Positions 1 to 64,000 of a stretch of 64,000 bases of DNA are shown here, one piece after another. The notes under the pieces were generated by a model. That model made no database searches and had not been told where the DNA came from. It saw nothing but the letters and a program-made list of their open reading frames with translations. The stretch comes from an uncultured virus (IMG/VR IMGVR_UViG_3300032227_001252) (taxonomy: Duplodnaviria > Heunggongvirae > Uroviricota > Caudoviricetes): IMG/VR virus record IMGVR_UViG_3300032227_001252, one strand, 5' to 3'. The position numbers and the translations under genes are program-made. Numbering within the stretch: position 1 is the stretch's first letter; each line of letters begins with the position of its first letter.

Positions 1-190
1 CCTCGCCGTCCAGACTAGCACGACCCGCTCCCGTACGGGGAGCAGCAGTCCCCCCGTCCAGAGGTACGGAAATACCTCATTATCGTAACTCCTACGGAAG
101 TGCCCGTAGAACCTGCGTTTTCGCCGGTTTTGGGCTTTCGATGGCACTCCGCGCGTGTGCGCGCTCGCGGGAGGCGCGTAGGGTGCACCC

Positions 191-670
191 ATGCGGCGAA
201 ACCCCGACTACACCTGCTCCGTCTGCGGCGCGACCTTCCCCAGTAGGTCGCAGCTCAAGAGCCACGCCTACAAGGAACACGAGGTGTACGTCACCGCGGG
301 GAAAGCCCCGACCAGTGTGCTCTACAGCGGTCCGCGGTGGAAGTGCTCCACGTGCGGGGAGGCGTTCTACACGAAGGCTGAACTGTCGAAGCACATGGAT
401 CAGTACGCTAGGCGGTCGGCTGCGAACGCGACGCATGAGTACTTGGCAGAGGTTGCCCGGCGGCAGGCCGCGTACGAGCGCGCGCAGGAAGAACTCATGC
501 GGAGGCAGCGCGCCGCTGCCGTTCAGGAGCGCAGTGTGTCTACCCAGCGCGCGCCCCAGAGAACGGGCGACAAGGGCGGCGCCAATGACATCGTGGTGTT
601 GGCGACGTTGGCTATGCTCGCCGGCGGGCTCATGCTCGCGAATGATCGCAAGAAGGCAAAGAAGAAGTAG
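191..670 (+). CDS. C2H2 zinc-finger protein with C-terminal membrane anchor, starts M-RRNP
   Basis: CSVCGATFPSRSQLKSHAYKEH is a canonical C-x2-C-x3-F-x5-L-x2-H-x4-H finger; second finger CSTCGEAFYTKAELSKH lacks the last His; hydrophobic IVVLATLAMLAGGLMLA followed by DRKKAKKK. Confidence 0.75.
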   Translation: MRRNPDYTCSVCGATFPSRSQLKSHAYKEHEVYVTAGKAPTSVLYSGPRWKCSTCGEAFYTKAELSKHMDQYARRSAANATHEYLAEVARRQAAYERAQEELMRRQRAAAVQERSVSTQRAPQRTGDKGGANDIVVLATLAMLAGGLMLANDRKKAKKK

Positions 671-688
671 ACCGGTTACTGTCGGGGC

Positions 689-1291
689 ATGGAAGACACC
701 CCCTTCGCTGAAGCCGAGCGTGTGTTCGAGCACGTTCTTGATCTGATGGAGCAGGCCATTGAGGCCAAGTACCCGGGTGCAGGCGCGCTCCAGTACCACT
801 TCCACTGGATGGGCGATCTGGCCGAGTACCGGCGCATCGGAGCCACCTTCAGGGACGCGCAGGATCGCTCCCGCGAGGCGGTTTTCCACCTGCCGGGCTC
901 CACAGCGTTCACCTCCCACACGCGGGAGCGGCTACTCAGCAGCGAGCTGCAGTTGACGAGTCAAGACTACGCGCTGTTCCTCGACCTCGTGCACCTGGGC
1001 GGGTGCATCGGCTGCTGGAAGGTGGACGGCTTGATGTCGAAGAAGGCCAACGCGGAGGTGTACGGGCCCGGCATCACGTTGGGCCCCCTGCCGATCCAGC
1101 GCTACACCTACATCACGCCACTCGCCATCCTGGCCGCGTTTGCGGGAGGGACGCTCGAAGAGGCATGGCCTGACCGCAGGTTCCACATCGAGACCGCGTG
1201 GTACTTGTGGCAGGCGCGCCACGCCGAAGTGCGCGTAGCAGAGACCCCTGACGTCTTCCCTGAGGATCTGGACGCGCCCTCGTACCTGTAG
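689..1291 (+). CDS. hypothetical protein
   Basis: 200-aa ORF with protein-like composition, directly after the zinc-finger gene. Confidence 0.65.
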   Translation: MEDTPFAEAERVFEHVLDLMEQAIEAKYPGAGALQYHFHWMGDLAEYRRIGATFRDAQDRSREAVFHLPGSTAFTSHTRERLLSSELQLTSQDYALFLDLVHLGGCIGCWKVDGLMSKKANAEVYGPGITLGPLPIQRYTYITPLAILAAFAGGTLEEAWPDRRFHIETAWYLWQARHAEVRVAETPDVFPEDLDAPSYL

Positions 1292-1353
1292 GTGTGCTAC
1301 CAGGAGGCCTCGGCGGGCCGCAGGACTGCTACACCTTGACACGAGAGGACATC

Positions 1354-1761
1354 ATGGCCCGCACCACTCTTCGAGCACTTCGGACCCGCATCGACACCAT
1401 CAACTCCGCGCTCGTGAACGCGGAGGCGCAGCTCCGCCGGCACTACGCGATGGGCGCTTTTTTCCGCGACCCGCGCTCCATCGAGCTTGAGGCGCAGGTC
1501 AAGATGCTGGAAGAAGCTGCGATGAAGGCAGCGGAAGAGGCGTACATGGTCTACCGCAACGAGGATGTGGCTATGGAGGCTGCACGGCACTCCGCCCCTG
1601 CCCTCCAGCGCCTCAGCGAACTCATCCGCAAGAAGGATAGCATCCGCTCCTCGCGGAACATCACGTTCCGCCGGAACCCGAACCGCGAGCTCGACCTGCA
1701 GCCCGATTCGCGCTCGATGGCTCAGGGGAACATGATGCGCAAGGCCTGGATGCGTGGGTAG
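1354..1761 (+). CDS. hypothetical coiled-coil protein with RRNP motif near C-terminus
   Basis: GAGGA RBS before ATG 1354; helical composition; TFRRNPNRE. Confidence 0.65.
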   Translation: MARTTLRALRTRIDTINSALVNAEAQLRRHYAMGAFFRDPRSIELEAQVKMLEEAAMKAAEEAYMVYRNEDVAMEAARHSAPALQRLSELIRKKDSIRSSRNITFRRNPNRELDLQPDSRSMAQGNMMRKAWMRG

Positions 1762-1764
1762 AAG

Positions 1765-1841
1765 TGGCTCCCGCTCCCTGACTCGAACAGGGGACCCCTT
1801 CGTTAACAGCGAAGTGCTCTAACCAACTGAGCTAAGCGGGA
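1765..1841 (-). tRNA. tRNA-Asn(GTT)
   Basis: Reverse strand TCCCGCTTAGCTCAGTTGGTTAGAGCA-CTTCG-CTGTTAA-CGAAG...GTTCGAGTC...AGCGGGAGCCA folds as a cloverleaf with encoded CCA. Confidence 0.95.
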
Positions 1842-1866
1842 ACGTGAGGACGCCTAACCGGTCGGG

Positions 1867-3417
1867 TCAGAAGATGTCGATCTCAATGACCATGTCTGCG
1901 GCGGCGCCCGCGGCCGGGATGCCGTCCGTCTGAACGGCGAGGTACTCGCCCTGTAGGAAGTCCACGCTGACGCCGTACTGCACCGCCGAGGTGCTGGCGC
2001 CGCTCACGGTCGCCGTCATCACGGTCGCAACCCCGCTGCCCGCTACACCTGTGGTGCTCTTCAAGACGGTGACGACGACGGCGTTCGCGCCACCCGGAGC
2101 CACACGCATGTTGATGGACATGCCCTGCACGATGCTTCGCTGCTGGAAGCGATAGAACACTTGCGTAGTGTCAGCGGTGTTCTGCACGCCCGGCCAGTAG
2201 TACCGGATGGCATCGTTGACGTTGCCTTGGAGGCCATAGATGATCGTCGTGGGGGTGACGTAGGTCGTGAACGGCTTGCCCCCGGCCGTCTTGTTGATGA
2301 GATCTACACCCGGCCCCAACTGTATGCCCTTATTGGTGATGACGCCGACAACTGGCAGGGTTTGAAGGATGTCGCTCCCCGTGTACCCGCCCGCTGTTGA
2401 CGGGCCGCTGAGAGATGATGTGCGGAACTCTGCATCGGCGTCGTTGTTGGTCGTCTCCACTCCCACGTATGAGCCGGTCGATCCAGCGTCAGTCGGAGCG
2501 GAGACGTACACGTTCGTGTCCCGGAACGTGATGTCGTTGGCTCCGCTGACGAGGATGCCTCGCTTCGCACCGCCCCCGTTGCTGAACACGTTGATTGTGA
2601 CGCCACGGGTGAAGTTGAAGGAAAAAGTGCCCGGCCCGAGCGTCCCGGTTCCGTCGTCAAGGACGCCGTAGACGTTCGTCGTCGTGCCCACCGCGAGGCC
2701 TGCGTTGTTCACGGTCACGACACAGGTTCGCAGTTTTGACGTGTTGCTCGTCGTGTTCGGCGTGCGGACGCCGACGAGGTTCGTCGTGGCGTTGGCGGAC
2801 GTAAGTGTGAGGGTCACGTCCTCCACGCGGGTGTTCTCGCCCATCGTGAGCAGCGTCGCCGTTCCGCCGGGAACAGAAGCGTTCCAGGTGATGCGCGTGG
2901 TCTGCGTGTTCAGACCTCGTATGGCGCAGGTGTCGGGGATCGTGAGGCCGCTCGTCAGCGCGTAGGTGCCGGGAAGGATCCAGCACGTCACTCCGCCTGC
3001 CGGGAGGACGAGCGTCCCCATGTAGGTCAGCGCCGCGTTGACCGTCTGAAACGGCAGTCCGTTCAACGCTCCCGTGGCATCGTTCCCGTTGATCTGGTCA
3101 ACAACGACGACGTTGCCGAGCTTCGGGGACGCGAGGCTGGACAGGCCGAGCGCTGTCCACCCTGAACCCTGAACGTTCCCTGCGCTGGTGTTGACGTACA
3201 CGGTTCCGTTCTGCGGATCCATGGCCAGGGAGCCACCGAAGTCGCTCACGGACCCGTTCGGGTTCGCCGTGACGCGTCGGATGACCGGGCCGAGCTTCTG
3301 CACGAACGCGCCCGTGTTCTGGATGGTGTTCGACACGATGGCTGCGCCGATGCCGATGACATCGTCGAGCCCTTTCGCGAAGATGCCCTTCCCCGGGCCG
3401 GTATAGAAAACCGCCAC
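1867..3417 (-). CDS. putative spike/fibre protein with beta-helix (pectin lyase-like) region
   Basis: GNDATG...PFQTVNAAL...ILPGTY motif typical of the start of a parallel beta-helix; G/T/S/N-rich beta composition. Confidence 0.6.
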   Translation of the reverse strand: MAVFYTGPGKGIFAKGLDDVIGIGAAIVSNTIQNTGAFVQKLGPVIRRVTANPNGSVSDFGGSLAMDPQNGTVYVNTSAGNVQGSGWTALGLSSLASPKLGNVVVVDQINGNDATGALNGLPFQTVNAALTYMGTLVLPAGGVTCWILPGTYALTSGLTIPDTCAIRGLNTQTTRITWNASVPGGTATLLTMGENTRVEDVTLTLTSANATTNLVGVRTPNTTSNTSKLRTCVVTVNNAGLAVGTTTNVYGVLDDGTGTLGPGTFSFNFTRGVTINVFSNGGGAKRGILVSGANDITFRDTNVYVSAPTDAGSTGSYVGVETTNNDADAEFRTSSLSGPSTAGGYTGSDILQTLPVVGVITNKGIQLGPGVDLINKTAGGKPFTTYVTPTTIIYGLQGNVNDAIRYYWPGVQNTADTTQVFYRFQQRSIVQGMSINMRVAPGGANAVVVTVLKSTTGVAGSGVATVMTATVSGASTSAVQYGVSVDFLQGEYLAVQTDGIPAAGAAADMVIEIDIF

Positions 3418-3618
3418 TTACCCCTCCACGGAGAATGCGCCGAGGTTCACTCCGTTCGCGTCCCAGCAGACGATTACGGCGTCAGGAAGCGTAGTCCACG
3501 GACAGGGGATGTCAGCGGTGAGCGTGGCCGCGAACGTGGCGTAGACTTCCATCCGGACTGTGCCGGGACAGAGATCGTAAGCCGCCTGTACTTGCTGGGG
3601 AAAGGTTGCCATGGTCAC
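3418..3618 (-). CDS. small hypothetical protein
   Basis: 66-aa ORF coupled to both neighbours. Confidence 0.5.
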   Translation of the reverse strand: MTMATFPQQVQAAYDLCPGTVRMEVYATFAATLTADIPCPWTTLPDAVIVCWDANGVNLGAFSVEG

Positions 3619-4658
3619 ACCGTGAGGACAGCAGCGTCCTGAGCTGTGGTCTGTGAGTACGCGCTTGCGACGTAACCGAGGGTCACGCCGCCGTTAGAGA
3701 GGACCTGCCCAGTGATGCCATCGCGGGACAGCCAGATCTCCCGGAGTCGAACAGGTGCAGGGAATGAAGTGGCCAGCAGGCCGGATGCGTAAACCGGGAT
3801 CAGCGGTACCTCGCTGCCGCGATTGAGGAAAGTAGTCGCAGGCGTGAAAGAGCCGAATCGCTGGTAGCCGCTTATCGTGGCGGTGCCGGGGATGAAGCAG
3901 CCGAACCGGGACTGGCCTGCGATGGATGTCTCGTAGAACGCGGCGTCTCCGGTGTTGGACCACATGTTGATGGCGTTGTAATTGTTACTCCCGCTGGTGA
4001 ACACGCCGTAGATGCGTCCGTCAGACTCCCCGATGGAATCGATACCCGGATCTCCGAGCGCCCCGGCTCCGCTCCAGGAGGTATCAGGGCTGGGAGCTGT
4101 TCTGCCAAAAGAGACGACGATCGCCTCCGGGCTCTCCCACATGTAGACACGGTTCCAGTTTGCAGTCACAGGCAGAACGAATGCTCGAGCAAACCCGGAC
4201 GCCTGGCCGGTCGTGAAAGGAAGAAGGCCGTTCCAACCGAGATTGAGAGCGGGGTTCGCGTTGTTGTACGCCCCCGGGTTCTTGATGACGCCGCAGTACA
4301 GCATCGACGCAGTACGAGCGTCGGTCTGGCCGTACACGTACTGCTGCATCGACGTCGGAGCTGCCGTGGAGCCGCACCAGGTGATGACTTGTGGCACTAC
4401 GCTCCCGAGAGGAGGCGCGTACCCCGCTGTCGGAGGGAAAGCCCACACCGCGGTCGTGGCTCCGGGCTGGAGCGCGTTCGTCGTGTCCAGATTCCCTGTC
4501 CACTTCCATGCACTGTCGGTGCCCTGCACTCTGGCTGAGCCGTCAGCGTACGTGGCCGCTGTCCCCGCCGCGTAGAGGGCATCCATCGCGGCGTTGACGG
4601 TGTTTGCCGACAGCGTCACGGGTGAGAGTGCGCGCCACTTGAGGGTGGGAACAGGCAT
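3615..4658 (-). CDS. putative virion structural protein, paralog of 4660..5694
   Basis: Shares PTLxWR, TYADGSxR, SAWxW, ExDGRxYGV, RFGxFTP and LRxIxxxRD with the neighbouring ORF. Confidence 0.65.
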   Translation of the reverse strand: MPVPTLKWRALSPVTLSANTVNAAMDALYAAGTAATYADGSARVQGTDSAWKWTGNLDTTNALQPGATTAVWAFPPTAGYAPPLGSVVPQVITWCGSTAAPTSMQQYVYGQTDARTASMLYCGVIKNPGAYNNANPALNLGWNGLLPFTTGQASGFARAFVLPVTANWNRVYMWESPEAIVVSFGRTAPSPDTSWSGAGALGDPGIDSIGESDGRIYGVFTSGSNNYNAINMWSNTGDAAFYETSIAGQSRFGCFIPGTATISGYQRFGSFTPATTFLNRGSEVPLIPVYASGLLATSFPAPVRLREIWLSRDGITGQVLSNGGVTLGYVASAYSQTTAQDAAVLTV

Positions 4659-4659
4659 G

Positions 4660-5694
4660 TCAGTAGGCCAGAATGACGGCGTCTGTAGCCGTGGTCAGGG
4701 ACGCGCTCCACAGGTATCCCTTGGGCGTGGCCCCCGCCTGCCACTCGTTCCCCGTTACGGAGTCACGCGTGATGAAGATCTGACGCAGCTGACCGATGTA
4801 CTGCGTGCCGTTCGTCACCTGGATGGGGATCTGCGGAATGTCGCCCACTCTCGACAGGAAGCCTGCCCCAGGAGTGAAGTTGCCGAAGCGAAGCGTCTGC
4901 GTCAGTGTTCCTGCGCCAGGAGTGAACGTGGAGAAGTGGATGTCTCCCGTGCTGTTGCTGTTGTAGAACATCGGGCCAGAGGCCGCCGCTACAACGGAGA
5001 GCGAGTTGTTGCCGAGGTAGTTGCCGGATCCCGATGTGGACACGCCGTAGAGGCGCCCATCCGTCTCTGCATTCGCTGCGTTCGTCGAGAGGGGGTCAAC
5101 AAACGCCCCCGCGAAACCGCCCGAAGCGTTGGTCCCGTTGAGGAACTGGATGGCAATGGCCTCCTCGCACTCCCACATGTAGACGTAGGAGTAGAGGTTG
5201 ATGCCCGACGTGATGTAGCCGAAGCCCGTGAAGTCACCCACGTTGAAGGGGGTGGTCGGACTGTTCCATCCTTGGTACAGGCCCGAGTTCTTGGCCACGC
5301 CGATGTAGAGGAAGTTCGCCAGGCGAGTGTCGGAGGAGAGCTGTTTCCACGCAGCGCCGGGGGCGTTGGAGGTGCCGCCGATGATGACCTGCTGGTTCAG
5401 TGCTCCACCCGCGGCCGGAGGGACGGCGTAGACTGACGTCTTGTTGCCTGTCCCAAAGGTCGTCGCATCGAAGTTCCACGTCCATGCGCTCCCTGTGCCG
5501 AGCGAAGTCGGACCTGCTGCAAGGGGAACTTGACCCACGTTGGGGCCGGCGTAGGATCCCGGAGACCGCGGACTTCCGTCAGCATAGGTAGTGGAGAGCC
5601 CCATCGTGTAGATGGCGTCGAGAAAGCCTGCCGTGTTCTGGATCGGCACGACAGCCGGGGGGAGCAGACGCCAGTGAAGGGTGGGGTTTGCCAT
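4660..5694 (-). CDS. putative virion structural protein, paralog of 3615..4658
   Basis: Collinear similarity to the adjacent ORF along its whole length. Confidence 0.65.
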   Translation of the reverse strand: MANPTLHWRLLPPAVVPIQNTAGFLDAIYTMGLSTTYADGSPRSPGSYAGPNVGQVPLAAGPTSLGTGSAWTWNFDATTFGTGNKTSVYAVPPAAGGALNQQVIIGGTSNAPGAAWKQLSSDTRLANFLYIGVAKNSGLYQGWNSPTTPFNVGDFTGFGYITSGINLYSYVYMWECEEAIAIQFLNGTNASGGFAGAFVDPLSTNAANAETDGRLYGVSTSGSGNYLGNNSLSVVAAASGPMFYNSNSTGDIHFSTFTPGAGTLTQTLRFGNFTPGAGFLSRVGDIPQIPIQVTNGTQYIGQLRQIFITRDSVTGNEWQAGATPKGYLWSASLTTATDAVILAY

Positions 5695-6155
5695 CAGACA
5701 AAGGCTCCTGTCACTACGAGGGCGGTGGCGGCAGGGATGACGTTGCCCCCTGCTGGAGCGTACTGCACTTCGAGGGTCTTGCTGTCAAGGAACGCGACTG
5801 CGGCTGCCATCGCGAGGAACTTGAGCTGGCCCCCGCTGAATGTAAGAACAGTGCCGTCTACGGTAGCCTGCACGTCCAGAGACACTCCCGACGGGCTGAA
5901 ACAAGCGACGCTGTTTGCGGTTCCTGTGTGTCCGGAAGAGGCCCAGTCGAGGGTAGAGAGCGAGGGGTGCGCCGTGATGCCGCCTGCAAGCACCCACGTA
6001 GCGGCACCGGCTGCGGCGGAGGAGCAGATGTAGACAGCGTCGGGAGTCGCGCTCGTGTTCACCCACACGGAGCCGACGACGAAGCCTCTCGTGCTGTCAT
6101 CTGCTACGGTCGGGGTCGTACCCCTGACGACTTGAGGGGAAACCTTGAAGCTCAT
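5694..6155 (-). CDS. putative fibre-associated structural protein
   Basis: PTVADDSTRGFVVGSVWVNTS...AATW motif of a kind seen in phage fibre proteins; ATGA overlap with the upstream gene. Confidence 0.55.
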   Translation of the reverse strand: MSFKVSPQVVRGTTPTVADDSTRGFVVGSVWVNTSATPDAVYICSSAAAGAATWVLAGGITAHPSLSTLDWASSGHTGTANSVACFSPSGVSLDVQATVDGTVLTFSGGQLKFLAMAAAVAFLDSKTLEVQYAPAGGNVIPAATALVVTGAFV

Positions 6156-7378
6156 GTGATCCACCAGTTCGTACCGTCGCTCACGACGGTGATGCTGTCG
6201 TAAGATCCTGCGGCAAGGGCGATGCCCGTTGCCGCGGCCACTCCATCAATCGTACCACCCGCAGAGGTCACTGTGACGACATTGACGGAGGTGTTGATGC
6301 GCTTGACCGTATAGTCCCGTCCGATGACCACACCGACGGCGTTTGCTGCAGGGAGCTGGATCGTCTGCGGGTTTCCGGGGTTGGCCAGCACGATCGTCGT
6401 CGATGCTGCCATGACGTAGTTGACTGCGGACGTGGTGACGAGGGACGGCACCAGAGGCGCTGTTCCAGCGGTCACCGCGGTCACCCGCCCGTACGCGTCG
6501 GTCGTCACGCTGGCGGGGTAGGCATACACCCCAGCAGTGCCCGCGGTAGCGAGGTCGAGCGTGTAGTTGCCGCCAGCCCCGCCGTCGGTAGCAGCCAGCC
6601 GGGCTGCCGGAACGAAGCGCCGCTCGTTCGGGAGACCGGCATCCAGAGCCAGGGTGAGGTACTGTGCCGTAGCCGGAGCGATCGCGGGCCCGTTCGCGGC
6701 CGCGGTGATGCGACCGTTGACATCAACTGTGAGGCTGGTGTTGGTGTAGGAGGCCGCGACCACACCCGTGACCGGAAGGTCGACGATGAAGTTGCCCCCG
6801 GCTCCACCGTCAGCGATGTTGAGCGTGGTGGACGTGAACAGCCGCTCGTCCGAGAGGCCTCCACTCAAAACGGCTACGAGGTACGCCCCGTTCGCGGGCG
6901 CGGCGGCGGGAATAGCAGACCAGGTCGGCGATGCTCCTGCCCCTCCTGACGTCAGCACCTGACCGAGGAGACCGGAGGCGCTGTTGATCTGAAGGTCGAG
7001 GATGTCGAGGTTCAGGGGTGCGTCTGCTGCCCCGTTCTTGACGCTCAGGGTGCCGCTGTTGTTGGTGCTGAACTTCAGCAACGCGGCACCGAGCGACGAG
7101 CTGAGCAGCCCGCCGTTCGACACAACGAGGTCGGTTCCACTCCAGGTGAAGTTCTGCGAGCCCCCGAACGAGCCCGCGTTGTTGAACTGCACCGAGGTGA
7201 ACGGTAGAGACGGCGTTCCGCCTCCGCCTCCGCCACCGGGAATGGTGACCGTAAGGGAGCCGTCTGGCTGCAGCGCCGCTGTCACGCCTGCGCCGACGAA
7301 GTTCAGGATGCCGGTGAACCCGAGGTTCGTCCCGTCATCCTTCGCGAACACGCCGGTGAGTTCGTACTGGGTCGCCAT
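6152..7378 (-). CDS. tail-fibre-like protein with duplicated internal module
   Basis: Gly-rich; VQFNNAGSFGG; two copies of YL...LxxER...DGGAGGN...TVDxxGRxTA; C-terminal fibre-tip-like SITVVSDGTNWWI. Confidence 0.65.
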   Translation of the reverse strand: MATQYELTGVFAKDDGTNLGFTGILNFVGAGVTAALQPDGSLTVTIPGGGGGGGTPSLPFTSVQFNNAGSFGGSQNFTWSGTDLVVSNGGLLSSSLGAALLKFSTNNSGTLSVKNGAADAPLNLDILDLQINSASGLLGQVLTSGGAGASPTWSAIPAAAPANGAYLVAVLSGGLSDERLFTSTTLNIADGGAGGNFIVDLPVTGVVAASYTNTSLTVDVNGRITAAANGPAIAPATAQYLTLALDAGLPNERRFVPAARLAATDGGAGGNYTLDLATAGTAGVYAYPASVTTDAYGRVTAVTAGTAPLVPSLVTTSAVNYVMAASTTIVLANPGNPQTIQLPAANAVGVVIGRDYTVKRINTSVNVVTVTSAGGTIDGVAAATGIALAAGSYDSITVVSDGTNWWIT

Positions 7379-7434
7379 GGTACTCCCATCAGGAGACTAC
7401 CGCTTCCGCGCCCAGGGCTGGGCCGCAGAGGGCC

Positions 7435-7638
7435 CTACGTCATCTCGAAGGTGCACTCCGTACACCTGAACGTGAACCCGTCGATGCCACGCCAGAAGCC
7501 CGTACCGTCGCAAGCCGGGCACGTCGCGCCTGTGCGCGGGGCCGTGGCGGCATCCGCTTTGCGTTCCTCTCGCGGTGTGTTCTCTGGCTGCTGATCGGGG
7601 GAGGCGTCCGCAACAGCAACGATGACTGGGAAGCTCAT
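7435..7638 (-). CDS. small zinc-ribbon protein
   Basis: CPACDGTG and CTEC pairs. Confidence 0.5.
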   Translation of the reverse strand: MSFPVIVAVADASPDQQPENTPREERKADAATAPRTGATCPACDGTGFWRGIDGFTFRCTECTFEMT

Positions 7639-7997
7639 GCACGCCTCGGGGTGCGCTCTTCGAGCGCCTTGACCGCTGCGTCAAGATCTCGCTGGAGTTC
7701 TTCGCAGCGGAGGCGGGCACTGACAAGCTGATCTTCGAGGGTCAGGATCTTGTTAGCGTCCATCGAGCGCTCGCCCCTGATCTTCTTGGCTTCAGCCCGA
7801 GACTCGTTGGCCTGAGCGATGAGCATGGAGATGATGGGCGCGGCCTCGGCGATGAACTCCGCGTCTCGAGCCCGCTGCATATTCGCAACCATCTGACCTG
7901 AGCGCGTCTTCACGGAGAAGCCCGTGGCAACCCACTCCCCGCCAGTGATCTCTGCAAGGTGCTTCTGGCCGCGTGCGACCGGATCCGAGAAGTTCAT
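7635..7997 (-). CDS. hypothetical coiled-coil protein
   Basis: DAEFIAEA motif followed by a heptad-rich C-terminus; ATGA coupling. Confidence 0.55.
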   Translation of the reverse strand: MNFSDPVARGQKHLAEITGGEWVATGFSVKTRSGQMVANMQRARDAEFIAEAAPIISMLIAQANESRAEAKKIRGERSMDANKILTLEDQLVSARLRCEELQRDLDAAVKALEERTPRRA

Positions 7998-8302
7998 CGA
8001 CGGTTCCTCTTCTGCTTGGGCTCTTCGGTCACGGGCGCAGCAGCCGCTTCAGCAGCCTCGACAGCCGCAATCATGTCCATCGGACCCGTGTCCTCGTACT
8101 GGCCGGCCATGTACGACACGAGGTCAGCGACCTTGAACGACCACAGCGAGGGCAAGAACACTCGCCCACCGGGCAAGGAGACCGGGAAGTTCGAGATGCC
8201 CGTCGCGACCAGGTACCCGGGCAGGGCGTTGTCTGCTGTAAGGTTCTCTGCGGTGAAGCTGGTCTGACCCGTGGGTCCGTTCACAGTGATGAAAAGCGGC
8301 AC
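7994..8302 (-). CDS. hypothetical protein
   Basis: GGAGG RBS before GTG; coupled to the downstream ORF. Confidence 0.55.
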   Translation of the reverse strand: MPLFITVNGPTGQTSFTAENLTADNALPGYLVATGISNFPVSLPGGRVFLPSLWSFKVADLVSYMAGQYEDTGPMDMIAAVEAAEAAAAPVTEEPKQKRNRR

Positions 8303-8343
8303 AGTGCCTCCACAGCCCTTCTATCCCTGTGCACTCGAACGCG

Positions 8344-8374
8344 AAAGGGCCGCCGGAGCGAACTCCGACGGCCC
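8344..8374 (-). terminator. probable intrinsic terminator
   Basis: GGGCCGTCGGAG-TTCG-CTCCGGCGGCCC followed by TTT on the minus strand, just after the 594-aa fibre gene. Confidence 0.65.
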
Positions 8375-8401
8375 AGTCGTTACGCCATCAGGCGTGGGCT
8401 A

Positions 8402-10186
8402 TCAGGCGGCGGAGACGTCAGCCGGCTTGTAGAGCACCACGACGCGGTCGTTGTCGGTGACCGTATCGTTGAAGGTGATCGTGAGCACGCCGGCCGCGAG
8501 CGCGGTCGTGTAGTCCTCGTTGGCGCCCTTGATCTGGAGGAGACCGTTCAGGTACACGAGGGTGTTCGGCATGTTGTCCGACTGCACGTTCGACACGGTC
8601 GCCACGACACCGGCGCTGATCGAGGGGCGGGCGAAGCGGCCCGCCGGCATCCCGACGTAGCCCTGGAGCTGCGCCGACAGCTTGCTGAAGGCCACGCCCT
8701 GATTCGCGAGCTCGAGGGCACCGGTGCCACCGTTGAACGCGAACTCGTTGCCAGCGTTGAGCGCGAGCTTGTTGCTGTCGTAGATCATCGCCTTAGCGGT
8801 GACGATGTCGAGACCCATGCCGTTCGCGCCGAGGCTCAGGGCACGACCTGCGTCAGCCACAGCCTTGATGCCGGTCGCCTCGAGCGCGAGGCCGGGGTTG
8901 AGCGACGCGATCTTGACGCCGACGGTGGACTTGCCACCAGCGGTGATGATGCGGGTCGCCTCGCCGTCAGCCGTGTTCACGTTGAGGACGTTGCCGACCT
9001 TCTCGAGGCCCAGACCGGCGAGGATCACGCCAGCGGACGAGAACTGAACCCAGGTGAGGGCGTCGGTACCGACGACGTCATTCGGGCTGTTGGTCGTACA
9101 CACCCAGCCGGTGTCCGCTGCGGAGGTGCCCTGCTCGACGAACACGAAGTCCGTCGCAGCCTTGCTGCCGACCGCGAAGTCCGCGGGGCGGCTCCACGTG
9201 GTGGCGGACGCGAGCCAGATGCCGTTCTCGACGCCGTCGGTCTGGCCGGTGAGGAGCACGCGCTGGCCTGCGGTGATCGACACGCCGTCGATGGTGGGGA
9301 GACCCGCCGTGATGTCAACGTTCGCCTTCGCGAGGGCGATCACGCTGTCCTTGATGTCCAGGCCCTGAACGGCGCCGTCAACGTAGGCCTTGTTGGCCGC
9401 GTCCGTAGCGCTGGACGGGGTCGGGACAGTCGGGGAGACCGAGAAGGCCCACACGGTGTCGAGCTTGGCCTTGACCGGCGTGACGGCTGCGTCCTGCAGC
9501 GCTGCGGTGTCGACCGCGCCGTCTGCGAGCTCGGCCGAGGTGATCGAGTCGGCGGGGACGAACAGCTTGTACTGATCCGCCGCGTCGAACGCGAGCTTGC
9601 CGCCGTTGGCCGTGCGGATCTTGAGGCTGATCTTGCCCGCGTTGTCGAGGGTCATACCAGCCTGCTGCTGCGCGACGTCGTCGTTCAGCTTGGCGGCGGT
9701 CACCGCGTCGTCCGCGATCTTGGCCGTGAGGATGTTCGCGTCGGCGATCTTGGCAGTCGTCACGTTGGCGTCAGCGATCTTCGCGGTCGTGACCGCTGCA
9801 TCGTTGATCTTCGCGGTCGTCACGTTCGCATCGGCGATCTTCGCCGTGGTCACGTTCGAGTCCGCGATGTACGCCGTGATGACGCCGCTGTCGGCGATAC
9901 CGACGTTGTCCGCCGCGACGGCGAGGCCGCGGTTCGCGAGAACCTCGAGGCCATTCGCGGAGCTGTAGTCGAGGCCCGCGCCGGCGACGTCGGCGTTGAT
10001 CTTCGCCTTGGTGACGGCGTTGTCCGCGAGCTTCGCGGTCGTCACGTTGAGGGCGACGATCTTGGCGGTCTCGACGGAGTCCGTCGCGAGCTTGGCAGCG
10101 GTGGCTGCCGCGTCGGCGAGCTTGGCCGTGGTGACGTTGAGGTTGCGCAGGTTGTTGGTAGCGACAAGAGTCTTGAAGTCAGCCAC
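8402..10186 (-). CDS. fibre-like structural protein with 10-aa VTTAKIADAN repeats
   Basis: More than 12 decapeptide repeats; DAANKAYVD and RVLLTGQTDGVENGIW motifs typical of phage fibres; strong AGGAGG RBS and highly biased codons. Confidence 0.75.
   Translation of the reverse strand: MADFKTLVATNNLRNLNVTTAKLADAAATAAKLATDSVETAKIVALNVTTAKLADNAVTKAKINADVAGAGLDYSSANGLEVLANRGLAVAADNVGIADSGVITAYIADSNVTTAKIADANVTTAKINDAAVTTAKIADANVTTAKIADANILTAKIADDAVTAAKLNDDVAQQQAGMTLDNAGKISLKIRTANGGKLAFDAADQYKLFVPADSITSAELADGAVDTAALQDAAVTPVKAKLDTVWAFSVSPTVPTPSSATDAANKAYVDGAVQGLDIKDSVIALAKANVDITAGLPTIDGVSITAGQRVLLTGQTDGVENGIWLASATTWSRPADFAVGSKAATDFVFVEQGTSAADTGWVCTTNSPNDVVGTDALTWVQFSSAGVILAGLGLEKVGNVLNVNTADGEATRIITAGGKSTVGVKIASLNPGLALEATGIKAVADAGRALSLGANGMGLDIVTAKAMIYDSNKLALNAGNEFAFNGGTGALELANQGVAFSKLSAQLQGYVGMPAGRFARPSISAGVVATVSNVQSDNMPNTLVYLNGLLQIKGANEDYTTALAAGVLTITFNDTVTDNDRVVVLYKPADVSAA
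9680..10140 (-). repeat. 30-bp (10-codon) imperfect tandem repeats in two blocks
   Basis: Recurrent GTCACGTT/GGCGATCTT units encoding NVTTAKIADA. Confidence 0.8.
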
Positions 10187-10298
10187 GGTGGCCTCCTGAG
10201 TGAGTGATGGTTCTGGGGCAGGCGCCCTGGAGACATACTACGCACCCCGAGCCATAAGGCCACACCATTTCAGCCTCGTGTGGGCCATGCTGCTCAGG

Positions 10299-11141
10299 TC
10301 AGGCAGGGACGTAGTAGACCTGCACCAGATCGCCCGCCACGGCGCCATCCTGAACGAACGAGACGGTCGAACCCGACATGATGTAGTCGAAGTCGACGCC
10401 CTGCGCCAGGATGAGACCGTTGTAGGTAACCATCACTCGTCCCGACCCTGTCATAGGTGTCTGCGAGAGTGTGAATGATGCCCGTGGGTATTCCACTTTG
10501 AAGATCTCGTGTGCTGGCCAACCGCCGACGCTCCCGCCTGAACCGGCTGTCGGCCCGATGTAGCGGAAGCCCACCACCCAGGGGTCGGTGATCTGCGCGC
10601 GGAAGTCCGCGGACAGGAGGAGCAGGCCGCCAGCGTAGTTGAAGACCCAGCCGACGCTCTTGTTCTCGCCTGTGCCCGTCATCCCGTCGGTGGTCGTGAC
10701 GAGCGTCCCTCCCGCAGCGGGGTTGCCGTTGTAGAGGGAGATCGCGTAGCCGTTCGAGGGCGCGCCGCTCGCCTGAGGCACGAGCTGGGGGAGGAGCCAG
10801 TTCTTGAGCAGCGTCGAGGACGGGTTCCCGTGCGTACTGTACGCAGCCCAGGTGGAGGAGTTCGTTCCGGCGACCTGCGTCAGCCTGACCGCGGACGCGA
10901 AGGCAGTCCTGTCCTCGACCAGCCCCGACAGCGGCCCAGCAACGTTCTGTTGCGCGATTGCTCGCGTGGAGGCCGGGTGCTGACGAATCGTCGCGAGCGC
11001 CGTCCAGACGGAGCTCGCATCCACGATGAAGTTGTTCGCGAAGAACGTCTCATACCAGACAGCAGTGGGATTAGCGTCAATGACGCCTCCCTGAAGAACC
11101 TTGTTTGCAAGGTTCAGCCCTTCCTGTCCGGAGAAGCCCAC
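10299..11141 (-). CDS. putative virion structural protein
   Basis: C-terminal VTYNGLILAQGVDFDY...GDLVQVYY module shared with the C-terminus of 8402..10186. Confidence 0.6.
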   Translation of the reverse strand: MGFSGQEGLNLANKVLQGGVIDANPTAVWYETFFANNFIVDASSVWTALATIRQHPASTRAIAQQNVAGPLSGLVEDRTAFASAVRLTQVAGTNSSTWAAYSTHGNPSSTLLKNWLLPQLVPQASGAPSNGYAISLYNGNPAAGGTLVTTTDGMTGTGENKSVGWVFNYAGGLLLLSADFRAQITDPWVVGFRYIGPTAGSGGSVGGWPAHEIFKVEYPRASFTLSQTPMTGSGRVMVTYNGLILAQGVDFDYIMSGSTVSFVQDGAVAGDLVQVYYVPA

Positions 11142-11162
11142 GTGCCCGCTCCCGTCCGAGTA

Positions 11163-12158
11163 CTACTCGGAGTGCTCCTGATTCGCCTGAACGAGCAGGC
11201 CACGCGCCACGCCGTCAAACGGCTCTGCTGCAGCGCGAACTTCGGAGATCTCGAGGCCCAGCTTCTTGCGCTGGCGGTCGAGTACGGACTTGAAGATGTC
11301 GAGGAACCCCTTGGCGGTCGAGGTGCCTCCGCTCACGATGATGGGGAGGGGCTTCGTGACGGTCTGACCGAGGCCGCGGCGCTTGAACTCCGCGGCCGTC
11401 CACTCGAGAGAGTGCTGGATCAGTTCGCGGTAGTAGTAGGCGATCGCCTCCTGCTCGCGCGTCGTCGGGTTGGCCAGGTCAACGCCGGCTTCCTTGATCG
11501 AGCACATGCGGCTGGCCGTGGCGCCCACCGAGCGGGCTGCTCCAGCGTCGACCCAGTCACCACCGCGCTCGACTGAGAACGACATCGTCTCGACTGCAGA
11601 GTAGCCAAGAGCGACGTTCGTCATGCCAGAGCCGAAGGAGAAGGCCAGGGCAGAGAAGTTGTCCTTCGCTGCTTCTGCGTACACGATCGCCATCGCCTCG
11701 TTCGACGGAGTCGCGGTGAAGCCGCACTGGCTCACGATCTTCTCGAACACGCGCTTGTGGTAGATGACGTCGCGGCTGAGGTTGTCGACCGGAGCGGCGG
11801 GGATGCTGTAGTAGCAGTGCTCGCCCGCGACTCGCGGCTCGCCGAGCAGTTCCTTGATCATGTAGCCAAGGACGTCCATGGCCTCGAGCTCGCCAGCGGC
11901 GATGAGACCGCCTGACAGCGGACGACGTGCTTCGCGCCCGAACACGGAGGCGAGTTCCAGAGCCTGGTCGCCGAGGAGTAGGATCTCGTCGTTCCGCTCA
12001 ACGTACGAGGCCTTGGAGAGCTTCAACACCTTCTGTGCCGTCTTCGGCAGGTCGAGGAACGCGTCCCGCATGCGCTTAGTGGTGACGTTGCTGCCGTCAA
12101 AACGGGCTGCGACGAGGTTCATGGTGCCCACGTCGAGGCCGACGCCCAGGTTGCTCAT
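11163..12158 (-). CDS. actin-like ATPase (MreB/ParM/FtsA superfamily)
   Basis: Phosphate-1 GLDVGTMN, connect-1 NEAMA, phosphate-2 SFGSGMTN, GGDWVD and adenosine motif IVSGGTS. Confidence 0.8.
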   Translation of the reverse strand: MSNLGVGLDVGTMNLVAARFDGSNVTTKRMRDAFLDLPKTAQKVLKLSKASYVERNDEILLLGDQALELASVFGREARRPLSGGLIAAGELEAMDVLGYMIKELLGEPRVAGEHCYYSIPAAPVDNLSRDVIYHKRVFEKIVSQCGFTATPSNEAMAIVYAEAAKDNFSALAFSFGSGMTNVALGYSAVETMSFSVERGGDWVDAGAARSVGATASRMCSIKEAGVDLANPTTREQEAIAYYYRELIQHSLEWTAAEFKRRGLGQTVTKPLPIIVSGGTSTAKGFLDIFKSVLDRQRKKLGLEISEVRAAAEPFDGVARGLLVQANQEHSE

Positions 12159-12856
12159 GCTGTAGTCTCCGGAGTGGTGTTCTTCTTGGCGGCCTTGAGG
12201 GCGGCGGCGGCTGCAGCCAGATCGCCTGCGTCGCTCGTCTTCGAGTCAGCAGTCAGCCCCGTACCCTCGACCGCGGTCGAGACAGAAGGGATGAACACCG
12301 GATCAGAAGTCGTCGGCACACTGCTGCTCTGTAGCACGGGAGCGGGTGCTGGGGAGGTGGCGAGGGCTGTCCGCACAGCAGAGGCGAGCTGCTGAATCGA
12401 AGTCAGCAGTTCCGCGTGCCCCTGAGCAACCTGCTGCTGGATCGCCGAGAGGATCTCCTGTGACACAGGAGACGCTTGAGGTGCTGCGGGTACAGGCGTG
12501 TAGACCACAGGCACAGCGGCTTTCGGCTGCGGCTCCGGCAGAGTGCTCGGGAGCTCGTCGAAGGCCGCCTGAAGGTGAGCCAGGAAGGAGTAGACCATGC
12601 TCTCGGGGCCGCGGATGATGGCGCGGTCTCCCGTCGTGGAGTGGAAGGCCACGCTGCCGCCCGTGCGGTCGAGGAGGACACGGAGTTCGCCGTTTCCCCT
12701 CCAGCCGGTTCCGTTGTCCCACGAGAGGACGCTGTCGACATCGGCTGCGCTGATCGTCCACTCGTCGATGCGGGTGTCGGAGGCACGCACGCTGACGCGT
12801 ATCGACCTTGAGGACGGCACGGCTGTGACTTGAAGCGGGTTCGCGAAGTGGCCCAT
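12155..12856 (-). CDS. hypothetical protein coupled to the actin-like gene
   Basis: ATGA overlap; Pro/Ala/Ser-rich linker, short coiled coil, PVFIPS motif, basic helical tail. Confidence 0.6.
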   Translation of the reverse strand: MGHFANPLQVTAVPSSRSIRVSVRASDTRIDEWTISAADVDSVLSWDNGTGWRGNGELRVLLDRTGGSVAFHSTTGDRAIIRGPESMVYSFLAHLQAAFDELPSTLPEPQPKAAVPVVYTPVPAAPQASPVSQEILSAIQQQVAQGHAELLTSIQQLASAVRTALATSPAPAPVLQSSSVPTTSDPVFIPSVSTAVEGTGLTADSKTSDAGDLAAAAAALKAAKKNTTPETTA

Positions 12857-14991
12857 CAGAAGAACACCGCGGTGAAGGAGTCGATGCTTATCCTGGCGTC
12901 AGCGAGCCTGATCTCGATGAACACACCGTTCTTGCAGGTGAAACCGCCGAACGTCCCGTTGACCGTGTTCCCGCTCGAGGTCGCCTCCCGGATCTGGCCG
13001 TTTGTAACGCCGTCGTCGAAGGACGCGAAGTCGTACATGCCCCCGCTGAGGTAGAGCGGGTCAGATGACGGGCCAGACTGCCCGCCGTTGCTGCTCGCGA
13101 CCCGGCGGATGCGGATGACCATGAAGTTTGCGGCGAGGTCGGCAGCGGCAGAAGTGACGAACGTTCCCGTGAACACGAGCTGGAGGGATGACCTGTCCAG
13201 CCCCGAACCGTCGACCATCGTGCGGTAGAACGACACAGGGGCGCCCGAGTTCGAGTAGTCAGGGTTCCCCGACGGGTTGAACGTCGTCCAGTTCGCGTTC
13301 GCGACACCGTTGGAGAGCTTCGAGGTGTTCGGCACCATCAGTCTGCCGCCGTAGATCAGAGCGTGCCCTGATGGCAGAGGCTGGGTGCTGTCCCAGTTTC
13401 CGCCGCTCACCCCGTTGTTGTGCGTGCTGTCCTGACGACGGGACTCGTCATCGAAGTACTCGGCGAGATCCGTGCTCGTCGTGCCGTACGTGTCGATCAT
13501 CAGGTTGACTGCTGGTGAGGTTGCCGCAGCACTGGAACCCCACGGGTCGAGTACGAGGGCGGAGGCCGTCGCAGACTTCGTCGTCTGGCGGTAGTTCAGC
13601 CGGTTCAGCGTCGTGTCCGCTTTCGTGTAAGACACCCCGTTTGTGCTGAAAAGACTTGCCCAACCCGTGAAGGCGCTGGCACCTGTTCCGCCTGGCAGCG
13701 GCGACTGATCGAAGGCGTTGATCCCTGCGAGGCTCGCGCCGATGTTCAGGTTGCCGTTTACCCTGGCTACATTCGCGTTGACGCCATTCAAGCCCGAAGC
13801 CGCGAGCGTGAACTTCGTGCCGTTGGTGTAGTAGGCCAAGCCGCTCAGGTACTTGAGCACCGCGAGACCGTCTGTGGGCGCGAGGGACACCGACCCCGAG
13901 ATGGTAGGGGGCGTAGCCCCGACGTCGAGGAATACGGGAGCGGACGTGTAGGTGTAGGGCCCCGTGCCGTCCGTCGTGGTGTCGGTGTGCATGGTGATCG
14001 ACACGGACACGCGGCCACCCTGGCGGCCTGCCGCAGTCAAGATGGCGCCGTAGTCTACGACCACGGACACGTTCGCTTTGAAGCGGGCGTTGTCGGCCTG
14101 AAAGTTCGTCAGGGTGATGGAGATAGTCGAGCCTGAGTTCGCCGCGGTGCCGCTGTTAGCGAGGCTGGGAGTCGTGAAGCGCGACAGAGCCGTGGCCCCG
14201 TTCGCGTCGAGCACCTCAATGACGAAGTGGGCGTTGCCGCCGAAGCCCGTCACAAGGCCCGGCGGCGCGAAGGTCGCTGAAGCCGCCTGCGTTGCGGACT
14301 GCACCGTGCCTGCCCACCCGCCCGTAGAGAAAGGCGTTCCCTCAGAGCTTGGGCTGCTGATCCAGGCCTGCGTCCGCGGAGTCGAGTCAACGGGAGCTTG
14401 GCTCCCGTCGTTGCCGTCTGCGGTGTTCCAGTGGGACGCGTAGGTCACTGGAGGAGGAGGCGGGATATAGACGTTGGCGATCCCCGCCTCCGAGCGCGCA
14501 ACCACGTCAGCCCCGATGAAGTTCATCGTGGCGAACGAGCCGAGCAGCACGCCCTCGTCCATGACGTTGAGGTTGCCACCGCCGCTGCCGCCTTGCTTGG
14601 TGAACGTCAGGGACGTTGCGTCGAGCGTGATGGGGTTCGACGTCGTTAGCACCCAGAGGGTGTCTGCGTTCGATGTTCCCTCGGTGACGCGGACCTCAAC
14701 ACCGTCGAAGGCTTCGGCGGAGGTGCTCAAGTCAGAGGCGCGGACCCAAGTGCCGTCTGACCCAAGACCGAGTTCCTTCACGACGTAGATGCCGTTCAGG
14801 CTCCCGTCCTGCTGCCCCTGAACCAGCACGCGATCCCCCTGCACGAGGGTCACCCCGTCCACATGGGACGGGGCACCCCCGCTCAGGCTCGCGACATTCG
14901 ACGTCGTTACAACACGAGCTGGCTGCCGGATCGGCAGCGTGGTGCTGGGGTTGTAGGCTAGCGAGTAGCCAGAGACGCCGAAGCCGGACAT
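12856..14991 (-). CDS. large virion structural/fibre protein
   Basis: N-terminal DGVTLVQGDRVLVQGQQDGSLNGIY domain homologous to the middle of 8402..10186; S/T/G/N-rich beta body. Confidence 0.65.
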   Translation of the reverse strand: MSGFGVSGYSLAYNPSTTLPIRQPARVVTTSNVASLSGGAPSHVDGVTLVQGDRVLVQGQQDGSLNGIYVVKELGLGSDGTWVRASDLSTSAEAFDGVEVRVTEGTSNADTLWVLTTSNPITLDATSLTFTKQGGSGGGNLNVMDEGVLLGSFATMNFIGADVVARSEAGIANVYIPPPPPVTYASHWNTADGNDGSQAPVDSTPRTQAWISSPSSEGTPFSTGGWAGTVQSATQAASATFAPPGLVTGFGGNAHFVIEVLDANGATALSRFTTPSLANSGTAANSGSTISITLTNFQADNARFKANVSVVVDYGAILTAAGRQGGRVSVSITMHTDTTTDGTGPYTYTSAPVFLDVGATPPTISGSVSLAPTDGLAVLKYLSGLAYYTNGTKFTLAASGLNGVNANVARVNGNLNIGASLAGINAFDQSPLPGGTGASAFTGWASLFSTNGVSYTKADTTLNRLNYRQTTKSATASALVLDPWGSSAAATSPAVNLMIDTYGTTSTDLAEYFDDESRRQDSTHNNGVSGGNWDSTQPLPSGHALIYGGRLMVPNTSKLSNGVANANWTTFNPSGNPDYSNSGAPVSFYRTMVDGSGLDRSSLQLVFTGTFVTSAAADLAANFMVIRIRRVASSNGGQSGPSSDPLYLSGGMYDFASFDDGVTNGQIREATSSGNTVNGTFGGFTCKNGVFIEIRLADARISIDSFTAVFF

Positions 14992-15000
14992 GGGCCTAGA

Positions 15001-16746
15001 CTATGCCTCTCCGACCGTAGGGGCGACCGTCAGAGGGCTCGCCGTCGTGTTCTCCTCAAGGTCGATCACGCGCCACTCGGAGCGGTAGTTGTCCGAAGGG
15101 TGGTTCGGGGACTGGAGGATCACCTGGCCGGGCGCGCCCGACAGAGCGTTCATGACCGCTGCGAGGGTGTGGGGATCGAAGGCCCTCTCCTCGGGCGTGA
15201 AGATGGCCAGCGTGTTCTGGTCCGGCTTGAACGTCGCGCACCCGAGCGCCAGGGTGAGGCGGGCCCACTCTGCGCCGCTGAGCGCCGTGTGAAGGGTCTT
15301 TCCGCGACGGAAGCCCATGCGGCACACCGGCTTCTTGTTCTCGGTAAGCACCAGAGCGAACTTGTCCGTAGCGGGCAGGTGCGACTGAACGACTGCCTCG
15401 AACTTCTTCTGGGCCTGAGTCAGTAGAGCCTCGACTACCTCGCCGCACGCATCAGCCAGATCCTTGAGCCGCTTCGAGGCGTCGCCGTTGCGGCGAACCT
15501 GATCACGGGCTGCGCGGACGTTCGCCCACTGCCGCTTTCGGAGCTTGAGTTCGTTCGCCTCGCTGCGCACCTTGACGACCATGTCTCCGAGCGCCTGAAG
15601 GTCGTTCTGCGGATCCGCCGGCAGCTCGTTCAGCAGTCGCTCCGCGGCGGAGTATGCCTGCACGAACTTCTCGGCCTGACCCTTCAGGTTGTCCGCCTCT
15701 TCCTGCTTCCGCTCCGCAAGGCGGCGGGCAGCAACAGCGGCAACACCCGACTCGTTCTCGCGGCGGAGGTGAGCCGCACGGGCGCCCAGGCTCACATTGA
15801 GAGGAGAGTCGCACACGAGGCAGTTCTTCGAGCCTACGTCCACAGTCACAGAGCAGATGTCAGCCATCTTGCCGCGGAACTCGATGAGTGCTTCCTCGGC
15901 AGGGTGCATGGGCGGAATGGCGGCGAAGGCGAGGCGGGCGGTCTCCGCAGCGGCCTTGAAGTTCTCGACCGCGTTCACGGCCAGGATGCGAGCAGCGTTC
16001 AGATCCGGCCGCTGCTGAACCGGAACGCGCTGCGCTTCGCGGTACTCGTCCTCTGCGAGACGCACTGCCTCTTCCGCCGCCTCGACGTCGCTGGAAGTCG
16101 GCTCTTCGCCCAGACCCTCGCTCATGGTGTCGATGACCTGCTTGGCGGTCTTCGATTCGGCGTCCAGGGTGCGCGCTTCCTTCTCTGCCGACTCAATGGC
16201 GGAGAGGAGGGTGTCCACCTCGTTCATTCCTTCACGCCTGATCTTGCGCGCCCGATCCCTGTACGCATCCTGAACGTCGTCAGGGAGCTTCTCGACCACG
16301 TCCGCCTCACGGACAGAGGAGCCGACGCGGCTCATGAGCCACATGCGGATCGTGTCTGAGGAGCCGCCCAAGATCTCGCGGACTTCCTGAACGGGGAAGA
16401 CCACGTTGAGCTCCGACGGGCTCACGTGTTCCGGCTCGTGGTAGCCGCCACGCTTGTTCGGCGTGAGCTTCCACTTGGCCTTGCGCCCGTCCGAGAACTC
16501 CACTTCCGAAGACAGAGGAGTGGCGGTGGCCGGGCCGAGCTTCGCGAGCATGTCGCCCTTCTTGACCTTGGCCCGCCCCTCTACGTCGGAGGCGAAGCCG
16601 CAAGCGGCGAGTTCGATGGCGTTCTGGACAGAAGTCTTGCCAGACCCGTTCGGGCCGACAAGCAGAGTGAGACGTGACAGTTCGCAGTCAACGCCCTTCT
16701 TGACGTTGGAGCGCACGCGACGGATGAAGAGAGATGGGGCAGACAT
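15001..16746 (-). CDS. SMC/Rad50-like ABC ATPase
   Basis: Walker A GPNGSGKT, long coiled coil with central CLVC (zinc-hook-like), signature LSGAE, atypical Walker B IFTPEE. Confidence 0.75.
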   Translation of the reverse strand: MSAPSLFIRRVRSNVKKGVDCELSRLTLLVGPNGSGKTSVQNAIELAACGFASDVEGRAKVKKGDMLAKLGPATATPLSSEVEFSDGRKAKWKLTPNKRGGYHEPEHVSPSELNVVFPVQEVREILGGSSDTIRMWLMSRVGSSVREADVVEKLPDDVQDAYRDRARKIRREGMNEVDTLLSAIESAEKEARTLDAESKTAKQVIDTMSEGLGEEPTSSDVEAAEEAVRLAEDEYREAQRVPVQQRPDLNAARILAVNAVENFKAAAETARLAFAAIPPMHPAEEALIEFRGKMADICSVTVDVGSKNCLVCDSPLNVSLGARAAHLRRENESGVAAVAARRLAERKQEEADNLKGQAEKFVQAYSAAERLLNELPADPQNDLQALGDMVVKVRSEANELKLRKRQWANVRAARDQVRRNGDASKRLKDLADACGEVVEALLTQAQKKFEAVVQSHLPATDKFALVLTENKKPVCRMGFRRGKTLHTALSGAEWARLTLALGCATFKPDQNTLAIFTPEERAFDPHTLAAVMNALSGAPGQVILQSPNHPSDNYRSEWRVIDLEENTTASPLTVAPTVGEA

Positions 16747-16777
16747 CTTGACCTCCGCCTCTCTGGTAAGCGCACGA

Positions 16778-16791
16778 GTGCCAGTTGTCAA
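16778..16791 (-). promoter_or_regulatory. sigma70-like -35 (TTGACA) with degenerate palindromic operator
   Basis: Minus strand TTGACAACTGGCAC, 17-nt spacer, then TACCAG, upstream of the Rad50-like gene. Confidence 0.55.
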
Positions 16792-16806
16792 CTGGCAAAC
16801 GTGTGC

Positions 16807-17034
16807 CTACAGGGCGTTGGACAGGACGTCCGCGTACTTGGTGGCAACCTTCTCGAGGGCGGTGAGGTCAGCACTCTGCTGCGGCATGTGCTCGCCCTTG
16901 GCCCACCTGTAGATGGTTCGCGACGAGACGCGGTTCTCCATCTCCTCCGCGATCTGTTGCGGGGTGAGTCCTGCGATGTTGATGAGGTCGTTGACCAGCG
17001 AGGTCGCACGACCAGAGGTGATGGGCTGGTTCAT
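16807..17034 (-). CDS. small helix-turn-helix (Cro/XRE-like) DNA-binding protein
   Basis: LTPQQIAEEMENRVSSRTIYRWAKGEHMP. Confidence 0.75.
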   Translation of the reverse strand: MNQPITSGRATSLVNDLINIAGLTPQQIAEEMENRVSSRTIYRWAKGEHMPQQSADLTALEKVATKYADVLSNAL

Positions 17035-17055
17035 GGTTCCCTTGTACCTACACGT

Positions 17056-17069
17056 TAGCCGGTCGTCAA
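17056..17069 (-). promoter_or_regulatory. sigma70-like -35 with degenerate operator upstream of the HTH gene
   Basis: Minus strand TTGACGACCGGCTA; TTGACG-N17-TACAAG-N6-ATG. Confidence 0.55.
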
Positions 17070-17070
17070 C

Positions 17071-17493
17071 TCAAGCGAGTTCGGCAGACCAGCCAGACTT
17101 CCAGTTGTTGCTGTCGACCGTGAGGATGCGCTCGACACGGTCAAGAGCAGCGCGATCGGCGTCGAAGAAGAGGACGAGCTTCTTGGCCTCGAGCGCCTGC
17201 CGGAGGATCTCGGCCGTCGCACGACCGAAATCAAGCTCCGTGATCACGAACGTGTGGTAGCCCGGCTCTCGGTCGGAGAAGCGGATCCCCGTGGCGACTT
17301 CCCGCTGCCACCCTTCCCACCCGCCCAGGCGGGCGTAGTTGGCGTTGAAGTCATCTTCAGCAGGAGTGATGACAGGGTCGACCAGGTGGTTGGTCGTGCG
17401 CCGGACAACGTCACGGATCGAGGAGATGACCGCCTCGACTTCGTGCCGCGGGGCGCCCTTGCGGGCGGCGTAGAAGATCCGCATTTCGCTCAT
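17071..17493 (-). CDS. hypothetical protein (Rossmann-like alpha/beta)
   Basis: MRIFYAA...FGRATAEILRQALEAKKLV; coupled ORF. Confidence 0.55.
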   Translation of the reverse strand: MSEMRIFYAARKGAPRHEVEAVISSIRDVVRRTTNHLVDPVITPAEDDFNANYARLGGWEGWQREVATGIRFSDREPGYHTFVITELDFGRATAEILRQALEAKKLVLFFDADRAALDRVERILTVDSNNWKSGWSAELA

Positions 17494-17906
17494 CTCTCGG
17501 AAGCCTTCACCACCTGCTCCAGAGGGCGCATGGCTTCGATCAGACGGCGCATGGCGCCCTCCTCGATGTAGGCCTGCATCTCTGGGCTCATGGTCGGGTT
17601 GGGGGACTCCTTCCAGCGAAGAAGGTCGTCGAACGCCGCAACGACTTCACTCACCTGGCTGTGCGTGAGATTGCCCATGGGGTTCGGAACCTCCTCATCG
17701 TCGGAGTCGTCATCCATCTCCGCCGACATGGAGGAGACGTTGCGCCCGTAATCGGCGATCTGCATCTTGTCGACCGGCAAAGACGCCGGGGCAGATGCCG
17801 GCGTGGCAAACTCCGCGGGGCGGGCGGCGAGACGCTCTTCGACGCGGCTCAGGCGGGCGGCGAAGTCACGAAGATCGGCTTCGATGGTGGGGGACGAGAC
17901 GTTCAT
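17490..17906 (-). CDS. hypothetical protein
   Basis: AGGAG RBS; acidic linker; ATGA overlap. Confidence 0.55.
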   Translation of the reverse strand: MNVSSPTIEADLRDFAARLSRVEERLAARPAEFATPASAPASLPVDKMQIADYGRNVSSMSAEMDDDSDDEEVPNPMGNLTHSQVSEVVAAFDDLLRWKESPNPTMSPEMQAYIEEGAMRRLIEAMRPLEQVVKASER

Positions 17907-18147
17907 GGGTGCTCCTGGTCGGGGGGTTGGGCAGAGTGACGGAGATGACGCCGTTGTCGGCTTCGGTAATCGTGCGGAGGCCGAAGCGGTCGGCGAGGTC
18001 CTTGAAGTAGTCGGGGGAAGCCTGCTTCGCGGGCCCGAGTCTGTACTCGAGCCACTTGTGGACGAGCATGCCTTTGATCCACGAACTCGGTCGTGGGAGC
18101 CAGTGCAGGCCCGTAGAGTCGGTGACGAAGTCGACGGTTCGGGGCAT
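17866..18147 (-). CDS. hypothetical protein
   Basis: TGATG overlap with the polymerase stop. Confidence 0.45.
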   Translation of the reverse strand: MPRTVDFVTDSTGLHWLPRPSSWIKGMLVHKWLEYRLGPAKQASPDYFKDLADRFGLRTITEADNGVISVTLPNPPTRSTHERLVPHHRSRSS

Positions 18148-20927
18148 CACCCGACCTCCTTCCACGACAAGCCGATGTCAGCAGCAGCGGTGATGCGGAC
18201 TCCAGGCAGGGCCGGGTGCACCTGATTCATGCACTCGTTGAGATCCTGCATCACCTTCCACGGGATGGAACCCTCGGGCACGTGCCAGAAGGACTCCTCC
18301 TTGCCGGTCTCGGGGTTGTTCTTCTTGCGAAGCTCAGCCCCGTCCGCGGGCACCTCGAGAACGAGTGCGTCGTGGCACTGGTTGATGATCCCCGTGCCGC
18401 GGCCCCACTTGAAGACCGGGACACGCTGAGCGAGTTCGATGATGGCCTTGTTCATCAGGCCCGCGGCTCCCCCCTGGATCTTGAAGTTGACCAGCTCGTT
18501 AGGGTTCTCGCCGTCCAGAAAGTCACGCCTGCGCCCCGTGATGGGTTCCGCCAAGTAGGTCTGACGGCGCCATTCTCCAATCTCACGCTCCCACCCCTGC
18601 GGGAACTCGGGGCAGCCGTCGAGCCAGGCTTGGTGCATCTCTCGCACTTCGCGCAAGCTCAGGTGGAGGTACGGAAGGCTGGTGGTGCCGTCACCGTTGT
18701 CAGTCTCGGTCTGACAGATCACGCGATGCACCGTCTCCACGGTGGCCATGTACTGCGACGCGTACTGAACCCGCTTCGCGAGGTCGCGGAAGGTCTTGGC
18801 CTCTCCGCTCCACTTTCCAGTCCCGTCAGGGATGAACAGGTCGCCGTCCCACTTGCCGCCGGGAAATCCGGTCGCCTTCATGAACCGCTCACCGAAGCAC
18901 GCCAGCGCGGTCGAGGAGTGAGGGTCAGCGTTGGCGTCGAAGGCGCGGAGGTAGCGCTTCGCGCCCCAGAGTGCGGCTGCGATGCGGAGCTCGAGCTGGT
19001 CAGCGTCGGCCCCGATCAGGACGTTGCCAGGCGCCGCGGTCACCATCGCGCGAAGACCCTTCGGGAAGTTCTGCGCATTGATGGGCTTCGAGCTGGACAA
19101 ACGCCCGGTCACGGCGACGTGAGCGTTGTACCCAGGGTGCATCCGCCCCGTACGAGGGTCAACGATGCCCGTGCGGTCGATCCCGTACTTCTTGCGAAGT
19201 TCGGCGTCCTCGAAATCTTCGTCATCGTCCCAGCCCAGTTCCGCCTGCATGGTGGAGGGACGGAGCTTCACGACGTAGGTTCCGAGGAGCTTCTGCGCCT
19301 TGCGGTAGCGCCTGAGCTTCAGGACGAAGTTGCGCTGCTCTTCCGAGAGGTGTTGCAGCGTCAAGAGGGAGCGCAGGACGTCGTCGGACGTCGCGGGGTC
19401 TCCGCTCGCGGTGTAGCGGTCGCGCTCGTCCAGGGGCGAGACGAGACCCCACTGGTCGAACAGGATCTTGCGGATCTGATGCGGGCTGCCAGGGTTGAAG
19501 TCCGCCGTCGGAGCTGACACGCGGAGGTCTTCCAGCCGCTTGCCTACCTCCGTGATGTACTTCTTCTCGAAGTAAAGCCGCTTCTCCTGGTCGACCCACA
19601 TCCCGACCATGTGCATCTCGGCGCAGATCCGCTGAACCTCGTGATCCATGCCGACGAGGTCCATCTGACCGCGCGTCTTCACGGAGTCGAACAGCGGAGG
19701 AACGACCCGAGAGGTCACCGCGACGTCCATCCCGCAGTACTCGTGCAGTTGCTCGTCGGACTCGGCGTCAAACGCCAACTTTCGACCCTCACGGTCCGTC
19801 TTCCAGGAGGGAGCGTCCGTGTAGAGGGAGCCGACGAAGCCGAGGCCGTGGGGCAGTTCGCTCTCCACGAGACGATGCAGCATGATGGTGTCGAGGGCAG
19901 GCGTAGGCCAGATGCCCCACTGAGCCTGCAGGCAGTTGGAGTCGTAGCTCCCGCTGTTGTGCCCGACCTTCATCTTCATCGGGTCGACGAAGAAGCGCTT
20001 CATCACGTCGATGACGCGGCGCTCTTCCGCCTCCGTGTAGAACCTGCTGATGCCGTCCTTGCTCAACAGCCCTACGAGCGCCACCTGGCCGTCGTGCGCG
20101 CCGATGCCGACACAGCGGATCTTCGCCGTCAGCGGTTCGATGCCGTCGGTCTCGAGGTCGTACGTCCAGTAGGGGACGTCAGGTCGGTTCAGGAACGCTT
20201 CGAGCCACTCTGCCGTGGGGTGGTAGGTGATGTTCGGCGTGACCCAGTTCAGCCCGCCACGGAACCACCGCTGCGCGCGGTGCAGGTCGTTGCGGAGGAC
20301 GTGAGACCACCGCGGTGCACGCAGCACGAACGAGGGGTGGAGCGTGGGTAGCACCCGACGAGCAGGCAGCCCCTTGGTCGGCTCGAGCTCGGCCATGCCC
20401 CCGCGGAGCCCGAGAATGTTCATCGTCGTGTTCATGATCACCTTGGCCGCAGTCCCGCCCAGGGTGATGAAGTTCGTGAACCGCTGCACCTCGTTCTTGA
20501 GGCGCGGGCTGCAGCACTCGATCGGAGTGGGCACGAGCGGTTCGTACTCTGGCTCCTCCAGCCACGGCTGATGCCGCGCGAGGACCTCGTACTGTTTCTT
20601 CTTCTGCTGGTTGCGCTTCGTGCGCTCCTTGTTCTCTGAGGAGACCTTCGCCAGCAGGTTGTCCAGCTCGTTCTTCGGCGGCTGGCATAGCATCACGTTC
20701 GTCAGGTGGAGATCGCGGCGCTGCAGACGGGCGGTGTTGAGCGCCCGCTGCAGTTCCTGACCTCCGGCACCGACGAAAGGCCGCCCTTCGCGGACTTCAT
20801 CCGCGCCGGGGGCCTCGCCGACCATACAGATGGTGGCCCCCGGATTGGACTCAGCAGGCACGGGTACGTTCCCCTTGAGGGGACACATGTCGCACTGGGC
20901 ACCGAACTTCCGGGGGTCGTAGCTCAC
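18147..20927 (-). CDS. family A DNA polymerase with N-terminal family-4 uracil-DNA glycosylase domain and 3'-5' exonuclease
   Basis: UDG: CDMCPL, VGEAPG, PFVG, LHPSF; exonuclease: YDLETDG, GHNSGSYD, YCGMD; polymerase: TGRLSS, DADQLELR, RDLAKRVQYASQY, NFKIQG, QCHDAL. Confidence 0.92.
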   Translation of the reverse strand: MSYDPRKFGAQCDMCPLKGNVPVPAESNPGATICMVGEAPGADEVREGRPFVGAGGQELQRALNTARLQRRDLHLTNVMLCQPPKNELDNLLAKVSSENKERTKRNQQKKKQYEVLARHQPWLEEPEYEPLVPTPIECCSPRLKNEVQRFTNFITLGGTAAKVIMNTTMNILGLRGGMAELEPTKGLPARRVLPTLHPSFVLRAPRWSHVLRNDLHRAQRWFRGGLNWVTPNITYHPTAEWLEAFLNRPDVPYWTYDLETDGIEPLTAKIRCVGIGAHDGQVALVGLLSKDGISRFYTEAEERRVIDVMKRFFVDPMKMKVGHNSGSYDSNCLQAQWGIWPTPALDTIMLHRLVESELPHGLGFVGSLYTDAPSWKTDREGRKLAFDAESDEQLHEYCGMDVAVTSRVVPPLFDSVKTRGQMDLVGMDHEVQRICAEMHMVGMWVDQEKRLYFEKKYITEVGKRLEDLRVSAPTADFNPGSPHQIRKILFDQWGLVSPLDERDRYTASGDPATSDDVLRSLLTLQHLSEEQRNFVLKLRRYRKAQKLLGTYVVKLRPSTMQAELGWDDDEDFEDAELRKKYGIDRTGIVDPRTGRMHPGYNAHVAVTGRLSSSKPINAQNFPKGLRAMVTAAPGNVLIGADADQLELRIAAALWGAKRYLRAFDANADPHSSTALACFGERFMKATGFPGGKWDGDLFIPDGTGKWSGEAKTFRDLAKRVQYASQYMATVETVHRVICQTETDNGDGTTSLPYLHLSLREVREMHQAWLDGCPEFPQGWEREIGEWRRQTYLAEPITGRRRDFLDGENPNELVNFKIQGGAAGLMNKAIIELAQRVPVFKWGRGTGIINQCHDALVLEVPADGAELRKKNNPETGKEESFWHVPEGSIPWKVMQDLNECMNQVHPALPGVRITAAADIGLSWKEVG

Positions 20928-21322
20928 GCCTGCTTCTCCTTGCTGGCCTGCTTCTCTTCGTCAATCAGGTCTTCCATGCGCACGCGGTCGCGCAGGGAAG
21001 TCAGGTCGGGCATCTCCGCCAGGTACGGCGCCGCTTCGGCAGGGGCCGCGAGCGGCTCTTCGATCGTCTTGGGATCCGTCGGCACCGGCTCCTTCCACTC
21101 TGCGCCCGCAGCGACGCGGGCCGTCTGCAGGATGCGGGCCAGGATGAGGGTGGGGACGGTCACGGGGACGTGATCAGCGATGCCAGAGGAGAGGCCTTCC
21201 TCGAGCTGCTGACAGACCGCGTGGAACTCCGCGGGGTTGAGGGGAGCGTAGTCAGCCAGCTTCTTCGCACCGACCATGTGCGCGGAGGTGAGCGGGCGAC
21301 CGTCGGGAGCGAAGATCGGCAT
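20924..21322 (-). CDS. hypothetical protein
   Basis: AGGAG RBS before ATG 21322; coupled to the polymerase start. Confidence 0.55.
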   Translation of the reverse strand: MPIFAPDGRPLTSAHMVGAKKLADYAPLNPAEFHAVCQQLEEGLSSGIADHVPVTVPTLILARILQTARVAAGAEWKEPVPTDPKTIEEPLAAPAEAAPYLAEMPDLTSLRDRVRMEDLIDEEKQASKEKQA

Positions 21323-21341
21323 TCGGGTACTCCTGAAATGA

Positions 21342-21367
21342 GAACGGGGACCCGAAGGCCCCCGTTC
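21342..21367 (-). terminator. GC-rich hairpin, possible terminator after the SSB-like gene
   Basis: GAACGGGG-GCCTTCGGGT-CCCCGTTC followed by TCATTTC on the minus strand. Confidence 0.45.
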
Positions 21368-21448
21368 GGGTGAGGTGCCGTCTCTCCGGCTGTCACGCCA
21401 CGTCTTTACTAGACACGGGTCGGCGTTCACCCCTGCCGGCCTGTCAGA

Positions 21449-22099
21449 TCAGCGACGGGCGCCGAGGGCGCTCATGAGCGCGGAGGCGTCGACACCGCCG
21501 AGGCCGTTGGTCGGGGCCTGGACGCTGACCGCGGGGGTGGAGGCGAGACCGCCACCGAGAGCCGCGGAGAGAGCCGAGCCGACCGCCTGCTGGGCGCCCA
21601 CGGGGGCGACCGTGGTGGTGCCGTTGATGCCACCGTTGGTGGAGGCCTTCGCGAACGCGGTGGCCTTCATCGTCCAGTCCGTCGGGGGGAGGAAGTTGAC
21701 TTCCTCGTAGATCCCCGCGTCCTTGTCGCCGGGCACGTAGTGGAAGTGCACGGTCTTGTTGACGAGCAGCTCGCGGTTCATGCCCACCTCACCGGCGTCG
21801 ATCTGGGCCGGCGTGTAGCCGGCGCTCTCGAGGAGGCCGCGCCAGTAGTAGCGCACGTTGTCGGTCGGGGACTTGGGGAAGTTGAGACCGGTCGTGCGCA
21901 CCGTGCCGATGAACTCGCCCTCGGAGAGCGTCACCTTGAAGATGACGCGGTTCGGCTTGTCGTTGTTGACGTACGCGTCGGTGAGGGTGGCCTTGTAGTA
22001 GCCCTCGGGGAGGACCTTGGCGGCGCCGGTGGGGGCGCGGAGGCCGGCGAGATTGACGCTGAAGCCCCAGTTGGGGTTGCTGTTGTTGTTCTGGTCCAT
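21449..22099 (-). CDS. putative single-stranded DNA-binding protein (DUF669-like)
   Basis: VLPEGYYKATLTDA OB-fold-like start; low-complexity tail; next to a Sak4-like ATPase, as is typical. Confidence 0.6.
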   Translation of the reverse strand: MDQNNNSNPNWGFSVNLAGLRAPTGAAKVLPEGYYKATLTDAYVNNDKPNRVIFKVTLSEGEFIGTVRTTGLNFPKSPTDNVRYYWRGLLESAGYTPAQIDAGEVGMNRELLVNKTVHFHYVPGDKDAGIYEEVNFLPPTDWTMKATAFAKASTNGGINGTTTVAPVGAQQAVGSALSAALGGGLASTPAVSVQAPTNGLGGVDASALMSALGARR

Positions 22100-22208
22100 G
22101 GGGACAGGCTCCTTGATCATTGGGCAGTTGAGGCAGCGACACTTCACTCGTAGGCAGTCGGGGAGTCGCCTTCACCCGTGACAGGTCTTTCAACCTGAAA
22201 GCGTGGAA

Positions 22209-23138
22209 TCAGTGGAGGAACTGGGCGTCCTTGATGGCGCGGGCGCGGCGGATGACCGCGCGATCCAGAGCGTCTCGAAGCGTCCAGCGTGCGTGCTGGG
22301 GACGGACGCCGTTCTTGATGAGGTCGGCGTAGACACCGTTGGCGATGTCCTTGTCGCGTGCAGCACCTTCCGTGATCATCTGCATCGCGACCTTCTCTAC
22401 GACCTCTTCCTGCCAGCCCAAGTCCGGGTGACGGGACACTACGTAGTCGGCAGCGCGGATCAGCTCAGCCATGTTCATGGGCGCCGGGTGGCACACGCTG
22501 GCGATGTTGAGGCGATCCTTCATGATGTAGTTGGCATCGGCGACGCACTGGTAGATGCCCGGCCAAGGCTTCCGCATCGGGTCGAGACCACAACGGAGCA
22601 CCATGTCGAACATCGCGGGCACCTGCTCGGGCAGGTTGCCGCTCAGCATGGGGCCGCCCTTGACTCGGGCACCGCCCGGCTTGTCCTTGGGCGGCTGCTC
22701 CCAGGCGTTCATCACAATGTGGACTTTGGCGAAGCGAGCCGCGTTGCGGAAGTCGATGACGGCATCGCGAAGCTCGCCCCAAAGACGGAAGCCGTTGAAC
22801 TTCTTCTCGAGCTGGGCGAACGTCTGCTCGGCCAGGTAGGAGAAGTCATCGACAACCACCGCGTCGATCTTCGTGTCCGAGCCCTTGGCCTTGTACTGGC
22901 CGATGGTCGACACGAGTTTCGTGACGTCGGGGATGGTGGACGCGTTCTCAACGAGCGGCTCGTACCCCGCTACGTTGCGAACGGACTGCAGCGCACCGGG
23001 CGCTGCGATGAAGAGGGCATTTGGGAAGGAGAGGCCGCTGTCCGTCGTCTTGCCAATGCCAGAGGGGCCATAGGTCAACGCGAGGACAGGATCACGGGAG
23101 AAGAGGTCCCGCATCGGCTCCCGGGCAGGGGAGGTCAT
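22209..23138 (-). CDS. AAA_24 / Sak4-like P-loop ATPase (recombination)
   Basis: TYGPSGIGKTT, VVVDDFS, GPMLSG, MFDMV, MKDR. Confidence 0.75.
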   Translation of the reverse strand: MTSPAREPMRDLFSRDPVLALTYGPSGIGKTTDSGLSFPNALFIAAPGALQSVRNVAGYEPLVENASTIPDVTKLVSTIGQYKAKGSDTKIDAVVVDDFSYLAEQTFAQLEKKFNGFRLWGELRDAVIDFRNAARFAKVHIVMNAWEQPPKDKPGGARVKGGPMLSGNLPEQVPAMFDMVLRCGLDPMRKPWPGIYQCVADANYIMKDRLNIASVCHPAPMNMAELIRAADYVVSRHPDLGWQEEVVEKVAMQMITEGAARDKDIANGVYADLIKNGVRPQHARWTLRDALDRAVIRRARAIKDAQFLH

Positions 23139-23174
23139 GAAGTGCTCCTGACGCTTCTTGATTTAGCGGCTTGA

Positions 23175-23188
23175 TTGACGACCGTCAA
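23175..23188. promoter_or_regulatory. palindromic operator TTGAC-N4-GTCAA overlapping a -35 box
   Basis: TTGACGACCGTCAA; minus strand TTGACG-N17-TAAATC upstream of the Sak4-like gene. Confidence 0.7.
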
Positions 23189-23218
23189 GCCCGTCCATGC
23201 AGTCCCGAAGATTTTTCT

Positions 23219-24151
23219 TCAGGCGGCTCCGAGCCTCGTGGGCTCTCCAGCCAGGACGTCCGCGAGTAGCCAAACCGGGACAAGGTCCGGGTTCAATCCC
23301 TTGCGGTTCAAGTCCCGCAGGGCGGCGGCGGAAGAGTCATACGACCCGAAGTACGAGACGTCAACCCGTCCCCGCACTCGCTTGAGGCGGAAAACACGGA
23401 CGTTGCCGCCCTCCACCTGGATGACGTAGCCCATCGAGAGGCCCGTCCAGTCCATGCCCGAGAAGCGCTCCGCCAGGCCTGCAGGCGCTTCCTCGTTGGT
23501 GCTTGGCCTTTCAGGATCAGGTCGATGTCCAGACTCGGGCGGTTGGACAGGTGCTCGAGCCGTAGCCCGCGGCGGCGCGTCGGGCGGCACCGCCATCTCG
23601 AGCGCATCCTCGAGATCGGGGAACGAGAACTGCCGAACTGAGACTCCTGGCACGAGCACCCACACGAGGATGTCTCGCAGGGAGCCCTGAAACCGCGGAC
23701 CGATGAGACTGCGAAGCGTGCGAACGGCCGCGAGCGGCGAGAGGTTGCCCCGCAGGAACTGGCCGTAGAGGAAGAGCGTGTACTCTCCGCCACCCGCGTA
23801 CTCGAGCACGACGGACTTCTTGTAGTTGGGGATGGAGGTCTCGCGACCTCCGATCGGCATGTCGCTGCCGCGCGTCGCCGCGGAGAAGTCCACGCCCTCC
23901 GCTGCCGCTTCGTATGCCTGAACTTCTGCTACGAGCGAAGCGAGAGTACCGGCGCTCGCCAGAGCATCGAGCAGCTCCCTGGCAGAGATCACCTGCTTTG
24001 CAACCGTGTCGTCCCCGCTGAAGCGGTCAGGATGGACTGCCTGAATCCGCTTGCGGAATGCCGATTTTATCGCCGCTGCATCGGGCGTAGGGCTGATCTC
24101 GAGAGCTGCGAAGGCTTCCGAGGCGGAGCGGACTTGATGTGGCGTGAACAC
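23219..24151 (-). CDS. J-domain (DnaJ-like) protein
   Basis: AFAALEI...IKSAFRKRIQAVHPDR with HPD motif. Confidence 0.75.
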   Translation of the reverse strand: MFTPHQVRSASEAFAALEISPTPDAAAIKSAFRKRIQAVHPDRFSGDDTVAKQVISARELLDALASAGTLASLVAEVQAYEAAAEGVDFSAATRGSDMPIGGRETSIPNYKKSVVLEYAGGGEYTLFLYGQFLRGNLSPLAAVRTLRSLIGPRFQGSLRDILVWVLVPGVSVRQFSFPDLEDALEMAVPPDAPPRATARAPVQPPESGHRPDPERPSTNEEAPAGLAERFSGMDWTGLSMGYVIQVEGGNVRVFRLKRVRGRVDVSYFGSYDSSAAALRDLNRKGLNPDLVPVWLLADVLAGEPTRLGAA

Positions 24152-24169
24152 CCGAGATGTATAGCGCGA

Positions 24170-25057
24170 CTACGGCTCGACGGGGCCCCACTTGCACTTC
24201 TCGATGTGCTTGCAGGCGCCATAGCGGCCGTAGCACGTCATCTCGTTCATCGAAGTCGGCCACTCCGAGTACGGACGTCCGCTCTCATCCAGCTCCTGAA
24301 TACGCTTCTCAGCGTCCATCACCGTCTGGGGGAAGCGTGAGTACAGATGCGGAGCCTGCAGCAGTTGAGGCCGCTCGTAGCGGAAGTCCCCGTTCCCGTG
24401 CTGGATGAGGTTGATCTTCAGGCCGCCGAAGCGATCTCCGTACACACCGCGGACAAGCCAGCGGTAGCCGATGAGCTGACCAGAGATCGAGTAGAACTCG
24501 CGCTGCTTCGCTTCCATGCGGCCCGTCGACTTGTGGTCGAATGCCCAGACTACGCCGCGCGTGTCCTCAACCACGAGGTCCAGGCGTCCAGTGAACAGGT
24601 GGCCTCCGATGCGTGCCTCGAAGAGCTCCTCCACGTGAAGCACCTTGTACTTGTCGGTCGGGGCGTACTTCTCGATGTAGCCCTTCACGCAGTCGATGAT
24701 CTCCTCGCAGTGCGCCTCGTAGTGAGGCCCGTTGGCTGCGCAGAACACCTTGAGCGCGTCCGTGGGCGGGAGGTACAGCTCAGGGTCGCGACCGTTCTGT
24801 GACTCACGGAGCCTGGCATAGTAGTGCGCGAGTCCGAGGTGGATGAGCGTGCCGCGGATCAGAGCCGGGCTGTTGCTCTTCTGCTCCTCGTCCTGCTTGA
24901 GCTTCTCCGAGAGGAGAGCGATGCGGCGGGGGTCATCGAACCCCTCCTTCCCGTACCGGTACTCCCACGCGAACTTCTGCGGGCACTCGAGAACGGTCTG
25001 GAGACGGTGCCAGCCGCGGGGGCTGGGGCCTGTAAACAGGATGCGGGGGTTCGCCAT
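24170..25057 (-). CDS. PD-(D/E)XK (Cas4/RecB-like) exonuclease
   Basis: ECPQKF, RGTLIH, GRLDLV, DHKST, QLIGY and C-terminal Cys cluster. Confidence 0.8.
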   Translation of the reverse strand: MANPRILFTGPSPRGWHRLQTVLECPQKFAWEYRYGKEGFDDPRRIALLSEKLKQDEEQKSNSPALIRGTLIHLGLAHYYARLRESQNGRDPELYLPPTDALKVFCAANGPHYEAHCEEIIDCVKGYIEKYAPTDKYKVLHVEELFEARIGGHLFTGRLDLVVEDTRGVVWAFDHKSTGRMEAKQREFYSISGQLIGYRWLVRGVYGDRFGGLKINLIQHGNGDFRYERPQLLQAPHLYSRFPQTVMDAEKRIQELDESGRPYSEWPTSMNEMTCYGRYGACKHIEKCKWGPVEP

Positions 25058-25092
25058 TGCCCGGTCGTAACCGACAGATGGCGAACGCGCCC

Positions 25093-25407
25093 CTACTCCC
25101 AGAGTGGTTCTTTCAGCCCGTACTGCTCGGCTTGGCCGACGAGCCAGGTTCGGTAGGCCTTGCCCATCACGTAGACCTGCGCGGCCCGCAGTTCGAGCAC
25201 AGAGAACTCCTGCGGCGGAGTGCCCTTTTCAGGGCCTTCCAGCGTGAGCACGGTGATGCGGCCCGCTTCGAGTTTGACGTCGACGAGGGCTTCACCGTCA
25301 GAAGCCTGTAGATGCCCAGACGCCTCGGGGTGAGAGACCATCTGCATGGCGAGTCTCACGACGATGACGTCGGGCAGGTACACAGAGGTGGCGGCTTCAG
25401 ATCGCAA
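25093..25407 (-). CDS. hypothetical protein
   Basis: ORF filling the gap between coupled genes; start uncertain. Confidence 0.45.
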   Translation of the reverse strand: MRSEAATSVYLPDVIVVRLAMQMVSHPEASGHLQASDGEALVDVKLEAGRITVLTLEGPEKGTPPQEFSVLELRAAQVYVMGKAYRTWLVGQAEQYGLKEPLWE

Positions 25408-26581
25408 GGTCTCCTTCCACGATCTCGATACGCTTGAAAGATACGCCCGCTTCCGTGATCGTCAACGCCTTGATGTTGTGGACCGCCATGTGTTCACGCA
25501 TGAGCGCCAGCAGGTCCTTGAAGTCCGCGTTCGGCCACTTCTCGGAGGTCACGACGACGGGGACAACCGGCGTGGGGGCAGGAGCCGGCGCTGCAACGGG
25601 CAGCGGGGCAGCAACGACGGGAGCCGGAGCCGCCACAGGGGCGGGCGCGGGAGCGACTGCAGGAGTCTGGGTCTTGAAGGCGTTGTCAGCGGCCTTGTAG
25701 ACGGCCTGCGGCGCGGGGTAGACCTCAATCTTCGCCATCTTCATGGTCGTGGCGAAGACCGAGGTGTTGACGGTCACGACTCGCATCCCGCCCTTGCGGG
25801 TGATGTTGATGCCGAGGCTCTTCCGAGCGTAGGACGCCCGCTCCGGGTCGAACTTCGCCCCCGTGAACAGGGGCAGGTTCTCCAAGTCACGCCACAGAGC
25901 GACGTTGTCGGAGTCCGGGTTGAACGCCAGGGCGCGCAGGTACTCACGCTGCTTGGGGTTCGTGATGGAGAGGTGGACGTTGTCGGTCGAGGGCATGGGC
26001 GTGTTCTCCGGCAGTGCGATTTCGGTGGTGATGGAGGGGATGAGGGGCACGGTGGTGTTGTCCATGGGCAGCTCAACAAGGCCAGTCGCGTCGTTGTAGA
26101 CAGCGACCAGTTCGCTTGCCTTCTGCACGTCTCCCGTGAAGGCGACAGCAAGCGCGTGGAGCTCTTCTTCGTTGGGCCCGTTGTTCATCTGCTGACTCGA
26201 GCGCGTGCGACGGATCTCCTCGACGATCTCGGGGACAGACTTCAGCGGGTCCAGCAGAGGGAACCCGCCCTGGGTGAGGCGCACGATGCTCTCAGCCCAC
26301 TTGCGAGTGCCGTTGACGTAGGGAATCCCGGTGTCGCGTGCCCAGTCCATACAGGGCACGGAGAGGCCGTGCCCGACCATGTCCGTGCAGATGTACACGA
26401 GGTCGATCCCGTGTGGGAAGACTTGTGGAGGTCGCTTCTTGTCCCATGACCAGTGGGTATGTATGCGGACGCCGTGCCGGGCGAGGCTTTTGGACAGCTT
26501 CTCTTTGACGAAGCCGTGTTGCCCACCGACTACGAGCGCTTGCTTCAGGGATTGATCTTGCTCTTCTGGGCGAGTAGCCAT
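25397..26581 (-). CDS. hypothetical protein with DUF2325-like N-terminal domain
   Basis: LVVGG...IDLVYICTDMVGH...ARDTGIPY resembles DUF2325; Pro/Ala linker. Confidence 0.55.
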   Translation of the reverse strand: MATRPEEQDQSLKQALVVGGQHGFVKEKLSKSLARHGVRIHTHWSWDKKRPPQVFPHGIDLVYICTDMVGHGLSVPCMDWARDTGIPYVNGTRKWAESIVRLTQGGFPLLDPLKSVPEIVEEIRRTRSSQQMNNGPNEEELHALAVAFTGDVQKASELVAVYNDATGLVELPMDNTTVPLIPSITTEIALPENTPMPSTDNVHLSITNPKQREYLRALAFNPDSDNVALWRDLENLPLFTGAKFDPERASYARKSLGINITRKGGMRVVTVNTSVFATTMKMAKIEVYPAPQAVYKAADNAFKTQTPAVAPAPAPVAAPAPVVAAPLPVAAPAPAPTPVVPVVVTSEKWPNADFKDLLALMREHMAVHNIKALTITEAGVSFKRIEIVEGDLAI

Positions 26582-27081
26582 TGAGTCACCTCTGTCGCGA
26601 GTGCGAGGTTGTTGGGGTTCTTGTCGGGATGGCAGAGCAGAAGGAGTTTGCGAAGAAGAGGGAGGTCGAGCGCCTGGGCGTGCCCCGCTGCAGGAGACTT
26701 CATGGAGATTTCGTGCCTCAAACGCGCGACCTCCCCCTCCAGTTCGTCAATCTTGGCCTTCAGTTTCTGCCGGTGCTTCTGAAGCCGCTCTACGCGAGCC
26801 TCCGCCGCCATGCCCTTGGCGACAAGGTCTTCGATCTCCTCGCGGAGCCGCTCCACGTCGCCGTCGGGTGCCCGTGCGGGGTTCGGCTTGACGGCTCGGA
26901 GCCGCGCGACTTCTTCCTGAAGACATGCGAACGCGAGGTCGCCCTTGAGTAGCTTGTAGCCCTTCGACTCCTTGAAGCAGATGGGGCAGTTCTCCATCCA
27001 CGCCTCCTCCTGACCAAACGGCTTGCCGCAGGTCATGCAGTTGGCGATGAGCCACTCCTTGACGGCCTCACGCTCGCTCAT
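26545..27081 (-). CDS. zinc finger + coiled coil + truncated J-domain protein
   Basis: CMTC/CPIC; heptads; LRKLLLLCHPDKN. Confidence 0.65.
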   Translation of the reverse strand: MSEREAVKEWLIANCMTCGKPFGQEEAWMENCPICFKESKGYKLLKGDLAFACLQEEVARLRAVKPNPARAPDGDVERLREEIEDLVAKGMAAEARVERLQKHRQKLKAKIDELEGEVARLRHEISMKSPAAGHAQALDLPLLRKLLLLCHPDKNPNNLALATEVTQWLLAQKSKINP

Positions 27082-27082
27082 G

Positions 27083-28102
27083 TCAGATGATGCCCTTGAG
27101 CCAGGGGTTGCAGTCGCTCTCCAGCCACGCGTCCCAGTTCGTAGCCTTGAGCGTCTCGTACTTCTTGACCCAGATGTGCACCTTGTCCTGCACGGCCTCG
27201 TAGAGCGCCATGCGGTCGAGGATCGACGCCTCGCGGTCGAAGCGCTGCCCCTTCGCGTCCCCAGACCCGTCGGGGATCTTGAGGCCGACGAGGTCGATGT
27301 CGGAACCCTGCAGCGTGAACGCGAACTGGAGTTCGTTGAAGGTCACCGACATCTTGACGCTGGTCGGACGCTTGCCGTTCAGAGCTGCGAGTCGAGCCTC
27401 AGGAACCTGCTGCAGCACCTCCGCGGCGATGGTGGTCGTCGCGGTCGTGTCCGCCAGCGTGATGCGGCCGTCGATCGTGGAGTCTTCGACCTCCAGGTCA
27501 CCGCCGTTCTCGAGAGCCCACCAGAGCCAGAGGTAGAAGTCGGAGACCTCCGAGGTCTTCACCTCGTCGCCCATCGGGTGCACCGGCTCGATGGTGCAGT
27601 CGAAGGTGCGCTGGAACAGCATGCGGAACTGGTCCACGAGCGTGTCGGTGAGGCCGCTGAACGAGACGATGTTGGTGGTGAGATCCCAGCAGACGTCGTA
27701 GGTGCGCGTCCGCGGGTTCATCTTCTGCACCAGCTCCGTGCTGATGTTCTCCTTGAGCTCGCGCTTGACCTCGCGGGGGATCCGCGTCCGACCGTGCTCC
27801 TTGAGCCATGCGTCGCAGGCCTTGTCCAGGTGCGCCTTCAACAAGGACGGTGCGACCTGTCGGTTGTCGAAGCGCATCGTGAACACGTAGTAGTTCCCGA
27901 CGACCCAGTCTCGAGGGCCGACGAACTGGGCGTCAAGCAGGTTGTCCACGGACACCCACCCGGCCTTGGTCCCGGCTCCCTTCCAGTCAAAGGGGAAGGC
28001 GTTCGCTTCGAGAGCGGCCGCGGCGGTGGTGGGGCTGGCGGCATCCGGGTTACCGGTGACGCGGAATCGACGGGCGGCGTAGGCGCCGGAAAGCACTGGC
28101 AT
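27083..28102 (-). CDS. rdgC: recombination-associated protein RdgC-like
   Basis: AGWVS...YYVFTMRFDNRQVAPSLLKAHL...KRELKENI...F..TF; AGGAGG RBS. Confidence 0.65.
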   Translation of the reverse strand: MPVLSGAYAARRFRVTGNPDAASPTTAAAALEANAFPFDWKGAGTKAGWVSVDNLLDAQFVGPRDWVVGNYYVFTMRFDNRQVAPSLLKAHLDKACDAWLKEHGRTRIPREVKRELKENISTELVQKMNPRTRTYDVCWDLTTNIVSFSGLTDTLVDQFRMLFQRTFDCTIEPVHPMGDEVKTSEVSDFYLWLWWALENGGDLEVEDSTIDGRITLADTTATTTIAAEVLQQVPEARLAALNGKRPTSVKMSVTFNELQFAFTLQGSDIDLVGLKIPDGSGDAKGQRFDREASILDRMALYEAVQDKVHIWVKKYETLKATNWDAWLESDCNPWLKGII

Positions 28103-28196
28103 TGAACCTCCTGAGGGGCACCCCAGAAGTAATCACGCCCCTGCGCTTTTGTCAAACGTCACGCCAGAACTTTCTTCGGCCCGGTTGACGAACTGC

Positions 28197-30080
28197 CTAC
28201 ACCCGGCGCATGAGCGCCTTCGCGGCGGTCATCGGGTGGTCTTCCGGCCGGATCGGGTCGCCGGTCTTGGTGGCCGCGAACGTCTTCTCGTACATCCAGG
28301 GCGGCATCGGGGTGCGGTTCTCCCGGATGTTGTCCTCCAAGTCCTCGATCGGGTCGAAGGGCTTCTTCTGATTCACGAGGTAGACGTGAGCCGTCTCGGA
28401 GGCGCGCGTGAGCGCGGTGTAGGCCAGGCGCCGCCCGTACTCGTCGCCCTCCTCGTGCTTCTTGTTCATGAGCCACTGCGTGGTCGAGTCCCACACGATG
28501 ATGACGTTCCGCCACTGCGACCCCTGCGACTTCACGATCGAGATGCAGTCGCCGTAGTCGCACTGGATCATCTTCCAGGGCTGTACACATCGCCCCAGCG
28601 TCCACAACTCCGCAGGATCCAAGCCGCGGAGGTAGTCCGGCTTCCCCTTCTCAGTGTTTTTGCGCATGGACGCGATGTAGTAGTTGAGCTCGTCGTAGCG
28701 GTTGCGGTTCTCCTCGAGGCAGATGTCGTACATGTCCGCGGACATGCCCACAGCCTGGTTCCGCGTGAAGAGCGTCTTCTCTGTGCCGTCGTACATGCGG
28801 AGCCGGAGGCGGAGAAGGCCCCATTCCCGTGCCCGCTCGTCGATGTAGTCCGCGCGCACGACCGGGTAGACTTCGCCGTTCATCAACCCCTGTGAATGGT
28901 TGTTGAACGTGATCAGGAGCCGATCCCCGCGCGTGAAAGCCGTGCCGTCACGCCGGGCGTAGTCTGCGATCGAGCGGCCGTCCCCGAGGATGAACTGGTT
29001 GCGGATGAGGCCGTTGAGCTTCCTCCGCGCCGCGTTCGTGAACGTGAGCATGGTCACGTCGTGCTTCTGAAGATCCCACTGCCCGTCAGGGAGCCGTGCG
29101 AGGCGGTGCCCGACGTAGTCGCGGACGGCCGGTTCCCACGTCGGACTCCTGTACACGCGGAGCCGCGGGTCAGGGGTCACAATCTCCGGGTCGATCGCCC
29201 AGTAAGAGGACCCCATCTCGCCCTGGCGGATGAGCGTGGCCAACTGGATGATGGGGTTGCCTGCCGCCTGACGGAGCACCTTCGTGAGGGTGACGTCGGG
29301 CTGCTCGAAGTTTACGCCCCACCCCTGCGGCTCGCCCTTCTTGACCACGGGCTGGAGCTGCTCCTTGTCCCCGACGAAGAGGATACGCCAACCGGATGGG
29401 ACGCGCCCCATCACGTCCTGATAGAGCTTCTTCGAGATCATCGACGACTCGTCGACGATCGCGACTGCGACATCGGGCTTGTCCTCGTCCCCTTCGCGGA
29501 ACGACAGTTTCCGCTCGATGCCGACGAGCCCTTCGGGGACGCGATACCCCGTGCCGCAGTGCTCGCAGCGGACAGAGCGAACTCCGCGCTGCACCGCCAC
29601 CGCAGGAAGGATGCCCAGGGCTTCCGAAGGCCGACCGCACGACGTGCAGATGCCGACGATGTCCGCGCCCCGGAAGAACGCACCGTGGATCGTGGTGGTG
29701 TCTTCCTGCGTCACTTGGCGCAGTCGGGAGGCTGCTTTCCCAGTCGGCGCCATCAGCATCGTGGGGATAGCGCGCTTCCGCAACGACGCGAGCAGCGTCC
29801 GCATTAGCGTCGTCTTGCCGGTTCCTGCTGCGCCTGCGAGCACGACCACGACGACTTCGGGGGCCTTGTCGCCATCCCGAATGAGCTTGCCCTGATCGTC
29901 CAGGTTGCGCGTCAGCGCAGTCAGGATGGTGTCGTGTGCATCTTGCTGCTCTTCTGTCAGAGCAGGTCCGCCGCCGGGCGCGGGATCCGGGTTCAGTCGG
30001 ATCTGTCGAAAGTTCTGCCGAAACGCAGCGGGACCCCCGCGGTTGCGGCCGAAAGCGATGGCGGTGGCGACAGGAATCAT
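28197..30080 (-). CDS. RecD/Dda-like SF1B helicase with zinc-finger insertion and N-terminal RLNP leader
   Basis: GAAGTGKTT, APTGKAA, TIH, VDESSM, GDKEQLQPV, LTKVLRQ, KSQGSQW, AYTALTRA. Confidence 0.88.
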   Translation of the reverse strand: MIPVATAIAFGRNRGGPAAFRQNFRQIRLNPDPAPGGGPALTEEQQDAHDTILTALTRNLDDQGKLIRDGDKAPEVVVVVLAGAAGTGKTTLMRTLLASLRKRAIPTMLMAPTGKAASRLRQVTQEDTTTIHGAFFRGADIVGICTSCGRPSEALGILPAVAVQRGVRSVRCEHCGTGYRVPEGLVGIERKLSFREGDEDKPDVAVAIVDESSMISKKLYQDVMGRVPSGWRILFVGDKEQLQPVVKKGEPQGWGVNFEQPDVTLTKVLRQAAGNPIIQLATLIRQGEMGSSYWAIDPEIVTPDPRLRVYRSPTWEPAVRDYVGHRLARLPDGQWDLQKHDVTMLTFTNAARRKLNGLIRNQFILGDGRSIADYARRDGTAFTRGDRLLITFNNHSQGLMNGEVYPVVRADYIDERAREWGLLRLRLRMYDGTEKTLFTRNQAVGMSADMYDICLEENRNRYDELNYYIASMRKNTEKGKPDYLRGLDPAELWTLGRCVQPWKMIQCDYGDCISIVKSQGSQWRNVIIVWDSTTQWLMNKKHEEGDEYGRRLAYTALTRASETAHVYLVNQKKPFDPIEDLEDNIRENRTPMPPWMYEKTFAATKTGDPIRPEDHPMTAAKALMRRV

Positions 30081-30187
30081 GGCTCGGAAGGTATAGCGCC
30101 TCTGAGGGGGCGAGAAAGGCGTCTCATGGCACAGCCCCTATGCGTCCTTCGGGCACGCTACTCTACTCACGAACCCGCGGTGCCCCT

Positions 30188-30442
30188 ATGTCGTCGCTTC
30201 AGGAACTCGAGCGCACTCCCATGCAGAGCAAGAAGTTCATCGCTTTCTTCCTCTGCCTGGTGTTGTCGCGCATCTGCCTGATCGTGATGATCAAGGGTCA
30301 CGTCAGCGACATGGTCCTTATCACTGCGCTGCTGTGCTCCACGTTCGTGGACGTGGGGTACATCCTGGGTCAGGCTGCTCTGGACATCTATGTCCGGGGC
30401 GTCTCCCGGATGCGCGGGAGTAAGGACGAACCCGAGGCTTAG
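30188..30442 (+). CDS. small two-TM membrane protein (holin-like)
   Basis: SKKFIAFFLCLV...; second hydrophobic segment; YILGQAALD. Confidence 0.5.
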   Translation: MSSLQELERTPMQSKKFIAFFLCLVLSRICLIVMIKGHVSDMVLITALLCSTFVDVGYILGQAALDIYVRGVSRMRGSKDEPEA

Positions 30443-30465
30443 GCCTCATTCACCCCAAGGTCCGC

Positions 30466-30765
30466 ATGGAACCCACCACCCCCGTCGCCCCTGTTGCAGC
30501 TCCCGCTGCCCCCGTCGCGGCTCCCGCTATCACCGATGCTGCCGCTCCTGCTGATGCCGCCGCTGCTTCTGCCGACTCTGCGGCTGATGTTGCTGGTGCT
30601 GACGCTGCGAAGCCGGAAGCCGCCGCAGTCGAGTCCGTGCAGGATGTGCAGTCTGACTGCCTCGTCACCGTGGCCGACGGCACCAGCCCCGTTGCCCTCG
30701 CCCTCGCTGGAATCGCTCTCCTCGGCCTCGTCATGAAGCTGTTCAAGAGCAAGCGCAAGGCGTAG
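30466..30765 (+). CDS. Ala/Pro-rich protein with Cys + TM + basic tail (MYXO-CTERM-like)
   Basis: DCLVTVADGTSPVALALAGIALLGLVMKLFKSKRKA. Confidence 0.55.
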   Translation: MEPTTPVAPVAAPAAPVAAPAITDAAAPADAAAASADSAADVAGADAAKPEAAAVESVQDVQSDCLVTVADGTSPVALALAGIALLGLVMKLFKSKRKA

Positions 30766-30776
30766 TCACTCACCGG

Positions 30777-30995
30777 TCACTTGTGGCGGTAGACGATCCT
30801 GCCCTTCTTCAGGTCGTAGGGCGTCACCGCCACCGTGACCCGGTCTTGCAGCACGATCTTGATTTTGTGCTGGCGGATCTTCCCGCTGATGTGCGCGCTC
30901 ACCTTGGAGCCGTTGTCGAGAGAGACCTCGAAGACACTTCCCGGCCACACATGAGTGACCACTCCTTCCAGCTCGATCAGATCGTCCGAGGCCAT
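30777..30995 (-). CDS. infA: translation initiation factor IF-1
   Basis: IELEGVV...FEVSLDNG...AHISGKIR...I...DRV.V...[12 protein letters not shown]; 72 aa. Confidence 0.95.
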
Positions 30996-31013
30996 CGCGT
31001 CTCCGCGCTCACA

Positions 31014-31325
31014 CTACAACGCGTCAGGCAGCGCAGCCAACAAACGGTTCAACTCGTACGACCGCGCTGCCATCATGGCGATCTCGGGACGTGCTCTGGC
31101 CGTCTCTTGCAGATCCAAGAGCACGCGAGACCGCTCGGACTCGAGGCGCATTACCACCTCGGTTCGGTTGTGCAGTCTCATCTTCCCCCGCGGCACGGCG
31201 ATGACGTAGCCGAACTGATCTGCCACAGTCCAGACTCCCGTGTCGCGGACGGGATCGAGTAGCGTCACGACAGCACCAGACTTGAGTGCTGCGTGGTCAT
31301 CGCACATGGCCGCGGTCAGCTTCAT
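31014..31325 (-). CDS. hypothetical protein
   Basis: 103-aa ORF in a coupled small-gene array. Confidence 0.5.
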   Translation of the reverse strand: MKLTAAMCDDHAALKSGAVVTLLDPVRDTGVWTVADQFGYVIAVPRGKMRLHNRTEVVMRLESERSRVLLDLQETARARPEIAMMAARSYELNRLLAALPDAL

Positions 31326-31326
31326 G

Positions 31327-31569
31327 CTACTTCTTGACCCACGAGAACCACCTCTTCAGGAAGCTCTTGCGGGCGCTGGGGAGGCCCGACATCGCAGGGG
31401 GCATCGGAGGAGGCGGAAGCAGGTGCTTCTTGTCCTCTGCGCGTGCCTTGGCGACCTCGAGCTGGTTCTTGGTGAAGAGGTAGTCGGCCTGCTCCGAGTC
31501 CGCGCCGTCGATCGTGGCGCGGACGTGGTAGTAGGTCTCGATCACAGTGAAGTTCTTGTCCTGGCTCAT
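31327..31569 (-). CDS. hypothetical protein
   Basis: ATGA overlap; 80 aa. Confidence 0.55.
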   Translation of the reverse strand: MSQDKNFTVIETYYHVRATIDGADSEQADYLFTKNQLEVAKARAEDKKHLLPPPPMPPAMSGLPSARKSFLKRWFSWVKK

Positions 31570-32039
31570 GCGTGCGCTCCGATGAAGACGGTTCGACCGT
31601 CATCGTACGCGTGCTCGCTCACGCTGCAACACCCGAAGGAGCTACCAGACTCCATCCACGACGGTACATCCAACCCCGAAGGCAGGAGCCCGACGTAGTC
31701 TTCGTCTCCACCGTGTTCAGAGAGGCACCGCAACTCGCCAGGGGCGTCGCGCCAGTTCCACACAAGGATGGATCGTCCCTGCGCTTCGAGACTGGGCACC
31801 AGCGGCCCCGTGAAGCGCCACCTGTAATACTTCGGATGGTGGGTCTTGTAAGTGCCGTCCTTGAGGGAGCCTGTGTAGTGCCCCCAGAGTGAGCCCCTCT
31901 CGTCGGAGTAGTGGTACTGGCGCACTTCTGCGTACGAGAGTTCACCGTGCTTGTCGATGAACTCCGCCTCGACGCAGCCCCCCATGTGCCGCTGAGGGGG
32001 CGTGTCAGACCACTCTTTCCAAGACCGCAAGTTGAACAT
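31566..32039 (-). CDS. hypothetical protein
   Basis: LSEHGGDEDY...FGCCSV motif; TGATG overlap. Confidence 0.55.
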   Translation of the reverse strand: MFNLRSWKEWSDTPPQRHMGGCVEAEFIDKHGELSYAEVRQYHYSDERGSLWGHYTGSLKDGTYKTHHPKYYRWRFTGPLVPSLEAQGRSILVWNWRDAPGELRCLSEHGGDEDYVGLLPSGLDVPSWMESGSSFGCCSVSEHAYDDGRTVFIGAHA

Positions 32040-32237
32040 CACCACCCCGCCTGAAGCCGGATCACGCTGAAGATGATGTGCCAGAAGCCGATGAAGGCAG
32101 CCTTCACCAGCGTGTCCAGCACGAAGATGACTGAGCGCCTTAGCCAACCAGCCACCAGACCAGCCGCTCGAGCAGTCTCACGGGCCGAGTCATCCGCAGG
32201 CGGTGTAGGGAGAGGGTCACGCGCTCCTTCCACGGGG

Positions 32238-32477
32238 TCATTTCCCGGTCGGGGCGGGCCAATCCTGACCTTGTACGGTGCAGATGCAGGCGCCTTTCGA
32301 GTCGAGCCTGTACATCGGATTCTCGCCGCCGATTTCGTCGCATGTGGCCTCGCAGTACCCTTCCTTGATGCCGCGATCCTTCGCTGCGTGCACCATGTAA
32401 ACGCAGACCGCGAGCAAGAGCGCCAGGAAGCCCGCTCCGAGCATCAGGATGAAGTTGTCGGAAGGATCGCGGCTCAT
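32238..32477 (-). CDS. small membrane protein with Cys-rich C-terminus
   Basis: N-terminal TM; CxxxC and CxC; directly downstream of a promoter. Confidence 0.55.
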   Translation of the reverse strand: MSRDPSDNFILMLGAGFLALLLAVCVYMVHAAKDRGIKEGYCEATCDEIGGENPMYRLDSKGACICTVQGQDWPAPTGK

Positions 32478-32497
32478 GCGGTCATGTACCTGCGGTT

Positions 32498-32511
32498 TTG
32501 ACAGTTGTCAA
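32498..32511. promoter_or_regulatory. palindromic operator TTGAC-N4-GTCAA overlapping a -35 box
   Basis: TTGACAGTTGTCAA; minus strand TTGACA-N17-TACATG. Confidence 0.7.
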
Positions 32512-32517
32512 GGCGCC

Positions 32518-33315
32518 TCAGAGATCGTCGTTGAGCTCGGCTGCGTTCGGGACTCGAAGCGCGTAGCGCAGCTGAGCGATCACCTTCTTGCGGGTCTGGT
32601 TCACCCACTCGCGGCTGACGCCGTGGTTGTCGCCGATCTCCCGAAGCGGTGGCATCTCGCCCCCGTACGAGAGGACGGCCTCCCGCTCGAACGGGCTGAG
32701 CTTGTTGAGTGCCTTCTGCAGGCGCTCGAGGTCGGACTTCATCTCCCCTTCCGGCACCTCGGACTGAACCTGATAGGGGCCCATCATGCCCGTCTCGTCG
32801 TCGTCGGCGACACGGTCAAGACTGATGGCCCGCTCGGCCTTCGGGTTCCCGACTGCCCACATGGCGACGTGCAGGTCCTCGTCGCTCATGTTGAGGCCGA
32901 ACGTCTCGAGCGCGTTCTGGATCGAAGGCGTCTCTCCTGTCTGCTCCTGCTCTGCCTTCATCCACGCGCGGATCTTCGAGGTGAGCTGCGCCAGGTTGGC
33001 TGGAACGTGGATCCCTGCTGCGTTCCGCTTCCCCGTGGTGCGGCGCATGTAGTACCAGCACGCCACGCTGATGTAAGAGCTGCCCTTCTTGGGGTCGCAG
33101 TAGAGCGCGGCGTCGTAGAGTGACAGCCGGGCCTCGCTGACGTCATCGTCGTCCGGATGCGGGCAGAAGCGGCGCGCCAACCACGTCGCGGCGGCGTCGT
33201 TGAGCTTCACGACCTCCCACGCGAGCTCCTGCTTCTTCTTGGGATCCTCGCAATCTTGGATCTGGGACAGGCGTTCGACGGTGAGTGACTTACGGGACTT
33301 TGTCATGCCCGTCAC
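32518..33315 (-). CDS. sigma70-family RNA polymerase sigma factor
   Basis: Region 2 LYDAALYCDPKKGSSYISVACWY; region 3 GETPS...ISLD; region 4 LREIGDNHGVSREWVNQ. Confidence 0.85.
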   Translation of the reverse strand: MTGMTKSRKSLTVERLSQIQDCEDPKKKQELAWEVVKLNDAAATWLARRFCPHPDDDDVSEARLSLYDAALYCDPKKGSSYISVACWYYMRRTTGKRNAAGIHVPANLAQLTSKIRAWMKAEQEQTGETPSIQNALETFGLNMSDEDLHVAMWAVGNPKAERAISLDRVADDDETGMMGPYQVQSEVPEGEMKSDLERLQKALNKLSPFEREAVLSYGGEMPPLREIGDNHGVSREWVNQTRKKVIAQLRYALRVPNAAELNDDL

Positions 33316-33439
33316 TTTTATCAGACCGCCACCTCCCGCGAACGATTTCGCGGGATCCGAGTGCTATCCCTCGCTGCCGTCTCCACCCTTCGCGTTGTAG
33401 CCCGGCAGATCGCGCCCCGGCCTGATCCACCGGTCGGAG

Positions 33440-33985
33440 TCAGATGCGGTAGGCACGCATCCATGCTTTCTGTCTCTCCGCTTCGCCAGTGAGCATGGAC
33501 ATGGCGTAGGTCTTGTCCCCCGTCACTTCCTGCGCAACCCACGGCGGCAGCTTGACGGCGTTCGCAGCCGCGATGGACGGCGTTTCGACCTCGGCAGTGA
33601 CGAGGTAGAGCCACATGTGCGGGGGCCGGTTCGGGACGTTGTTGACCTTCAGCACGTCCACTTCCCAGATGTTGCCCTTGTACTCGACCTCGTGGCGCGT
33701 CTTGTCCAGGAGCGGCGGGTTGAGCTCTGCGATCATCTCCGCGACCGTGTCCACGGGCATGTCCCACTCCCACTCCGGCTTCACGAGACCGCCGTTCCGG
33801 GGACGGCCCTTCACGGTCATCTTCGCAGACGTACCGCGGGGGGTCTCCGAGATCCGAACGCGAACGGTTCGGGCGGGGTCTTCAGAGAGGTACGCCTGCA
33901 CCTGACGGGTTCCGCCAGGACGGTTGGCGAAAGCCTCGTGAAACTCGAGGGGTACGATGAACTTGCGCTCGATCTCGAGGGCCAT
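33440..33985 (-). CDS. CYTH-domain (triphosphate tunnel) protein
   Basis: EIERKF, QAYL, VRVRI, TVKG, EWE, KTR, WEVD, AEVE, EVTGD. Confidence 0.9.
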   Translation of the reverse strand: MALEIERKFIVPLEFHEAFANRPGGTRQVQAYLSEDPARTVRVRISETPRGTSAKMTVKGRPRNGGLVKPEWEWDMPVDTVAEMIAELNPPLLDKTRHEVEYKGNIWEVDVLKVNNVPNRPPHMWLYLVTAEVETPSIAAANAVKLPPWVAQEVTGDKTYAMSMLTGEAERQKAWMRAYRI

Positions 33986-33987
33986 GG

Positions 33988-34260
33988 CTACTCCTTGTCC
34001 GCAGACAGCACTTCGATCCAGTCACCCTCGACCCAGGCGGCGACGTGAAAGCCGTTGGTCATGACGTCGGGGTCCTTCGGATCTCCGTCGTCCACCTTCG
34101 CCTCCATCACATCAATGCGCTGCTCGAAGCCGTTGTAGTATGACGCCTCGCGGGTGGCTCTGACGGTGCCGTTGAGCCATGTGTCCCGCAGGCCGGGCTT
34201 GAAGCGGACGCTGTCGCCCACGTTGATGGTCTTGCCGTTGATGTCGGTCACGGTGTTCAT
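33988..34260 (-). CDS. hypothetical protein
   Basis: DINGKTINVGDSV start (YopX/SH3-like). Confidence 0.5.
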   Translation of the reverse strand: MNTVTDINGKTINVGDSVRFKPGLRDTWLNGTVRATREASYYNGFEQRIDVMEAKVDDGDPKDPDVMTNGFHVAAWVEGDWIEVLSADKE

Positions 34261-34640
34261 CCTGCGTTGAAACTAGCGCACACTACCCCGGGTGCTATTG
34301 AGGAGTCAGCTACGCCGATGAGAGTAGCCTCGATGTCGTGCGGATCACTCGGCCAGTCGAGCGACCGCCACCACCCTGACGGAACCTCTCGGCCTGACGG
34401 ATGGATCTTCTTGGCCGCGTTCGCGGTAGGAGCGGCAACGACGCACGAGTCGTAGGTGTCGAACCCGCGCTCTTTCGACTGCGTGAGAAGCCACAGGAGC
34501 AGCGGGGCAAGGTATTTCGTCCCGTCCTGGCAGTGCTCGCACCGGTGCTCGTAGCACTCCGCTCCCATGTGCTCAACGCGGTAGCCGAGGTCGACGCGGC
34601 AGCACTTCCCTCCGCACTCCGGGCACAACGTGTCGCTCAT
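34257..34640 (-). CDS. hypothetical Cys-rich protein
   Basis: CPECGG; GFDTYDSCVVAA...VVCASFNAG. Confidence 0.55.
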   Translation of the reverse strand: MSDTLCPECGGKCCRVDLGYRVEHMGAECYEHRCEHCQDGTKYLAPLLLWLLTQSKERGFDTYDSCVVAAPTANAAKKIHPSGREVPSGWWRSLDWPSDPHDIEATLIGVADSSIAPGVVCASFNAG

Positions 34641-34834
34641 GGAACACCCAGCAGCGCGATCTTCTGGCGGAGCTTCGCCTTGAGCTCCTCGTTCTCGGTC
34701 TGCAACCTGCGGATCTCGGACAGGAGCGCGCCCGACTCCGAGGGGTAGACAGGCCAGACAGAGGAGTTGTCAGCGGCCCGCTGCAGGCAGTCCAGAACGT
34801 ACTTGAGGGCGTGGTTGTCTACGGTGCTACTCAT
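34637..34834 (-). CDS. small hypothetical coiled-coil protein
   Basis: ALLSEIRRLQ; ATGA overlaps. Confidence 0.45.
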   Translation of the reverse strand: MSSTVDNHALKYVLDCLQRAADNSSVWPVYPSESGALLSEIRRLQTENEELKAKLRQKIALLGVP

Positions 34835-35043
34835 GGCTCTTCGGTCTCCTCCTCCTGGCGCCAGCACTTGATGTCTGCCATGGCGAAGTGTCGCCACGCG
34901 GCCTTCTCCACGTCGAACGCGCGCAGAAGCCACTGGGGCTTCGGATGCCACTTATTCGCTCCGAAGCTCACGGCATCCGGGATGATCGTGCGGCGGCTGC
35001 GCTCGCCCCTCCAGTTGATGTAGTCGATCGAGACCCGCTTCAC
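34831..35043 (-). CDS. stand-alone WYL-domain protein
   Basis: IDYINWRGERSRRTIIP...WHPKPQWLLRAFDVEKAAWRHFAMADI. Confidence 0.75.
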   Translation of the reverse strand: MKRVSIDYINWRGERSRRTIIPDAVSFGANKWHPKPQWLLRAFDVEKAAWRHFAMADIKCWRQEEETEEP

Positions 35044-35279
35044 TTCTCCTCCGTCATGACGTACGTCCGCGTCTCCGTGACTCGACGGACGAAGACGCTG
35101 AAGTTGAGGTGATTCCCCCACTCAATCGCCTCATCGCGTGAGGCGAATCGCTTCGCGTCGTTGATGGAAGTGGTTCTCCCGGCTGTAGGGATGCCTGTAT
35201 TCCGGGCGTACGCCGGCACTCCGCTGAACTTCGTGGCGGCGAGCAGCACCCAGTAGGTCTGGTTGTCTTCGAACTTCAT
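35040..35279 (-). CDS. hypothetical protein
   Basis: AKRFASRDEA motif; coupled ORF. Confidence 0.5.
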   Translation of the reverse strand: MKFEDNQTYWVLLAATKFSGVPAYARNTGIPTAGRTTSINDAKRFASRDEAIEWGNHLNFSVFVRRVTETRTYVMTEEK

Positions 35280-35369
35280 TCCGACCTGCCTTCCCGAACC
35301 TGGTACGCGAGCGCGGCGCAGTACAGGCAGGCTATGGCTGCCGTCCAAAACAGCGCGTTCATCACGCGA

Positions 35370-35579
35370 CTACGCACGAGAGGCTCCGTACCCCGCTGCG
35401 ATCAGGACTTCGTTCAGCGCTGTCTCCTTGTCCGCGGACCGGACGATGACGACTGCAGGCCGGGGCAGGTTGTCAGAGGCGTACGAGGGCGCCATCGCGT
35501 AGTAGAAGCCCTCTTCTTGATTGAACTCGACGGTGACCTTCACGGGCACCATCACGAGGCGAGTGTATACCTGCTTCAT
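35370..35579 (-). CDS. small protein, weakly HicB-like
   Basis: VTVEFNQEEGFYYAMAP...ADKETALNEV. Confidence 0.4.
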   Translation of the reverse strand: MKQVYTRLVMVPVKVTVEFNQEEGFYYAMAPSYASDNLPRPAVVIVRSADKETALNEVLIAAGYGASRA

Positions 35580-35580
35580 T

Positions 35581-35913
35581 TCAGCTCCCGAACCACAGCC
35601 AGATGGTGTCCGCGTGCAGAGACGCGCCCTCGAAAAACACATGCGTCGTTGAACCGTAGGCAGACTGCCAAGCCCTGTTCACCCTGAGCGCGACCGCATC
35701 GAGGTCCTTCCAGGTGGGGTTCTCGAGTCCTGCGTGCCAGATCACGGCAGCGCGATCCTCCGATCCGTCGCCTTTGACCATCCCCACGCTGAAGCCCCGG
35801 CCCTCGAAGACCACATCGTTCCAGTCCCCGAAGGGCTTCTCCTTCCCGGTGGGATCGGAGTGCGGGCGCACGAAGGAGTAGTGACCCGCTTCGCCTTTCA
35901 GGAAGAGCTTCAC
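35581..35913 (-). CDS. hypothetical protein
   Basis: GTGA overlap; 110 aa. Confidence 0.5.
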   Translation of the reverse strand: MKLFLKGEAGHYSFVRPHSDPTGKEKPFGDWNDVVFEGRGFSVGMVKGDGSEDRAAVIWHAGLENPTWKDLDAVALRVNRAWQSAYGSTTHVFFEGASLHADTIWLWFGS

Positions 35914-36203
35914 GGCGTCTTCCCCTTCGGGTACTCGAACACCCAGACGTGCTCCTGCTTCGGGTCATCGTTGAACACCCATCCTGCGTCTCGGTACTTG
36001 CGACGGAGGATGTCGAGCTGGACAGGGGACGGCGTGGTGAGCACGCAGTAGTTCGCCGCGAACGCGGGCGGGATGTGCAGGCTGACCTTTCGGCCCTTCT
36101 GCTTCATCTCCTCCGTCCAGGCCGCGCCCAGAGTCTCGTCGATCTGCGTCTCGTACGGCTGAACGTTCTCGTTCTTCGCCTTCACTTCCGCGGGCCTGAT
36201 CAT
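35910..36203 (-). CDS. hypothetical protein
   Basis: MIRPAE...KYRDAGW; ATGA overlap. Confidence 0.55.
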   Translation of the reverse strand: MIRPAEVKAKNENVQPYETQIDETLGAAWTEEMKQKGRKVSLHIPPAFAANYCVLTTPSPVQLDILRRKYRDAGWVFNDDPKQEHVWVFEYPKGKTP

Positions 36204-36529
36204 TCTTCACCTCCCAGCTCTTCACCTTCAACGATGAAGCCCTCTTCCTCCCACTCCGCGTCGACACGCTTCGCTTTCGCGGTGGGCTTCTGCACTTCGG
36301 CCATGAACATCGACAGGATCTCCTGGCGCGTCTCCCATGCCGACATGCCGTCCTTGACGTAGGCATTGACGAGGTGCTGGACGATGTCCGCGACCACGAT
36401 GCCCCAGATAGCCGGGGTGTCGAACTCGTTGTTGTCGAGCATCACGACCAGCCCCTGCTCGGGGTTGTTGTAGACGACGAGGCACGGGTTGATCTTGACC
36501 ACCGTGCGTGGACTCTTGCTCTTGCTCAC
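36200..36529 (-). CDS. DUF5076-like protein
   Basis: FDTPAIWGIVVADIVQHLVNAY. Confidence 0.6.
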   Translation of the reverse strand: MSKSKSPRTVVKINPCLVVYNNPEQGLVVMLDNNEFDTPAIWGIVVADIVQHLVNAYVKDGMSAWETRQEILSMFMAEVQKPTAKAKRVDAEWEEEGFIVEGEELGGEE

Positions 36530-36750
36530 AGGTCCTCCTTGTTCGCTTCGATCCATGCGAGGCCAGCCTTCATGGCTGCGCCCGGGGTCTCGAACCTGTC
36601 GGGACTGCGCTTGATGAGACGGTCACGATCGTCGAGCACGTCCCACGCGAAGCCTGCCCCGCAGGGCATCAGCCAGAGAGAGACGCGACAGCCCTTCGCT
36701 GCGGGCTTCGACGCGCGGTAGAACGTCCAAGAGGCGGGTACCGGATCCAT
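36526..36750 (-). CDS. hypothetical protein
   Basis: GGAGGAG RBS; first gene after the promoter at 36797. Confidence 0.55.
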   Translation of the reverse strand: MDPVPASWTFYRASKPAAKGCRVSLWLMPCGAGFAWDVLDDRDRLIKRSPDRFETPGAAMKAGLAWIEANKEDL

Positions 36751-36783
36751 GCAGGAGACTCCTCCCACCACGTACCGGCGTGT

Positions 36784-36797
36784 TTGACAACTGTCAA
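36784..36797. promoter_or_regulatory. palindromic operator TTGAC-N4-GTCAA overlapping a -35 box
   Basis: TTGACAACTGTCAA; minus strand TTGACA-N17-TACGTG. Confidence 0.7.
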
Positions 36798-36857
36798 GGC
36801 GGGGGAGCCGCCTCATGTCGATTCGGCACTCCCCCAGCCCGTCCTGCCGCGGTGCTC

Positions 36858-37151
36858 CTACAGCTTGCCGTGGAAGCTCATGGCCTTCCCGCCAGCGGCG
36901 CGGCGGGCATCCTCATCCCACCACCACGCAGCGTAGTCGGCGTTCCCTGCCCGCTCATCGTCGGGGGGCGTGCCGTTCTGCCAGAGCGCAAAGCAGAAGG
37001 GGCGGATCGTGTCGTGCAGCTTGACGAAATACTCGTCGGGAACGTGCCCCTCGATGTCGATGATCTTCGGCACGATGTTCCCGTCGCGGCCCTTCACTGC
37101 TGCCCAAATGCGCGTCGTCTCATGAGCCATGTGGCCCTCCTTGTGCAGCAT
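36858..37151 (-). CDS. hypothetical protein
   Basis: AAGGAGG RBS lies inside the ORF start, so the real start is probably the second Met. Confidence 0.5.
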   Translation of the reverse strand: MLHKEGHMAHETTRIWAAVKGRDGNIVPKIIDIEGHVPDEYFVKLHDTIRPFCFALWQNGTPPDDERAGNADYAAWWWDEDARRAAGGKAMSFHGKL

Positions 37152-37160
37152 CCAAGTAGC

Positions 37161-37556
37161 CTACTTGCAGTCCGCCGTCGCGGCATCGTGCGCCTTGATG
37201 GCGTCGAGAACTGCAGCGGTGAACTGGATGTCCTGGCAGCGCTGAGCATTGCTCTGGCCCGTGCGGACGCAATAAGCCCATGCACACTGCGCAGACATGG
37301 GGTCGCCTCCCATGTCCTTGACGCACTGGGGCGGGATCTCGACGAGAGCCGAGCGGATGGCAGCGTCGAGCACTACGGGCTTCTGCGCCTCCGCCAGGAT
37401 GTCCTTCTGGCCAGCCTCGAGAGCCTTGATGGTCTCTGTCTGCGCCTCGATCGCCTTCACAGACGCATCGGGCTTCAGACCCCACCCTGCCCCAAAGCCG
37501 ACACCCATCGCCACCACGAGCCCGATCACGAGAGCAGTCACGCTTACCTCCTTCAT
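37161..37556 (-). CDS. membrane-anchored protein next to lysin (spanin-like)
   Basis: N-terminal TM, coiled coil, Cys-rich C-terminus; TGATG-coupled to the lysin gene. Confidence 0.5.
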   Translation of the reverse strand: MKEVSVTALVIGLVVAMGVGFGAGWGLKPDASVKAIEAQTETIKALEAGQKDILAEAQKPVVLDAAIRSALVEIPPQCVKDMGGDPMSAQCAWAYCVRTGQSNAQRCQDIQFTAAVLDAIKAHDAATADCK

Positions 37557-38260
37557 CAGACGATCTTGACCTTGCGCACGACCATGGGGAGCTTCAAGTC
37601 CCAGTTTCCGGCGTCAGCGATCTCCATGAGAGCCTTCGTGCGGTAAGACGATGCCTGAACCAGAGGGTTGGGGAAGGCCAGAAGCCAGTTCTGGCGTGCG
37701 CGGATGTACGCCTTGGTCCAGGCCTTCTCATCCCCGCCGTTGGCGGGGCAGGCTTCAGAGAACATGTTGCGCATGCGGCTCACCGCTGCGGGGCCGCTCT
37801 GGATGCAGGTGTCGTAGATGACCAGCAGCGACAGGGCGTACTTCACTCCTGCCGCCTTCGCGTGGCCCAGAGCAGGGTTCATGTACTGCTCCTCGAAGAT
37901 CTCGTCCTGCGCCTTCTGCATGAGCGGGTCCGCCCCCGAAGCGGCGAGCAGGTTCATCAGACTGACGAGCCAACTGGGCCGCGCCTTGTCCGGCGGGTAC
38001 AGAGCGGTCTGGTTGCTGGCGAGGTAGGTGAGAAACGGCTTCAACGCGGCCGCGTTCTGGCCGTTCTTGGCGATGTAGCGCTGAACGACCAGATCGAGCG
38101 TCCCGCCCTTGTCCGTGCTCTGATGCTTGCCGTACGAGACGCCGGCACCATCCGCCAAGATGGTGCACGTCGAGTACGCTGACGGGCTGGGAAGGCGCCC
38201 CGTCTCAAAGATGCACAGGATGCTGTCGATCGCGCGCTTCTGGTCAGGCGTGAGTTCCAT
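37556..38260 (-). CDS. chitosanase/GH46-like lysozyme-fold endolysin
   Basis: IFETG...Y...LADGAGVSYGKHQST...DPLMQKAQD...YDTCIQSG. Confidence 0.7.
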   Translation of the reverse strand: MELTPDQKRAIDSILCIFETGRLPSPSAYSTCTILADGAGVSYGKHQSTDKGGTLDLVVQRYIAKNGQNAAALKPFLTYLASNQTALYPPDKARPSWLVSLMNLLAASGADPLMQKAQDEIFEEQYMNPALGHAKAAGVKYALSLLVIYDTCIQSGPAAVSRMRNMFSEACPANGGDEKAWTKAYIRARQNWLLAFPNPLVQASSYRTKALMEIADAGNWDLKLPMVVRKVKIV

Positions 38261-38465
38261 CTTCCGGCTCTCCAAGAGCAGAGGATAGCGCACGCCACGC
38301 CCTGTTTGCGCCGTCAGTGCCCTCGCCTGAAGCCATGGACACCTCACGCCACTTCGGGCAGTGCATGTCCAGCTCGCGGAACAGCTCGCGTGCAGCGGTT
38401 TCGATCGCGATCAACTGGCGAATTTCCAAGACGAGGCCCCTGCGAAGGGGCGGACGCTCCATCAT
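38244..38465 (-). CDS. hypothetical protein
   Basis: Coupled small ORF. Confidence 0.45.
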   Translation of the reverse strand: MMERPPLRRGLVLEIRQLIAIETAARELFRELDMHCPKWREVSMASGEGTDGANRAWRALSSALGEPEDGTHA

Positions 38466-38677
38466 CCCGGATCCCCCATGCGGTGCATCAGGGCCTTCAT
38501 GGCCGTGCGGTGGGCATCGCGGACTGTCCGAAGTTCAACCTCTGCAGCGTCGAGAGCGGTCATGCCCGCGATAACGGTCGCGTCAACCTCGGCCACGTCG
38601 AGGTCTGTCTGGTCGTACTTGATGCGGGTGAGCAGGCGCTGGAGGGCCTGGCGTGCTGTTTGGATGTGCGTTTCCAT
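38462..38677 (-). CDS. hypothetical helical protein
   Basis: METHIQTARQALQRLL...; coupled. Confidence 0.45.
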   Translation of the reverse strand: METHIQTARQALQRLLTRIKYDQTDLDVAEVDATVIAGMTALDAAEVELRTVRDAHRTAMKALMHRMGDPG

Positions 38678-38693
38678 CCAGTCAATGTCACAC

Positions 38694-39029
38694 CTACGGG
38701 GATTCCTGACCACCGTCGGGAGCACTCTTTTTGGCCAGTTCTTCGATCCACGCGGGCAGTTCCGCGCTGAACTTGCTGTAGTCTCGGTCAGGCTTCGCAG
38801 CCCACTCTGACTTCGCCCAGGCCTCCGCGATCGCACGCCACGTCTTGATGTCGAGCTTCACCGTGAGCGAAGAGCGATCCGGGGCCGCGTTGTCGCGCCA
38901 GTCAGGACCTCCTACCGCAAGAGCCGCCTCGAACTTCGTGTCCAGTTGCAGGTACACGTTGGATGTGTCGAAGCACTCCTCGTAGAGGTGGAAGTCGTCG
39001 TTGTGTCCGATCGTGCACCTGGTGCTCAT
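38694..39029 (-). CDS. hypothetical protein
   Basis: MSTRCTI...FHLYEECFD...VYLQL; ATGA overlap. Confidence 0.55.
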   Translation of the reverse strand: MSTRCTIGHNDDFHLYEECFDTSNVYLQLDTKFEAALAVGGPDWRDNAAPDRSSLTVKLDIKTWRAIAEAWAKSEWAAKPDRDYSKFSAELPAWIEELAKKSAPDGGQESP

Positions 39030-40903
39030 TCCCAGTCGTCCTCTCCGTCAAGTTCGTCGTCCGCAGCAGTCTGAGCGGATGCCTTCGCGACCTTGGCGAG
39101 GATCTTGTCGGCGAAGACATCCGGGTTTTCTTGACTGTCGAACCCTGCGATCACGTCCTTGGCGGCTGCCAGTTCTTCGTCCTTTGCCACCTGCTCTACA
39201 GCAGGCAGTTTGCGGATGAGGATGTCTGCGACGTGCTCGTCGACTGATCCCTCCGCGACTACATAGTAGATAGTGACAGGGCGCTTCTGCCCAAGTCGGC
39301 AGAAACGGCCCTCCCACTGTCGGATCTGTCCGGGCGTGTACGGGAGCATGACAAACAGCGCCGCGTCGGTGTCCTGCATGTTCAGAGACTCGCCGAAGCT
39401 GTCGCCTGTACCGACAAGAACACAGGGTCCAGGATGGGCCATGTAATCCAACACGATGTTCGAGCGCTCCTCTGAGCTGTTGTCACCGTGTGCAGCCCAG
39501 ACACTCGCACCCTTCGCCTTGACTGCGTCAGACTTGCGGATGATCTCGCCGAGGACGTCAACGTCCTTCCTGCGGCCCGTGAACAGGACGATCTTCCCGC
39601 CCGCGTAGACGTGATCCTCGATCAGACCGAGGACAGCCTTACGCTTCCGGCTGGCTGCTTCCGCCAGTTTGACCTCGAGGACTGCCGTAGCTCCGCGCTT
39701 CTGAGCGTCCTTCAGTTCCTTGGCAAAACCGGCGGACGGCGGGATCTGATCCTCCGCTCCAACGTACACAGACTGCCGACGCTTCGGGGGAAGCTGACGG
39801 TGCGTCGTTGCGTACGCGATGTGGTGCGTGACGAGACTGAGCCGCTGGGTCAGTTCGGGGATGTTGCTCTGACCCGTCGTGTCGAAGCCCCCGTACATGC
39901 CGGGCTTGCGGTCTGCATAGCGATCCAGCCAGCACGTCGCACTCCCCCATGCGTCCGGCTCCACGATGTCGAGCTGCGCCCACAGGTCACGAACCCGATC
40001 CTTCACGGGCGTGGCCGTGGTGGCGCAGCGACGCCAGGCGGCTCTCGCGAGCCGGGCGGCTGCCGTGGCCGTGTTGTCGAGCGGGAGGATCATGACCCGC
40101 TGTCCGTCCTTATCGGAGATGAAGCCCTTTCGGGAGCGGGCCTCCGCGTCCTGGTCAGCGGCCTGCTTGATGGCGGCCTTCGGATCCTCGGGCAGTTCAG
40201 GCAGGGGGATGGACTCCCACCGCTTCGAGGACTTGCCAAGATGCGCCTCGTCCCAGATGACCGCGGCGGGGCGCATGTCGGCCAGCTTGTCGATGTAGAG
40301 CTGGAGGCTTTCCCACGCGGCTACGACCACATGGCGCTTCTCATCGGAACGGAGGTAGTCGTCCAGCGTCTCGGCCTTCTTCTTCATCGTGGACGTGGGG
40401 CGGATGACGTAGGGCCGGCACTTCGTGTACTTCTCCCACTCGCGGGCGTACTGGAAGCGGGCCGCTGCACGGGTGATGACGATGACCGGGCCTGGCACGA
40501 GCAGGCTCCAGAGGATCGCCGAGCAGGTCTTTCCGGCTCCAGTCGGATGCCAGAAGTGCACACCGCGGCGGGCCGCGCCCACCCCCAGCGCCTCCTTCTG
40601 GTACTCCATGAGGTAGCCGTCCTCGAGGAACTCCTCGCGCACCTCTCCGCCTTCGCGGAGGGTGCGCCTGACGACCTCCCACGTCCAGGTCTCCGGCGGC
40701 GGGCTCGCCCACGTCGCGCTGAGCAGTTGAACCCCGTGACCCTGGAGGATCACGTCGAAGGGCGCGAGGGCGTGGTGCGGCACGACGTAGAGCCCCTTCT
40801 GGAAGCGCACCCCGGGGATGCGGACGAGCAGGGCTTGAACGTCCGCGGGGTGAGGCTTCAGGGCGATCTTGGCGTAGGCGCAGGCAGGTTCGGAGGGCGG
40901 CAT
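39026..40903 (-). CDS. SNF2-family helicase/translocase
   Basis: EYQKE, PTGAGKT, WDEAH, TATP, LWAQL, GESLN, QWEGRFCRLGQ. Confidence 0.88.
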   Translation of the reverse strand: MPPSEPACAYAKIALKPHPADVQALLVRIPGVRFQKGLYVVPHHALAPFDVILQGHGVQLLSATWASPPPETWTWEVVRRTLREGGEVREEFLEDGYLMEYQKEALGVGAARRGVHFWHPTGAGKTCSAILWSLLVPGPVIVITRAAARFQYAREWEKYTKCRPYVIRPTSTMKKKAETLDDYLRSDEKRHVVVAAWESLQLYIDKLADMRPAAVIWDEAHLGKSSKRWESIPLPELPEDPKAAIKQAADQDAEARSRKGFISDKDGQRVMILPLDNTATAAARLARAAWRRCATTATPVKDRVRDLWAQLDIVEPDAWGSATCWLDRYADRKPGMYGGFDTTGQSNIPELTQRLSLVTHHIAYATTHRQLPPKRRQSVYVGAEDQIPPSAGFAKELKDAQKRGATAVLEVKLAEAASRKRKAVLGLIEDHVYAGGKIVLFTGRRKDVDVLGEIIRKSDAVKAKGASVWAAHGDNSSEERSNIVLDYMAHPGPCVLVGTGDSFGESLNMQDTDAALFVMLPYTPGQIRQWEGRFCRLGQKRPVTIYYVVAEGSVDEHVADILIRKLPAVEQVAKDEELAAAKDVIAGFDSQENPDVFADKILAKVAKASAQTAADDELDGEDDWE

Positions 40904-40926
40904 GCCCTACGGGGTAACCGACGACT

Positions 40927-40940
40927 TTGACGGTTGTCAA
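40927..40940. promoter_or_regulatory. palindromic operator TTGAC-N4-GTCAA in the divergent SNF2/tRNA intergenic region
   Basis: TTGACGGTTGTCAA. Confidence 0.7.
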
Positions 40941-40957
40941 CTCGTGCGCGGTTCCAC

Positions 40958-40986
40958 TTGACGCCGAGCCTCGTTGCGGCTACTCC
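40958..40986 (+). promoter_or_regulatory. sigma70-like promoter for the tRNA cluster
   Basis: TTGACG-N17-TACTCC, ending 8 nt before the first tRNA-like gene. Confidence 0.55.
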
Positions 40987-40994
40987 ATCTGCGA

Positions 40995-41072
40995 GCATCG
41001 GAAGCATCGGCGGTGATGCGCCAGGCGTAATGAACCTGGAGTCGGCGAGTTCGACCCTCGCACGGTGCACCA
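40995..41072 (+). tRNA. non-canonical tRNA-like gene with 9-nt anticodon loop (identity undetermined)
   Basis: Acceptor GCATCGG/ACGGTGC-A-CCA, D stem GCAT/ATGC, anticodon stem CCAGG/CCTGG with loop CGTAATGAA, T arm GCGAG-TTCGACC-CTCGC. Confidence 0.7.
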
Positions 41073-41076
41073 CTTT

Positions 41077-41152
41077 GGGGGATTAGCTCAGCTGGGAGAG
41101 CGCGAGCTTTGCAAGCTCGATGTCATCGGTTCGATCCCGATATCCTCCACCA
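41077..41152 (+). tRNA. tRNA-Ala(TGC)
   Basis: Cloverleaf, G3:U70 pair, loop TTTGCAA, CCA end. Confidence 0.95.
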
Positions 41153-41160
41153 CTTCAAGC

Positions 41161-41235
<75 letters not shown>

Positions 41236-41239
41236 GTAC

Positions 41240-41313
41240 AGGGGCGTCGCCAAGCGGTAAGGCAACAGGTTCTGACCCTGTGACCGTAGGTTCGAATCCT
41301 TCCGCCCCTACCA
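41240..41313 (+). tRNA. tRNA-Gln(CTG)
   Basis: AGGGGCG/CGCCCCT acceptor, ACAGG-TTCTGAC-CCTGT, CCA end. Confidence 0.92.
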
Positions 41314-41377
41314 TCCTGCACGACATCCAGGACTGACGTGACCATCTCGAACCATTGACCTGATCTCGGAGGCGGCC

Positions 41378-42064
41378 ATGGGCCTGCTGCGTAAGCTCTT
41401 CTGCAAAGAGGAGCCGCAGCCGGCTCCGCTCCCCGAACCCGCGCCGCTGGCAGACGATCGGCCTGTCTACGTCGCTCGAAGTCCGGTGACCTACCGGAAT
41501 GACTGCACCTGCGTGATGTGCGGCCGCATCGAATCTGTGAGAGGCTACAGCGCCGACCGCGGGGGCTGGAAGACCTTCCACGGATGTGGCTTCCCTGCTG
41601 GCGGTGTTGAGGCGTGCCCCTCCTGCCGCGAGGCTGTCGCCTCGTGGATCTCTGACGTTGAACGCCACAACGCAGCCAGGGACTTGCGCCAGCGCGCCAA
41701 CCGGACTCCGGCCTATGCTGCCCAGAGGGCTTGGGATGCAGCGAACCCGGCCCCGGCGTACACCTACAGGCCTTCCACGTTCATCTTCGTCCGACGCACG
41801 ACCTGCGGCGCGTGCGGGCGGGCGGAGGACCACGAAGGGAAACAGCACGAACTGCCGTCATGGCCTGACGGCTGGCAGCGCGTGACGCCGCGCCACGGCC
41901 CTGTGGTTTGCCCAGACTGCTACGAGAAGCACGAACCCCTGCGCGAAGCCCAGAAGAAGTGGGCCGCGGAACGGGACTTGTGGGTCGGAGGCTTCTTCCG
42001 GGCCGCGGACGAGGGGCTGCCCCCGGCTCAGAAGCTCAAACTCCCGAGCCGATGGAAGTCCTGA
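41378..42064 (+). CDS. Cys-rich (four CxxC) hypothetical protein
   Basis: GGAGG RBS; CVMC, CPSC, CGAC, CPDC in two repeated units. Confidence 0.65.
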   Translation: MGLLRKLFCKEEPQPAPLPEPAPLADDRPVYVARSPVTYRNDCTCVMCGRIESVRGYSADRGGWKTFHGCGFPAGGVEACPSCREAVASWISDVERHNAARDLRQRANRTPAYAAQRAWDAANPAPAYTYRPSTFIFVRRTTCGACGRAEDHEGKQHELPSWPDGWQRVTPRHGPVVCPDCYEKHEPLREAQKKWAAERDLWVGGFFRAADEGLPPAQKLKLPSRWKS

Positions 42065-42550
42065 CTACTTCCACTGCTCGAGTGAGAGCGCGTGCTGAGA
42101 CCAGAACTTCCGCGCACTCTCCACGTCGCGGTTGCTCGGGTCGTCCGGGTGCTGCGGCGCGAGGGGCCCTCCGTATACGGTAAAGAGGACGATCTTGCTC
42201 GGGTCGGCCTGATCGGGCATCCCCAGAGCCTGAACGTAGTTGACCGGGCGTGTAGGCCAGGAGACCACACGGTCGGCCCAAGGGCGGTCGCCGCGAGGAC
42301 GGTAGCTCACCGCCGACTCGGGCACCGGAGCGTCTCCCGATGCAGGTCCGTAGAGCGCGTTACGAACAGAGCCGAGGGCTCGCGGAAGTTGGATCGTTTT
42401 GATGAAGAAGGTCTTGGGGTCGTCCGCTGCAATCTGCGCCTGGATGTAGGCCATCTGCTCGGGCTTGATGCCGTGGTCAGCGTGGTAGACCGTAAAACTG
42501 GACGGGTTACGACGGAGGCGCGCAGTGGTGCGAAGAAGAGGCAGGCTCAT
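42065..42550 (-). CDS. hypothetical protein with MSLPLL...LRRNP leader
   Basis: AAGGAG RBS; FTVYGGPLAP...FWSQHAL. Confidence 0.7.
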   Translation of the reverse strand: MSLPLLRTTARLRRNPSSFTVYHADHGIKPEQMAYIQAQIAADDPKTFFIKTIQLPRALGSVRNALYGPASGDAPVPESAVSYRPRGDRPWADRVVSWPTRPVNYVQALGMPDQADPSKIVLFTVYGGPLAPQHPDDPSNRDVESARKFWSQHALSLEQWK

Positions 42551-42577
42551 TGCGAAGGTACTCCTTGAGGGTTCAGA

Positions 42578-43765
42578 TCAACGCTCTGCCCGCTTGCGCA
42601 GCATGGCCAGACCGCGATCCGCGGTGAGAGTGAGTGTGGCACGCGCAGCACGCACTGCGTTCTCGAGCGCGGCCTCCCGAAGCTGCGACCAGACCTGCTG
42701 GTAGGCTCCTACATTCTCGAAGGCACTCTCCACCGCACGAAGAAAGCGCTGCCAGTCTCTGGACTCCGCCGCGTGCATGATCTCGCGGGCGTCGTAGTCC
42801 ACCTGATCTGCCATGCTCTGCTTGACCTTACCAACGTACGCCCGGCGCTCCTCAACCGTTTCTTTCCAGGTCGGGTTCGACTTCACCGCCGGGCGGTAGG
42901 CCTTGTTGATGTAGTCGAGGTCGAACCAGAAGGAGAGGATGTTCGAGCCCGCGGGGGTGTCCCAGTAGTAGCTCCCCCGCTCGTTGTTGTGGCTGTAGTC
43001 AGCGCCGTATCCGCCGCGCTGCACCCCGACGGGATTGACACCCTCTGACTGAAGGTACTCCACCGCAGTCCTCTTGAACGCATCGCGTCCGGGTCCAGTC
43101 TTGATGGCGGTGTAGGTCTTGTTGGGGTGAATGTGAACCCAGTACCCGTAGTTGGAGGTGGGGGCGCGGGGGTTCTTCTTCCGGCTGACAGCGGTATCTG
43201 GGTACTGGCCGCTCTGCGCCCAGGTGCCCCAGCGGATCGGGCGGCTCAAGCCAGGGCCGTTGATCCAGTAGTCGTTCCTCTTAGGCGAGAGCGTGGCCGA
43301 GAAGATGTCACCGTTAGGGAGGCGAATCGCAGCCATCTTTTGGTGGTCGCGGCCTGCTGTGATGTCTTCAGCACCTCGGGTATCGACCTTCTCGAGGACG
43401 AGGAACACCGCCAGCGCCTGCAGGGCCGCGTCGGACTCCTCGAACCAAACGGTCTTGGGCTTCTTCGCCTCCACGCCCGTCTTCAGGTCGCGGTAGACGG
43501 TGTGGCCGGTCTGGCCCATTCGCCGGAGTTCGGAGTGGAACGGAGGCGCTTGAAAGCCAAAGTCCTTCAAAGGGTTCTCTTCGTACTTCACGACGCGACC
43601 CTTCGGGCTCTGGCTCCCGAGCATGGTGAGCGAGCCGTCAGCGCCTCGGCGGTACGCGAAGACGTGAACCCCGTGAGCGCGCGCCAGCTCGCGGGCCTTG
43701 TTCAGGTCAGGGATTTCAGCGCCCTTCGGCGTGACGCCAGGAACGGCGTAGACGACGTTGCTCAC
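42578..43765 (-). CDS. multi-module hypothetical protein punctuated by NP motifs
   Basis: EENP, RKKNP and KSNP separate blocks of about 60-130 aa. Confidence 0.7.
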   Translation of the reverse strand: MSNVVYAVPGVTPKGAEIPDLNKARELARAHGVHVFAYRRGADGSLTMLGSQSPKGRVVKYEENPLKDFGFQAPPFHSELRRMGQTGHTVYRDLKTGVEAKKPKTVWFEESDAALQALAVFLVLEKVDTRGAEDITAGRDHQKMAAIRLPNGDIFSATLSPKRNDYWINGPGLSRPIRWGTWAQSGQYPDTAVSRKKNPRAPTSNYGYWVHIHPNKTYTAIKTGPGRDAFKRTAVEYLQSEGVNPVGVQRGGYGADYSHNNERGSYYWDTPAGSNILSFWFDLDYINKAYRPAVKSNPTWKETVEERRAYVGKVKQSMADQVDYDAREIMHAAESRDWQRFLRAVESAFENVGAYQQVWSQLREAALENAVRAARATLTLTADRGLAMLRKRAER

Positions 43766-43777
43766 ATCACACCCCGA

Positions 43778-44266
43778 CTAGAAGTTGTACCCGAACGGGT
43801 TGCCCTTGATGCGAACCGCTTCGAAGAGACCCTCGGGCGCGGCCGTGCGGGACTTCGGGGTGTAACCACGGAGCTTCCCGGCCTTCTCATCGGCCCACGC
43901 CACGCGGATGGCCTCGCCCGGGTACCAGCCGAGTTCTTGCATCAGGTCGCGAGCGTAGCTCATGACCCGGCGCGAACGCTCGACGTGAGCCTTGCGCTTG
44001 TCCGACCAGCCGGCCTCACGCTGACGCTTCGCGTCACCCTTCTGACGCTTGTAGAGCGTGCCCTGCTTGGTGACGAGGCGGCCTTCAGCGTCGCGTGCAC
44101 GGGCAGCACGAGCCGCCGGCGTGGAAGCCGCAGCCGCAGCTGCATCGGGGTTCACGCGGTTGATCGCGCGGCGGAGAAGCTCGCGGCTCGCAGCGGGGTT
44201 GCCACGGGCTGCGCTGTGCTCCAGCTCCTGATGGGACATGTTGAACGGGTTCGAGCGCATCCGCAT
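43778..44266 (-). CDS. highly basic small protein with four [RK]xNP motifs
   Basis: RSNP, RGNP, RVNP, KGNP; Arg/Lys/Ala-rich. Confidence 0.7.
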   Translation of the reverse strand: MRMRSNPFNMSHQELEHSAARGNPAASRELLRRAINRVNPDAAAAAASTPAARAARARDAEGRLVTKQGTLYKRQKGDAKRQREAGWSDKRKAHVERSRRVMSYARDLMQELGWYPGEAIRVAWADEKAGKLRGYTPKSRTAAPEGLFEAVRIKGNPFGYNF

Positions 44267-44268
44267 GA

Positions 44269-44706
44269 CTACCCCTTACGAGCCTTCTGGGCCTTCTGGA
44301 TGTTGATGGCAGCGGCAGCCACGAAGGCAGTGCCCTGCAGGAAAGAAACGGCACGAAGCAGCATCTGGTCGCTGGGGAGCTTCCACGCGGCGTAGTAGTT
44401 CACACCGGCTGCGACACCCATCCCACCTGCCCAGGTGTAGTAGTAGGTCGACGTGCGGCCCGGCGTGGGGATCGTGAGGCCCTGCCAGTACCCGACCGCG
44501 GCCCCGCGGGCGTTGCTGATCGCTTCCCCGGCCTGCTCACGAACCATCTGCCCGAGCGGGTTCGCGGGGTTCATCATGACGTCAGCGATTGCCGTCGTCA
44601 CGGTGTCCTGAATGAACTCCTGCGTCTCCATGGAAGGAGCAGCAAGGGGAAGCCCCGAAGGGGTGTCCACCGCAGCGAGTGCGGTGGTGGTGTCGTCAGC
44701 GGCCAC
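44269..44706 (-). CDS. putative membrane protein
   Basis: GAGG RBS before GTG 44706; two hydrophobic C-terminal segments and a basic tail. Confidence 0.55.
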   Translation of the reverse strand: MAADDTTTALAAVDTPSGLPLAAPSMETQEFIQDTVTTAIADVMMNPANPLGQMVREQAGEAISNARGAAVGYWQGLTIPTPGRTSTYYYTWAGGMGVAAGVNYYAAWKLPSDQMLLRAVSFLQGTAFVAAAAINIQKAQKARKG

Positions 44707-45925
44707 GGTTGTACCTCGTCTTGGGACTGTATCCGCGGCGAACAGGCCCGCGTGGGTTGTTGAGCTTTCCGAAGATGGCGGCCATGTCGTCGTAGGCACT
44801 GTCTTCGCCGCTCGCGAACGCAGGCGCGGACACCGGGACTGGTTCCGGGGATCGGGAGGATGCCGCAGATCGCGCCTGGCGCTCACCCGTGAGCCCGAGG
44901 AGTTCGTCGAGGTCGCTCAGGTCGGAGCTGCCCGCGGTTATCTCAGGGGGCGCGGTCTGCTCTGGGTCTCGGGGAGACGTCTCGCCCCAAATGCTGCGGG
45001 TGGACGCGAACATGCGGCGCTGCTCCTCGGTAGGTGCAGCAGCTTCGCCACGCCCACGACGGCTCAAGCGCGGTTCTGCCTTCAATGTCTGCAGACGGCG
45101 ACGGCGCTGATCCTGCTCCGCGTACCGGAAGGCGCGAAGCTCAGCGACCTGCGTCTCTCGCAGTTTGGTCTCTGCGTGGATGAACTCCTCCATGAAGGAG
45201 TCTGGCTCCACATAGGTCTTGGCGACCCGCTTCTGGGCGGTCTTCCCCGCACCCTCCGTCCAGGTGGTCACCATGTGGAGGCCGTCGAAGTATTCCCACG
45301 CCCCGCGAAGCTCCAGGCTCACGTCCGCCCACGACTCGATCGTCTCGATGTAGTCAGCGTGCCTCTCGGGGTGGTTCGCGGAGTTGATGCCGAAGATCGC
45401 CTGAGCTGCCGATTTCATCACGTCGCGAGCCGCGGCCACATCATCGCTCACGACGGCCCAGCCGAAGCCTTTCGGCAGGGGCGGCGCTTCGGGAACTTCA
45501 GACACGGCGACGTGCGGCATAGAAACCGGCACCACCGTCTTGCAGAGGGCGGTGATGTAGACCAGGTAGGCGTCCATGACGTTCGAGAAAGCGCGGGAAC
45601 GCATCTCAACGACGCTCATGATGTCGCCGATGCCCGACATCGCCGTGTAGTCGGCGATCGTCGTGACCTTGGGTCCGCCGCCCCACCGCGTGTAGGGCTG
45701 CTTGATCGTGCCCTGCTCTTTGCCGTAGAGGCTCTCACGCGGCCCCTTGAACATGTCCCAGAAGTGGCGTGCTGCTGCCTGAACAGCGGGATCATCGGGC
45801 GAGAGACACCGCGTCCGCGGATCAGTGATGCACTTCTTGGCCCTCTCAAACGTGAGATAGCGCTCCGACGTACGTTGAACGTCGTGGCTCAAGTACGCGG
45901 CAGGGTTCTTCCGGCGGACGGGCAT
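44696..45925 (-). CDS. hypothetical protein with MPVRRKNP leader
   Basis: 409-aa ORF; NP motifs near both termini. Confidence 0.65.
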   Translation of the reverse strand: MPVRRKNPAAYLSHDVQRTSERYLTFERAKKCITDPRTRCLSPDDPAVQAAARHFWDMFKGPRESLYGKEQGTIKQPYTRWGGGPKVTTIADYTAMSGIGDIMSVVEMRSRAFSNVMDAYLVYITALCKTVVPVSMPHVAVSEVPEAPPLPKGFGWAVVSDDVAAARDVMKSAAQAIFGINSANHPERHADYIETIESWADVSLELRGAWEYFDGLHMVTTWTEGAGKTAQKRVAKTYVEPDSFMEEFIHAETKLRETQVAELRAFRYAEQDQRRRRLQTLKAEPRLSRRGRGEAAAPTEEQRRMFASTRSIWGETSPRDPEQTAPPEITAGSSDLSDLDELLGLTGERQARSAASSRSPEPVPVSAPAFASGEDSAYDDMAAIFGKLNNPRGPVRRGYSPKTRYNRGR

Positions 45926-45937
45926 GCCCTGAGACTA

Positions 45938-46531
45938 TCATGCCTCCTCGAGGAACTGGGACAAGGGCATAGCACTGCCCACGAGCACGGCTACGGCCTG
46001 TCCAGGCCTCGATCGGGTGTCGTATCGGAACACCTGCACCGGCGTACTCTCGGTGACGACCTTCTCGATGTGCAGCAGATGGGCCAGCAGGACGCTCAGC
46101 GGGGCCGGGCGGTCCGGCGTGTATCGCTCAGCCAGAGCATCGGCGGCATACAGCCCCTTGTACCGAAGGATGCTCGGCTTCCCCGAGAGCGTGGCGCCCT
46201 GAAGGACGACCAGTCCGGAGGTGTTCGATTCGAAATCCGGGAACACAGACACGGACGTGACCATGTTCCGGCGAAGCTGGATCTCCTTGACCGCCTTGTT
46301 CGAGCGCACCCACGGGTACAGGAACTCGATGCTGCGCCGGAGCATTTTTGCCCGCTCTCGAACAGCCTTCCCGCGCAGGCTCTCGTCCGAGACCTGAGTC
46401 GGGTACATCTGCTCTTGAAGCCTCGAGTAGATCTCCAGTACCACCTCATCGGACGGGTCCGGGGTGCCTGCCAGGATCTCAAGTTCGCGCATGGCGTGCT
46501 CGCGAAGCTGCTCAGGGGTGTAGCGGCTCAT
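45938..46531 (-). CDS. hypothetical protein
   Basis: 197 aa; ATGA overlap. Confidence 0.6.
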   Translation of the reverse strand: MSRYTPEQLREHAMRELEILAGTPDPSDEVVLEIYSRLQEQMYPTQVSDESLRGKAVRERAKMLRRSIEFLYPWVRSNKAVKEIQLRRNMVTSVSVFPDFESNTSGLVVLQGATLSGKPSILRYKGLYAADALAERYTPDRPAPLSVLLAHLLHIEKVVTESTPVQVFRYDTRSRPGQAVAVLVGSAMPLSQFLEEA

Positions 46532-47190
46532 GACACCAGCCTCTTGGTCAGGAAGAACGTCGTCCCCGCCACCATGAGCGCTCCTGCGATGAAGGGCAGC
46601 GGGTTCTTGGAGACAGCGCCTGCCGCCTGCTGAGCCGCGGCCACGAAGTTCTCCAGACCCTCCTCGGCGAACAGAGCGGCTTCTCGTGCTCGGCGGGTCA
46701 CGAGCCCCTGAATGACCTGGCCCTTCGAGGTCACAGGTCCCGAAGCAATGGCCTTCTGCGCGGCGGCGTAATCCCCACGGCGGACGGCCTCAGTCGCAGA
46801 GTTCACGGAGTAGCTGTTCGGGCCCGTGTTCCAGGCCAGCGAAAACAGTGCGTCGAACATGGCCTGAGAGAGCCGGGCGCCTACGAGCTTCCGGTTGAGG
46901 CTGTTCTCGAATTCCGCGAGTTTGAGCCGGTTGATCTGCTCGAGCTCAGCCGCGGGGATCTGCTTGCCAAGGTACTTGGCGTACTGCTGCCTCGCCGCCT
47001 CCCCCTGGATGGCCACTCCGATACCCATTGTCGGAGTGCCCCTCGCCTCCTCGTACGAGTTCAGGGGGCGAAGTGCCCCAGTGCGGAGGTCGTCGTAGAT
47101 GAACGGGACGTTGGCCTCCGTGCGCACAAGCTCGTCGTACCCCTTCTTCGACAGGTGGAACTGGGGGTTCGCAGGTGCGGCGGCGGCCAT
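46528..47190 (-). CDS. GH24 phage lysozyme with C-terminal TM anchor
   Basis: LSKKG...E-x7-D, TMGIG, LSQAMFDALFSLAWNTG, GLVTRRARE; C-terminal PLPFIAGALMVAGTTFFL-TKR. Confidence 0.85.
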   Translation of the reverse strand: MAAAAPANPQFHLSKKGYDELVRTEANVPFIYDDLRTGALRPLNSYEEARGTPTMGIGVAIQGEAARQQYAKYLGKQIPAAELEQINRLKLAEFENSLNRKLVGARLSQAMFDALFSLAWNTGPNSYSVNSATEAVRRGDYAAAQKAIASGPVTSKGQVIQGLVTRRAREAALFAEEGLENFVAAAQQAAGAVSKNPLPFIAGALMVAGTTFFLTKRLVS

Positions 47191-47474
47191 CAGTGCTCCG
47201 ATTCGTCTTCCTTGGCGATGATCCGCTCGATCTTCGCCTCCAGCGCGGAGACGGCGGTCTTGAGGTCGACGAGCAGCTCCATCATACGCTCCAGCGTGAC
47301 CTCCTCTCGGGAGCGGAGAGCATCTGCACGCTGCGATGCCGACACGGGCGCGCGGCGGGGAGACGTCGGCTTCCTTGCCTTGCGACGCTCCACTTCAGCG
47401 TGGGCATCCAGATCGCCCTCCTGCATGAGGGCAGCCAGTTCGGTAGAGCTCATCCGTAAGTACTTGATTTTCAT
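47190..47474 (-). CDS. hypothetical coiled-coil protein
   Basis: Coupled ORF; heptad-rich C-terminus. Confidence 0.55.
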   Translation of the reverse strand: MKIKYLRMSSTELAALMQEGDLDAHAEVERRKARKPTSPRRAPVSASQRADALRSREEVTLERMMELLVDLKTAVSALEAKIERIIAKEDESEH

Positions 47475-48097
47475 CCATCCCTCCGCGCGCGAGCGTAGCG
47501 GGCATTCACGGCGTTCCAGTTGATGATGCCCCAGATCGCCTTGACGTAGTCAGCCCGCTTGTTCTGGTACTTCAAGTAGTACGCGTGCTCCCACACGTCC
47601 ACGACAAGGAGGGGGATGGCGTTGGGAAGCCAGCCGTTCTGGTGGTTCTCGATCGAGAGGATGAAGGAGCGCTGGAAGTCGGGAGACCAGGCCAACACCG
47701 CCCACCCGCTGCCCCGCGTGGCGATGGCGATGTCGCTGAACTCCTCCATGAACATCTGCGGGCTTCCGAAGTCGCGCACGATGAGCTGGTGAAGCGCCTG
47801 AGACGGCATCCCTCCCTGGCCGGGCTTGCACAGGTTTTCCCAGTACATCTTGTGGAGGACAGCGCCGGAACCGTTGAACGCCACCGACTGCGCGAGGGAG
47901 AGGCGCATGCGTCGGCGGGTAGCGTCGGGGATCTTCTCGCCTTCCCGCGCACGCGCCAGCGAATCCAGGGCTTCGTCGAGACCGGCGTAGTACGACTCTT
48001 CGTGCCCGTTGTGGTGGATGTCGACGGTCTTGGCGTCGATCACCGGTTCCAGCATCGTGGCGGGGTACGGGAGCGGCGGCATGCGGTAGTTAGCCAT
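47471..48097 (-). CDS. sod: Fe/Mn superoxide dismutase
   Basis: PPLPY...LEP, HHNGH, FNGSG..LHKMYWENL, GSGW, DVWEHAYYLKYQN. Confidence 0.95.
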   Translation of the reverse strand: MANYRMPPLPYPATMLEPVIDAKTVDIHHNGHEESYYAGLDEALDSLARAREGEKIPDATRRRMRLSLAQSVAFNGSGAVLHKMYWENLCKPGQGGMPSQALHQLIVRDFGSPQMFMEEFSDIAIATRGSGWAVLAWSPDFQRSFILSIENHQNGWLPNAIPLLVVDVWEHAYYLKYQNKRADYVKAIWGIINWNAVNARYARARRDG

Positions 48098-48410
48098 TGA
48101 GGGCACCGTGGCGAAGGAGGTGGGCGTTCAGCTCCATCCAGGCGGACGGCAGCGCGAACAAGGGGCAGTTGAAGGTAGAGATGGCGTGGCCCTCTACCCA
48201 AGAGACGAGTCCAGCAGGGAGCGCATCTGCCCGAAGAAGAGGCGCAGCAGGGAGGACACCCCGAAGCGCCCTCCACACCTCGCCGGACTTCATCACGGCG
48301 ACCCGGGTGTGCGTGCCGCGGTCTGCGTACTCGACCACTACGACAGGACTGTCCAGCCCTTCGTGCCGCAGGACGCAGGTAGCGGTGGGGTCGATTCGGA
48401 AGAAGGTCAT
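48090..48410 (-). CDS. hypothetical protein
   Basis: ORF from MTFFRID; fills the gap. Confidence 0.5.
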   Translation of the reverse strand: MTFFRIDPTATCVLRHEGLDSPVVVVEYADRGTHTRVAVMKSGEVWRALRGVLPAAPLLRADALPAGLVSWVEGHAISTFNCPLFALPSAWMELNAHLLRHGALNG

Positions 48411-48418
48411 GCAGTGCT

Positions 48419-49021
48419 CTAACCCAGGCGCAGTGCCGCGAGCACTCGGCGCCATGCTTCGCCTTGAGACGCGGGATCGCCCGTTCGGACGCGGATCTCG
48501 ATGCCGAGCTTCCCGTTGATGCCCGATACGGTCGCACGCACTCCGAGGACGGCGTCCATGTCCGCCACCCGACTCCAGATGAGACTCGAGGGCGGAGGCA
48601 CGAGAGCGAGGTAGCCGCACCCGTTGGTGGCCACAACCTCGCTCTGAAAGACCTGCGCGCTCGGCCAGGGGATGCTGTAGTACTGATCCTTGAAGCGGAC
48701 TCTGTGGCCTGACTCCACGTCCACGAAGATCATCCCTGTCGTCCGGATCGCCTCAACGTCCTGCAGCAGGTCACGGTAGACCGTGCGCGCCCAGACCCTG
48801 TCCTGCCAGTGACCCGAGCAGGAGGGCATCGTCGGTACCCCGAGGGTGTGCAGTTTCGCGACAAGGAGCCGCAACTGCGGATCGACCGTGCTGTAATCTC
48901 GGAGGAACGCAGGCGGGCGAAGAGGTTCTGGTCGGTGGTAGAACCACCGCGAGCCCCTCCGCTCGGGCTTGTACCACCTCTTTGAAGCAAAGCCTTCGGG
49001 CGGCACAAAACTCGCGTCCAT
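48419..49021 (-). CDS. hypothetical protein with TxxSCSGH motif
   Basis: VDPQLRLLVAKLHTLGVPTMPSCSGH (resembles the start of TYW3-like folds). Confidence 0.55.
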   Translation of the reverse strand: MDASFVPPEGFASKRWYKPERRGSRWFYHRPEPLRPPAFLRDYSTVDPQLRLLVAKLHTLGVPTMPSCSGHWQDRVWARTVYRDLLQDVEAIRTTGMIFVDVESGHRVRFKDQYYSIPWPSAQVFQSEVVATNGCGYLALVPPPSSLIWSRVADMDAVLGVRATVSGINGKLGIEIRVRTGDPASQGEAWRRVLAALRLG

Positions 49022-49713
49022 CAACGCTCCAGACGGGGCATACCGGGAAGAGGCTTGCCCTTCTTCGCCTGTTCGCGGGCGTACCAGGTTGCCGCGATTC
49101 CCGCCACACAAAGAACCACAAGGCGCCCGAACCACGGGCTCACGGTCTCAGTCTCGACGACGTCATTCGACTTCGGCATCGAGCCTGACATCGACCACGC
49201 CATCGCTCCCGCCTCATCAACCGGCAACCCGTCGATGCCCTGCGGGAACAGATCAGACGCCGTGTTCAGGCGCTTGATGACCTCGAAGTGCTTGCCGTTG
49301 GGCCGCTCGATGCGGTGCACCCACACGTCCATGATGGAGCGCCAGTCGTAGGCTCCGGCGATCTCCTTCTTGGTGGCGGGGCTGTCCGTGATCGCCTTCA
49401 GGATTCGCTCGGTGTTCAGCTGGGCATCCTTGCGCGAGTCTCCGCCCGGGTACTGAAACCCCGTCGGCATCCCGACACCCAGACCGCCCTTCTTGTTGAG
49501 CATGAACAGGCCCGCGGAGTCCTCCTTCGAGGACTTCAGCGTTGCCGTCGGAACGAGCTTGCTCTCCGCGTACGCGTTCACGACGGCCATCGCCGCAAAG
49601 TCGCGGCTGTAACCGGCGTTCACGAAGGCGTTCTCGATCAGGTCGACCATCTCGAGCTGTGCATCCAGCAGCTTCTTGCGCATGTAGAAGCGCAGGGGGT
49701 ATTGGCGGCTCAT
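49021..49713 (-). CDS. phage-tail-lysozyme / lytic-transglycosylase-like protein with C-terminal TM
   Basis: AMAVVNAYAES, DSAGLFML, RIERP; TM LVVLCVAGIAATWYA followed by a basic tail. Confidence 0.65.
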   Translation of the reverse strand: MSRQYPLRFYMRKKLLDAQLEMVDLIENAFVNAGYSRDFAAMAVVNAYAESKLVPTATLKSSKEDSAGLFMLNKKGGLGVGMPTGFQYPGGDSRKDAQLNTERILKAITDSPATKKEIAGAYDWRSIMDVWVHRIERPNGKHFEVIKRLNTASDLFPQGIDGLPVDEAGAMAWSMSGSMPKSNDVVETETVSPWFGRLVVLCVAGIAATWYAREQAKKGKPLPGMPRLER

Positions 49714-49958
49714 GTGCGGATCCCGACGTGCTTTTCAGCCTTGTAGATCTTGTACCCGACCGAGAGCAGGGTGCTGAGTGCACCGAAGAGGATGGCCGTG
49801 CGAACCTCCTTCTTCACGCTCACGTTCGGGTCGATGTGCGACACGATGTAGGCAGCTGCGCCGGACGACACAGCCCCGGTCACCAGGGCGATGGCGAGCA
49901 GGTTCTGCACCTCTGGCTTCGACAGCATCGCCGTGCCCTGCTGCGAGATGAGACTCAT
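49710..49958 (-). CDS. small two-TM membrane protein
   Basis: Two hydrophobic helices. Confidence 0.55.
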   Translation of the reverse strand: MSLISQQGTAMLSKPEVQNLLAIALVTGAVSSGAAAYIVSHIDPNVSVKKEVRTAILFGALSTLLSVGYKIYKAEKHVGIRT

Positions 49959-50683
49959 CGGGAACTCCTGCGACTTCTCTCGTCGACAACATGAAGGAGC
50001 GCGAACTGACGCGCGTTGAGGTCGGCTCGCCGCTTTGCGTCGTCCGACGTTGACTTCTGCTTCACAGCACGCGCGATCGTGCGAAGTTCAGCGCTCACAC
50101 CGGTCGTGGGGTACCCGGAGTACACAGCACGATAGCGCGCCACCTCGCTCTTGGGAGGAGCAGGGTTGATTCGCTGCGACATGGAGTTGATCGCGAGCTC
50201 GCAGTCGCCGTCGGAGAAGCCTTCGTCCTGAAAGTTGAGCACTTCCTTGAGCTCATCGCAGAGCGTGCGGATGAGCACAGAACGAAGAGACGCCTCCTGA
50301 AGCGGAATGTTGATCGGGGCATCCCCGAGCCCTTGAGCGCGCATCAGAAGTTCACGAAGAACCTTCGCCATCTCGATGGGCTTGTGCTCCCCGAGCACCT
50401 TCTGGGCCTTCCTGTACCGCATCTTGGCTTGCATCGGAGTCACAGGGGCGAACCTGTTTGCCAGGATGGAGAGGACTTGACGGGCCTCCCCTCGACTCAT
50501 GATCGGACGGCCACGACGACGCGCGGCCTCCTCTGGATAGTCTTTCTGGATGCCGCGGGGCGTCAGCAGTTCGATGAACTCATCCGGCACGCCCGTTTCC
50601 GGGTCGATGCCGACGTAGACCTCCCGCACGGTGACGACACCTGTGCCGGGCAGCACGAACCTGACGCCTCGGGCGATCCGCAT
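49955..50683 (-). CDS. CarD/CdnL-family transcription factor with RINP-separated C-terminal extension
   Basis: VLPGTGVVTV..., RPIMS...A..VL..L, RYR.....L......EMAKVLREL, E......R..L..EL..V. Confidence 0.7.
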   Translation of the reverse strand: MRIARGVRFVLPGTGVVTVREVYVGIDPETGVPDEFIELLTPRGIQKDYPEEAARRRGRPIMSRGEARQVLSILANRFAPVTPMQAKMRYRKAQKVLGEHKPIEMAKVLRELLMRAQGLGDAPINIPLQEASLRSVLIRTLCDELKEVLNFQDEGFSDGDCELAINSMSQRINPAPPKSEVARYRAVYSGYPTTGVSAELRTIARAVKQKSTSDDAKRRADLNARQFALLHVVDERSRRSSR

Positions 50684-53505
50684 CAGAACGGCCAGCGGGG
50701 GTTCGAGACGATACCGTCGGGCGTGAAGACCAACAGCCTGAACAACCTGTCGAAGGCCGGAAGGCGCGTGACCATGGGCCGGAGCTCGGCGTCAGTCCCG
50801 TCAGTTGTAGTCTTGATATAGAAGCGTGCGCTCGGCGGAGCACCCAGCGGCTGAGGTGCGATGCGGGCATTCATTTCGATGGGGCGGCCACGCTCCTCAA
50901 ACCGGATGAACCGGCCCGGAACGAGTGCAGCAGTGCTGTTCATGAGCAGGTCCACGGGCTGCCAGGAGCCCCGCTTACCGCGGAACATCACGACAGGCTG
51001 GCTCGGCGCCCTGCGGATGGGCGCGGCAGCAGGAGCCGGGGTACCTGCGACACGGCGAATCGTCGACGGGCCCGTCCTCGCGACCGGGATGTCTGGCGTG
51101 GTCTGAACCCGGCCCGTAGGAGCAACTGCCTCTCCTGCCTGAGCGCGCGTGGTCGGAGCCGCCGCTGGAGCCTTCGGAGCTGCAGCCTGACGACGCTTCG
51201 GAGGCTCGCACCAGTCCTTGATGAACCGGTACAGTTCTGGCAGTTGCATCAGGTCGTGGTACACCCGCTCGGAGTCGAGCAGGTTGCGGGAAAGAGCGCT
51301 TGCCGCAGAGCGATCTGCCTGCACGAGCGCCTGCGCCCAGGCGATACGGCTGAGGATGTACTCACGGAAGTTGCTCGTGACCTCGCGCTCAGCCGCGAAA
51401 GACATGCGGAGGTACTCCATCCGCGCATTGCCCGTCATCGCCCCGTACGCGAACGAGAGCGGGGTGCTGAAGTCAGACGTAGGCGTCTCTCCGTACGTCC
51501 GGAGTGCTTCAGCACGCCGCCGCTCGAGCCGGTTGAGCAGCACGAAAGAGTTGTAGTGCTCTGGCATGTAGTAGCGGATGCTGGGCGGGGGCGCGTTCGG
51601 ATGACGGTTTGCACGGTTGATTCGATCTTCAGCCTGCTCTTCGAGGCCCGGCGCGTCGAAGCGCTGGACGAAGATGACCTCCGCTCCGGCCGGAAGGTCG
51701 ACGCCCTCCCGCCCTGCCTGCGCTGCCACGAGGATGCGAGGTTCCAAGTAGTCGTCGGGCTTGAACCTGTCCGCGATCTTCGACAGCGCGTCATCGCCCC
51801 TGTAGTTGTCCAAGGTGACATCGCGAAGCGTCGCATCTGCCGCCGCCTTGGAGCCGATCACCCGGCCTGCGCGGCTGCCCGAGTAGATGTACAACTCGAA
51901 GCCGGGGATGGTGCTGTAGGTGTCCCAGAGGCGCCCCGCGAGGTCGTAGACCGTTGAGAGGTTGTCGGCGAAGTAGACCGTGGGACGGTAGAGCGTCGCC
52001 CCAGAGTCGTCCTTGTGGAGGCCCTGCCCGAAACGGCGAACCGCAGCAGGCACGACTTCCTGCGCCATCTCCTCCGCGGACTCGGTCCCGACGCCGGACT
52101 TGAGCCGTGCCGTAGCGCAGCGGAACTGCTCGATGATGCCGCGCACACGGGTGGACTTCAACAGCTCTGCAATCTGCTGATCGGGAGTCTGGCGTGCGGT
52201 GATGAAGCGATCCAGAACATGGTGGAGGATCTGACCATCCAACAGGGCCATCAGGCCTGCGCGCTGGTAGAACTTGTGGGGCTGATCAGACGTGCGTGAG
52301 ATCGCTCCTGCCGTAGTGACAGGCTCGAGGAAGAGCGCGCGATCCTTCTTGCCGATGCCGACCGCCAGGGGCGGGGACTTCGTCTTCGTGACCACGTCGG
52401 CACGCGAGCGGCGAACCACCATCTGCCGGAACTGATTCTCAACGCTGCGCGCGTGCGCGTCCGAGTATTCCGGTGCGAAGTTCTTCAAGTCGCCGGATTC
52501 GGGGAGGCGTGCGACCGTGGGGGCATCGTCGGTGCTTTTCCCTGCGTGCCGCTCGATGAAGGACTTCTGCACGTCTGCCCACCCTGCAGTGGGCGGATCT
52601 GAGAACAGTCCCGAAAACTGCCGCACCTCAGGGATCACGTTGCTCTGCGGGTCCACGAGCGCCAAGATGGGCAGAGTCTGAGTGACCGTCGAAAGCGACG
52701 GAGTGCCTGTCAGCGCGAGAACGTGCGCGGCCGTCGTCGCCATCATGTAGCCGCGCCGGAACATCTCGCTCTCGGGCACGCGGAAGTAGTGTGCCTCGTC
52801 GAATACGAGAAGCCCACGCTTCGAGAGAGCGTTCGCGATCGTCTTGAGTGCCGCATCCCGCTCCTGGCCGCGAACTGCCGCCTCGCTCTTGGTGCGCGTC
52901 CCCTTGGGCTCGGTGAGGAGCTCGTTCCAGATGATGTAGGCAATATCGGGGTCCTTCTCGCTCGCGATGTCTACCGCCGCGAGGACAAGTTCTGCCTGAC
53001 TCTGAATGAGACGCACGCGCAGGGCTCCGGGCTTGACCCACGCTGAGTGGATGTCTCCGGTCCCTCCAAGCTGCTTCTCCCACGCGCCGATGGCGTTGCG
53101 GGGACAGACCACGACCAGCGGGAGGTAGTTCTCAGGGCACGAGACCGCCAGCCCGATGGCCTGCACAGTCTTCCCGAGTCCCATGGGGTCGAAGAGACCT
53201 GCACGACCGCGCCGGGCCAAAGCGAACGCGATGCCGATCTTCTGGTAGGGCTCCAGGCGGATGGGCACGCCGGACTTCGTCCGATGCTCCTTGTTGCGGT
53301 AGGACGAGTTCTCGAACGCGGTCTCGACCACATTCGCAAGGCGGGTGAACTCCGCATTGTGCGGGGTGTTGTCCGCGGAGCCCCCCGTGTAGCGGCTCAT
53401 TTCCTGCATCGTGGCTGGCGACTTGAGGATCAACGCGCAAGCCGACGACCCCGAGTGCGGGTTGAAGTTGATCGGGATGAGCCGGGCGCCAGGGATGCGG
53501 ATCAT
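50683..53505 (-). CDS. SNF2/HARP-like helicase, second copy, with long extensions
   Basis: LEPYQ, DPMGLGKT, FDEAH, LTGTP, AGREGVDL, EQAEDRINR. Confidence 0.8.
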   Translation of the reverse strand: MIRIPGARLIPINFNPHSGSSACALILKSPATMQEMSRYTGGSADNTPHNAEFTRLANVVETAFENSSYRNKEHRTKSGVPIRLEPYQKIGIAFALARRGRAGLFDPMGLGKTVQAIGLAVSCPENYLPLVVVCPRNAIGAWEKQLGGTGDIHSAWVKPGALRVRLIQSQAELVLAAVDIASEKDPDIAYIIWNELLTEPKGTRTKSEAAVRGQERDAALKTIANALSKRGLLVFDEAHYFRVPESEMFRRGYMMATTAAHVLALTGTPSLSTVTQTLPILALVDPQSNVIPEVRQFSGLFSDPPTAGWADVQKSFIERHAGKSTDDAPTVARLPESGDLKNFAPEYSDAHARSVENQFRQMVVRRSRADVVTKTKSPPLAVGIGKKDRALFLEPVTTAGAISRTSDQPHKFYQRAGLMALLDGQILHHVLDRFITARQTPDQQIAELLKSTRVRGIIEQFRCATARLKSGVGTESAEEMAQEVVPAAVRRFGQGLHKDDSGATLYRPTVYFADNLSTVYDLAGRLWDTYSTIPGFELYIYSGSRAGRVIGSKAAADATLRDVTLDNYRGDDALSKIADRFKPDDYLEPRILVAAQAGREGVDLPAGAEVIFVQRFDAPGLEEQAEDRINRANRHPNAPPPSIRYYMPEHYNSFVLLNRLERRRAEALRTYGETPTSDFSTPLSFAYGAMTGNARMEYLRMSFAAEREVTSNFREYILSRIAWAQALVQADRSAASALSRNLLDSERVYHDLMQLPELYRFIKDWCEPPKRRQAAAPKAPAAAPTTRAQAGEAVAPTGRVQTTPDIPVARTGPSTIRRVAGTPAPAAAPIRRAPSQPVVMFRGKRGSWQPVDLLMNSTAALVPGRFIRFEERGRPIEMNARIAPQPLGAPPSARFYIKTTTDGTDAELRPMVTRLPAFDRLFRLLVFTPDGIVSNPRWPF

Positions 53506-53522
53506 GCCGCCAGTCTACCGCC

Positions 53523-54377
53523 TCAATCGGCGTCAGGTCGTGTCAGGTGTGCCATGACCGCCCGCTTGAGCGAGGTGGCGCTCGACCTGCTGATCCCCAT
53601 CCGCTTGGCGATGTCCGTGACGCTGAACCCGCGGTTGTGCTGCTCCACGAACTTCCGCTCCATGGCGTTCAACTCGGCCGTGGCCGCGCGCACGGCGGCT
53701 GCTGCTTGAGCCTGAACTATTGCCGTCTCGTTCTCGTCGTGGCTCGTGCTCGCGGTGATGGTCTCCCCAACGGTCTGACCATCCTCTTCGCCGTCATCTC
53801 CGCTCGTACTGGCGTCCATGGAGATGGCTGCCCCGCGGCGAGCAGCGTCGCTGACCTCGATGATCTCCTCGAGCGTGTGCCTGCGGCCCGTAAGCTGCGT
53901 GAGGAAGTCAGCAAGTTCTTGCTTACTTTCGGGCTTGCGGCCTTGCTGCTTCTCAAAGGCTTTGAGCCAGCCCTTCATCTTGGCCTTCGCCTCAATGCGG
54001 CCGCGGTCGTCGCTGTCCGTGATCGAACCCTTCGCAGCCATGTCGGCGTGGTAGCGAGCGTACGAGAGGAACCCCGAACCTCGTTTCGGGTCGTACTTCT
54101 TCGCCTCCGCCAGGACGCGCATCATGACGTTCGCACCGATGTCCTCGCTGCGCAGCCGCCTCTCGTACTCGTTCCCGAGCATGACCGCGATGGCCTCGAC
54201 TGTCTGCTGGTTCGGCGCGACGCCCTGCTTCGCGGCCGCTTCGGCGGCCTCCTTTGCCCGCTCGATCGCAGCCTTCGGCTGCGGGATCGGGTTCTGGCGA
54301 ACGGGGCGGCGCGTGACGAAGACGAACTTGCCCCCGCGGCGAGAACAGCGAAGAGCTACGGGTGCGCGCGGTGTCAT
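53523..54377 (-). CDS. sigma70-family sigma factor, second copy, with RQNP leader
   Basis: AKKYDPKRGSGFLSYA (region 2), QGRKP...ISMDA (region 3), FSVTDIAKRMGISRS (region 4). Confidence 0.8.
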   Translation of the reverse strand: MTPRAPVALRCSRRGGKFVFVTRRPVRQNPIPQPKAAIERAKEAAEAAAKQGVAPNQQTVEAIAVMLGNEYERRLRSEDIGANVMMRVLAEAKKYDPKRGSGFLSYARYHADMAAKGSITDSDDRGRIEAKAKMKGWLKAFEKQQGRKPESKQELADFLTQLTGRRHTLEEIIEVSDAARRGAAISMDASTSGDDGEEDGQTVGETITASTSHDENETAIVQAQAAAAVRAATAELNAMERKFVEQHNRGFSVTDIAKRMGISRSSATSLKRAVMAHLTRPDAD

Positions 54378-54378
54378 G

Positions 54379-56277
54379 TCAGATCTCCAGCTGGTAGCCC
54401 TTCAGCATATCGAGGTTGGCGTCGATGTACTCCGTGAGCGCAGCCTCGAGCTTCGGGACGAACGGCAGGTCGGACAGGAGCTTCACCCCGTGCTCGCGCC
54501 CCTTCTTGTACAGGACGCGGTACGGGACGAGTTCTGCCATCGCCTGCAGTCCGTCGTCCACCCACCCCTCGCGGCACGCCTTGGTGTCGATCACATACGG
54601 CATCCACTCTGACACTGTGCTGACCGTCTTCCCGCGCAAGTGCTGTGGGTAGTGCCGCAGCGTATGGTCAGCCCACACCAGAGCCATTCGGAGAGCCTCG
54701 TACGCAGCTTCGACGCGATCGGTCACGTACCCGATCTTCGCCATCTCGCGCTTCGCTGCGCTGGTGATGTAGGCGCCCGTGTACGTTCTCGTGTCGGGCA
54801 TCATCCTGTCGCCGAGACGGTGAAGGATCGTGTGCGCAGTGTAGGGCGAGATCCGTGTCCGCCTCTCGTCACCGAAGAGGTCTGTCACCGACTCGTGAAA
54901 CCCCTCCACCGTATGCGGAGACGCCAGAAGGGTCACCACACCGGGCGTTCCTCGTTCGATGCGATTCTTCCACTCATACGCGGGGTTCCAGTCGACGACG
55001 AGGCGGATGTTGGGGATGACGTCCTTTCCCTGCGCCTCGATGCGGTCGAGAGCGGCCTTGCTCTGGAAGAAGCGAAGGTGGCGGCTCCCTACCTCGCGGC
55101 CTGTAGGCGCTCCCGAGACCTTCACTTCGATCGGGTTCTGCTTCTGGCGCATCGACTCTATCTTCGCGCGGACTGCATCGGGCAGGACAGCAAACTGCTT
55201 CTTGTCAGCGGTCCACGAGGTCTTGCCGCCGACGACGAGCGAGTTCACGCGTGCGACAGCCCAGTTCTGGGCGGTCGCGCCCGGGCGGTGACCGCCGCTC
55301 TTCCAGGCCGCGAGCCCCTTCGCGAACGACGCCCGCAGGGCCTCGGCGAAAGCCTCGACCTCGCGTGCGGGTGCGCGGCCAGAGTAGAAGCGGAGGACAC
55401 GGGCCGCCATGTCTTCGGCGTTGCCCCGCCACTCGATCCCGCGCTTCTTCGCCTCGGTCGTGTACTTCGACTGCTTCACGAGGCCCATCTTGCGGGCGGC
55501 GCGGTCCGTGGGGAGCTCAGAGTAGTCGCCCCGCTTGTAAGCGTCTCGCGACTCCGTGAGCTCGCGGATCCTTTGCTGCTGCAGAGCAGGCGGAAGCCCC
55601 GCCAGGTAGCGCTCAGGGATGTGCCGCCCCGCGAGGTCGACAGGGTTGCTCATCACTTCCCCGATGTCGAGGATGTACGCGGGGTCGCCGTCACCCGCAT
55701 CGGCCACCTTGGTGAACCCGAGCCGGGTGAGCCAGGCGTACGCGCGTTCTCGCTTGTCGTTGCCCCAGCCGACCTTCAGACGAACTGGCTTGAGGGGCCG
55801 CCCGGCAACCGGGGTCACAGATCGAGCTCCCGAAATCGTCCACTTGATGTGCTCGAGCACCCGACGAAGGAACCCGATGCTGCCGGCTCCTGTTTCGTCG
55901 TAATGTCCGCCCTTCTTATCGGACCCGCTCAGCCATCGAAGAACCTTGTTCTCCGCTACCCCCCAACTCTTTCCGGACTGGAGCGTGACCACGAGATTGC
56001 GCTGTTTGTAGTCTTCGAACTCTTCGTTATCCCAGAACGACACCCCGACCCAGTGCTTCCCGCTCCCGAGCGCCCGGAAGATCCGGATCTGGAAGTCGTA
56101 CACACCGGTCAGCTTCTGGATCTCACGGGCAAACGCATCGTCCCGACTGCGCGGGGCCAGATCCTTATAGTCGGGGGTGTACTCGCGGTAGGGCGTGCGG
56201 GAGCCCTTCACCAGTTCTGGGATGGGGTTGGCGACGTACGCGACTCCGCTCACGATCGGGATGACGGCCTTGTACAT
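54379..56277 (-). CDS. three-module protein; middle module DUF5824-like
   Basis: Modules start after VANP, MSNP and KQNP; middle has IPERY, SKYT, GLAAWKSGGHRPGATAQNWAVARVNS...GKT..TADK. Confidence 0.7.
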   Translation of the reverse strand: MYKAVIPIVSGVAYVANPIPELVKGSRTPYREYTPDYKDLAPRSRDDAFAREIQKLTGVYDFQIRIFRALGSGKHWVGVSFWDNEEFEDYKQRNLVVTLQSGKSWGVAENKVLRWLSGSDKKGGHYDETGAGSIGFLRRVLEHIKWTISGARSVTPVAGRPLKPVRLKVGWGNDKRERAYAWLTRLGFTKVADAGDGDPAYILDIGEVMSNPVDLAGRHIPERYLAGLPPALQQQRIRELTESRDAYKRGDYSELPTDRAARKMGLVKQSKYTTEAKKRGIEWRGNAEDMAARVLRFYSGRAPAREVEAFAEALRASFAKGLAAWKSGGHRPGATAQNWAVARVNSLVVGGKTSWTADKKQFAVLPDAVRAKIESMRQKQNPIEVKVSGAPTGREVGSRHLRFFQSKAALDRIEAQGKDVIPNIRLVVDWNPAYEWKNRIERGTPGVVTLLASPHTVEGFHESVTDLFGDERRTRISPYTAHTILHRLGDRMMPDTRTYTGAYITSAAKREMAKIGYVTDRVEAAYEALRMALVWADHTLRHYPQHLRGKTVSTVSEWMPYVIDTKACREGWVDDGLQAMAELVPYRVLYKKGREHGVKLLSDLPFVPKLEAALTEYIDANLDMLKGYQLEI

Positions 56278-56289
56278 GATTGCTCTGCC

Positions 56290-57126
56290 TCAGATGTAGA
56301 AGACGTAGTTGCCCCTGCTCAGGCCGATGTTGAGGGCGTCGATGTAGGCGCGCATGATGGCGTCGCTGCGGTGACGCAGAGCAAGTAGAACCGGCGGCCA
56401 TTCCACATTGACACCGTTTACGACGAGGGGCGCGTCTGGGTTGAAGCCCCATTTGCCGGTCTTAGCACGAAGGGCGAACAGGTCCGCATTCATCTGCGCA
56501 GAGTTTGCCAGAACTCCCATTCTGCCAGCAGCGGTGTCCACCCCCGCGCTGATGACAGCGGCCATGGCTCGGACTCTGTCGGGAGCGAGGCCTCGGCGAA
56601 CTAGTTGACCACCCAAACGGTAGCTCTGGGTGTCGTACGCGATCATCGTATCGTACAACTTCGAGAACGGCAGTTCACGGCGGAAGTGTTCTGGGATCAC
56701 CTCCCGCCAAGAAGGGCCCCCGCCAGTTCCCACAGAGTCCCACAGCCGATGGAGGACCGTGAATGGCGTGATGGGGGCTATGCGAGCCGGGTCTCCCCTC
56801 TCTCCGCGCACGTCAAGCACGCCGGGCGGGTGTTCGGGAACGAAGGTGAAGGCAACATTGTCGTAGCTCTTACGGGCTATGTCCTGGGCCTCTCTGCGAC
56901 CTGCCGCGTAGACAGGATCGTAGATGTCAGGCGGCCATCGCTCCCCGGCCGGAAGAACTATTACAAGGAGCTTCAGGTTGAACGGCACGCCCCGCAGTTC
57001 CTTCGAGTAGATCTCGAACGCGTTCCGGTTCACTAGTGGCCTGTGAAACGACAGAGTGCGCGCCGGCGAGATTGAGCCCTGAACGGTGAGATCTGTCAGG
57101 GGGTTGTGACGAGAGTGCGTCCGCAT
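56290..57126 (-). CDS. hypothetical protein, paralog of the last module of 54379..56277
   Basis: RHNP leader; TPFTVLHRLWD vs TAHTILHRLGD; DTAAGRMG vs DTKACREG; YID near the C-terminus in both. Confidence 0.7.
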   Translation of the reverse strand: MRTHSRHNPLTDLTVQGSISPARTLSFHRPLVNRNAFEIYSKELRGVPFNLKLLVIVLPAGERWPPDIYDPVYAAGRREAQDIARKSYDNVAFTFVPEHPPGVLDVRGERGDPARIAPITPFTVLHRLWDSVGTGGGPSWREVIPEHFRRELPFSKLYDTMIAYDTQSYRLGGQLVRRGLAPDRVRAMAAVISAGVDTAAGRMGVLANSAQMNADLFALRAKTGKWGFNPDAPLVVNGVNVEWPPVLLALRHRSDAIMRAYIDALNIGLSRGNYVFYI

Positions 57127-57131
57127 GGTGT

Positions 57132-59234
57132 CTACATGTCGTTGTGGGAGACGCGGACAGGTCGGCCGTCCCAGCGCTTCACCGACGTCCAGTTCTCGTT
57201 CGAGCCGAGATTTCCGTCCGCGCCGACCATCATGCGGAAGGGCGCCGTACCGCGACGGCTGTCATAGCCCTCAGCAGAACGGTCGGGCACCACAGTCCCG
57301 TTGTAGAGATTGCCCGAGTCGTAGCGCTTCCCGATCGCCTTCACCATCACGCTGGCCGGCGAGATGGACACCACCTCGTAAAAGTCCGCGGTGTCGATGG
57401 CGATGTTCTTCTTCACCACGACGTCGCCGACCTTGTACGCGTGCTGGATGGGCCGAGCAGCCTGCTCCTGAATCCGCTGACGGACAAAGCCCGTCGGGGC
57501 CGGGGCCGGGCGGGGGGCTTCGGACGGCGCCGGACGGGGGCCAGGGGAGACAGCAGACGGCGAGACACGAAGGCCCCGGCGCTCGGCCTTGCGGACCATC
57601 TCCTCGGCCTTTTCGGGCTGGTAGCACCACTGCGGCGTACCGCTGCCCGTGAGGACAGGAGTGCCGTCGTCGTTGTAGATGTAGAAGCAGACCTTCCCCC
57701 ACTGATCGCGGCCGGACTTGTGGTAGGGGTTCTCGAGATCCTTCTTCTTTCTCGACATGATCAGCTCCTGCAAATCGCGGATGTTGTAATTGCCCACATC
57801 CGTCTTGATGTAGGGCATGTACCCTGCACTCTTCGCTGCAAGTGCAGCCTCGAGAGCGGCTTCAGGATCTGCACCCGAATAATCCTCGATGTGAGGGTAC
57901 CGCACAGCGAGCACTACGCCCCGCCGCGGGTGTAGCACCCTGAACCTCGATGGTTCGGGCGGCTGATAGGGGTCTGGCTGCGCCATGGCGACCTTCCTGA
58001 CAGGGTTGGAGCGAATGAGTTCTGCGAAGCGCTTCGAGCCGCTCCAGCGGGCACCGGGGTCTCCGCCCCAGTTGAGCCACGACCAGTACCGCTTCCCGCT
58101 CTTGCGGGCGTACTGGTCTGACATGCGATCCTGCTTCGTCTTGCGATCGAAGTACATGCGCATGCGGCGGAGAGCTGCGTCAGAGATCGAAGGAGAGATG
58201 GCAAGCTGGATGGCGCGTGCGACCCCGATGAAGTCGTAGCCGCCGTAGTTGTTCTGGTGGGAGAGCCGGATGCCCTCCATCGCGGCCTCGCGCACGTCTT
58301 CGGGGACAGCGTGACCGCCGGGCTGCTCCTGCCCTGCTGCGGCTTCCGAGGACACGGCCCCGCGGTTGTTGAGGTTCAGAGCCAGGAGAACGCTGTGGGC
58401 GTCGGGCGCGGCCGGCGGAAGTTCGTCCGACGTGGCTCCTGCTGCCTTTAGCTTCATGCGACTGCTGTTGAGCTGAGCCCGCCAGTCAGAGGGCATCTTG
58501 CGGAGCAGACTGTTGATCTCCGACACGTTCGCCTTGATGGAGGCGGGGTTCTTCTTCCTCATGCCGTGAACGACGTCGGAGCCCACAAGTGCCGCCGCGC
58601 CGACGCGGAGGCCCCCTGATGCAGTCAACTTGGCGTACTCCCCGACCCCGCGGCCCAGGGCGGAAGCGGTGGCCGAAACACCCTTGGCGGCCTTCACTTC
58701 GTCCCGCATCCCGCGCAGGGCCGCGGCCTTCTCCTTCTCGACGCGGATTGCTTCGGGGAGGGCGTCGATCACCATCATGACCTCGCCCACGACGGGAATG
58801 GCCTTGGTCCCAGCCTTCGCGGCAACCTTGGCGCCGGCCTTCGCGGCCGTCTTCCCCGCCACTTTCGTGGCGGCCTTCGAACCGCCAGCCTGAAAGAGCT
58901 TGCGCAGCAGACCCACGCGCTTCTGCGCCTTTCGACCTGCTGCTGCGAGGTCTCGAGCGGTCAGTTCTTCGTCTGGGTTCCTGCGCATGCTTGCCCCCTG
59001 AAACTTCTGGAGGCCAAGTGCCGCCGCGCTGCGGATGGTGTCGCGCCCTGGCATCTCGTCCACTTCAACTTCGACTGTCTGCTCAGGCTTCGCCCCGTCG
59101 CGCACACGCACGGACCATCCGCGGCGACCGCGGGAAGCGACGACGTAGCCCGTCGGAAGCTCCGGCGGGTAGTGCCATTCCCCGTAGTTCGGCCCGGCCT
59201 TTACCGTCGGGCGCCCGAGAGGCTTCAAGGGCAT
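57132..59234 (-). CDS. multi-module protein punctuated by four NP motifs
   Basis: RRNP, KKNP, RSNP, LENP; includes a GVARAIQLA...RMRMYFDR...WLNWGG module of a kind seen in phage head-associated proteins. Confidence 0.7.
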   Translation of the reverse strand: MPLKPLGRPTVKAGPNYGEWHYPPELPTGYVVASRGRRGWSVRVRDGAKPEQTVEVEVDEMPGRDTIRSAAALGLQKFQGASMRRNPDEELTARDLAAAGRKAQKRVGLLRKLFQAGGSKAATKVAGKTAAKAGAKVAAKAGTKAIPVVGEVMMVIDALPEAIRVEKEKAAALRGMRDEVKAAKGVSATASALGRGVGEYAKLTASGGLRVGAAALVGSDVVHGMRKKNPASIKANVSEINSLLRKMPSDWRAQLNSSRMKLKAAGATSDELPPAAPDAHSVLLALNLNNRGAVSSEAAAGQEQPGGHAVPEDVREAAMEGIRLSHQNNYGGYDFIGVARAIQLAISPSISDAALRRMRMYFDRKTKQDRMSDQYARKSGKRYWSWLNWGGDPGARWSGSKRFAELIRSNPVRKVAMAQPDPYQPPEPSRFRVLHPRRGVVLAVRYPHIEDYSGADPEAALEAALAAKSAGYMPYIKTDVGNYNIRDLQELIMSRKKKDLENPYHKSGRDQWGKVCFYIYNDDGTPVLTGSGTPQWCYQPEKAEEMVRKAERRGLRVSPSAVSPGPRPAPSEAPRPAPAPTGFVRQRIQEQAARPIQHAYKVGDVVVKKNIAIDTADFYEVVSISPASVMVKAIGKRYDSGNLYNGTVVPDRSAEGYDSRRGTAPFRMMVGADGNLGSNENWTSVKRWDGRPVRVSHNDM

Positions 59235-59240
59235 CTCGAC

Positions 59241-59777
59241 CTACCCGTAGTAGGGCTTCGGCGCCGCGTACGGGCCGCGAGGCCCGCTGAAACCGGGAGG
59301 AGTGAGGCCGAGAACCTGGATGCCCGTCATGCGGCGAAGCTCTGCGCTGCGGTGCAGGTCACGAATGTGCTGGCCGAGAGCCATCACGAACGCGTAGTCG
59401 GGATCGCGGCGTCCGTAGAGCAGGATGCCGTGGTGCTTCCCGTCACGAGCGATGAACATGATGTCCCCGTTCGTGTTCAGGGAGAGCTTGCCGTCCTTGC
59501 AGGAGACGACCACGGCCTTGGTGTCGTCGATGGCCTTGGGTCCGCGGGCGGGGCGCTTCGCATCGGCGGCCTCCGCCGTTGCTACGTCCTTCTTCGCCTT
59601 CGAGATCTTCTCCACGATCAGCTTGGCCTTGGCCTCGCTGAAGCAGAACCTCTCGCCCGAGGGGCCCGTCGCGACCGTACCGTCATCGTTGAAGATGAGG
59701 TAGCACTGCGCGTTCTGGCTCGCGGGAATGTGAGACAGTCCGCCGGGCGTGTGACGGTAGTAGGGGTTGTAGCGCAC
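59241..59777 (-). CDS. hypothetical protein with MRYNP start, related to a module of 57132..59234
   Basis: CYLIFNDDGT...FCFSEAKAKLIV vs CFYIYNDDGT...WCYQPEKAEEMV. Confidence 0.65.
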   Translation of the reverse strand: MRYNPYYRHTPGGLSHIPASQNAQCYLIFNDDGTVATGPSGERFCFSEAKAKLIVEKISKAKKDVATAEAADAKRPARGPKAIDDTKAVVVSCKDGKLSLNTNGDIMFIARDGKHHGILLYGRRDPDYAFVMALGQHIRDLHRSAELRRMTGIQVLGLTPPGFSGPRGPYAAPKPYYG

Positions 59778-59838
59778 GTGGTGATCCTCGCTCGTGAAGA
59801 GCGTACTTCATCGGCGTGCAGCAGACAGGGCGGAAGTG

Positions 59839-60186
59839 CTACGTCCGACCGAACGCGGACCCGTCATCCTTCCGCCAGCGATACCCGACGTGCTCCGAGG
59901 ACAGGCGCACGGGCGGCTTCCCGACAGTCCTCACCTCGAAGACGTAGAACATCTTCCCGTCGTCGCGCGCGAACACCTTCACCATGGAGAGGGTCGAAGG
60001 GCGAACAGAGATGCCGGTCTCTTCCTTGAGCTCGCGTGCAGCGGTGTAGTCCGGCGTCTCTCCTTCTTCCGCATGGCCACCTGGCAAGTCCCACTCGCGG
60101 CCGGCGGAGACGTCCTCTGGACTGCGCTGCAGTTCGAGGATCTGATCGCCGGTCAACAAGCGAACGAGCGAGACACGAGGGGCCAT
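59839..60186 (-). CDS. Nudix hydrolase
   Basis: Nudix box GGHAEEGETPDYTAARELKEETGI; LSSEH. Confidence 0.9.
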   Translation of the reverse strand: MAPRVSLVRLLTGDQILELQRSPEDVSAGREWDLPGGHAEEGETPDYTAARELKEETGISVRPSTLSMVKVFARDDGKMFYVFEVRTVGKPPVRLSSEHVGYRWRKDDGSAFGRT

Positions 60187-60192
60187 CGGAGC

Positions 60193-61119
60193 CTACTCCT
60201 TGTTGCGGAGGAAGGCCCAGTACACCCCGCCTGCCACTGCGATCGTGCCGAGGCCTACAGACGGCCAGAACCACCACGCGTCAGTGAGGCTGGCTTCCTG
60301 CTGGAGCCCGGGCACAGACACATCTGTCGTCTCGGGGGCCGTCGGGAGCGACGGGGTCGGCGTGTACGACCGTGCCGGCGCAGAGCCCGACCTGAGCCGG
60401 CCATTCACGAAGTCGTTGTTGAGGTTCGCGGCCACCGCTGCGTACTTGGCGTCGCTCTTCGAGAACGTCTTGCCACCCGTCACCACGGTGCCGGACGCGT
60501 CTATCTTGTAGGTGTAGGTCCCGTCCGTCCAGGTCTTGCCCAGCAGCGCCGAGTTCAACAAGCCGGATGCTGCAGCCGAGGAGCCGCTCTCACGGCGGAG
60601 GGCCGCTTCTGCCTCGTCACGGGCCTGACGCTTGACGTCTTCCAGCTCGTACTCTCGTGCGAGCTGCTTGATGGCCTCCTTCTCCTTGGAGTTGAAGAAG
60701 TACATCTTGCTCAGGTTCGCGTTCCAGTAGGCGATCGCCTTCTTGGCGTCGATCTTGTCCTTGGACGGGCCGTACTTGAGCACGTACGCGAGGTTGTTCG
60801 AGATGAAGTCGCCGATCGAGAAGGAGTTCGTGACGGACAGGTAGCGCAGCTGCTCGGCCGCCTTCGTTCCTACGGCGTCGTTGTCGGTGAACGACACCAA
60901 GATCCGCAACTTCGGCGCGACATAGGCCGCCAGGGCGTTGCGGTCTTTGACGTTCATGAAGTCAGCGATGGCCCGCTTCGCGAGATCGCTCTTGTCGTAG
61001 GTCTGACGCGCTACGCTGATCGCGTCAGAAACCGACGTCGAGAGAGCGCCGAGGGGTGCGGTGACACCATACACCGACTCGATCGAAGAGCGCGATGCGG
61101 GCTGGAACGTGGGGGTCAT
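60193..61119 (-). CDS. hypothetical protein with C-terminal TM anchor
   Basis: WWFWPSVGLGTIAVAGGVYWAFL-RNKE after a Pro/Thr linker. Confidence 0.65.
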   Translation of the reverse strand: MTPTFQPASRSSIESVYGVTAPLGALSTSVSDAISVARQTYDKSDLAKRAIADFMNVKDRNALAAYVAPKLRILVSFTDNDAVGTKAAEQLRYLSVTNSFSIGDFISNNLAYVLKYGPSKDKIDAKKAIAYWNANLSKMYFFNSKEKEAIKQLAREYELEDVKRQARDEAEAALRRESGSSAAASGLLNSALLGKTWTDGTYTYKIDASGTVVTGGKTFSKSDAKYAAVAANLNNDFVNGRLRSGSAPARSYTPTPSLPTAPETTDVSVPGLQQEASLTDAWWFWPSVGLGTIAVAGGVYWAFLRNKE

Positions 61120-62093
61120 GCGATCCTCTGACGGAAGACGGTCTTTGCGAGGTACGCTTCCTGCTTGTCTGCAAGAGCGGGCATCGGCTTCTTCTTGGCG
61201 GGGTTGTAGCCTTCAGAGACCGGGTTGGACTTCACCTGACGGATGACGCGCTTGACGCCCCAGATGGCCACTCCCGCGAGCAGCACGCCACCCACGATCT
61301 TGACCCCGAGCGAGACCATCTCTCCAGTTGCCTGAGCCGTGCAGTAGCCAGGGATGTACGACCGCCACGTGTCCTCACACGGGACGTCCGGTGCCTTCTC
61401 CGGCGGAGCCTTCTCAACATCCTGACGCGCGGTGGTCTGCTTCTGCGCTTCATCGACGCGAGCCGCTACAGCCCTTCGGTCAGTACCACGGCGCAGCTGC
61501 TCGAGCGCGTCAGCGGCAACTTCAGTCGTGCCGCCGCGGCGCTTGATGGCCTTCTCCAGCAGAGCGTACGCAGAGTCGTAGGTCGACTTGATAGAGCTGT
61601 TGCGGTTCGCTGCGTCTACGTCCACGCCTGCAGTCAGACCACTCTCGATGCGCTCTTTTGCTGCATCCCGCAAGCTCGTGTCATTGAGCGCGAGGAACCC
61701 AACAGCCAGCCAGTACCCCGTCTTGAGCAGCGAGGCTGCGTCGTTACTCGCGAGCGTGGTGAAGGTGCTGTAGTTGGGAAACGCCTCGATGTCCGAGTAC
61801 GAACGCCCTGCCGTGATCATGTTCGACACAGCGTCGTAGTGGTTGTAGGTGGAGACGTTCGCCTTCCGGTCCGCGAGGTCGGAGCGGGTGTAGCGCACGC
61901 CAGGGATCCACTTCGTGGACAGCCCATACGGGTCGCCGTAGGCCGATCCGACGAACTGAGGGTTCGCCGTGACGTACCGCTGCTGGAACCCGAAGCTGTC
62001 CGAGGGGTACATCACCTGTGCAGGGTACGTCGCGAGGGGAACGCCCCCGCGCTGGAAGTACCCGGTGCTGTAGAAGACTGCCCGGCTGGCCAT
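61116..62093 (-). CDS. hypothetical protein with C-proximal TM followed by KSNP
   Basis: TAATG overlap; IVGGVLLAGVAIWGV-KRVIRQVKSNP. Confidence 0.65.
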   Translation of the reverse strand: MASRAVFYSTGYFQRGGVPLATYPAQVMYPSDSFGFQQRYVTANPQFVGSAYGDPYGLSTKWIPGVRYTRSDLADRKANVSTYNHYDAVSNMITAGRSYSDIEAFPNYSTFTTLASNDAASLLKTGYWLAVGFLALNDTSLRDAAKERIESGLTAGVDVDAANRNSSIKSTYDSAYALLEKAIKRRGGTTEVAADALEQLRRGTDRRAVAARVDEAQKQTTARQDVEKAPPEKAPDVPCEDTWRSYIPGYCTAQATGEMVSLGVKIVGGVLLAGVAIWGVKRVIRQVKSNPVSEGYNPAKKKPMPALADKQEAYLAKTVFRQRIA

Positions 62094-62347
62094 TACCCCT
62101 CCTTCGTCGCCGCTCGGAAGCGGCGCACCTGGTACTGCATGTAGGAGGACGCCTGATTCAGACGGTCGTTCGCAGTCGCGATCTGGTAGTGAACCCACTG
62201 CGGCAGGTCGTCGTTGTCCTCGAGAGCTTCCGCGAGTGCGGCTGCATTCTTCGCCATCTGCTCAAGGTACTGCTTCGCCATCCGGCCCTGGAGCGAGTTG
62301 CTCTTGGTCGGGCCGTAGTCGAAGTGGCGTCCTGTCTGGAACTTCAT
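62093..62347 (-). CDS. small hypothetical protein
   Basis: LEDNDDLPQWVHYQIATA.D.L......Y helical motif of a kind seen in large-phage proteins. Confidence 0.6.
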   Translation of the reverse strand: MKFQTGRHFDYGPTKSNSLQGRMAKQYLEQMAKNAAALAEALEDNDDLPQWVHYQIATANDRLNQASSYMQYQVRRFRAATKEG

Positions 62348-62409
62348 GGGGGCAGCCTCACCCACGGAGAGTAGCCGCACCTGACCTACGGGGGCTGCTT
62401 CGAAGTGCT

Positions 62410-62754
62410 CTACGCCCGCTTGATGGAGAACTCGATGCGGCCATCATCCCACGCGTTGAGGACCTCGAGGTACGCGCGACCGTGCGTGGAGAGATCCGAC
62501 TCGACCGCTGCGAGAGCTTCGTCGAGGGAACTGAAGGACTGGCGCCCGACGTAGATGTCTGCATCGTGGGGAGTCATCCGCTTGATCTTGTCCCTGGCGC
62601 CCGCCCACGCGAACAACTGAGGTTCTTCAGGGACATCCCATGTCGGAGTCTCGTCGGGGCCCGCACCCATGCGCTGTTCGACCCCAACCACCACGAAGGT
62701 GTTCGGCGTTAGAGCCGGATTGCGCCGCAGCACGGTGGGGAGGGGCAGCGCCAT
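62410..62754 (-). CDS. hypothetical protein with MALPLPTVLRRNP leader
   Basis: GAGGA RBS; leader nearly identical to that of the neighbour. Confidence 0.7.
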   Translation of the reverse strand: MALPLPTVLRRNPALTPNTFVVVGVEQRMGAGPDETPTWDVPEEPQLFAWAGARDKIKRMTPHDADIYVGRQSFSSLDEALAAVESDLSTHGRAYLEVLNAWDDGRIEFSIKRA

Positions 62755-62760
62755 GGTTCC

Positions 62761-63063
62761 TCAGCGGAGCAGGGTCGGTTCGGAGAGCGACGTGTTCCCC
62801 AGACCCGCACTCCGGCCGTTGGAGAACAGGCGCTTCACTTCGGATGCCGGGAGGACTCCCTGCTTGTATGTGACAGGCCGCCCATCCGTGATCAGCGTGG
62901 CTGATCCGTCAGCGTTCATCACGAACGTCAGGTAGAAGTAGGTGTTGGACTGGCCCATGTCAGAGAGAGAAATGTAGGACGACAACGCCTGAAACTTCTG
63001 ACCCGGAGCAGGGAAGTGCATCGCGGGGTTGCGGCGCAGGACGGTGAGGAGACGTAGTGCCAT
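62761..63063 (-). CDS. hypothetical protein with MALRLLTVLRRNP leader
   Basis: Leader shared with 62410..62754; body unrelated. Confidence 0.7.
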   Translation of the reverse strand: MALRLLTVLRRNPAMHFPAPGQKFQALSSYISLSDMGQSNTYFYLTFVMNADGSATLITDGRPVTYKQGVLPASEVKRLFSNGRSAGLGNTSLSEPTLLR

Positions 63064-63068
63064 GGGGC

Positions 63069-63992
63069 CTATTCCTGTGGCTGGATGAAGACAGAGTAGA
63101 GGCCCGGGCGCGGCTTATTGCGGGCCTCGAGCACATCCAGAGCGGCGTTGACCCGCTTCGCCTTCGCGATCGAGGCCGGGGTGTTCCGGGGCTTCGCGTA
63201 CTTCTCCCGGAGGAAGCGGTACTCCGGGTCCGAGCCCGGAGGCGCGGAGTCACGGAGCACCTTCCACTGCTCGAAGTTCATGAGGCTGTTCAGCGCTTCT
63301 GCGACTACACGACCTGCGGCATGTTCCGCATCTCGCGACGGCCTTTCAAAGAGTGCGGACACGGCCTTGTACAACTCCGAGGCGTAGTGGGCCTCTTCGA
63401 GACTACGAGCAGCCTTGAACTCGAGCGGCTGCCCGGCGTTGTCCGTCAAGTTGAGGCTCTTCATGAAGGCGTTGTCGTGGCTGTGTTCCAGCGGACTGTG
63501 GCTTGCATACCCGGCGATGCTTCCTCTCCACGACAGAACACTCTCCAGAGGCCCCACCTTGCTGTAGTACGCTTTCACGAACTGCCCGAAGACAGTGACG
63601 ATAGAGTCGGCGGTTCCTTCGAGGATCACACCCCAGATGCGGCGCGTGTTCTGGACCATCATGTTCAGGGTGTATCCGGGACCATAGTCGTCGAAGACGA
63701 TGGGCTTCCCGTCCATCATCAGAGGCGTGTTCGGGTTGTACACATCGTCCGTGCTGAGGCAGAACTTGGCGAACGCTTCTGCGAGCGCCTGCTCTGGGTC
63801 TGCAATGGCACCAAGACGCCCCGATGCCGTGTTCAGCCCCGAGGACAACAGCGCCTGCATGTACTGCATGACAGAGCGGCTGATCTCGGCGTGTCGGCGG
63901 CCCTTCGGCCCCATGTGCTCGTCGATCTTCTCGGCGCACCGCATGACCATCTGCACAGCAGTCCCGAAGTTGTCCTGCATCACGGGCGGCAA
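63069..63992 (-). CDS. hypothetical protein, probably 5'-truncated by the window edge
   Basis: Frame stays open to the end of the window. Confidence 0.55.
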   Translation of the reverse strand: MPPVMQDNFGTAVQMVMRCAEKIDEHMGPKGRRHAEISRSVMQYMQALLSSGLNTASGRLGAIADPEQALAEAFAKFCLSTDDVYNPNTPLMMDGKPIVFDDYGPGYTLNMMVQNTRRIWGVILEGTADSIVTVFGQFVKAYYSKVGPLESVLSWRGSIAGYASHSPLEHSHDNAFMKSLNLTDNAGQPLEFKAARSLEEAHYASELYKAVSALFERPSRDAEHAAGRVVAEALNSLMNFEQWKVLRDSAPPGSDPEYRFLREKYAKPRNTPASIAKAKRVNAALDVLEARNKPRPGLYSVFIQPQE

Positions 63993-64000
63993 GCACGGCA

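Follow-up and report, generated by a model that had tools for sequence, protein, structure and literature searches.

The prohead protease gp21 of phage T4 recognizes the site [L/I]-x-Glu, and internal proteins of this phage carry capsid-targeting leaders; the prohead protease site of phiKZ and SPN3US is A/S/G-x-Glu. These head proteases process internal and ejection proteins. As far as the accounts drawn on here describe it, the motif is short and common to many unrelated head or ejection proteins, it ends N-terminal propeptides and divides precursors, and the proteins concerned are basic and internal. The locus described here is similar, as a short shared motif, [RK]xNP, stands at junctions of the kind that separate propeptide from mature protein and the parts of a precursor from each other. 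However, the sites of T4, phiKZ and SPN3US use Glu, whereas here Asn-Pro is used, both the protease and the cutting are putative, a leader may consist of only four residues, and sites are found near C-termini as well.

The second related group are the polyvalent proteins, which are predicted to be delivered alongside the DNA and processed by peptidases, either embedded zincins or assemblin-like enzymes, into units (Iyer et al., 2017; PMC5512222). The sections of that paper considered here name the zincin-like metallopeptidase, present in about 36% of members, as the most frequent hub domain, give no junction motif and do not contain the word "linker". According to the same sections polyvalent proteins are, like those described here, large mosaics of disparate effector modules, and homologues of our proteins carry modules of this type (ART-PolyVal, GNAT, Pol-beta NTase, PcfJ, helicases, lysozyme, RelA/SpoT), with at least two dissimilar effector or enzyme domains per polypeptide. 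The fixed Asn-Pro seam is a striking feature here and, in these sections, not there; no embedded zincin lies in the window, but in that account such a domain is not obligatory for the class. Furthermore, many members here are single-module proteins with just a leader or tail. A published description of Asn-Pro seams was not found in literature searches.

The motif-rich block and its proteins

The window, i.e., the whole stretch of 64 kb that was analyzed, belongs to a phage genome of at least 178 kb, which also encodes an IF-1. Its 85 ORFs were picked by a rule based on GC3 and length. The features are as follows.

191..670 (+): C2H2 zinc-finger protein beginning MRRNP (194-205)
1294-1761: ORF carrying FRRNP (1669-1680)
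28197..30080 (-): RecD/Dda-like helicase, outside the block; leader ends IRLNP (29988-29999)
42065..63063 (-): block of 26 ORFs, mostly basic (median pI 9.5; rest of the window 6.2)
42065..42550 (-): 161-aa ORF; leader MSLPLLRTTARLRRNP (42503-42514)
42578..43765 (-): 395-aa ORF; KKNP 43169-43180, KSNP 42872-42883
43778..44266 (-): 162-aa basic protein with four motifs, RSNP 44246-44257, RGNP 44195-44206, RVNP 44147-44158 and KGNP 43796-43807, three of them spaced 16-17 residues
44696..45925 (-): 409-aa ORF; leader MPVRRKNP (45902-45913); NP 19 aa from the C-terminus
46528..47190 (-): phage lysozyme; leader MAAAAPANP (47164-47175)
49955..50683 (-): 242-aa ORF; internal RINP (50162-50173)
50683..53505 (-): SNF2 helicase, 940 aa; 16-aa leader ending NP; C-terminal tail NP-RWPF
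53458..53469 (-): NFNP ending the SNF2 leader; N15 and P16 invariant in 11/11 aligned homologues
50698..50709 (-): VSNP before the conserved C-terminal tail RWPF of SNF2
53523..54377 (-): sigma-70 family factor; 30-aa leader ending RQNP (54288-54299)
54379..56277 (-): 632-aa protein; sole confident domain 211-378, DUF5824
56224..56235 (-): VANP, aa 15-18, ending the conserved leader MYKAVIPIVSGVAYVANP of the 632-aa protein
55642..55653 (-): MSNP seam without basic residue, NP at 211, start of DUF5824
55132..55143 (-): KQNP seam, aa 379-382, end of DUF5824
56290..57126 (-): 278-aa ORF; leader MRTHSRHNP (57100-57111)
57132..59234 (-): 700-aa modular protein; confident domains 1-82, 230-410 (core WLNWGGD domain, phrog_2859) and 510-560; seams at aa 84, 227 and 408
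58974..58985 (-): RRNP seam, aa 84-87, end of domain 1 in the 700-aa protein
58545..58556 (-): KKNP seam, aa 227-230, start of the core domain; xxNP in 41/50 homologues
58002..58013 (-): RSNP seam, aa 408-411, end of the core domain
59241..59777 (-): 178-aa ORF with GTG start; leader (GTG)MRYNP (59763-59774), retained as MRYNP in L014 and L056 and as RYNP in L011
59839..60186 (-): stand-alone NUDIX hydrolase, in many homologues fused to the core-domain protein
61116..62198 (-): 360-aa ORF; KSNP (61221-61232); VKSNPVSEGYN retained in L014
62410..62754 (-): 114-aa ORF; leader MALPLPTVLRRNP (62716-62727)
62761..63063 (-): 100-aa ORF; leader MALRLLTVLRRNP (63025-63036)

Enrichment and specificity of the motif

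The 7126 residues of the block contain [RK]xNP 19 times and NP 35 times. A first-pass annotation of the DNA had reached the same 19 by eye with its own choice of ORFs and had proposed a comparison with a shuffled background, which gives a mean of 1.79 when whole proteins are shuffled (sd 1.35, maximum 7; 0/2000 reach 19) and means of 2.0, 1.8 and 1.6 when residues are shuffled within windows of 10, 20 and 40 (maximum 7 with 1000 shuffles each; 0/3000 reach 19). The other parts of the window compare as follows.

1867-14991: fibre block; [RK]xNP observed 0, expected 0.53
15001-30080: replication block; observed 5 (4 without the RecD-like helicase), expected 1.33
30450-42064: small-gene block; observed 1, expected 0.68
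1-1800: observed 2, expected 0.07

The annotation had given none for the fibre block and about four for the replication and accessory genes without RecD. All leaders named in it are present, MRYNP beginning at a GTG, as are its additional motifs in the ORFs at 191 and 28197; the FRRNP that it listed under 1354 is the one in the ORF 1294-1761. In the rest of the window NP alone exceeds expectation by a factor of 1.7 (51 vs. 30 expected), and some replication and fibre proteins begin with it (MANP twice). The [RK] rule undercounts seams, since the leaders of the SNF2 helicase, the DUF5824 protein and the lysozyme end in plain NP.

The [RK]xNP signal is read in the coding frame only and is specific for residue order and for Asn. 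Compared with the 19 motifs, the block contains only 2 [RK]xPN, 3 PNx[RK] and 2 of the acidic version [DE]xNP, and [RK]x[S/T/D]P reaches 13 for three commoner residues pooled. All three frames of the coding strand give 22 motifs, the opposite strand 2. The Arg and Pro codons of the motif vary; Asn is AAC in 25/27. The signal works at the protein level, as the annotation had claimed.

Among 268 non-redundant sites the residues +1 to +3 past NP are variable; the commonest residues after NP are S, A, R, K and M, and Gly-Pro is not conserved. Met, Ala or Val is preferred directly upstream of the basic residue, with Met enriched 3.3-fold at this position and 2.8-fold directly after NP. The commonest minimal leaders are M-[RK]-x-N-P, and minimal C-terminal tails have 4-5 residues after NP. 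In addition, different cargo proteins share leader families (MALxLxTVLRRNP, IPIVSGIAYVxNP, SGALFITNP), and the tails RWPF and xGSWE past NP are conserved. The core of the signal is an invariant Asn-Pro, often with a hydrophobic residue before the basic one and with a basic linker upstream. The minimal leaders, the preference for Met, Ala or Val and the tails of 4-5 residues are together consistent with a protease site spanning P4 to P1'.

Asn-Pro seams in structure models and relatives

[RK]xNP marks seams, namely the starts, ends and internal joints of basic multi-enzyme proteins. The first 30 residues hold 9/19 block motifs (binomial p 7e-5); in the metagenome set the N-terminal excess is modest (20/173 in the first 15 residues vs. 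9.5 expected). Of the internal alignment edges, 26% of the starts and 37% of the ends have an NP no more than 6 residues away, compared with 8% for random positions. In the AlphaFold model of the 700-aa protein (model 1) the low-confidence segments 83-96, 216-228 and 413-449 adjoin the motifs at 84, 227 and 408, and in that of the 632-aa protein (model 2) the confident domain 211-378 is bracketed by NP 211 and KQNP 379; in both models the sites fall in segments with pLDDT below 50. The expected placement at termini, at the borders of confident domains and in disordered linkers was thus found, and the motif resembles a cut-here or read-here signal, with cutting as the putative part.

A similar excess, roughly ten-fold, is also present in relatives. 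There are 179 [RK]xNP in 50 homologues (12.6 expected) and 173 in 59 metagenome loci (29.8 expected, about six-fold), which belong to very diverse viruses with a GC content from 0.40 to 0.70. The core-domain family comprises at least 1379 clusters, and 104 representatives of it with <50% mutual identity contain 179 motifs vs. 18.7 expected. Within the same phage the motif keeps to a single class of genes: in the relative G001 (137 kb) the syntenic region 27-54 kb has 12 vs. 2.4 expected, and the remainder 5 vs. 5.9. The seams themselves are conserved, as xxNP precedes the core domain in the 41/50 homologues listed above, with S/T/D-Pro in 0/50, and N15 and P16 of SNF2 are unchanged down to an identity of 25%. 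The core-domain relatives L030, L038 and L051 have no motif, with 0.5-0.8 expected.

Modules are exchanged, fused or split between relatives at Asn-Pro seams. One 997-aa ORF in L019 corresponds to three ORFs in L018 (88% identical), and MRRNP-TDLAGRHI is stand-alone in L016 and lies inside the protein in L017. In L037 and L063 the RecD-like helicase, a separate protein in the window, follows RRRNP as part of a fused protein; the seam of its leader recurs there before the helicase and is also found in G001.

A putative processing signal of head cargo

Homologues of the 700-aa ORF carry NUDIX, ART-PolyVal, RelA/SpoT and PcfJ, the core-domain representatives ART-PolyVal, GNAT, Pol-beta NTase, DUF5824, pentapeptide repeats and PAP2, and proteins of motif-rich loci helicase, phosphatase and poly-A-polymerase head modules. 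The carriers of the motif are basic, modular proteins that resemble those of the polyvalent type and may serve as head cargo. To the virion they are linked only indirectly, via their basic charge, their polyvalent-type partners and fusions of the core domain to head genes. In tblastn searches this domain matches the N-terminus of gp04 of S-CBS1 and gp36 of CRP-406, two proteins of cultured phages which adjoin the portal gene and carry Peptidase_S78 and Phage_capsid, and its fold neighbours in Atlas and BFVD are fused to portals and prohead proteases.

We tentatively favour, with rather less than even confidence, a reading in which a phage protease cuts head-packaged cargo proteins and the motifs are its processing sites. 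Basic polyvalent-type proteins would be loaded into the phage head, at least some of them via the shared core domain that is elsewhere fused to portal, prohead protease or capsid protein. A putative phage-encoded maturation or processing protease would then cut at or beside Asn-Pro, remove short leaders and tails and release the modules of fused forms, in the manner of T4 gp21 and the head proteases of phiKZ and SPN3US. The cargo would include NUDIX, SNF2, RecD-like helicases, the sigma factor, lysozyme and DUF5824, and in relatives ART, GNAT and nucleotidyltransferase. In favour of processing we count the excess, the restriction to one gene class, the seam position, the conservation, the fusions and fissions, the fit to a P4 to P1' protease site, the suggested head link and the prediction by Iyer et al. 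that peptidases process polyvalent proteins.

Against it we count that the search for a co-occurring protease or capsid gene, which the annotation had advised, came back negative. The window yielded no peptidase family and the block ORFs no HExxH, and with Pfam none of 95 proteins from motif-rich loci matched a peptidase family; modules with HExxH (SprT-like) are limited to some marine relatives (L059, L060, L064-66). A recognizable capsid, portal or terminase gene was found neither in the window nor in G001 or the G002 contig (92.7 kb). The block does not adjoin known head genes but lies upstream of replication genes and of genes that look early, and the core domain of PaBG is a free protein of 110 aa, encoded among replication genes and annotated as DNA-binding. 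Further points against are the S-CBS1 gp04 protein, which combines the core domain with the S78 protease and, read by eye, has no [RK]xNP, the protein 43778-44266 with its closely spaced motifs, the motif-free L030, L038 and L051, and the MANP starts of replication and fibre proteins. A protease of the required specificity is conceivable: PPEP-1 of Clostridioides difficile is a zincin cutting VNP|PVP and reads Asn-Pro just before the cut, so that such specificity exists. However, PPEP-1 needs Pro at P1', whereas here the residue after NP varies, and no PPEP-1 homologue was found here.

Alternative readings

The short motif, with its hydrophobic and basic residues upstream, might instead be an uncut recognition or packaging tag, one per module, for which the capsid interior, scaffold, portal, a chaperone or the like would be the shared binding partner; the targeting part of T4 leaders would be a parallel. 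This is rather unlikely in our estimate, although it suits a motif in flexible linkers and at both termini, leader families conserved across different cargo proteins, the fusion of the core domain to head genes elsewhere, and the conserved tails RWPF and xGSWE, which would be odd if tails were simply discarded. Encapsulin cargo-loading peptides are a precedent, being short terminal peptides on flexible linkers that dock unrelated cargo enzymes in an HK97-fold shell, but their sequence differs and they do not occur at every internal joint, unlike the motif here. One tag per protein should suffice, yet nearly every joint has one; moreover, the four residues of MRRN-P make a very small binding site, and the partner is still only hypothetical.

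To much the same degree improbable is structural punctuation, in which Asn-Pro and the preceding basic residue stop or start helices by capping, insulate shuffled modules and are read by nothing. Helix capping favours a Pro after Asn or Gly at C', and an N-cap Asn combined with Pro at N1. In model 1 one helix starts at P230 and another ends at 409, directly before N410-P411, and the enrichment of NP alone in the rest of the window fits as well. In the protein 43778-44266 NP recurs every 16-17 residues between likely helices; cutting there would give peptides, and this arrangement looks more like helix punctuation. However, Ser, Thr and Asp cap helices equally well or better, yet they never replace the seam Asn in the 50 homologues, and [RK]x[STD]P has no comparable enrichment. 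Furthermore, Pro-rich non-helical sequence follows many seams, no helix that could be stopped precedes an M-R-x-N-P at the very N-terminus, and the motif is limited to one gene class.

Self-cleavage at Asn-Pro by Asn cyclization, i.e., asparagine-lyase chemistry, would make a protease unnecessary, in keeping with the failure to find one in any locus and with the spread of the motif over very diverse viruses; we consider it improbable. Known self-cleaving proteins are cut at Asn-Pro (FlhB/YscU NPTH; reovirus mu1 Asn42-Pro43). The likeness to FlhB/YscU/HrcU and mu1 is restricted to the critical dipeptide, as their sites lie in a conserved folded loop with fixed neighbours and known cases require such a folded catalytic context, whereas here the motif lies in disordered, low-confidence linkers with neither a conserved folded turn nor fixed flanks such as Thr-His, and the basic residue at -2 is left without a reason. 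From the annotation's interpretation a conserved protein-level motif at domain borders and fusion or fission points stands, but the evidence speaks against the analogy to FlhB/YscU. Similarly small is the probability we assign to protease-free release in the wider sense, either by Asn cyclization or by a prokaryotic counterpart of 2A skipping; cyclization might then be aided by the neighbouring basic residue and be triggered inside the DNA-filled capsid or on ejection. If true, diverse viruses would build, load and dismantle cargo polyproteins without a dedicated enzyme.

A signal at the level of translation, be it internal initiation upstream of seams, a co-translational folding pause or 2A-like bond skipping, is very improbable. 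It would agree with the Met enrichment on both sides of the motif, with four internal seams of the window that come after a Met and with the phage-encoded IF-1, and x-N-P resembles the core of ExNPGP in 2A "StopGo" peptides (D(V/I)ExNPG|P). However, the Gly-Pro that is invariant after Asn-Pro in 2A is not conserved here, the residue at -2 is basic and not acidic, and 2A peptides are not known to act on bacterial ribosomes. Most seams have no nearby Met, and Met before the basic residue is equally explicable as a hydrophobic P4 residue.

Finally, an artefact of chance, of composition (high GC favours Arg and Pro) or of the simple rule for ORF calls has a negligible probability and was ruled out, as neither global nor local shuffles reach the observed count, reversed or permuted motifs are not enriched, and the excess persists in relatives across the whole GC range and in the 104 distant representatives.

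Excess of the motif in one block

The block from 42065 to 63063 comprises 26 ORFs (7126 aa) out of a set of 85 ORFs in the window that were selected by GC3 and length, and it contains 19 [RK]xNP motifs, the same number that the first-pass annotation had counted. When each protein is shuffled, the mean is 1.79 and the maximum 7, and none of 2000 shuffles reaches 19. Shuffling inside windows of 10, 20 or 40 residues leaves 1.6-2.0 motifs expected in the block; therefore, the basic, Asn/Pro-rich composition of linkers does not explain the 19, and it is hardly conceivable that the excess is due to chance or is an artefact of composition. In the same block [RK]xPN occurs twice, PNx[RK] three times and [DE]xNP twice, and [RK]x[S/T/D]P, summed over three commoner residues, 13 times. 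The Asn in the motif is not replaceable. That the signal lies at the protein level, as had been proposed, is supported by the varying Arg and Pro codons of the motif and by the strand distribution, with 22 motifs across the coding-strand frames and only 2 on the opposite strand, which excludes a signal at the DNA level. AACCC is nearly confined to the Asn-Pro phase, in line with GC3. Elsewhere in the window, the replication block has five motifs (1.33 expected), the small-gene block one (0.68 expected), the fibre block none (0.53 expected) and the first 1.8 kb two (0.07 expected). All leaders named in the first-pass annotation are present in the ORF set, and the placement is indeed non-random, since 9 of the 19 block motifs occur no further than residue 30 (p 7e-5). 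An example of an N-terminal leader is MALRLLTVLRRNP. The [RK] rule undercounts such sites, as several leaders end in plain Asn-Pro (NFNP in the SNF2 helicase, VANP in the DUF5824 protein, PANP in the lysozyme), and MSNP is the start of the DUF5824 domain. We use the term seam for [RK]xNP and plain Asn-Pro sites at leader ends, tails and module borders. The features referred to are:

8402-10186 and 12856-14991, fibre or collagen-like proteins
32518-33315 (-), sigma-70-family factor
50683-53505 (-), SNF2 helicase
53523-54377 (-), sigma-70-family factor with a 30-residue leader ending RQNP
54379-56277, 632-aa ORF with the DUF5824 domain
57132-59234, 700-aa ORF with the WLNWGGD domain (phrog_2859, aa 230-410), here called the core domain

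The block encodes lysozyme, Fe/Mn SOD, a tail-lysozyme-like protein, the SNF2 helicase, a sigma-70 factor, DUF5824 and NUDIX proteins and ORFans. These proteins are basic, with a median pI of 9.5 and a pI of at least 8.5 in 21 of 26, compared with a median of 6.2 and 16 of 59 elsewhere in the window (Mann-Whitney p 1.4e-5).

Seams in structures, alignments and homologues

AlphaFold2 models of two proteins, the 700-aa ORF (50-row alignment) and the 632-aa ORF (15 rows), place the motifs at domain borders. In the former (mean pLDDT 66.7), residues 1-82, 230-410 and about 510-560 form confident domains and 83-96, 216-228 and 413-449 are low-confidence segments; its motifs at 84-87, 227-230 and 408-411 lie on the borders between the two. 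The latter (mean pLDDT 50) has a single confident domain, DUF5824 at 211-378, with NP at 211 on one side and KQNP at 379-382 on the other. Alignment of homologues shows modules gained and lost between proteins with a motif at each joint; thus the ART-PolyVal module of the homologues P0014 and P0044 is inserted between two motif sites. Among 249 local alignments of block proteins with relatives, which are not mutually independent, 26% of internal starts (n=167) and 37% of internal ends (n=205) lie at most six residues from an NP, compared with 8% of random positions. The motif marks seams.

Asn-Pro is also preserved in homologues. Fifty homologues of the 700-aa ORF contain 179 motifs where 12.6 are expected; xxNP stands at the core-domain start in 41 of them, and Ser, Thr or Asp before the Pro in none of the 50. 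In the SNF2 leader, N15 and P16 are invariant in all 11 homologues, including relatives of 25-27% identity, and the start MIRIPGAxLIxINxNP is common to all eight full-length ones (55-63% identity; P0053-P0059 and P0052, the window's own protein). In seven of these eight, NP stands four residues ahead of the C-terminal tail [RHY]W[PL]F, the exception being P0059 with NP nine residues from the end and the terminus WWPF; counting the N-terminally truncated P0060, NP directly precedes the tail in 8 of 9 (P0052-P0058, P0060). This tail, which is found in the window's SNF2 protein and in P0053-P0060, could itself act as a tag. Of the shorter leaders, MRYNP is conserved in two orthologues (metagenome loci L014 and L056) and as RYNP in a third (L011), and VKSNPVSEGYN in one.

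Fusion and fission of proteins occur at the same sites. The loci L018 and L019 are 88% identical over one string of modules, which is encoded by three ORFs in L018 and by one 997-aa ORF in L019, and the first ORF break lies 14 residues past a seam. The modules of this string are tandem repeats of about 100 residues, each of which closes with a hydrophobic stretch and then K-x-N-P (L018:3093-6417, L019:1908-4901). A DUF5824 protein is free-standing in L016, where it opens MRRNP-TDLAGRHI, and its module is internal in L017, where the joint reads KMKTNP-IDLAGRHI. The leader of the RecD-like helicase ends in IRLNP at residue 28-31 in the window, and the helicase of G001, a 137-kb IMG/VR relative, has RRNP at 29; in L037 and L063 a fusion places the helicase after the core domain, and the joint reads RRRNP.

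Shape of the site

In 268 non-redundant sites basic residues are enriched upstream of the motif, A, V, R, S or M stands directly before the basic residue (Met being enriched 3.3-fold), the x position is most often K, R, S or T, and the NP is followed by S, A, R, K or M with nothing fixed. The commonest N-terminal leader is M-[RK]-x-N-P, and NP begins at position 4 or 5 in 17 of 727 proteins; longer leader families have a hydrophobic stretch (MALxLxTVLRRNP, IPIVSGIAYVxNP, SGALFITNP). The tails past the last NP comprise 2-6 residues and are often aromatic (RWPF, xGSWE, NYYM, FGYNF, RF). No ORF of the metagenome set or the homologues ends exactly in NP; one ORF of the window does (26545-27081). 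Such a footprint is expected of a site recognised over a span between about P4 and a few prime-side residues, and equally of a small binding motif.

Distribution among relatives

Core-domain loci from metagenomes (59 loci, GC 0.40-0.70) contain 173 motifs where 29.8 are expected, ranging from 10 versus 0.5 expected per locus (L018, L019) down to none versus 0.5-0.8 (L030, L038, L051). In G001 the syntenic region at 27-54 kb has 12 motifs (2.4 expected) and the remainder 5 (5.9 expected). A core-domain profile matches 3453 clusters (50% identity) at E up to 0.001 and 1379 at E up to 1e-10. From 150 listed clusters 104 were tabulated, the omitted ones being already analysed or partial matches. 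These 104 representatives contain 179 motifs versus 18.7 expected, with NP within about 22 residues after the core-domain end at 53 of 77 internal ends and within 12 residues before its start at 25 of 48 internal starts. The motif is widespread yet not universal. The phage PaBG was rejected as a cultured model, as its six motifs fall within conserved domains and it has the core domain as a stand-alone protein.

The core domain and phage heads

In tblastn (E 4e-11 to 6e-5), the middle ~100 residues of the core domain align with the N-terminus of large phage proteins that come after the portal gene in the Synechococcus phages S-CBS1 and S-CBS3 and in Roseobacter CRP phages; those of S-CBS1 and CRP-406 further carry Peptidase_S78 and Phage_capsid. 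Fold neighbours in the Atlas (TM 0.47-0.56, to be read as leads only) belong to Phage_portal, Phage_portal_2 and Peptidase_S78 or S78_2 clusters. Matches in BFVD (probability 1.0, about 100 columns) include, by name, a prohead protease, a Mu gp29-like protein and a GTA portal, and also ParB, Dps and HAD-like proteins. The core domain is thus a promiscuous adaptor that is often attached to head-assembly proteins. Two cases caution against stretching the link to heads: PaBG encodes the core domain by itself, as a 110-aa protein whose gene lies among replication genes, and gp04 of S-CBS1 is devoid of [RK]xNP.

The window itself has no recognisable head, portal, terminase or protease gene, and searches of the window, G001, the 92.7-kb contig G002 of another relative, and two sets of 98 and 95 proteins of motif-rich loci gave no match to a capsid, terminase or peptidase family. 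Portal-family rows in the head-gene searches were only NUDIX domains matching phrog_15528. Some marine low-GC relatives alone have SprT-like-looking HExxH modules, placed behind the core domain or within a polyprotein (e.g., L065:1525-3069, L060:9159-11297, and L059:612-3977 with three of them). These modules, which are absent from the window, are candidate processing peptidases.

Putative cargo proteins and the possible role of the seams

Core-domain fusion partners in relatives are NUDIX, ART-PolyVal, RelA/SpoT, PcfJ, GNAT, Pol-beta NTase, pentapeptide repeats, NIF/HAD phosphatase and the RecD-like helicase. This repertoire is that of the polyvalent proteins, for which DNA co-delivery and processing by embedded peptidases are predicted (Iyer et al., 2017; PMC5512222). 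The abstract and the passages on this prediction name no junction motif, and the word 'linker' is absent from the paper, whereas the proteins described here have a fixed seam. Since a literature search gave no description of phage proteins with [RK]xNP or Asn-Pro seams, the seam code is judged to be undescribed, and we rate the block proteins as polyvalent or cargo proteins with such a code.

The reading that we favour, tentatively and by analogy, is that the seams may be processing sites: the cargo proteins would be loaded into the phage head, and a phage protease would cut them at the seams. The proposed cutting is modelled on T4 gp21 and the phiKZ/SPN3US proteases. Against it stand that no protease was found in the window, relatives or 95 proteins of motif-rich loci, that the block is located upstream of early-looking and replication genes, and that one block protein has motifs every 16-17 residues. 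A recognition or packaging tag that stays uncut, with which the conserved leaders and tails agree, is rather unlikely. To a similar degree it is doubtful that the motif is structural punctuation; the helix ends in the model of the 700-aa ORF agree with this, but the strict requirement for Asn and the confinement to one gene class do not. Self-cleavage would agree with the absence of a protease, yet is improbable given the disordered and variable context, and signals at the level of translation are still less credible.

The 2017 prediction that phage polyvalent or cargo proteins are injected and processed came without a processing code. If the seams are processing sites, a four-residue seam common to at least 1379 clusters (E up to 1e-10) would provide the missing code; module borders would be readable straight from sequence, the specificity of the protease (Asn at P1 or P2, then Pro) would become predictable and searchable, and the hypothesis would become testable by a single proteomics experiment. 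Seams could also flag injected early-acting effectors of uncultured large phages, here the sigma factor, the SNF2 and RecD-like helicases, NUDIX, ART and GNAT. If a protease is involved, the compact cleavage or tagging signal might serve as a tool.

The phage and its further gene content

The window has a GC content of 64%, with nearly all genes on the minus strand, and encodes a family-A DNA polymerase, Sak4, exonucleases, a RecD/Dda-like helicase, two sigma-70-like factors, IF-1 and many ORFans. As the SNF2 protein is on record on a contig of 178,212 bp, the window represents about one third of the genome or less. The phage has no close relative in culture: megablast of the block and tblastn of the 700-aa ORF against cultured phages gave no matches, and the closest DNA polymerase match is 28% identical. 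IMG/VR scans gave no matches with single proteins and only distant relatives with alignments. Structure-related searches gave no match for the 700-aa model (Foldseek versus PDB, E up to 0.001), none for four ORFans versus PDB sequences (phmmer, E below 0.17) and no usable one for ORF 44696-45925 (ESM Atlas).

Several further genes of the window are worth mentioning. The phage-encoded translation initiation factor IF-1 lies at 30777-30995 (-) (PF01176, E 1.2e-21), and an actin-fold protein of 331 aa is encoded among the fibre-like genes (11163-12158 (-); full-length match to Volactin, PF25216, E 2.5e-72). A C2H2-type zinc finger protein, unusual for a phage, starts with MRRNP (191-670 (+); PF00096, E 7.6e-11). 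The Fe/Mn superoxide dismutase is encoded at 47471-48106 (-) and matches the two Pfam halves of this enzyme at E 1.7e-34 and 1.1e-18; 37556-38347 (-) encodes a GH46 chitosanase-like protein (E 1.7e-19). In G001 the SNF2 gene is flanked by about a dozen paralogous collagen/fibre-like genes with phrog_7713 repeats (L006:6475-19855). Relatives are also contained in bacterial MAG bins, namely L082 and L083 (Phycisphaeraceae MAG) and L084 (proteobacterial MAG), the 92.7-kb contig of the latter looking wholly viral with DNA polymerase, primase-helicase and fibre-like genes.

Follow-up and report, generated by a model that had tools for sequence, protein, structure and literature searches.

In phage T4, the capsid targeting sequence (CTS) directs a protein into the prohead core, after which the head protease cuts the sequence off. 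In Staphylococcus phage 80alpha, the capsid and scaffold proteins carry a shared N-terminal leader and are cut by the ribosomal-protein-L27 protease Prp. The Asn-Pro dipeptide is itself familiar from self-cleaving proteins, which include the switch proteins of flagellar and type III export and an outer-capsid protein of reovirus. To our knowledge, the Asn-Pro self-cleavers need a folded catalytic context, and spontaneous cleavage at Asn-Pro in free peptides is very slow.

In the T-even phages, internal proteins of diverse kinds bear a conserved targeting leader, and the proteins themselves differ strongly from one related phage to another (PMC3012670). In giant phages, a single protease motif is found at many sites in the head proteins, mostly at the end of N-terminal propeptides, some of which are 20-24 residues long, and several of the head substrates have multiple sites; the prohead protease gp245 of SPN3US and its homologs in PhiKZ and 201phi2-1 cut after A-x-E (PMC10052503). 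The polyvalent proteins of Iyer et al. (2017) are described as harboring many shuffled domains and as being deployed early after DNA entry, and some of them are packaged in the head and proteolytically processed, with SNF2-type ATPases and cell-wall enzymes common among them (PMC5512222). The word "linker" occurs 0 times in the main text of that paper, and a conserved inter-domain delimiter may not be described there (PMC5512222).

In the phage lineage described here, a short leader ending in Asn-Pro stands in front of unrelated proteins, and the basic-Asn-Pro motif with which it ends recurs between the modules of fused proteins.

The phage and its leader-bearing genes

The window is the whole stretch of DNA that was analyzed, 64,000 nucleotides of an uncultured virus of the Caudoviricetes (IMG/VR record IMGVR_UViG_3300032227_001252). 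Its G+C content is 64%, and the minus strand carries nearly all of its genes. Among their products, Pfam and PHROGs identify tail-fiber-like proteins and Sak4-like, Dda-like, and SNF2 proteins, and a sigma factor, an IF-1 homolog, lysozymes, and four tRNAs are also encoded. The window is part of a large tailed phage without a close named relative. A blastn search with 6 kb of it returned no named phage relative, and the best tblastn match of its DNA polymerase, at 28.5% identity, is in Virus Rctr197k. The product of gene A, described below, is also present on a contig of 178,212 bp, and the phage genome is therefore at least that long. Searches of IMG/VR with single proteins found nothing, and those with alignments found just distant leaderless relatives or an 8-kb piece without the tagged block.

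Several further features of the window are recorded here in their own right. The DNA polymerase belongs to family A and has an N-terminal uracil-DNA glycosylase domain (Pfam UDG, residues 26-207) within the same 926-aa ORF (18147-20927, minus strand). An actin-like protein of 331 aa (11166-12158, minus strand), with tail-fiber-like and SbcC-like genes as its neighbors, is matched end to end by Pfam Volactin (E 2.5e-72). The IF-1 homolog is 72 aa long (30780-30995, minus strand; Pfam eIF-1a, E 1.2e-21). Three of the tRNAs, Ala(TGC)-Gly(GCC)-Gln(CTG), form a cluster at 41077-41313 on the plus strand, opposite to the genes around it, and a tRNA-Asn(GTT), worth a mention beside an Asn-Pro motif, stands alone at 1765-1841 (minus strand). 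Also encoded are a Fe/Mn superoxide dismutase (47471-48106) and a chitosanase-like glycoside hydrolase of family 46 (37556-38347), both on the minus strand, and a J-domain protein (23222-24151).

A first-pass annotation of the window had drawn attention to three minus-strand genes that open with closely similar leaders ending in RRNP, and the ORF starts match that description exactly. Gene A (62761..63063, 100 aa) and gene B (62410..62754, 114 aa) each begin with a 13-aa leader, encoded at 63025-63063 and 62716-62754, respectively, and a conserved small gene (62093-62380) follows directly downstream of B. Gene C (42065..42550, 161 aa) begins with a 16-aa leader encoded at 42503-42550. In pairwise BLASTP, A and B are identical at 12 of residues 1-15 (E 3e-5 for the single pair), and the alignments of B with C and of A with C are confined to residues 1-17. 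The likeness between the three proteins is thus limited to about the first 15 residues, and past the leader BLASTP finds no credible similarity between the bodies, which were rightly called unrelated; the idea that they are hidden paralogs was dropped because BLASTP is blank outside the leader. The body of A is an ORFan, in that protein A alone came back from a word-indexed search across 5.8e9 proteins (E<=10).

An SD-like purine-rich stretch (aggaa, gaggaa, or aaggag) is found upstream of each of the three ATGs, which rules out mis-called starts. Between the leaders of A and B, 7 synonymous and 2 non-synonymous differences are found among 14 codons, and at the 17 motif sites in the window the Arg and Pro codons are varied and follow ordinary genome usage. 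The conservation is therefore at the level of the peptide and not of the DNA, and the leader is a translated peptide maintained by selection. A DNA repeat or promoter is ruled out by the same synonymous differences and varied motif codons.

The body of gene C belongs to a phage family that is widespread and has an H-x-D-H motif, and a homolog search with C returned 99 proteins. Its distant homologs are leaderless and begin 1-3 residues ahead of the first beta-strand of the fold, and its closest homologs have N-terminal leaders of varying sequence that end in Asn-Pro, often with two NP units. When 15 leader-bearing orthologs are aligned, N15 and P16 are the sole invariant columns before F19, the first invariant residue of the body. 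In a tree of 93 rows, made by a quick method, 49 rows are without an N-terminal extension, and the NP leaders, under a loose label that covers any NP up to 32 residues upstream and takes in a few non-basic cases, are concentrated in one 21-row clade (18 of 21 with NP), with a few outside it. The AlphaFold2 model of C (mean pLDDT 90.6) has residues 1-17 as a low-pLDDT coil before a confident fold, for which Foldseek found no match in the PDB at E<=0.001.

An exhaustive search with B returned B itself, two homologs, and a weak match to a repeat protein. One homolog (P0103) has a similar leader, and the other (P0102) begins at the equivalent of B residue 16 and is leaderless. The alignments and the model of C both indicate that the leader has been added ahead of bodies that are unrelated to one another, and the view that it is portable and rides on different cargo gains support from the leaderless homologs of B and C and from the coil in the model of C. 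The homologs and the coil likewise uphold the proposal that RRNP ends the leader and lies outside any domain.

The motif in other proteins and at module joints

The leaders of A, B, and C are examples of a broader motif that is specific to this lineage, hydrophobic-[RK]-[RKS]-Asn-Pro. Its frequency was assessed over 81 ORFs of the window, which come from a simple GC3-based caller and are not a curated annotation, with 300 shuffles as the control. The pattern [RK][RKS]NP falls within the first 35 aa of 6 of the 81 proteins, against a shuffle mean of 0.10 and maximum of 2, and a relaxed pattern is found near the N-terminus of 9 proteins where 0.19 are expected. Overall there are 13 strict sites, against a shuffle mean of 0.81 and maximum of 4. 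These ORFs contain 84 NP dipeptides, where 41.1 are expected, with a density of 12.4 per 1000 residues at positions 1-15 versus 3.5 beyond position 90. In the residues ahead of an N-terminal NP, acidic residues are depleted (0.12 vs 0.66 per 6 residues) and basic residues are enriched. Across 21 IMG/VR loci with distant C homologs, taken as unfiltered lists of 4-164 ORFs per locus, the relaxed motif is found in the first 35 aa of 4 ORFs, 1 in each of 4 loci and none in the other 17, which is consistent with a motif that is specific to this lineage. Among the literature matches listed for RRNP in phages there is no description of the motif, and those matches concern the RRNPP quorum-sensing receptors.

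The other proteins that bear the motif at or near their N-termini are of several kinds. A C2H2 zinc-finger protein of 159 aa (191..670, plus strand) starts M-RRNP, and the remainder are encoded on the minus strand. A 162-aa protein (43778..44266) starts MRMRSNP and has three more NP sites, one of them 6 residues from its C-terminus; a 409-aa protein (44696..45925) starts MPVRRKNP and has a second NP 19 residues from its C-terminus; a 278-aa protein (56290..57126) starts MRTHSRHNP; and a 178-aa protein (59241..59777) starts (V/M)RYNP. The sigma-like/HTH protein (53523..54377, 284 aa), with weak matches to Sigma70_r2, Sigma70_r4, and HTH, has a basic leader of 30 aa that ends in RQNP. Degenerate N-termini ending in NP are found on a 940-aa SNF2-like protein, a lysozyme, a Dda-like helicase, and an RdgC-like protein, with that of the SNF2-type ATPase being non-basic; these are candidate members of the set. 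A 632-aa protein with a DUF5824 domain (54379-56277, minus strand; E 3.6e-14) has an NP at residue 17 of its N-terminus. Two paralogous neighbors of about 345 aa (3615-4658 and 4660-5694, both minus strand) have similar N-termini, with NP at residues 3-4 in one and VP there in the other.

NP is also found a few residues ahead of several C-termini. In a 360-aa protein (61116..62198, minus strand), KSNP (61221-61232) comes after a hydrophobic helix, and another NP lies close to the C-terminus. More generally, a hydrophobic helix and basic tail form the C-terminus of the zinc-finger protein (191-670, plus strand), two lysozymes (46528-47190 and 49021-49713), and three uncharacterized proteins (60193-61119, 61116-62198, and 49710-49958), with these last five all on the minus strand, and in the 220-aa lysozyme of these two a KNP site lies immediately before the C-terminal hydrophobic helix. 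A further 178-aa protein (26545-27081, minus strand) ends exactly in KINP before its stop codon, as would fit a module that retained its downstream joint.

In relatives of the window, the motif is also found at the joints between the modules of fused proteins. On a 2.4-kb contig (L078), a 390-aa ORF reads leader-C-KKNP-module-RKNP-module-RRNP-module, and at these internal joints the Met and the hydrophobic part are lost while the basic-NP is kept. In another protein (P0006), the third L078 module comes first, behind its own NP-ending leader, and is followed by RRNP and then C. The order C-KKNP-second module is found in P0002, P0003, and the locus L024. In one sublineage, Asn is followed by Tyr or Arg and not by Pro, which makes Asn the most constant position.

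The window harbors fusions of this type as well. A multi-module protein of 700 aa (57132..59234, minus strand) has three internal motif sites, at residues 84-87 (58974-58985), 227-230 (58545-58556), and 408-411 (58002-58013), and a Met directly precedes the first two. The stretch between the second and third sites is residues 232-411, to which all 11 of the 11 short homologs of the protein map. Some of these homologs stand by themselves, and others follow a short leader or are joined to different modules through additional NP sites. Modeled alone, this module gives a pLDDT of 92.4 and a pTM of 0.90, and Foldseek found no match to it in the PDB at E<=0.001. A 395-aa protein (42578..43765, minus strand) has an internal KKNP (43169-43180) and KSNP (42872-42883), and the part that follows the NP at its residue 64 is found again in P0115, likewise behind an NP joint. 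This part corresponds to one of the modules to which the short homologs of the 700-aa protein are fused.

The genes that carry leaders turn over between relatives, which are short metagenome contigs with simple gene calls made here. Two loci, L024 and L025, are syntenic with the window, with an SNF2 helicase that is 63-65% identical and several matching small genes, and beside the C gene they have leader-bearing small proteins without a counterpart in the window. In L037, the leader is on a 258-aa protein with weak similarity to the 278-aa protein of the window. The C fusion of L078 lies directly upstream of a homolog of the conserved small gene downstream of B (68% identity by tblastn, L078:2212-2421 vs window 62147-62341), and this minus-strand gene (62093..62380) anchors a variable slot that holds A and B in the window and the C-containing four-module fusion in L078. 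Leaders are alike within one genome, as in A and B of the window, two of L024, and two of L025. The L078 contig is the closest genome-collection relative of gene C and is binned into a Phycisphaeraceae (Planctomycetota) MAG, which for a contig of 2.4 kb is a weak hint of the host.

Proposed processing of the motif and rival readings

The presence of the motif at N-termini and at every module joint, with drifting flanks, is what a protease site predicts. The add-on nature of the leader, its position at joints, and the precedents outlined above together favor a propeptide and processing site for a predicted protease, possibly doubling as a T4-CTS-like virion address, and we hold this reading tentatively, at a little short of an even chance. 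The leader would be the N-terminal form of a junction motif, a short hydrophobic or basic run followed by [RK]-[RKS]-Asn-Pro, and would form a disordered, detachable peptide kept by selection ahead of independently folding modules. In this phage group, a module encoded as its own gene begins with Met, leader, and NP, and in an in-frame fusion of modules there is one basic-NP linker per joint. We infer that basic-Asn-Pro acts as the processing site and that a dedicated protease, most likely encoded by the phage and possibly its head-maturation protease, would cut at or beside Asn-Pro. Such cutting would strip proteins of their N-terminal leaders, which would act as short propeptides, and would release the individual modules of fused proteins. 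In leaders like those of A, B, and C, the longer hydrophobic-basic part may also direct the precursor to where it is processed, much as the CTS does in T4, and the products may be packaged into virions.

Some observations count against processing. No protease was found in the 64-kb window with Pfam, PHROGs, or Pfam at E<=1, a crude regex scan of the window for common catalytic motifs gave nothing convincing, and no capsid, portal, scaffold, or terminase genes were recognized in it. The tagged block (42-64 kb) shares its strand with the replication genes and precedes them, lying upstream, a position that looks more like an early than a late region. The NP extensions on the Dda-like helicase and RdgC-like protein would make for unusual virion cargo, leaders of 4-7 residues (MRRNP) are very short for a propeptide, and the Tyr or Arg in place of Pro in one sublineage is a further difficulty.

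An uncleaved tag would account for the same data nearly as well. Here the leader would be a linear motif that binds one common partner, such as the capsid interior or scaffold, DNA, a chaperone, or a phage-made compartment, and stays on the mature protein. We regard this as unlikely on balance but as a serious possibility, since the size and disorder of the leader are typical of linear motifs, each module retains its own copy in fusions, the likeness of leaders within a genome would suit co-evolution with a single reader, a J-domain protein is encoded in the window, and the tagged proteins include DNA- and RNA-polymerase-associated types. However, the occurrence of Pro, Tyr, or Arg after Asn sits better with a scissile bond than with the core of a binding site, exact placement at module boundaries is the prediction of a cut site, and NP a few residues before several C-termini also tells against a tag. 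A protease could be dispensed with altogether if the Asn side chain attacked its own peptide bond with succinimide formation, and the invariance of Asn as the one constant residue, together with the failure to find a protease in the window, speaks for such self-cleavage. We nonetheless consider it improbable, in that the motif sits in disordered linkers (a coil in the model of C) where known cases need a folded catalytic context, the basic residues before it suggest recognition by another molecule, and the reaction in free peptides is so slow. It has also to be asked whether the peptide has any function, since a shared coding stretch could be left as a relic where cassettes have joined or split; cassette turnover and module shuffling are real, and the Met still found before two internal sites of the 700-aa protein would suit such an origin. 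A functionless relic is nevertheless quite improbable when about half of the third codon positions have changed between the A and B leaders with the peptide kept, the motif codons vary, N and P are invariant across 15 orthologs while the flanks drift, and the L078 joints keep the basic-NP.

The first-pass annotation took RRNP to be the end of a signal peptide, while observing that the h-region of Sec and Tat signals is lacking. The latter point holds, with maximum Kyte-Doolittle means over 12 residues, within the first 50, of 0.62 (A), 1.53 (B), and 0.51 (C), and it is among the reasons why the former is not supported. Export across the cytoplasmic membrane by Sec, Tat, or another route, with removal after RRNP, has in its favor a basic N-terminus with twin arginines, the cell-wall-acting lysozymes within the block (46531-47190 and 49024-49713), and the hydrophobic C-terminal helices of several proteins. 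It would leave the internal copies of the motif at module joints without explanation, and there is no h-region after the arginines, the small-x-small site is absent, some leaders are just 4-7 residues long, and the cargo includes zinc-finger, sigma-like, and SNF2 proteins, so that we consider export extremely improbable. Pro-containing basic motifs can stall ribosomes, and Arg-Arg-Asn-Pro could on that ground slow or pause the ribosome early and tune expression, in a phage that has an IF-1 homolog and a tRNA-Asn of its own. Such an effect is very improbable for a motif that also lies deep within long proteins at domain joints, that ends 4-residue leaders too short for the exit tunnel, and that has no codon-level signature.

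The processing reading can be extended, in a form that we think rather unlikely, to a polyprotein grammar that spans the phage. Basic-Asn-Pro would be its punctuation, read by a new Asn-directed protease or by self-cleavage, so that a rapidly changing set of effector modules could be encoded as genes or as fusions in any order, with the same mature products, perhaps delivered with the DNA. The phages concerned would be of about 180 kb and possibly infect planctomycetes, as judged from the single 2.4-kb contig in the Phycisphaeraceae MAG. Were this true, tailed phages would have a code for processing and targeting that is new, and it would offer a natural toolkit with which any chosen cargo could be loaded. 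Short of that, a dual-use motif would explain how modules are shuffled between genes without loss of function. Confirmation of cleavage would establish a protease specificity that is new and give a simple tag by which foreign proteins could be packaged or released; otherwise, the motif would remain a strong handle on the common partner of about 10-20 uncharacterized phage proteins.

Comparison with described systems

The leaders resemble Sec and Tat signals in having a basic N-terminal region with paired arginines, but differ from them in lacking a hydrophobic core or signal-peptidase site, in having cargo of cytoplasmic type, and in recurring within proteins. In contrast to Tat signals, the RR is here followed by Asn-Pro and polar residues. 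With the self-cleaving Asn-Pro proteins the leaders have in common a conserved Asn-Pro, given that N15 and P16 are invariant in 15 orthologs, but the motif lies in a low-confidence coil and not in a folded context, as seen in the single model of C.

A leader common to unrelated phage proteins is also a feature of 80alpha, where removal is by one specific protease, but the 80alpha leader copies the extension of a host ribosomal protein. The polyvalent proteins are approached in the number of unrelated domains and their shuffled orders, as seen in the 390-aa ORF of L078, P0006, P0115, and the 700-aa protein, but the modules here are mostly small and without a known fold match. Pfam finds none of the polyvalent signature domains, among them a processing metallopeptidase, a DNA methylase-SNF2 dyad, and anti-restriction domains, in the multi-module proteins, and the 940-aa SNF2-like protein with its NP-ending N-terminus is separate from them.

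The head proteins of the giant phages share with the present proteins a single short motif at many sites, both N-terminal and multiple per protein, but the core here is [RK][RKS]NP and not A-x-E. No protease or head gene was seen in the window, and some of the leaders here are 4-7 residues long. The CTS of T4 is matched in two respects, in that a short N-terminal peptide is common to otherwise unrelated proteins and that the tagged genes vary between related phages (L024, L025, L037, and L078 versus the window). In contrast to T4, the tagged genes have no recognizable head genes beside them in the window, and the motif is an unrelated one, basic-basic-Asn-Pro, that doubles as an internal joint.

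This kind of system, in which a shared removable leader is found on unrelated phage proteins, is thus already known, and what is new is the motif, the way it serves both as a leader and as a joint between modules, and the phage lineage in which it is found. T4 and the giant phages load and mature their head cargo by means of shared leaders, and the leaders described here would represent a different code.
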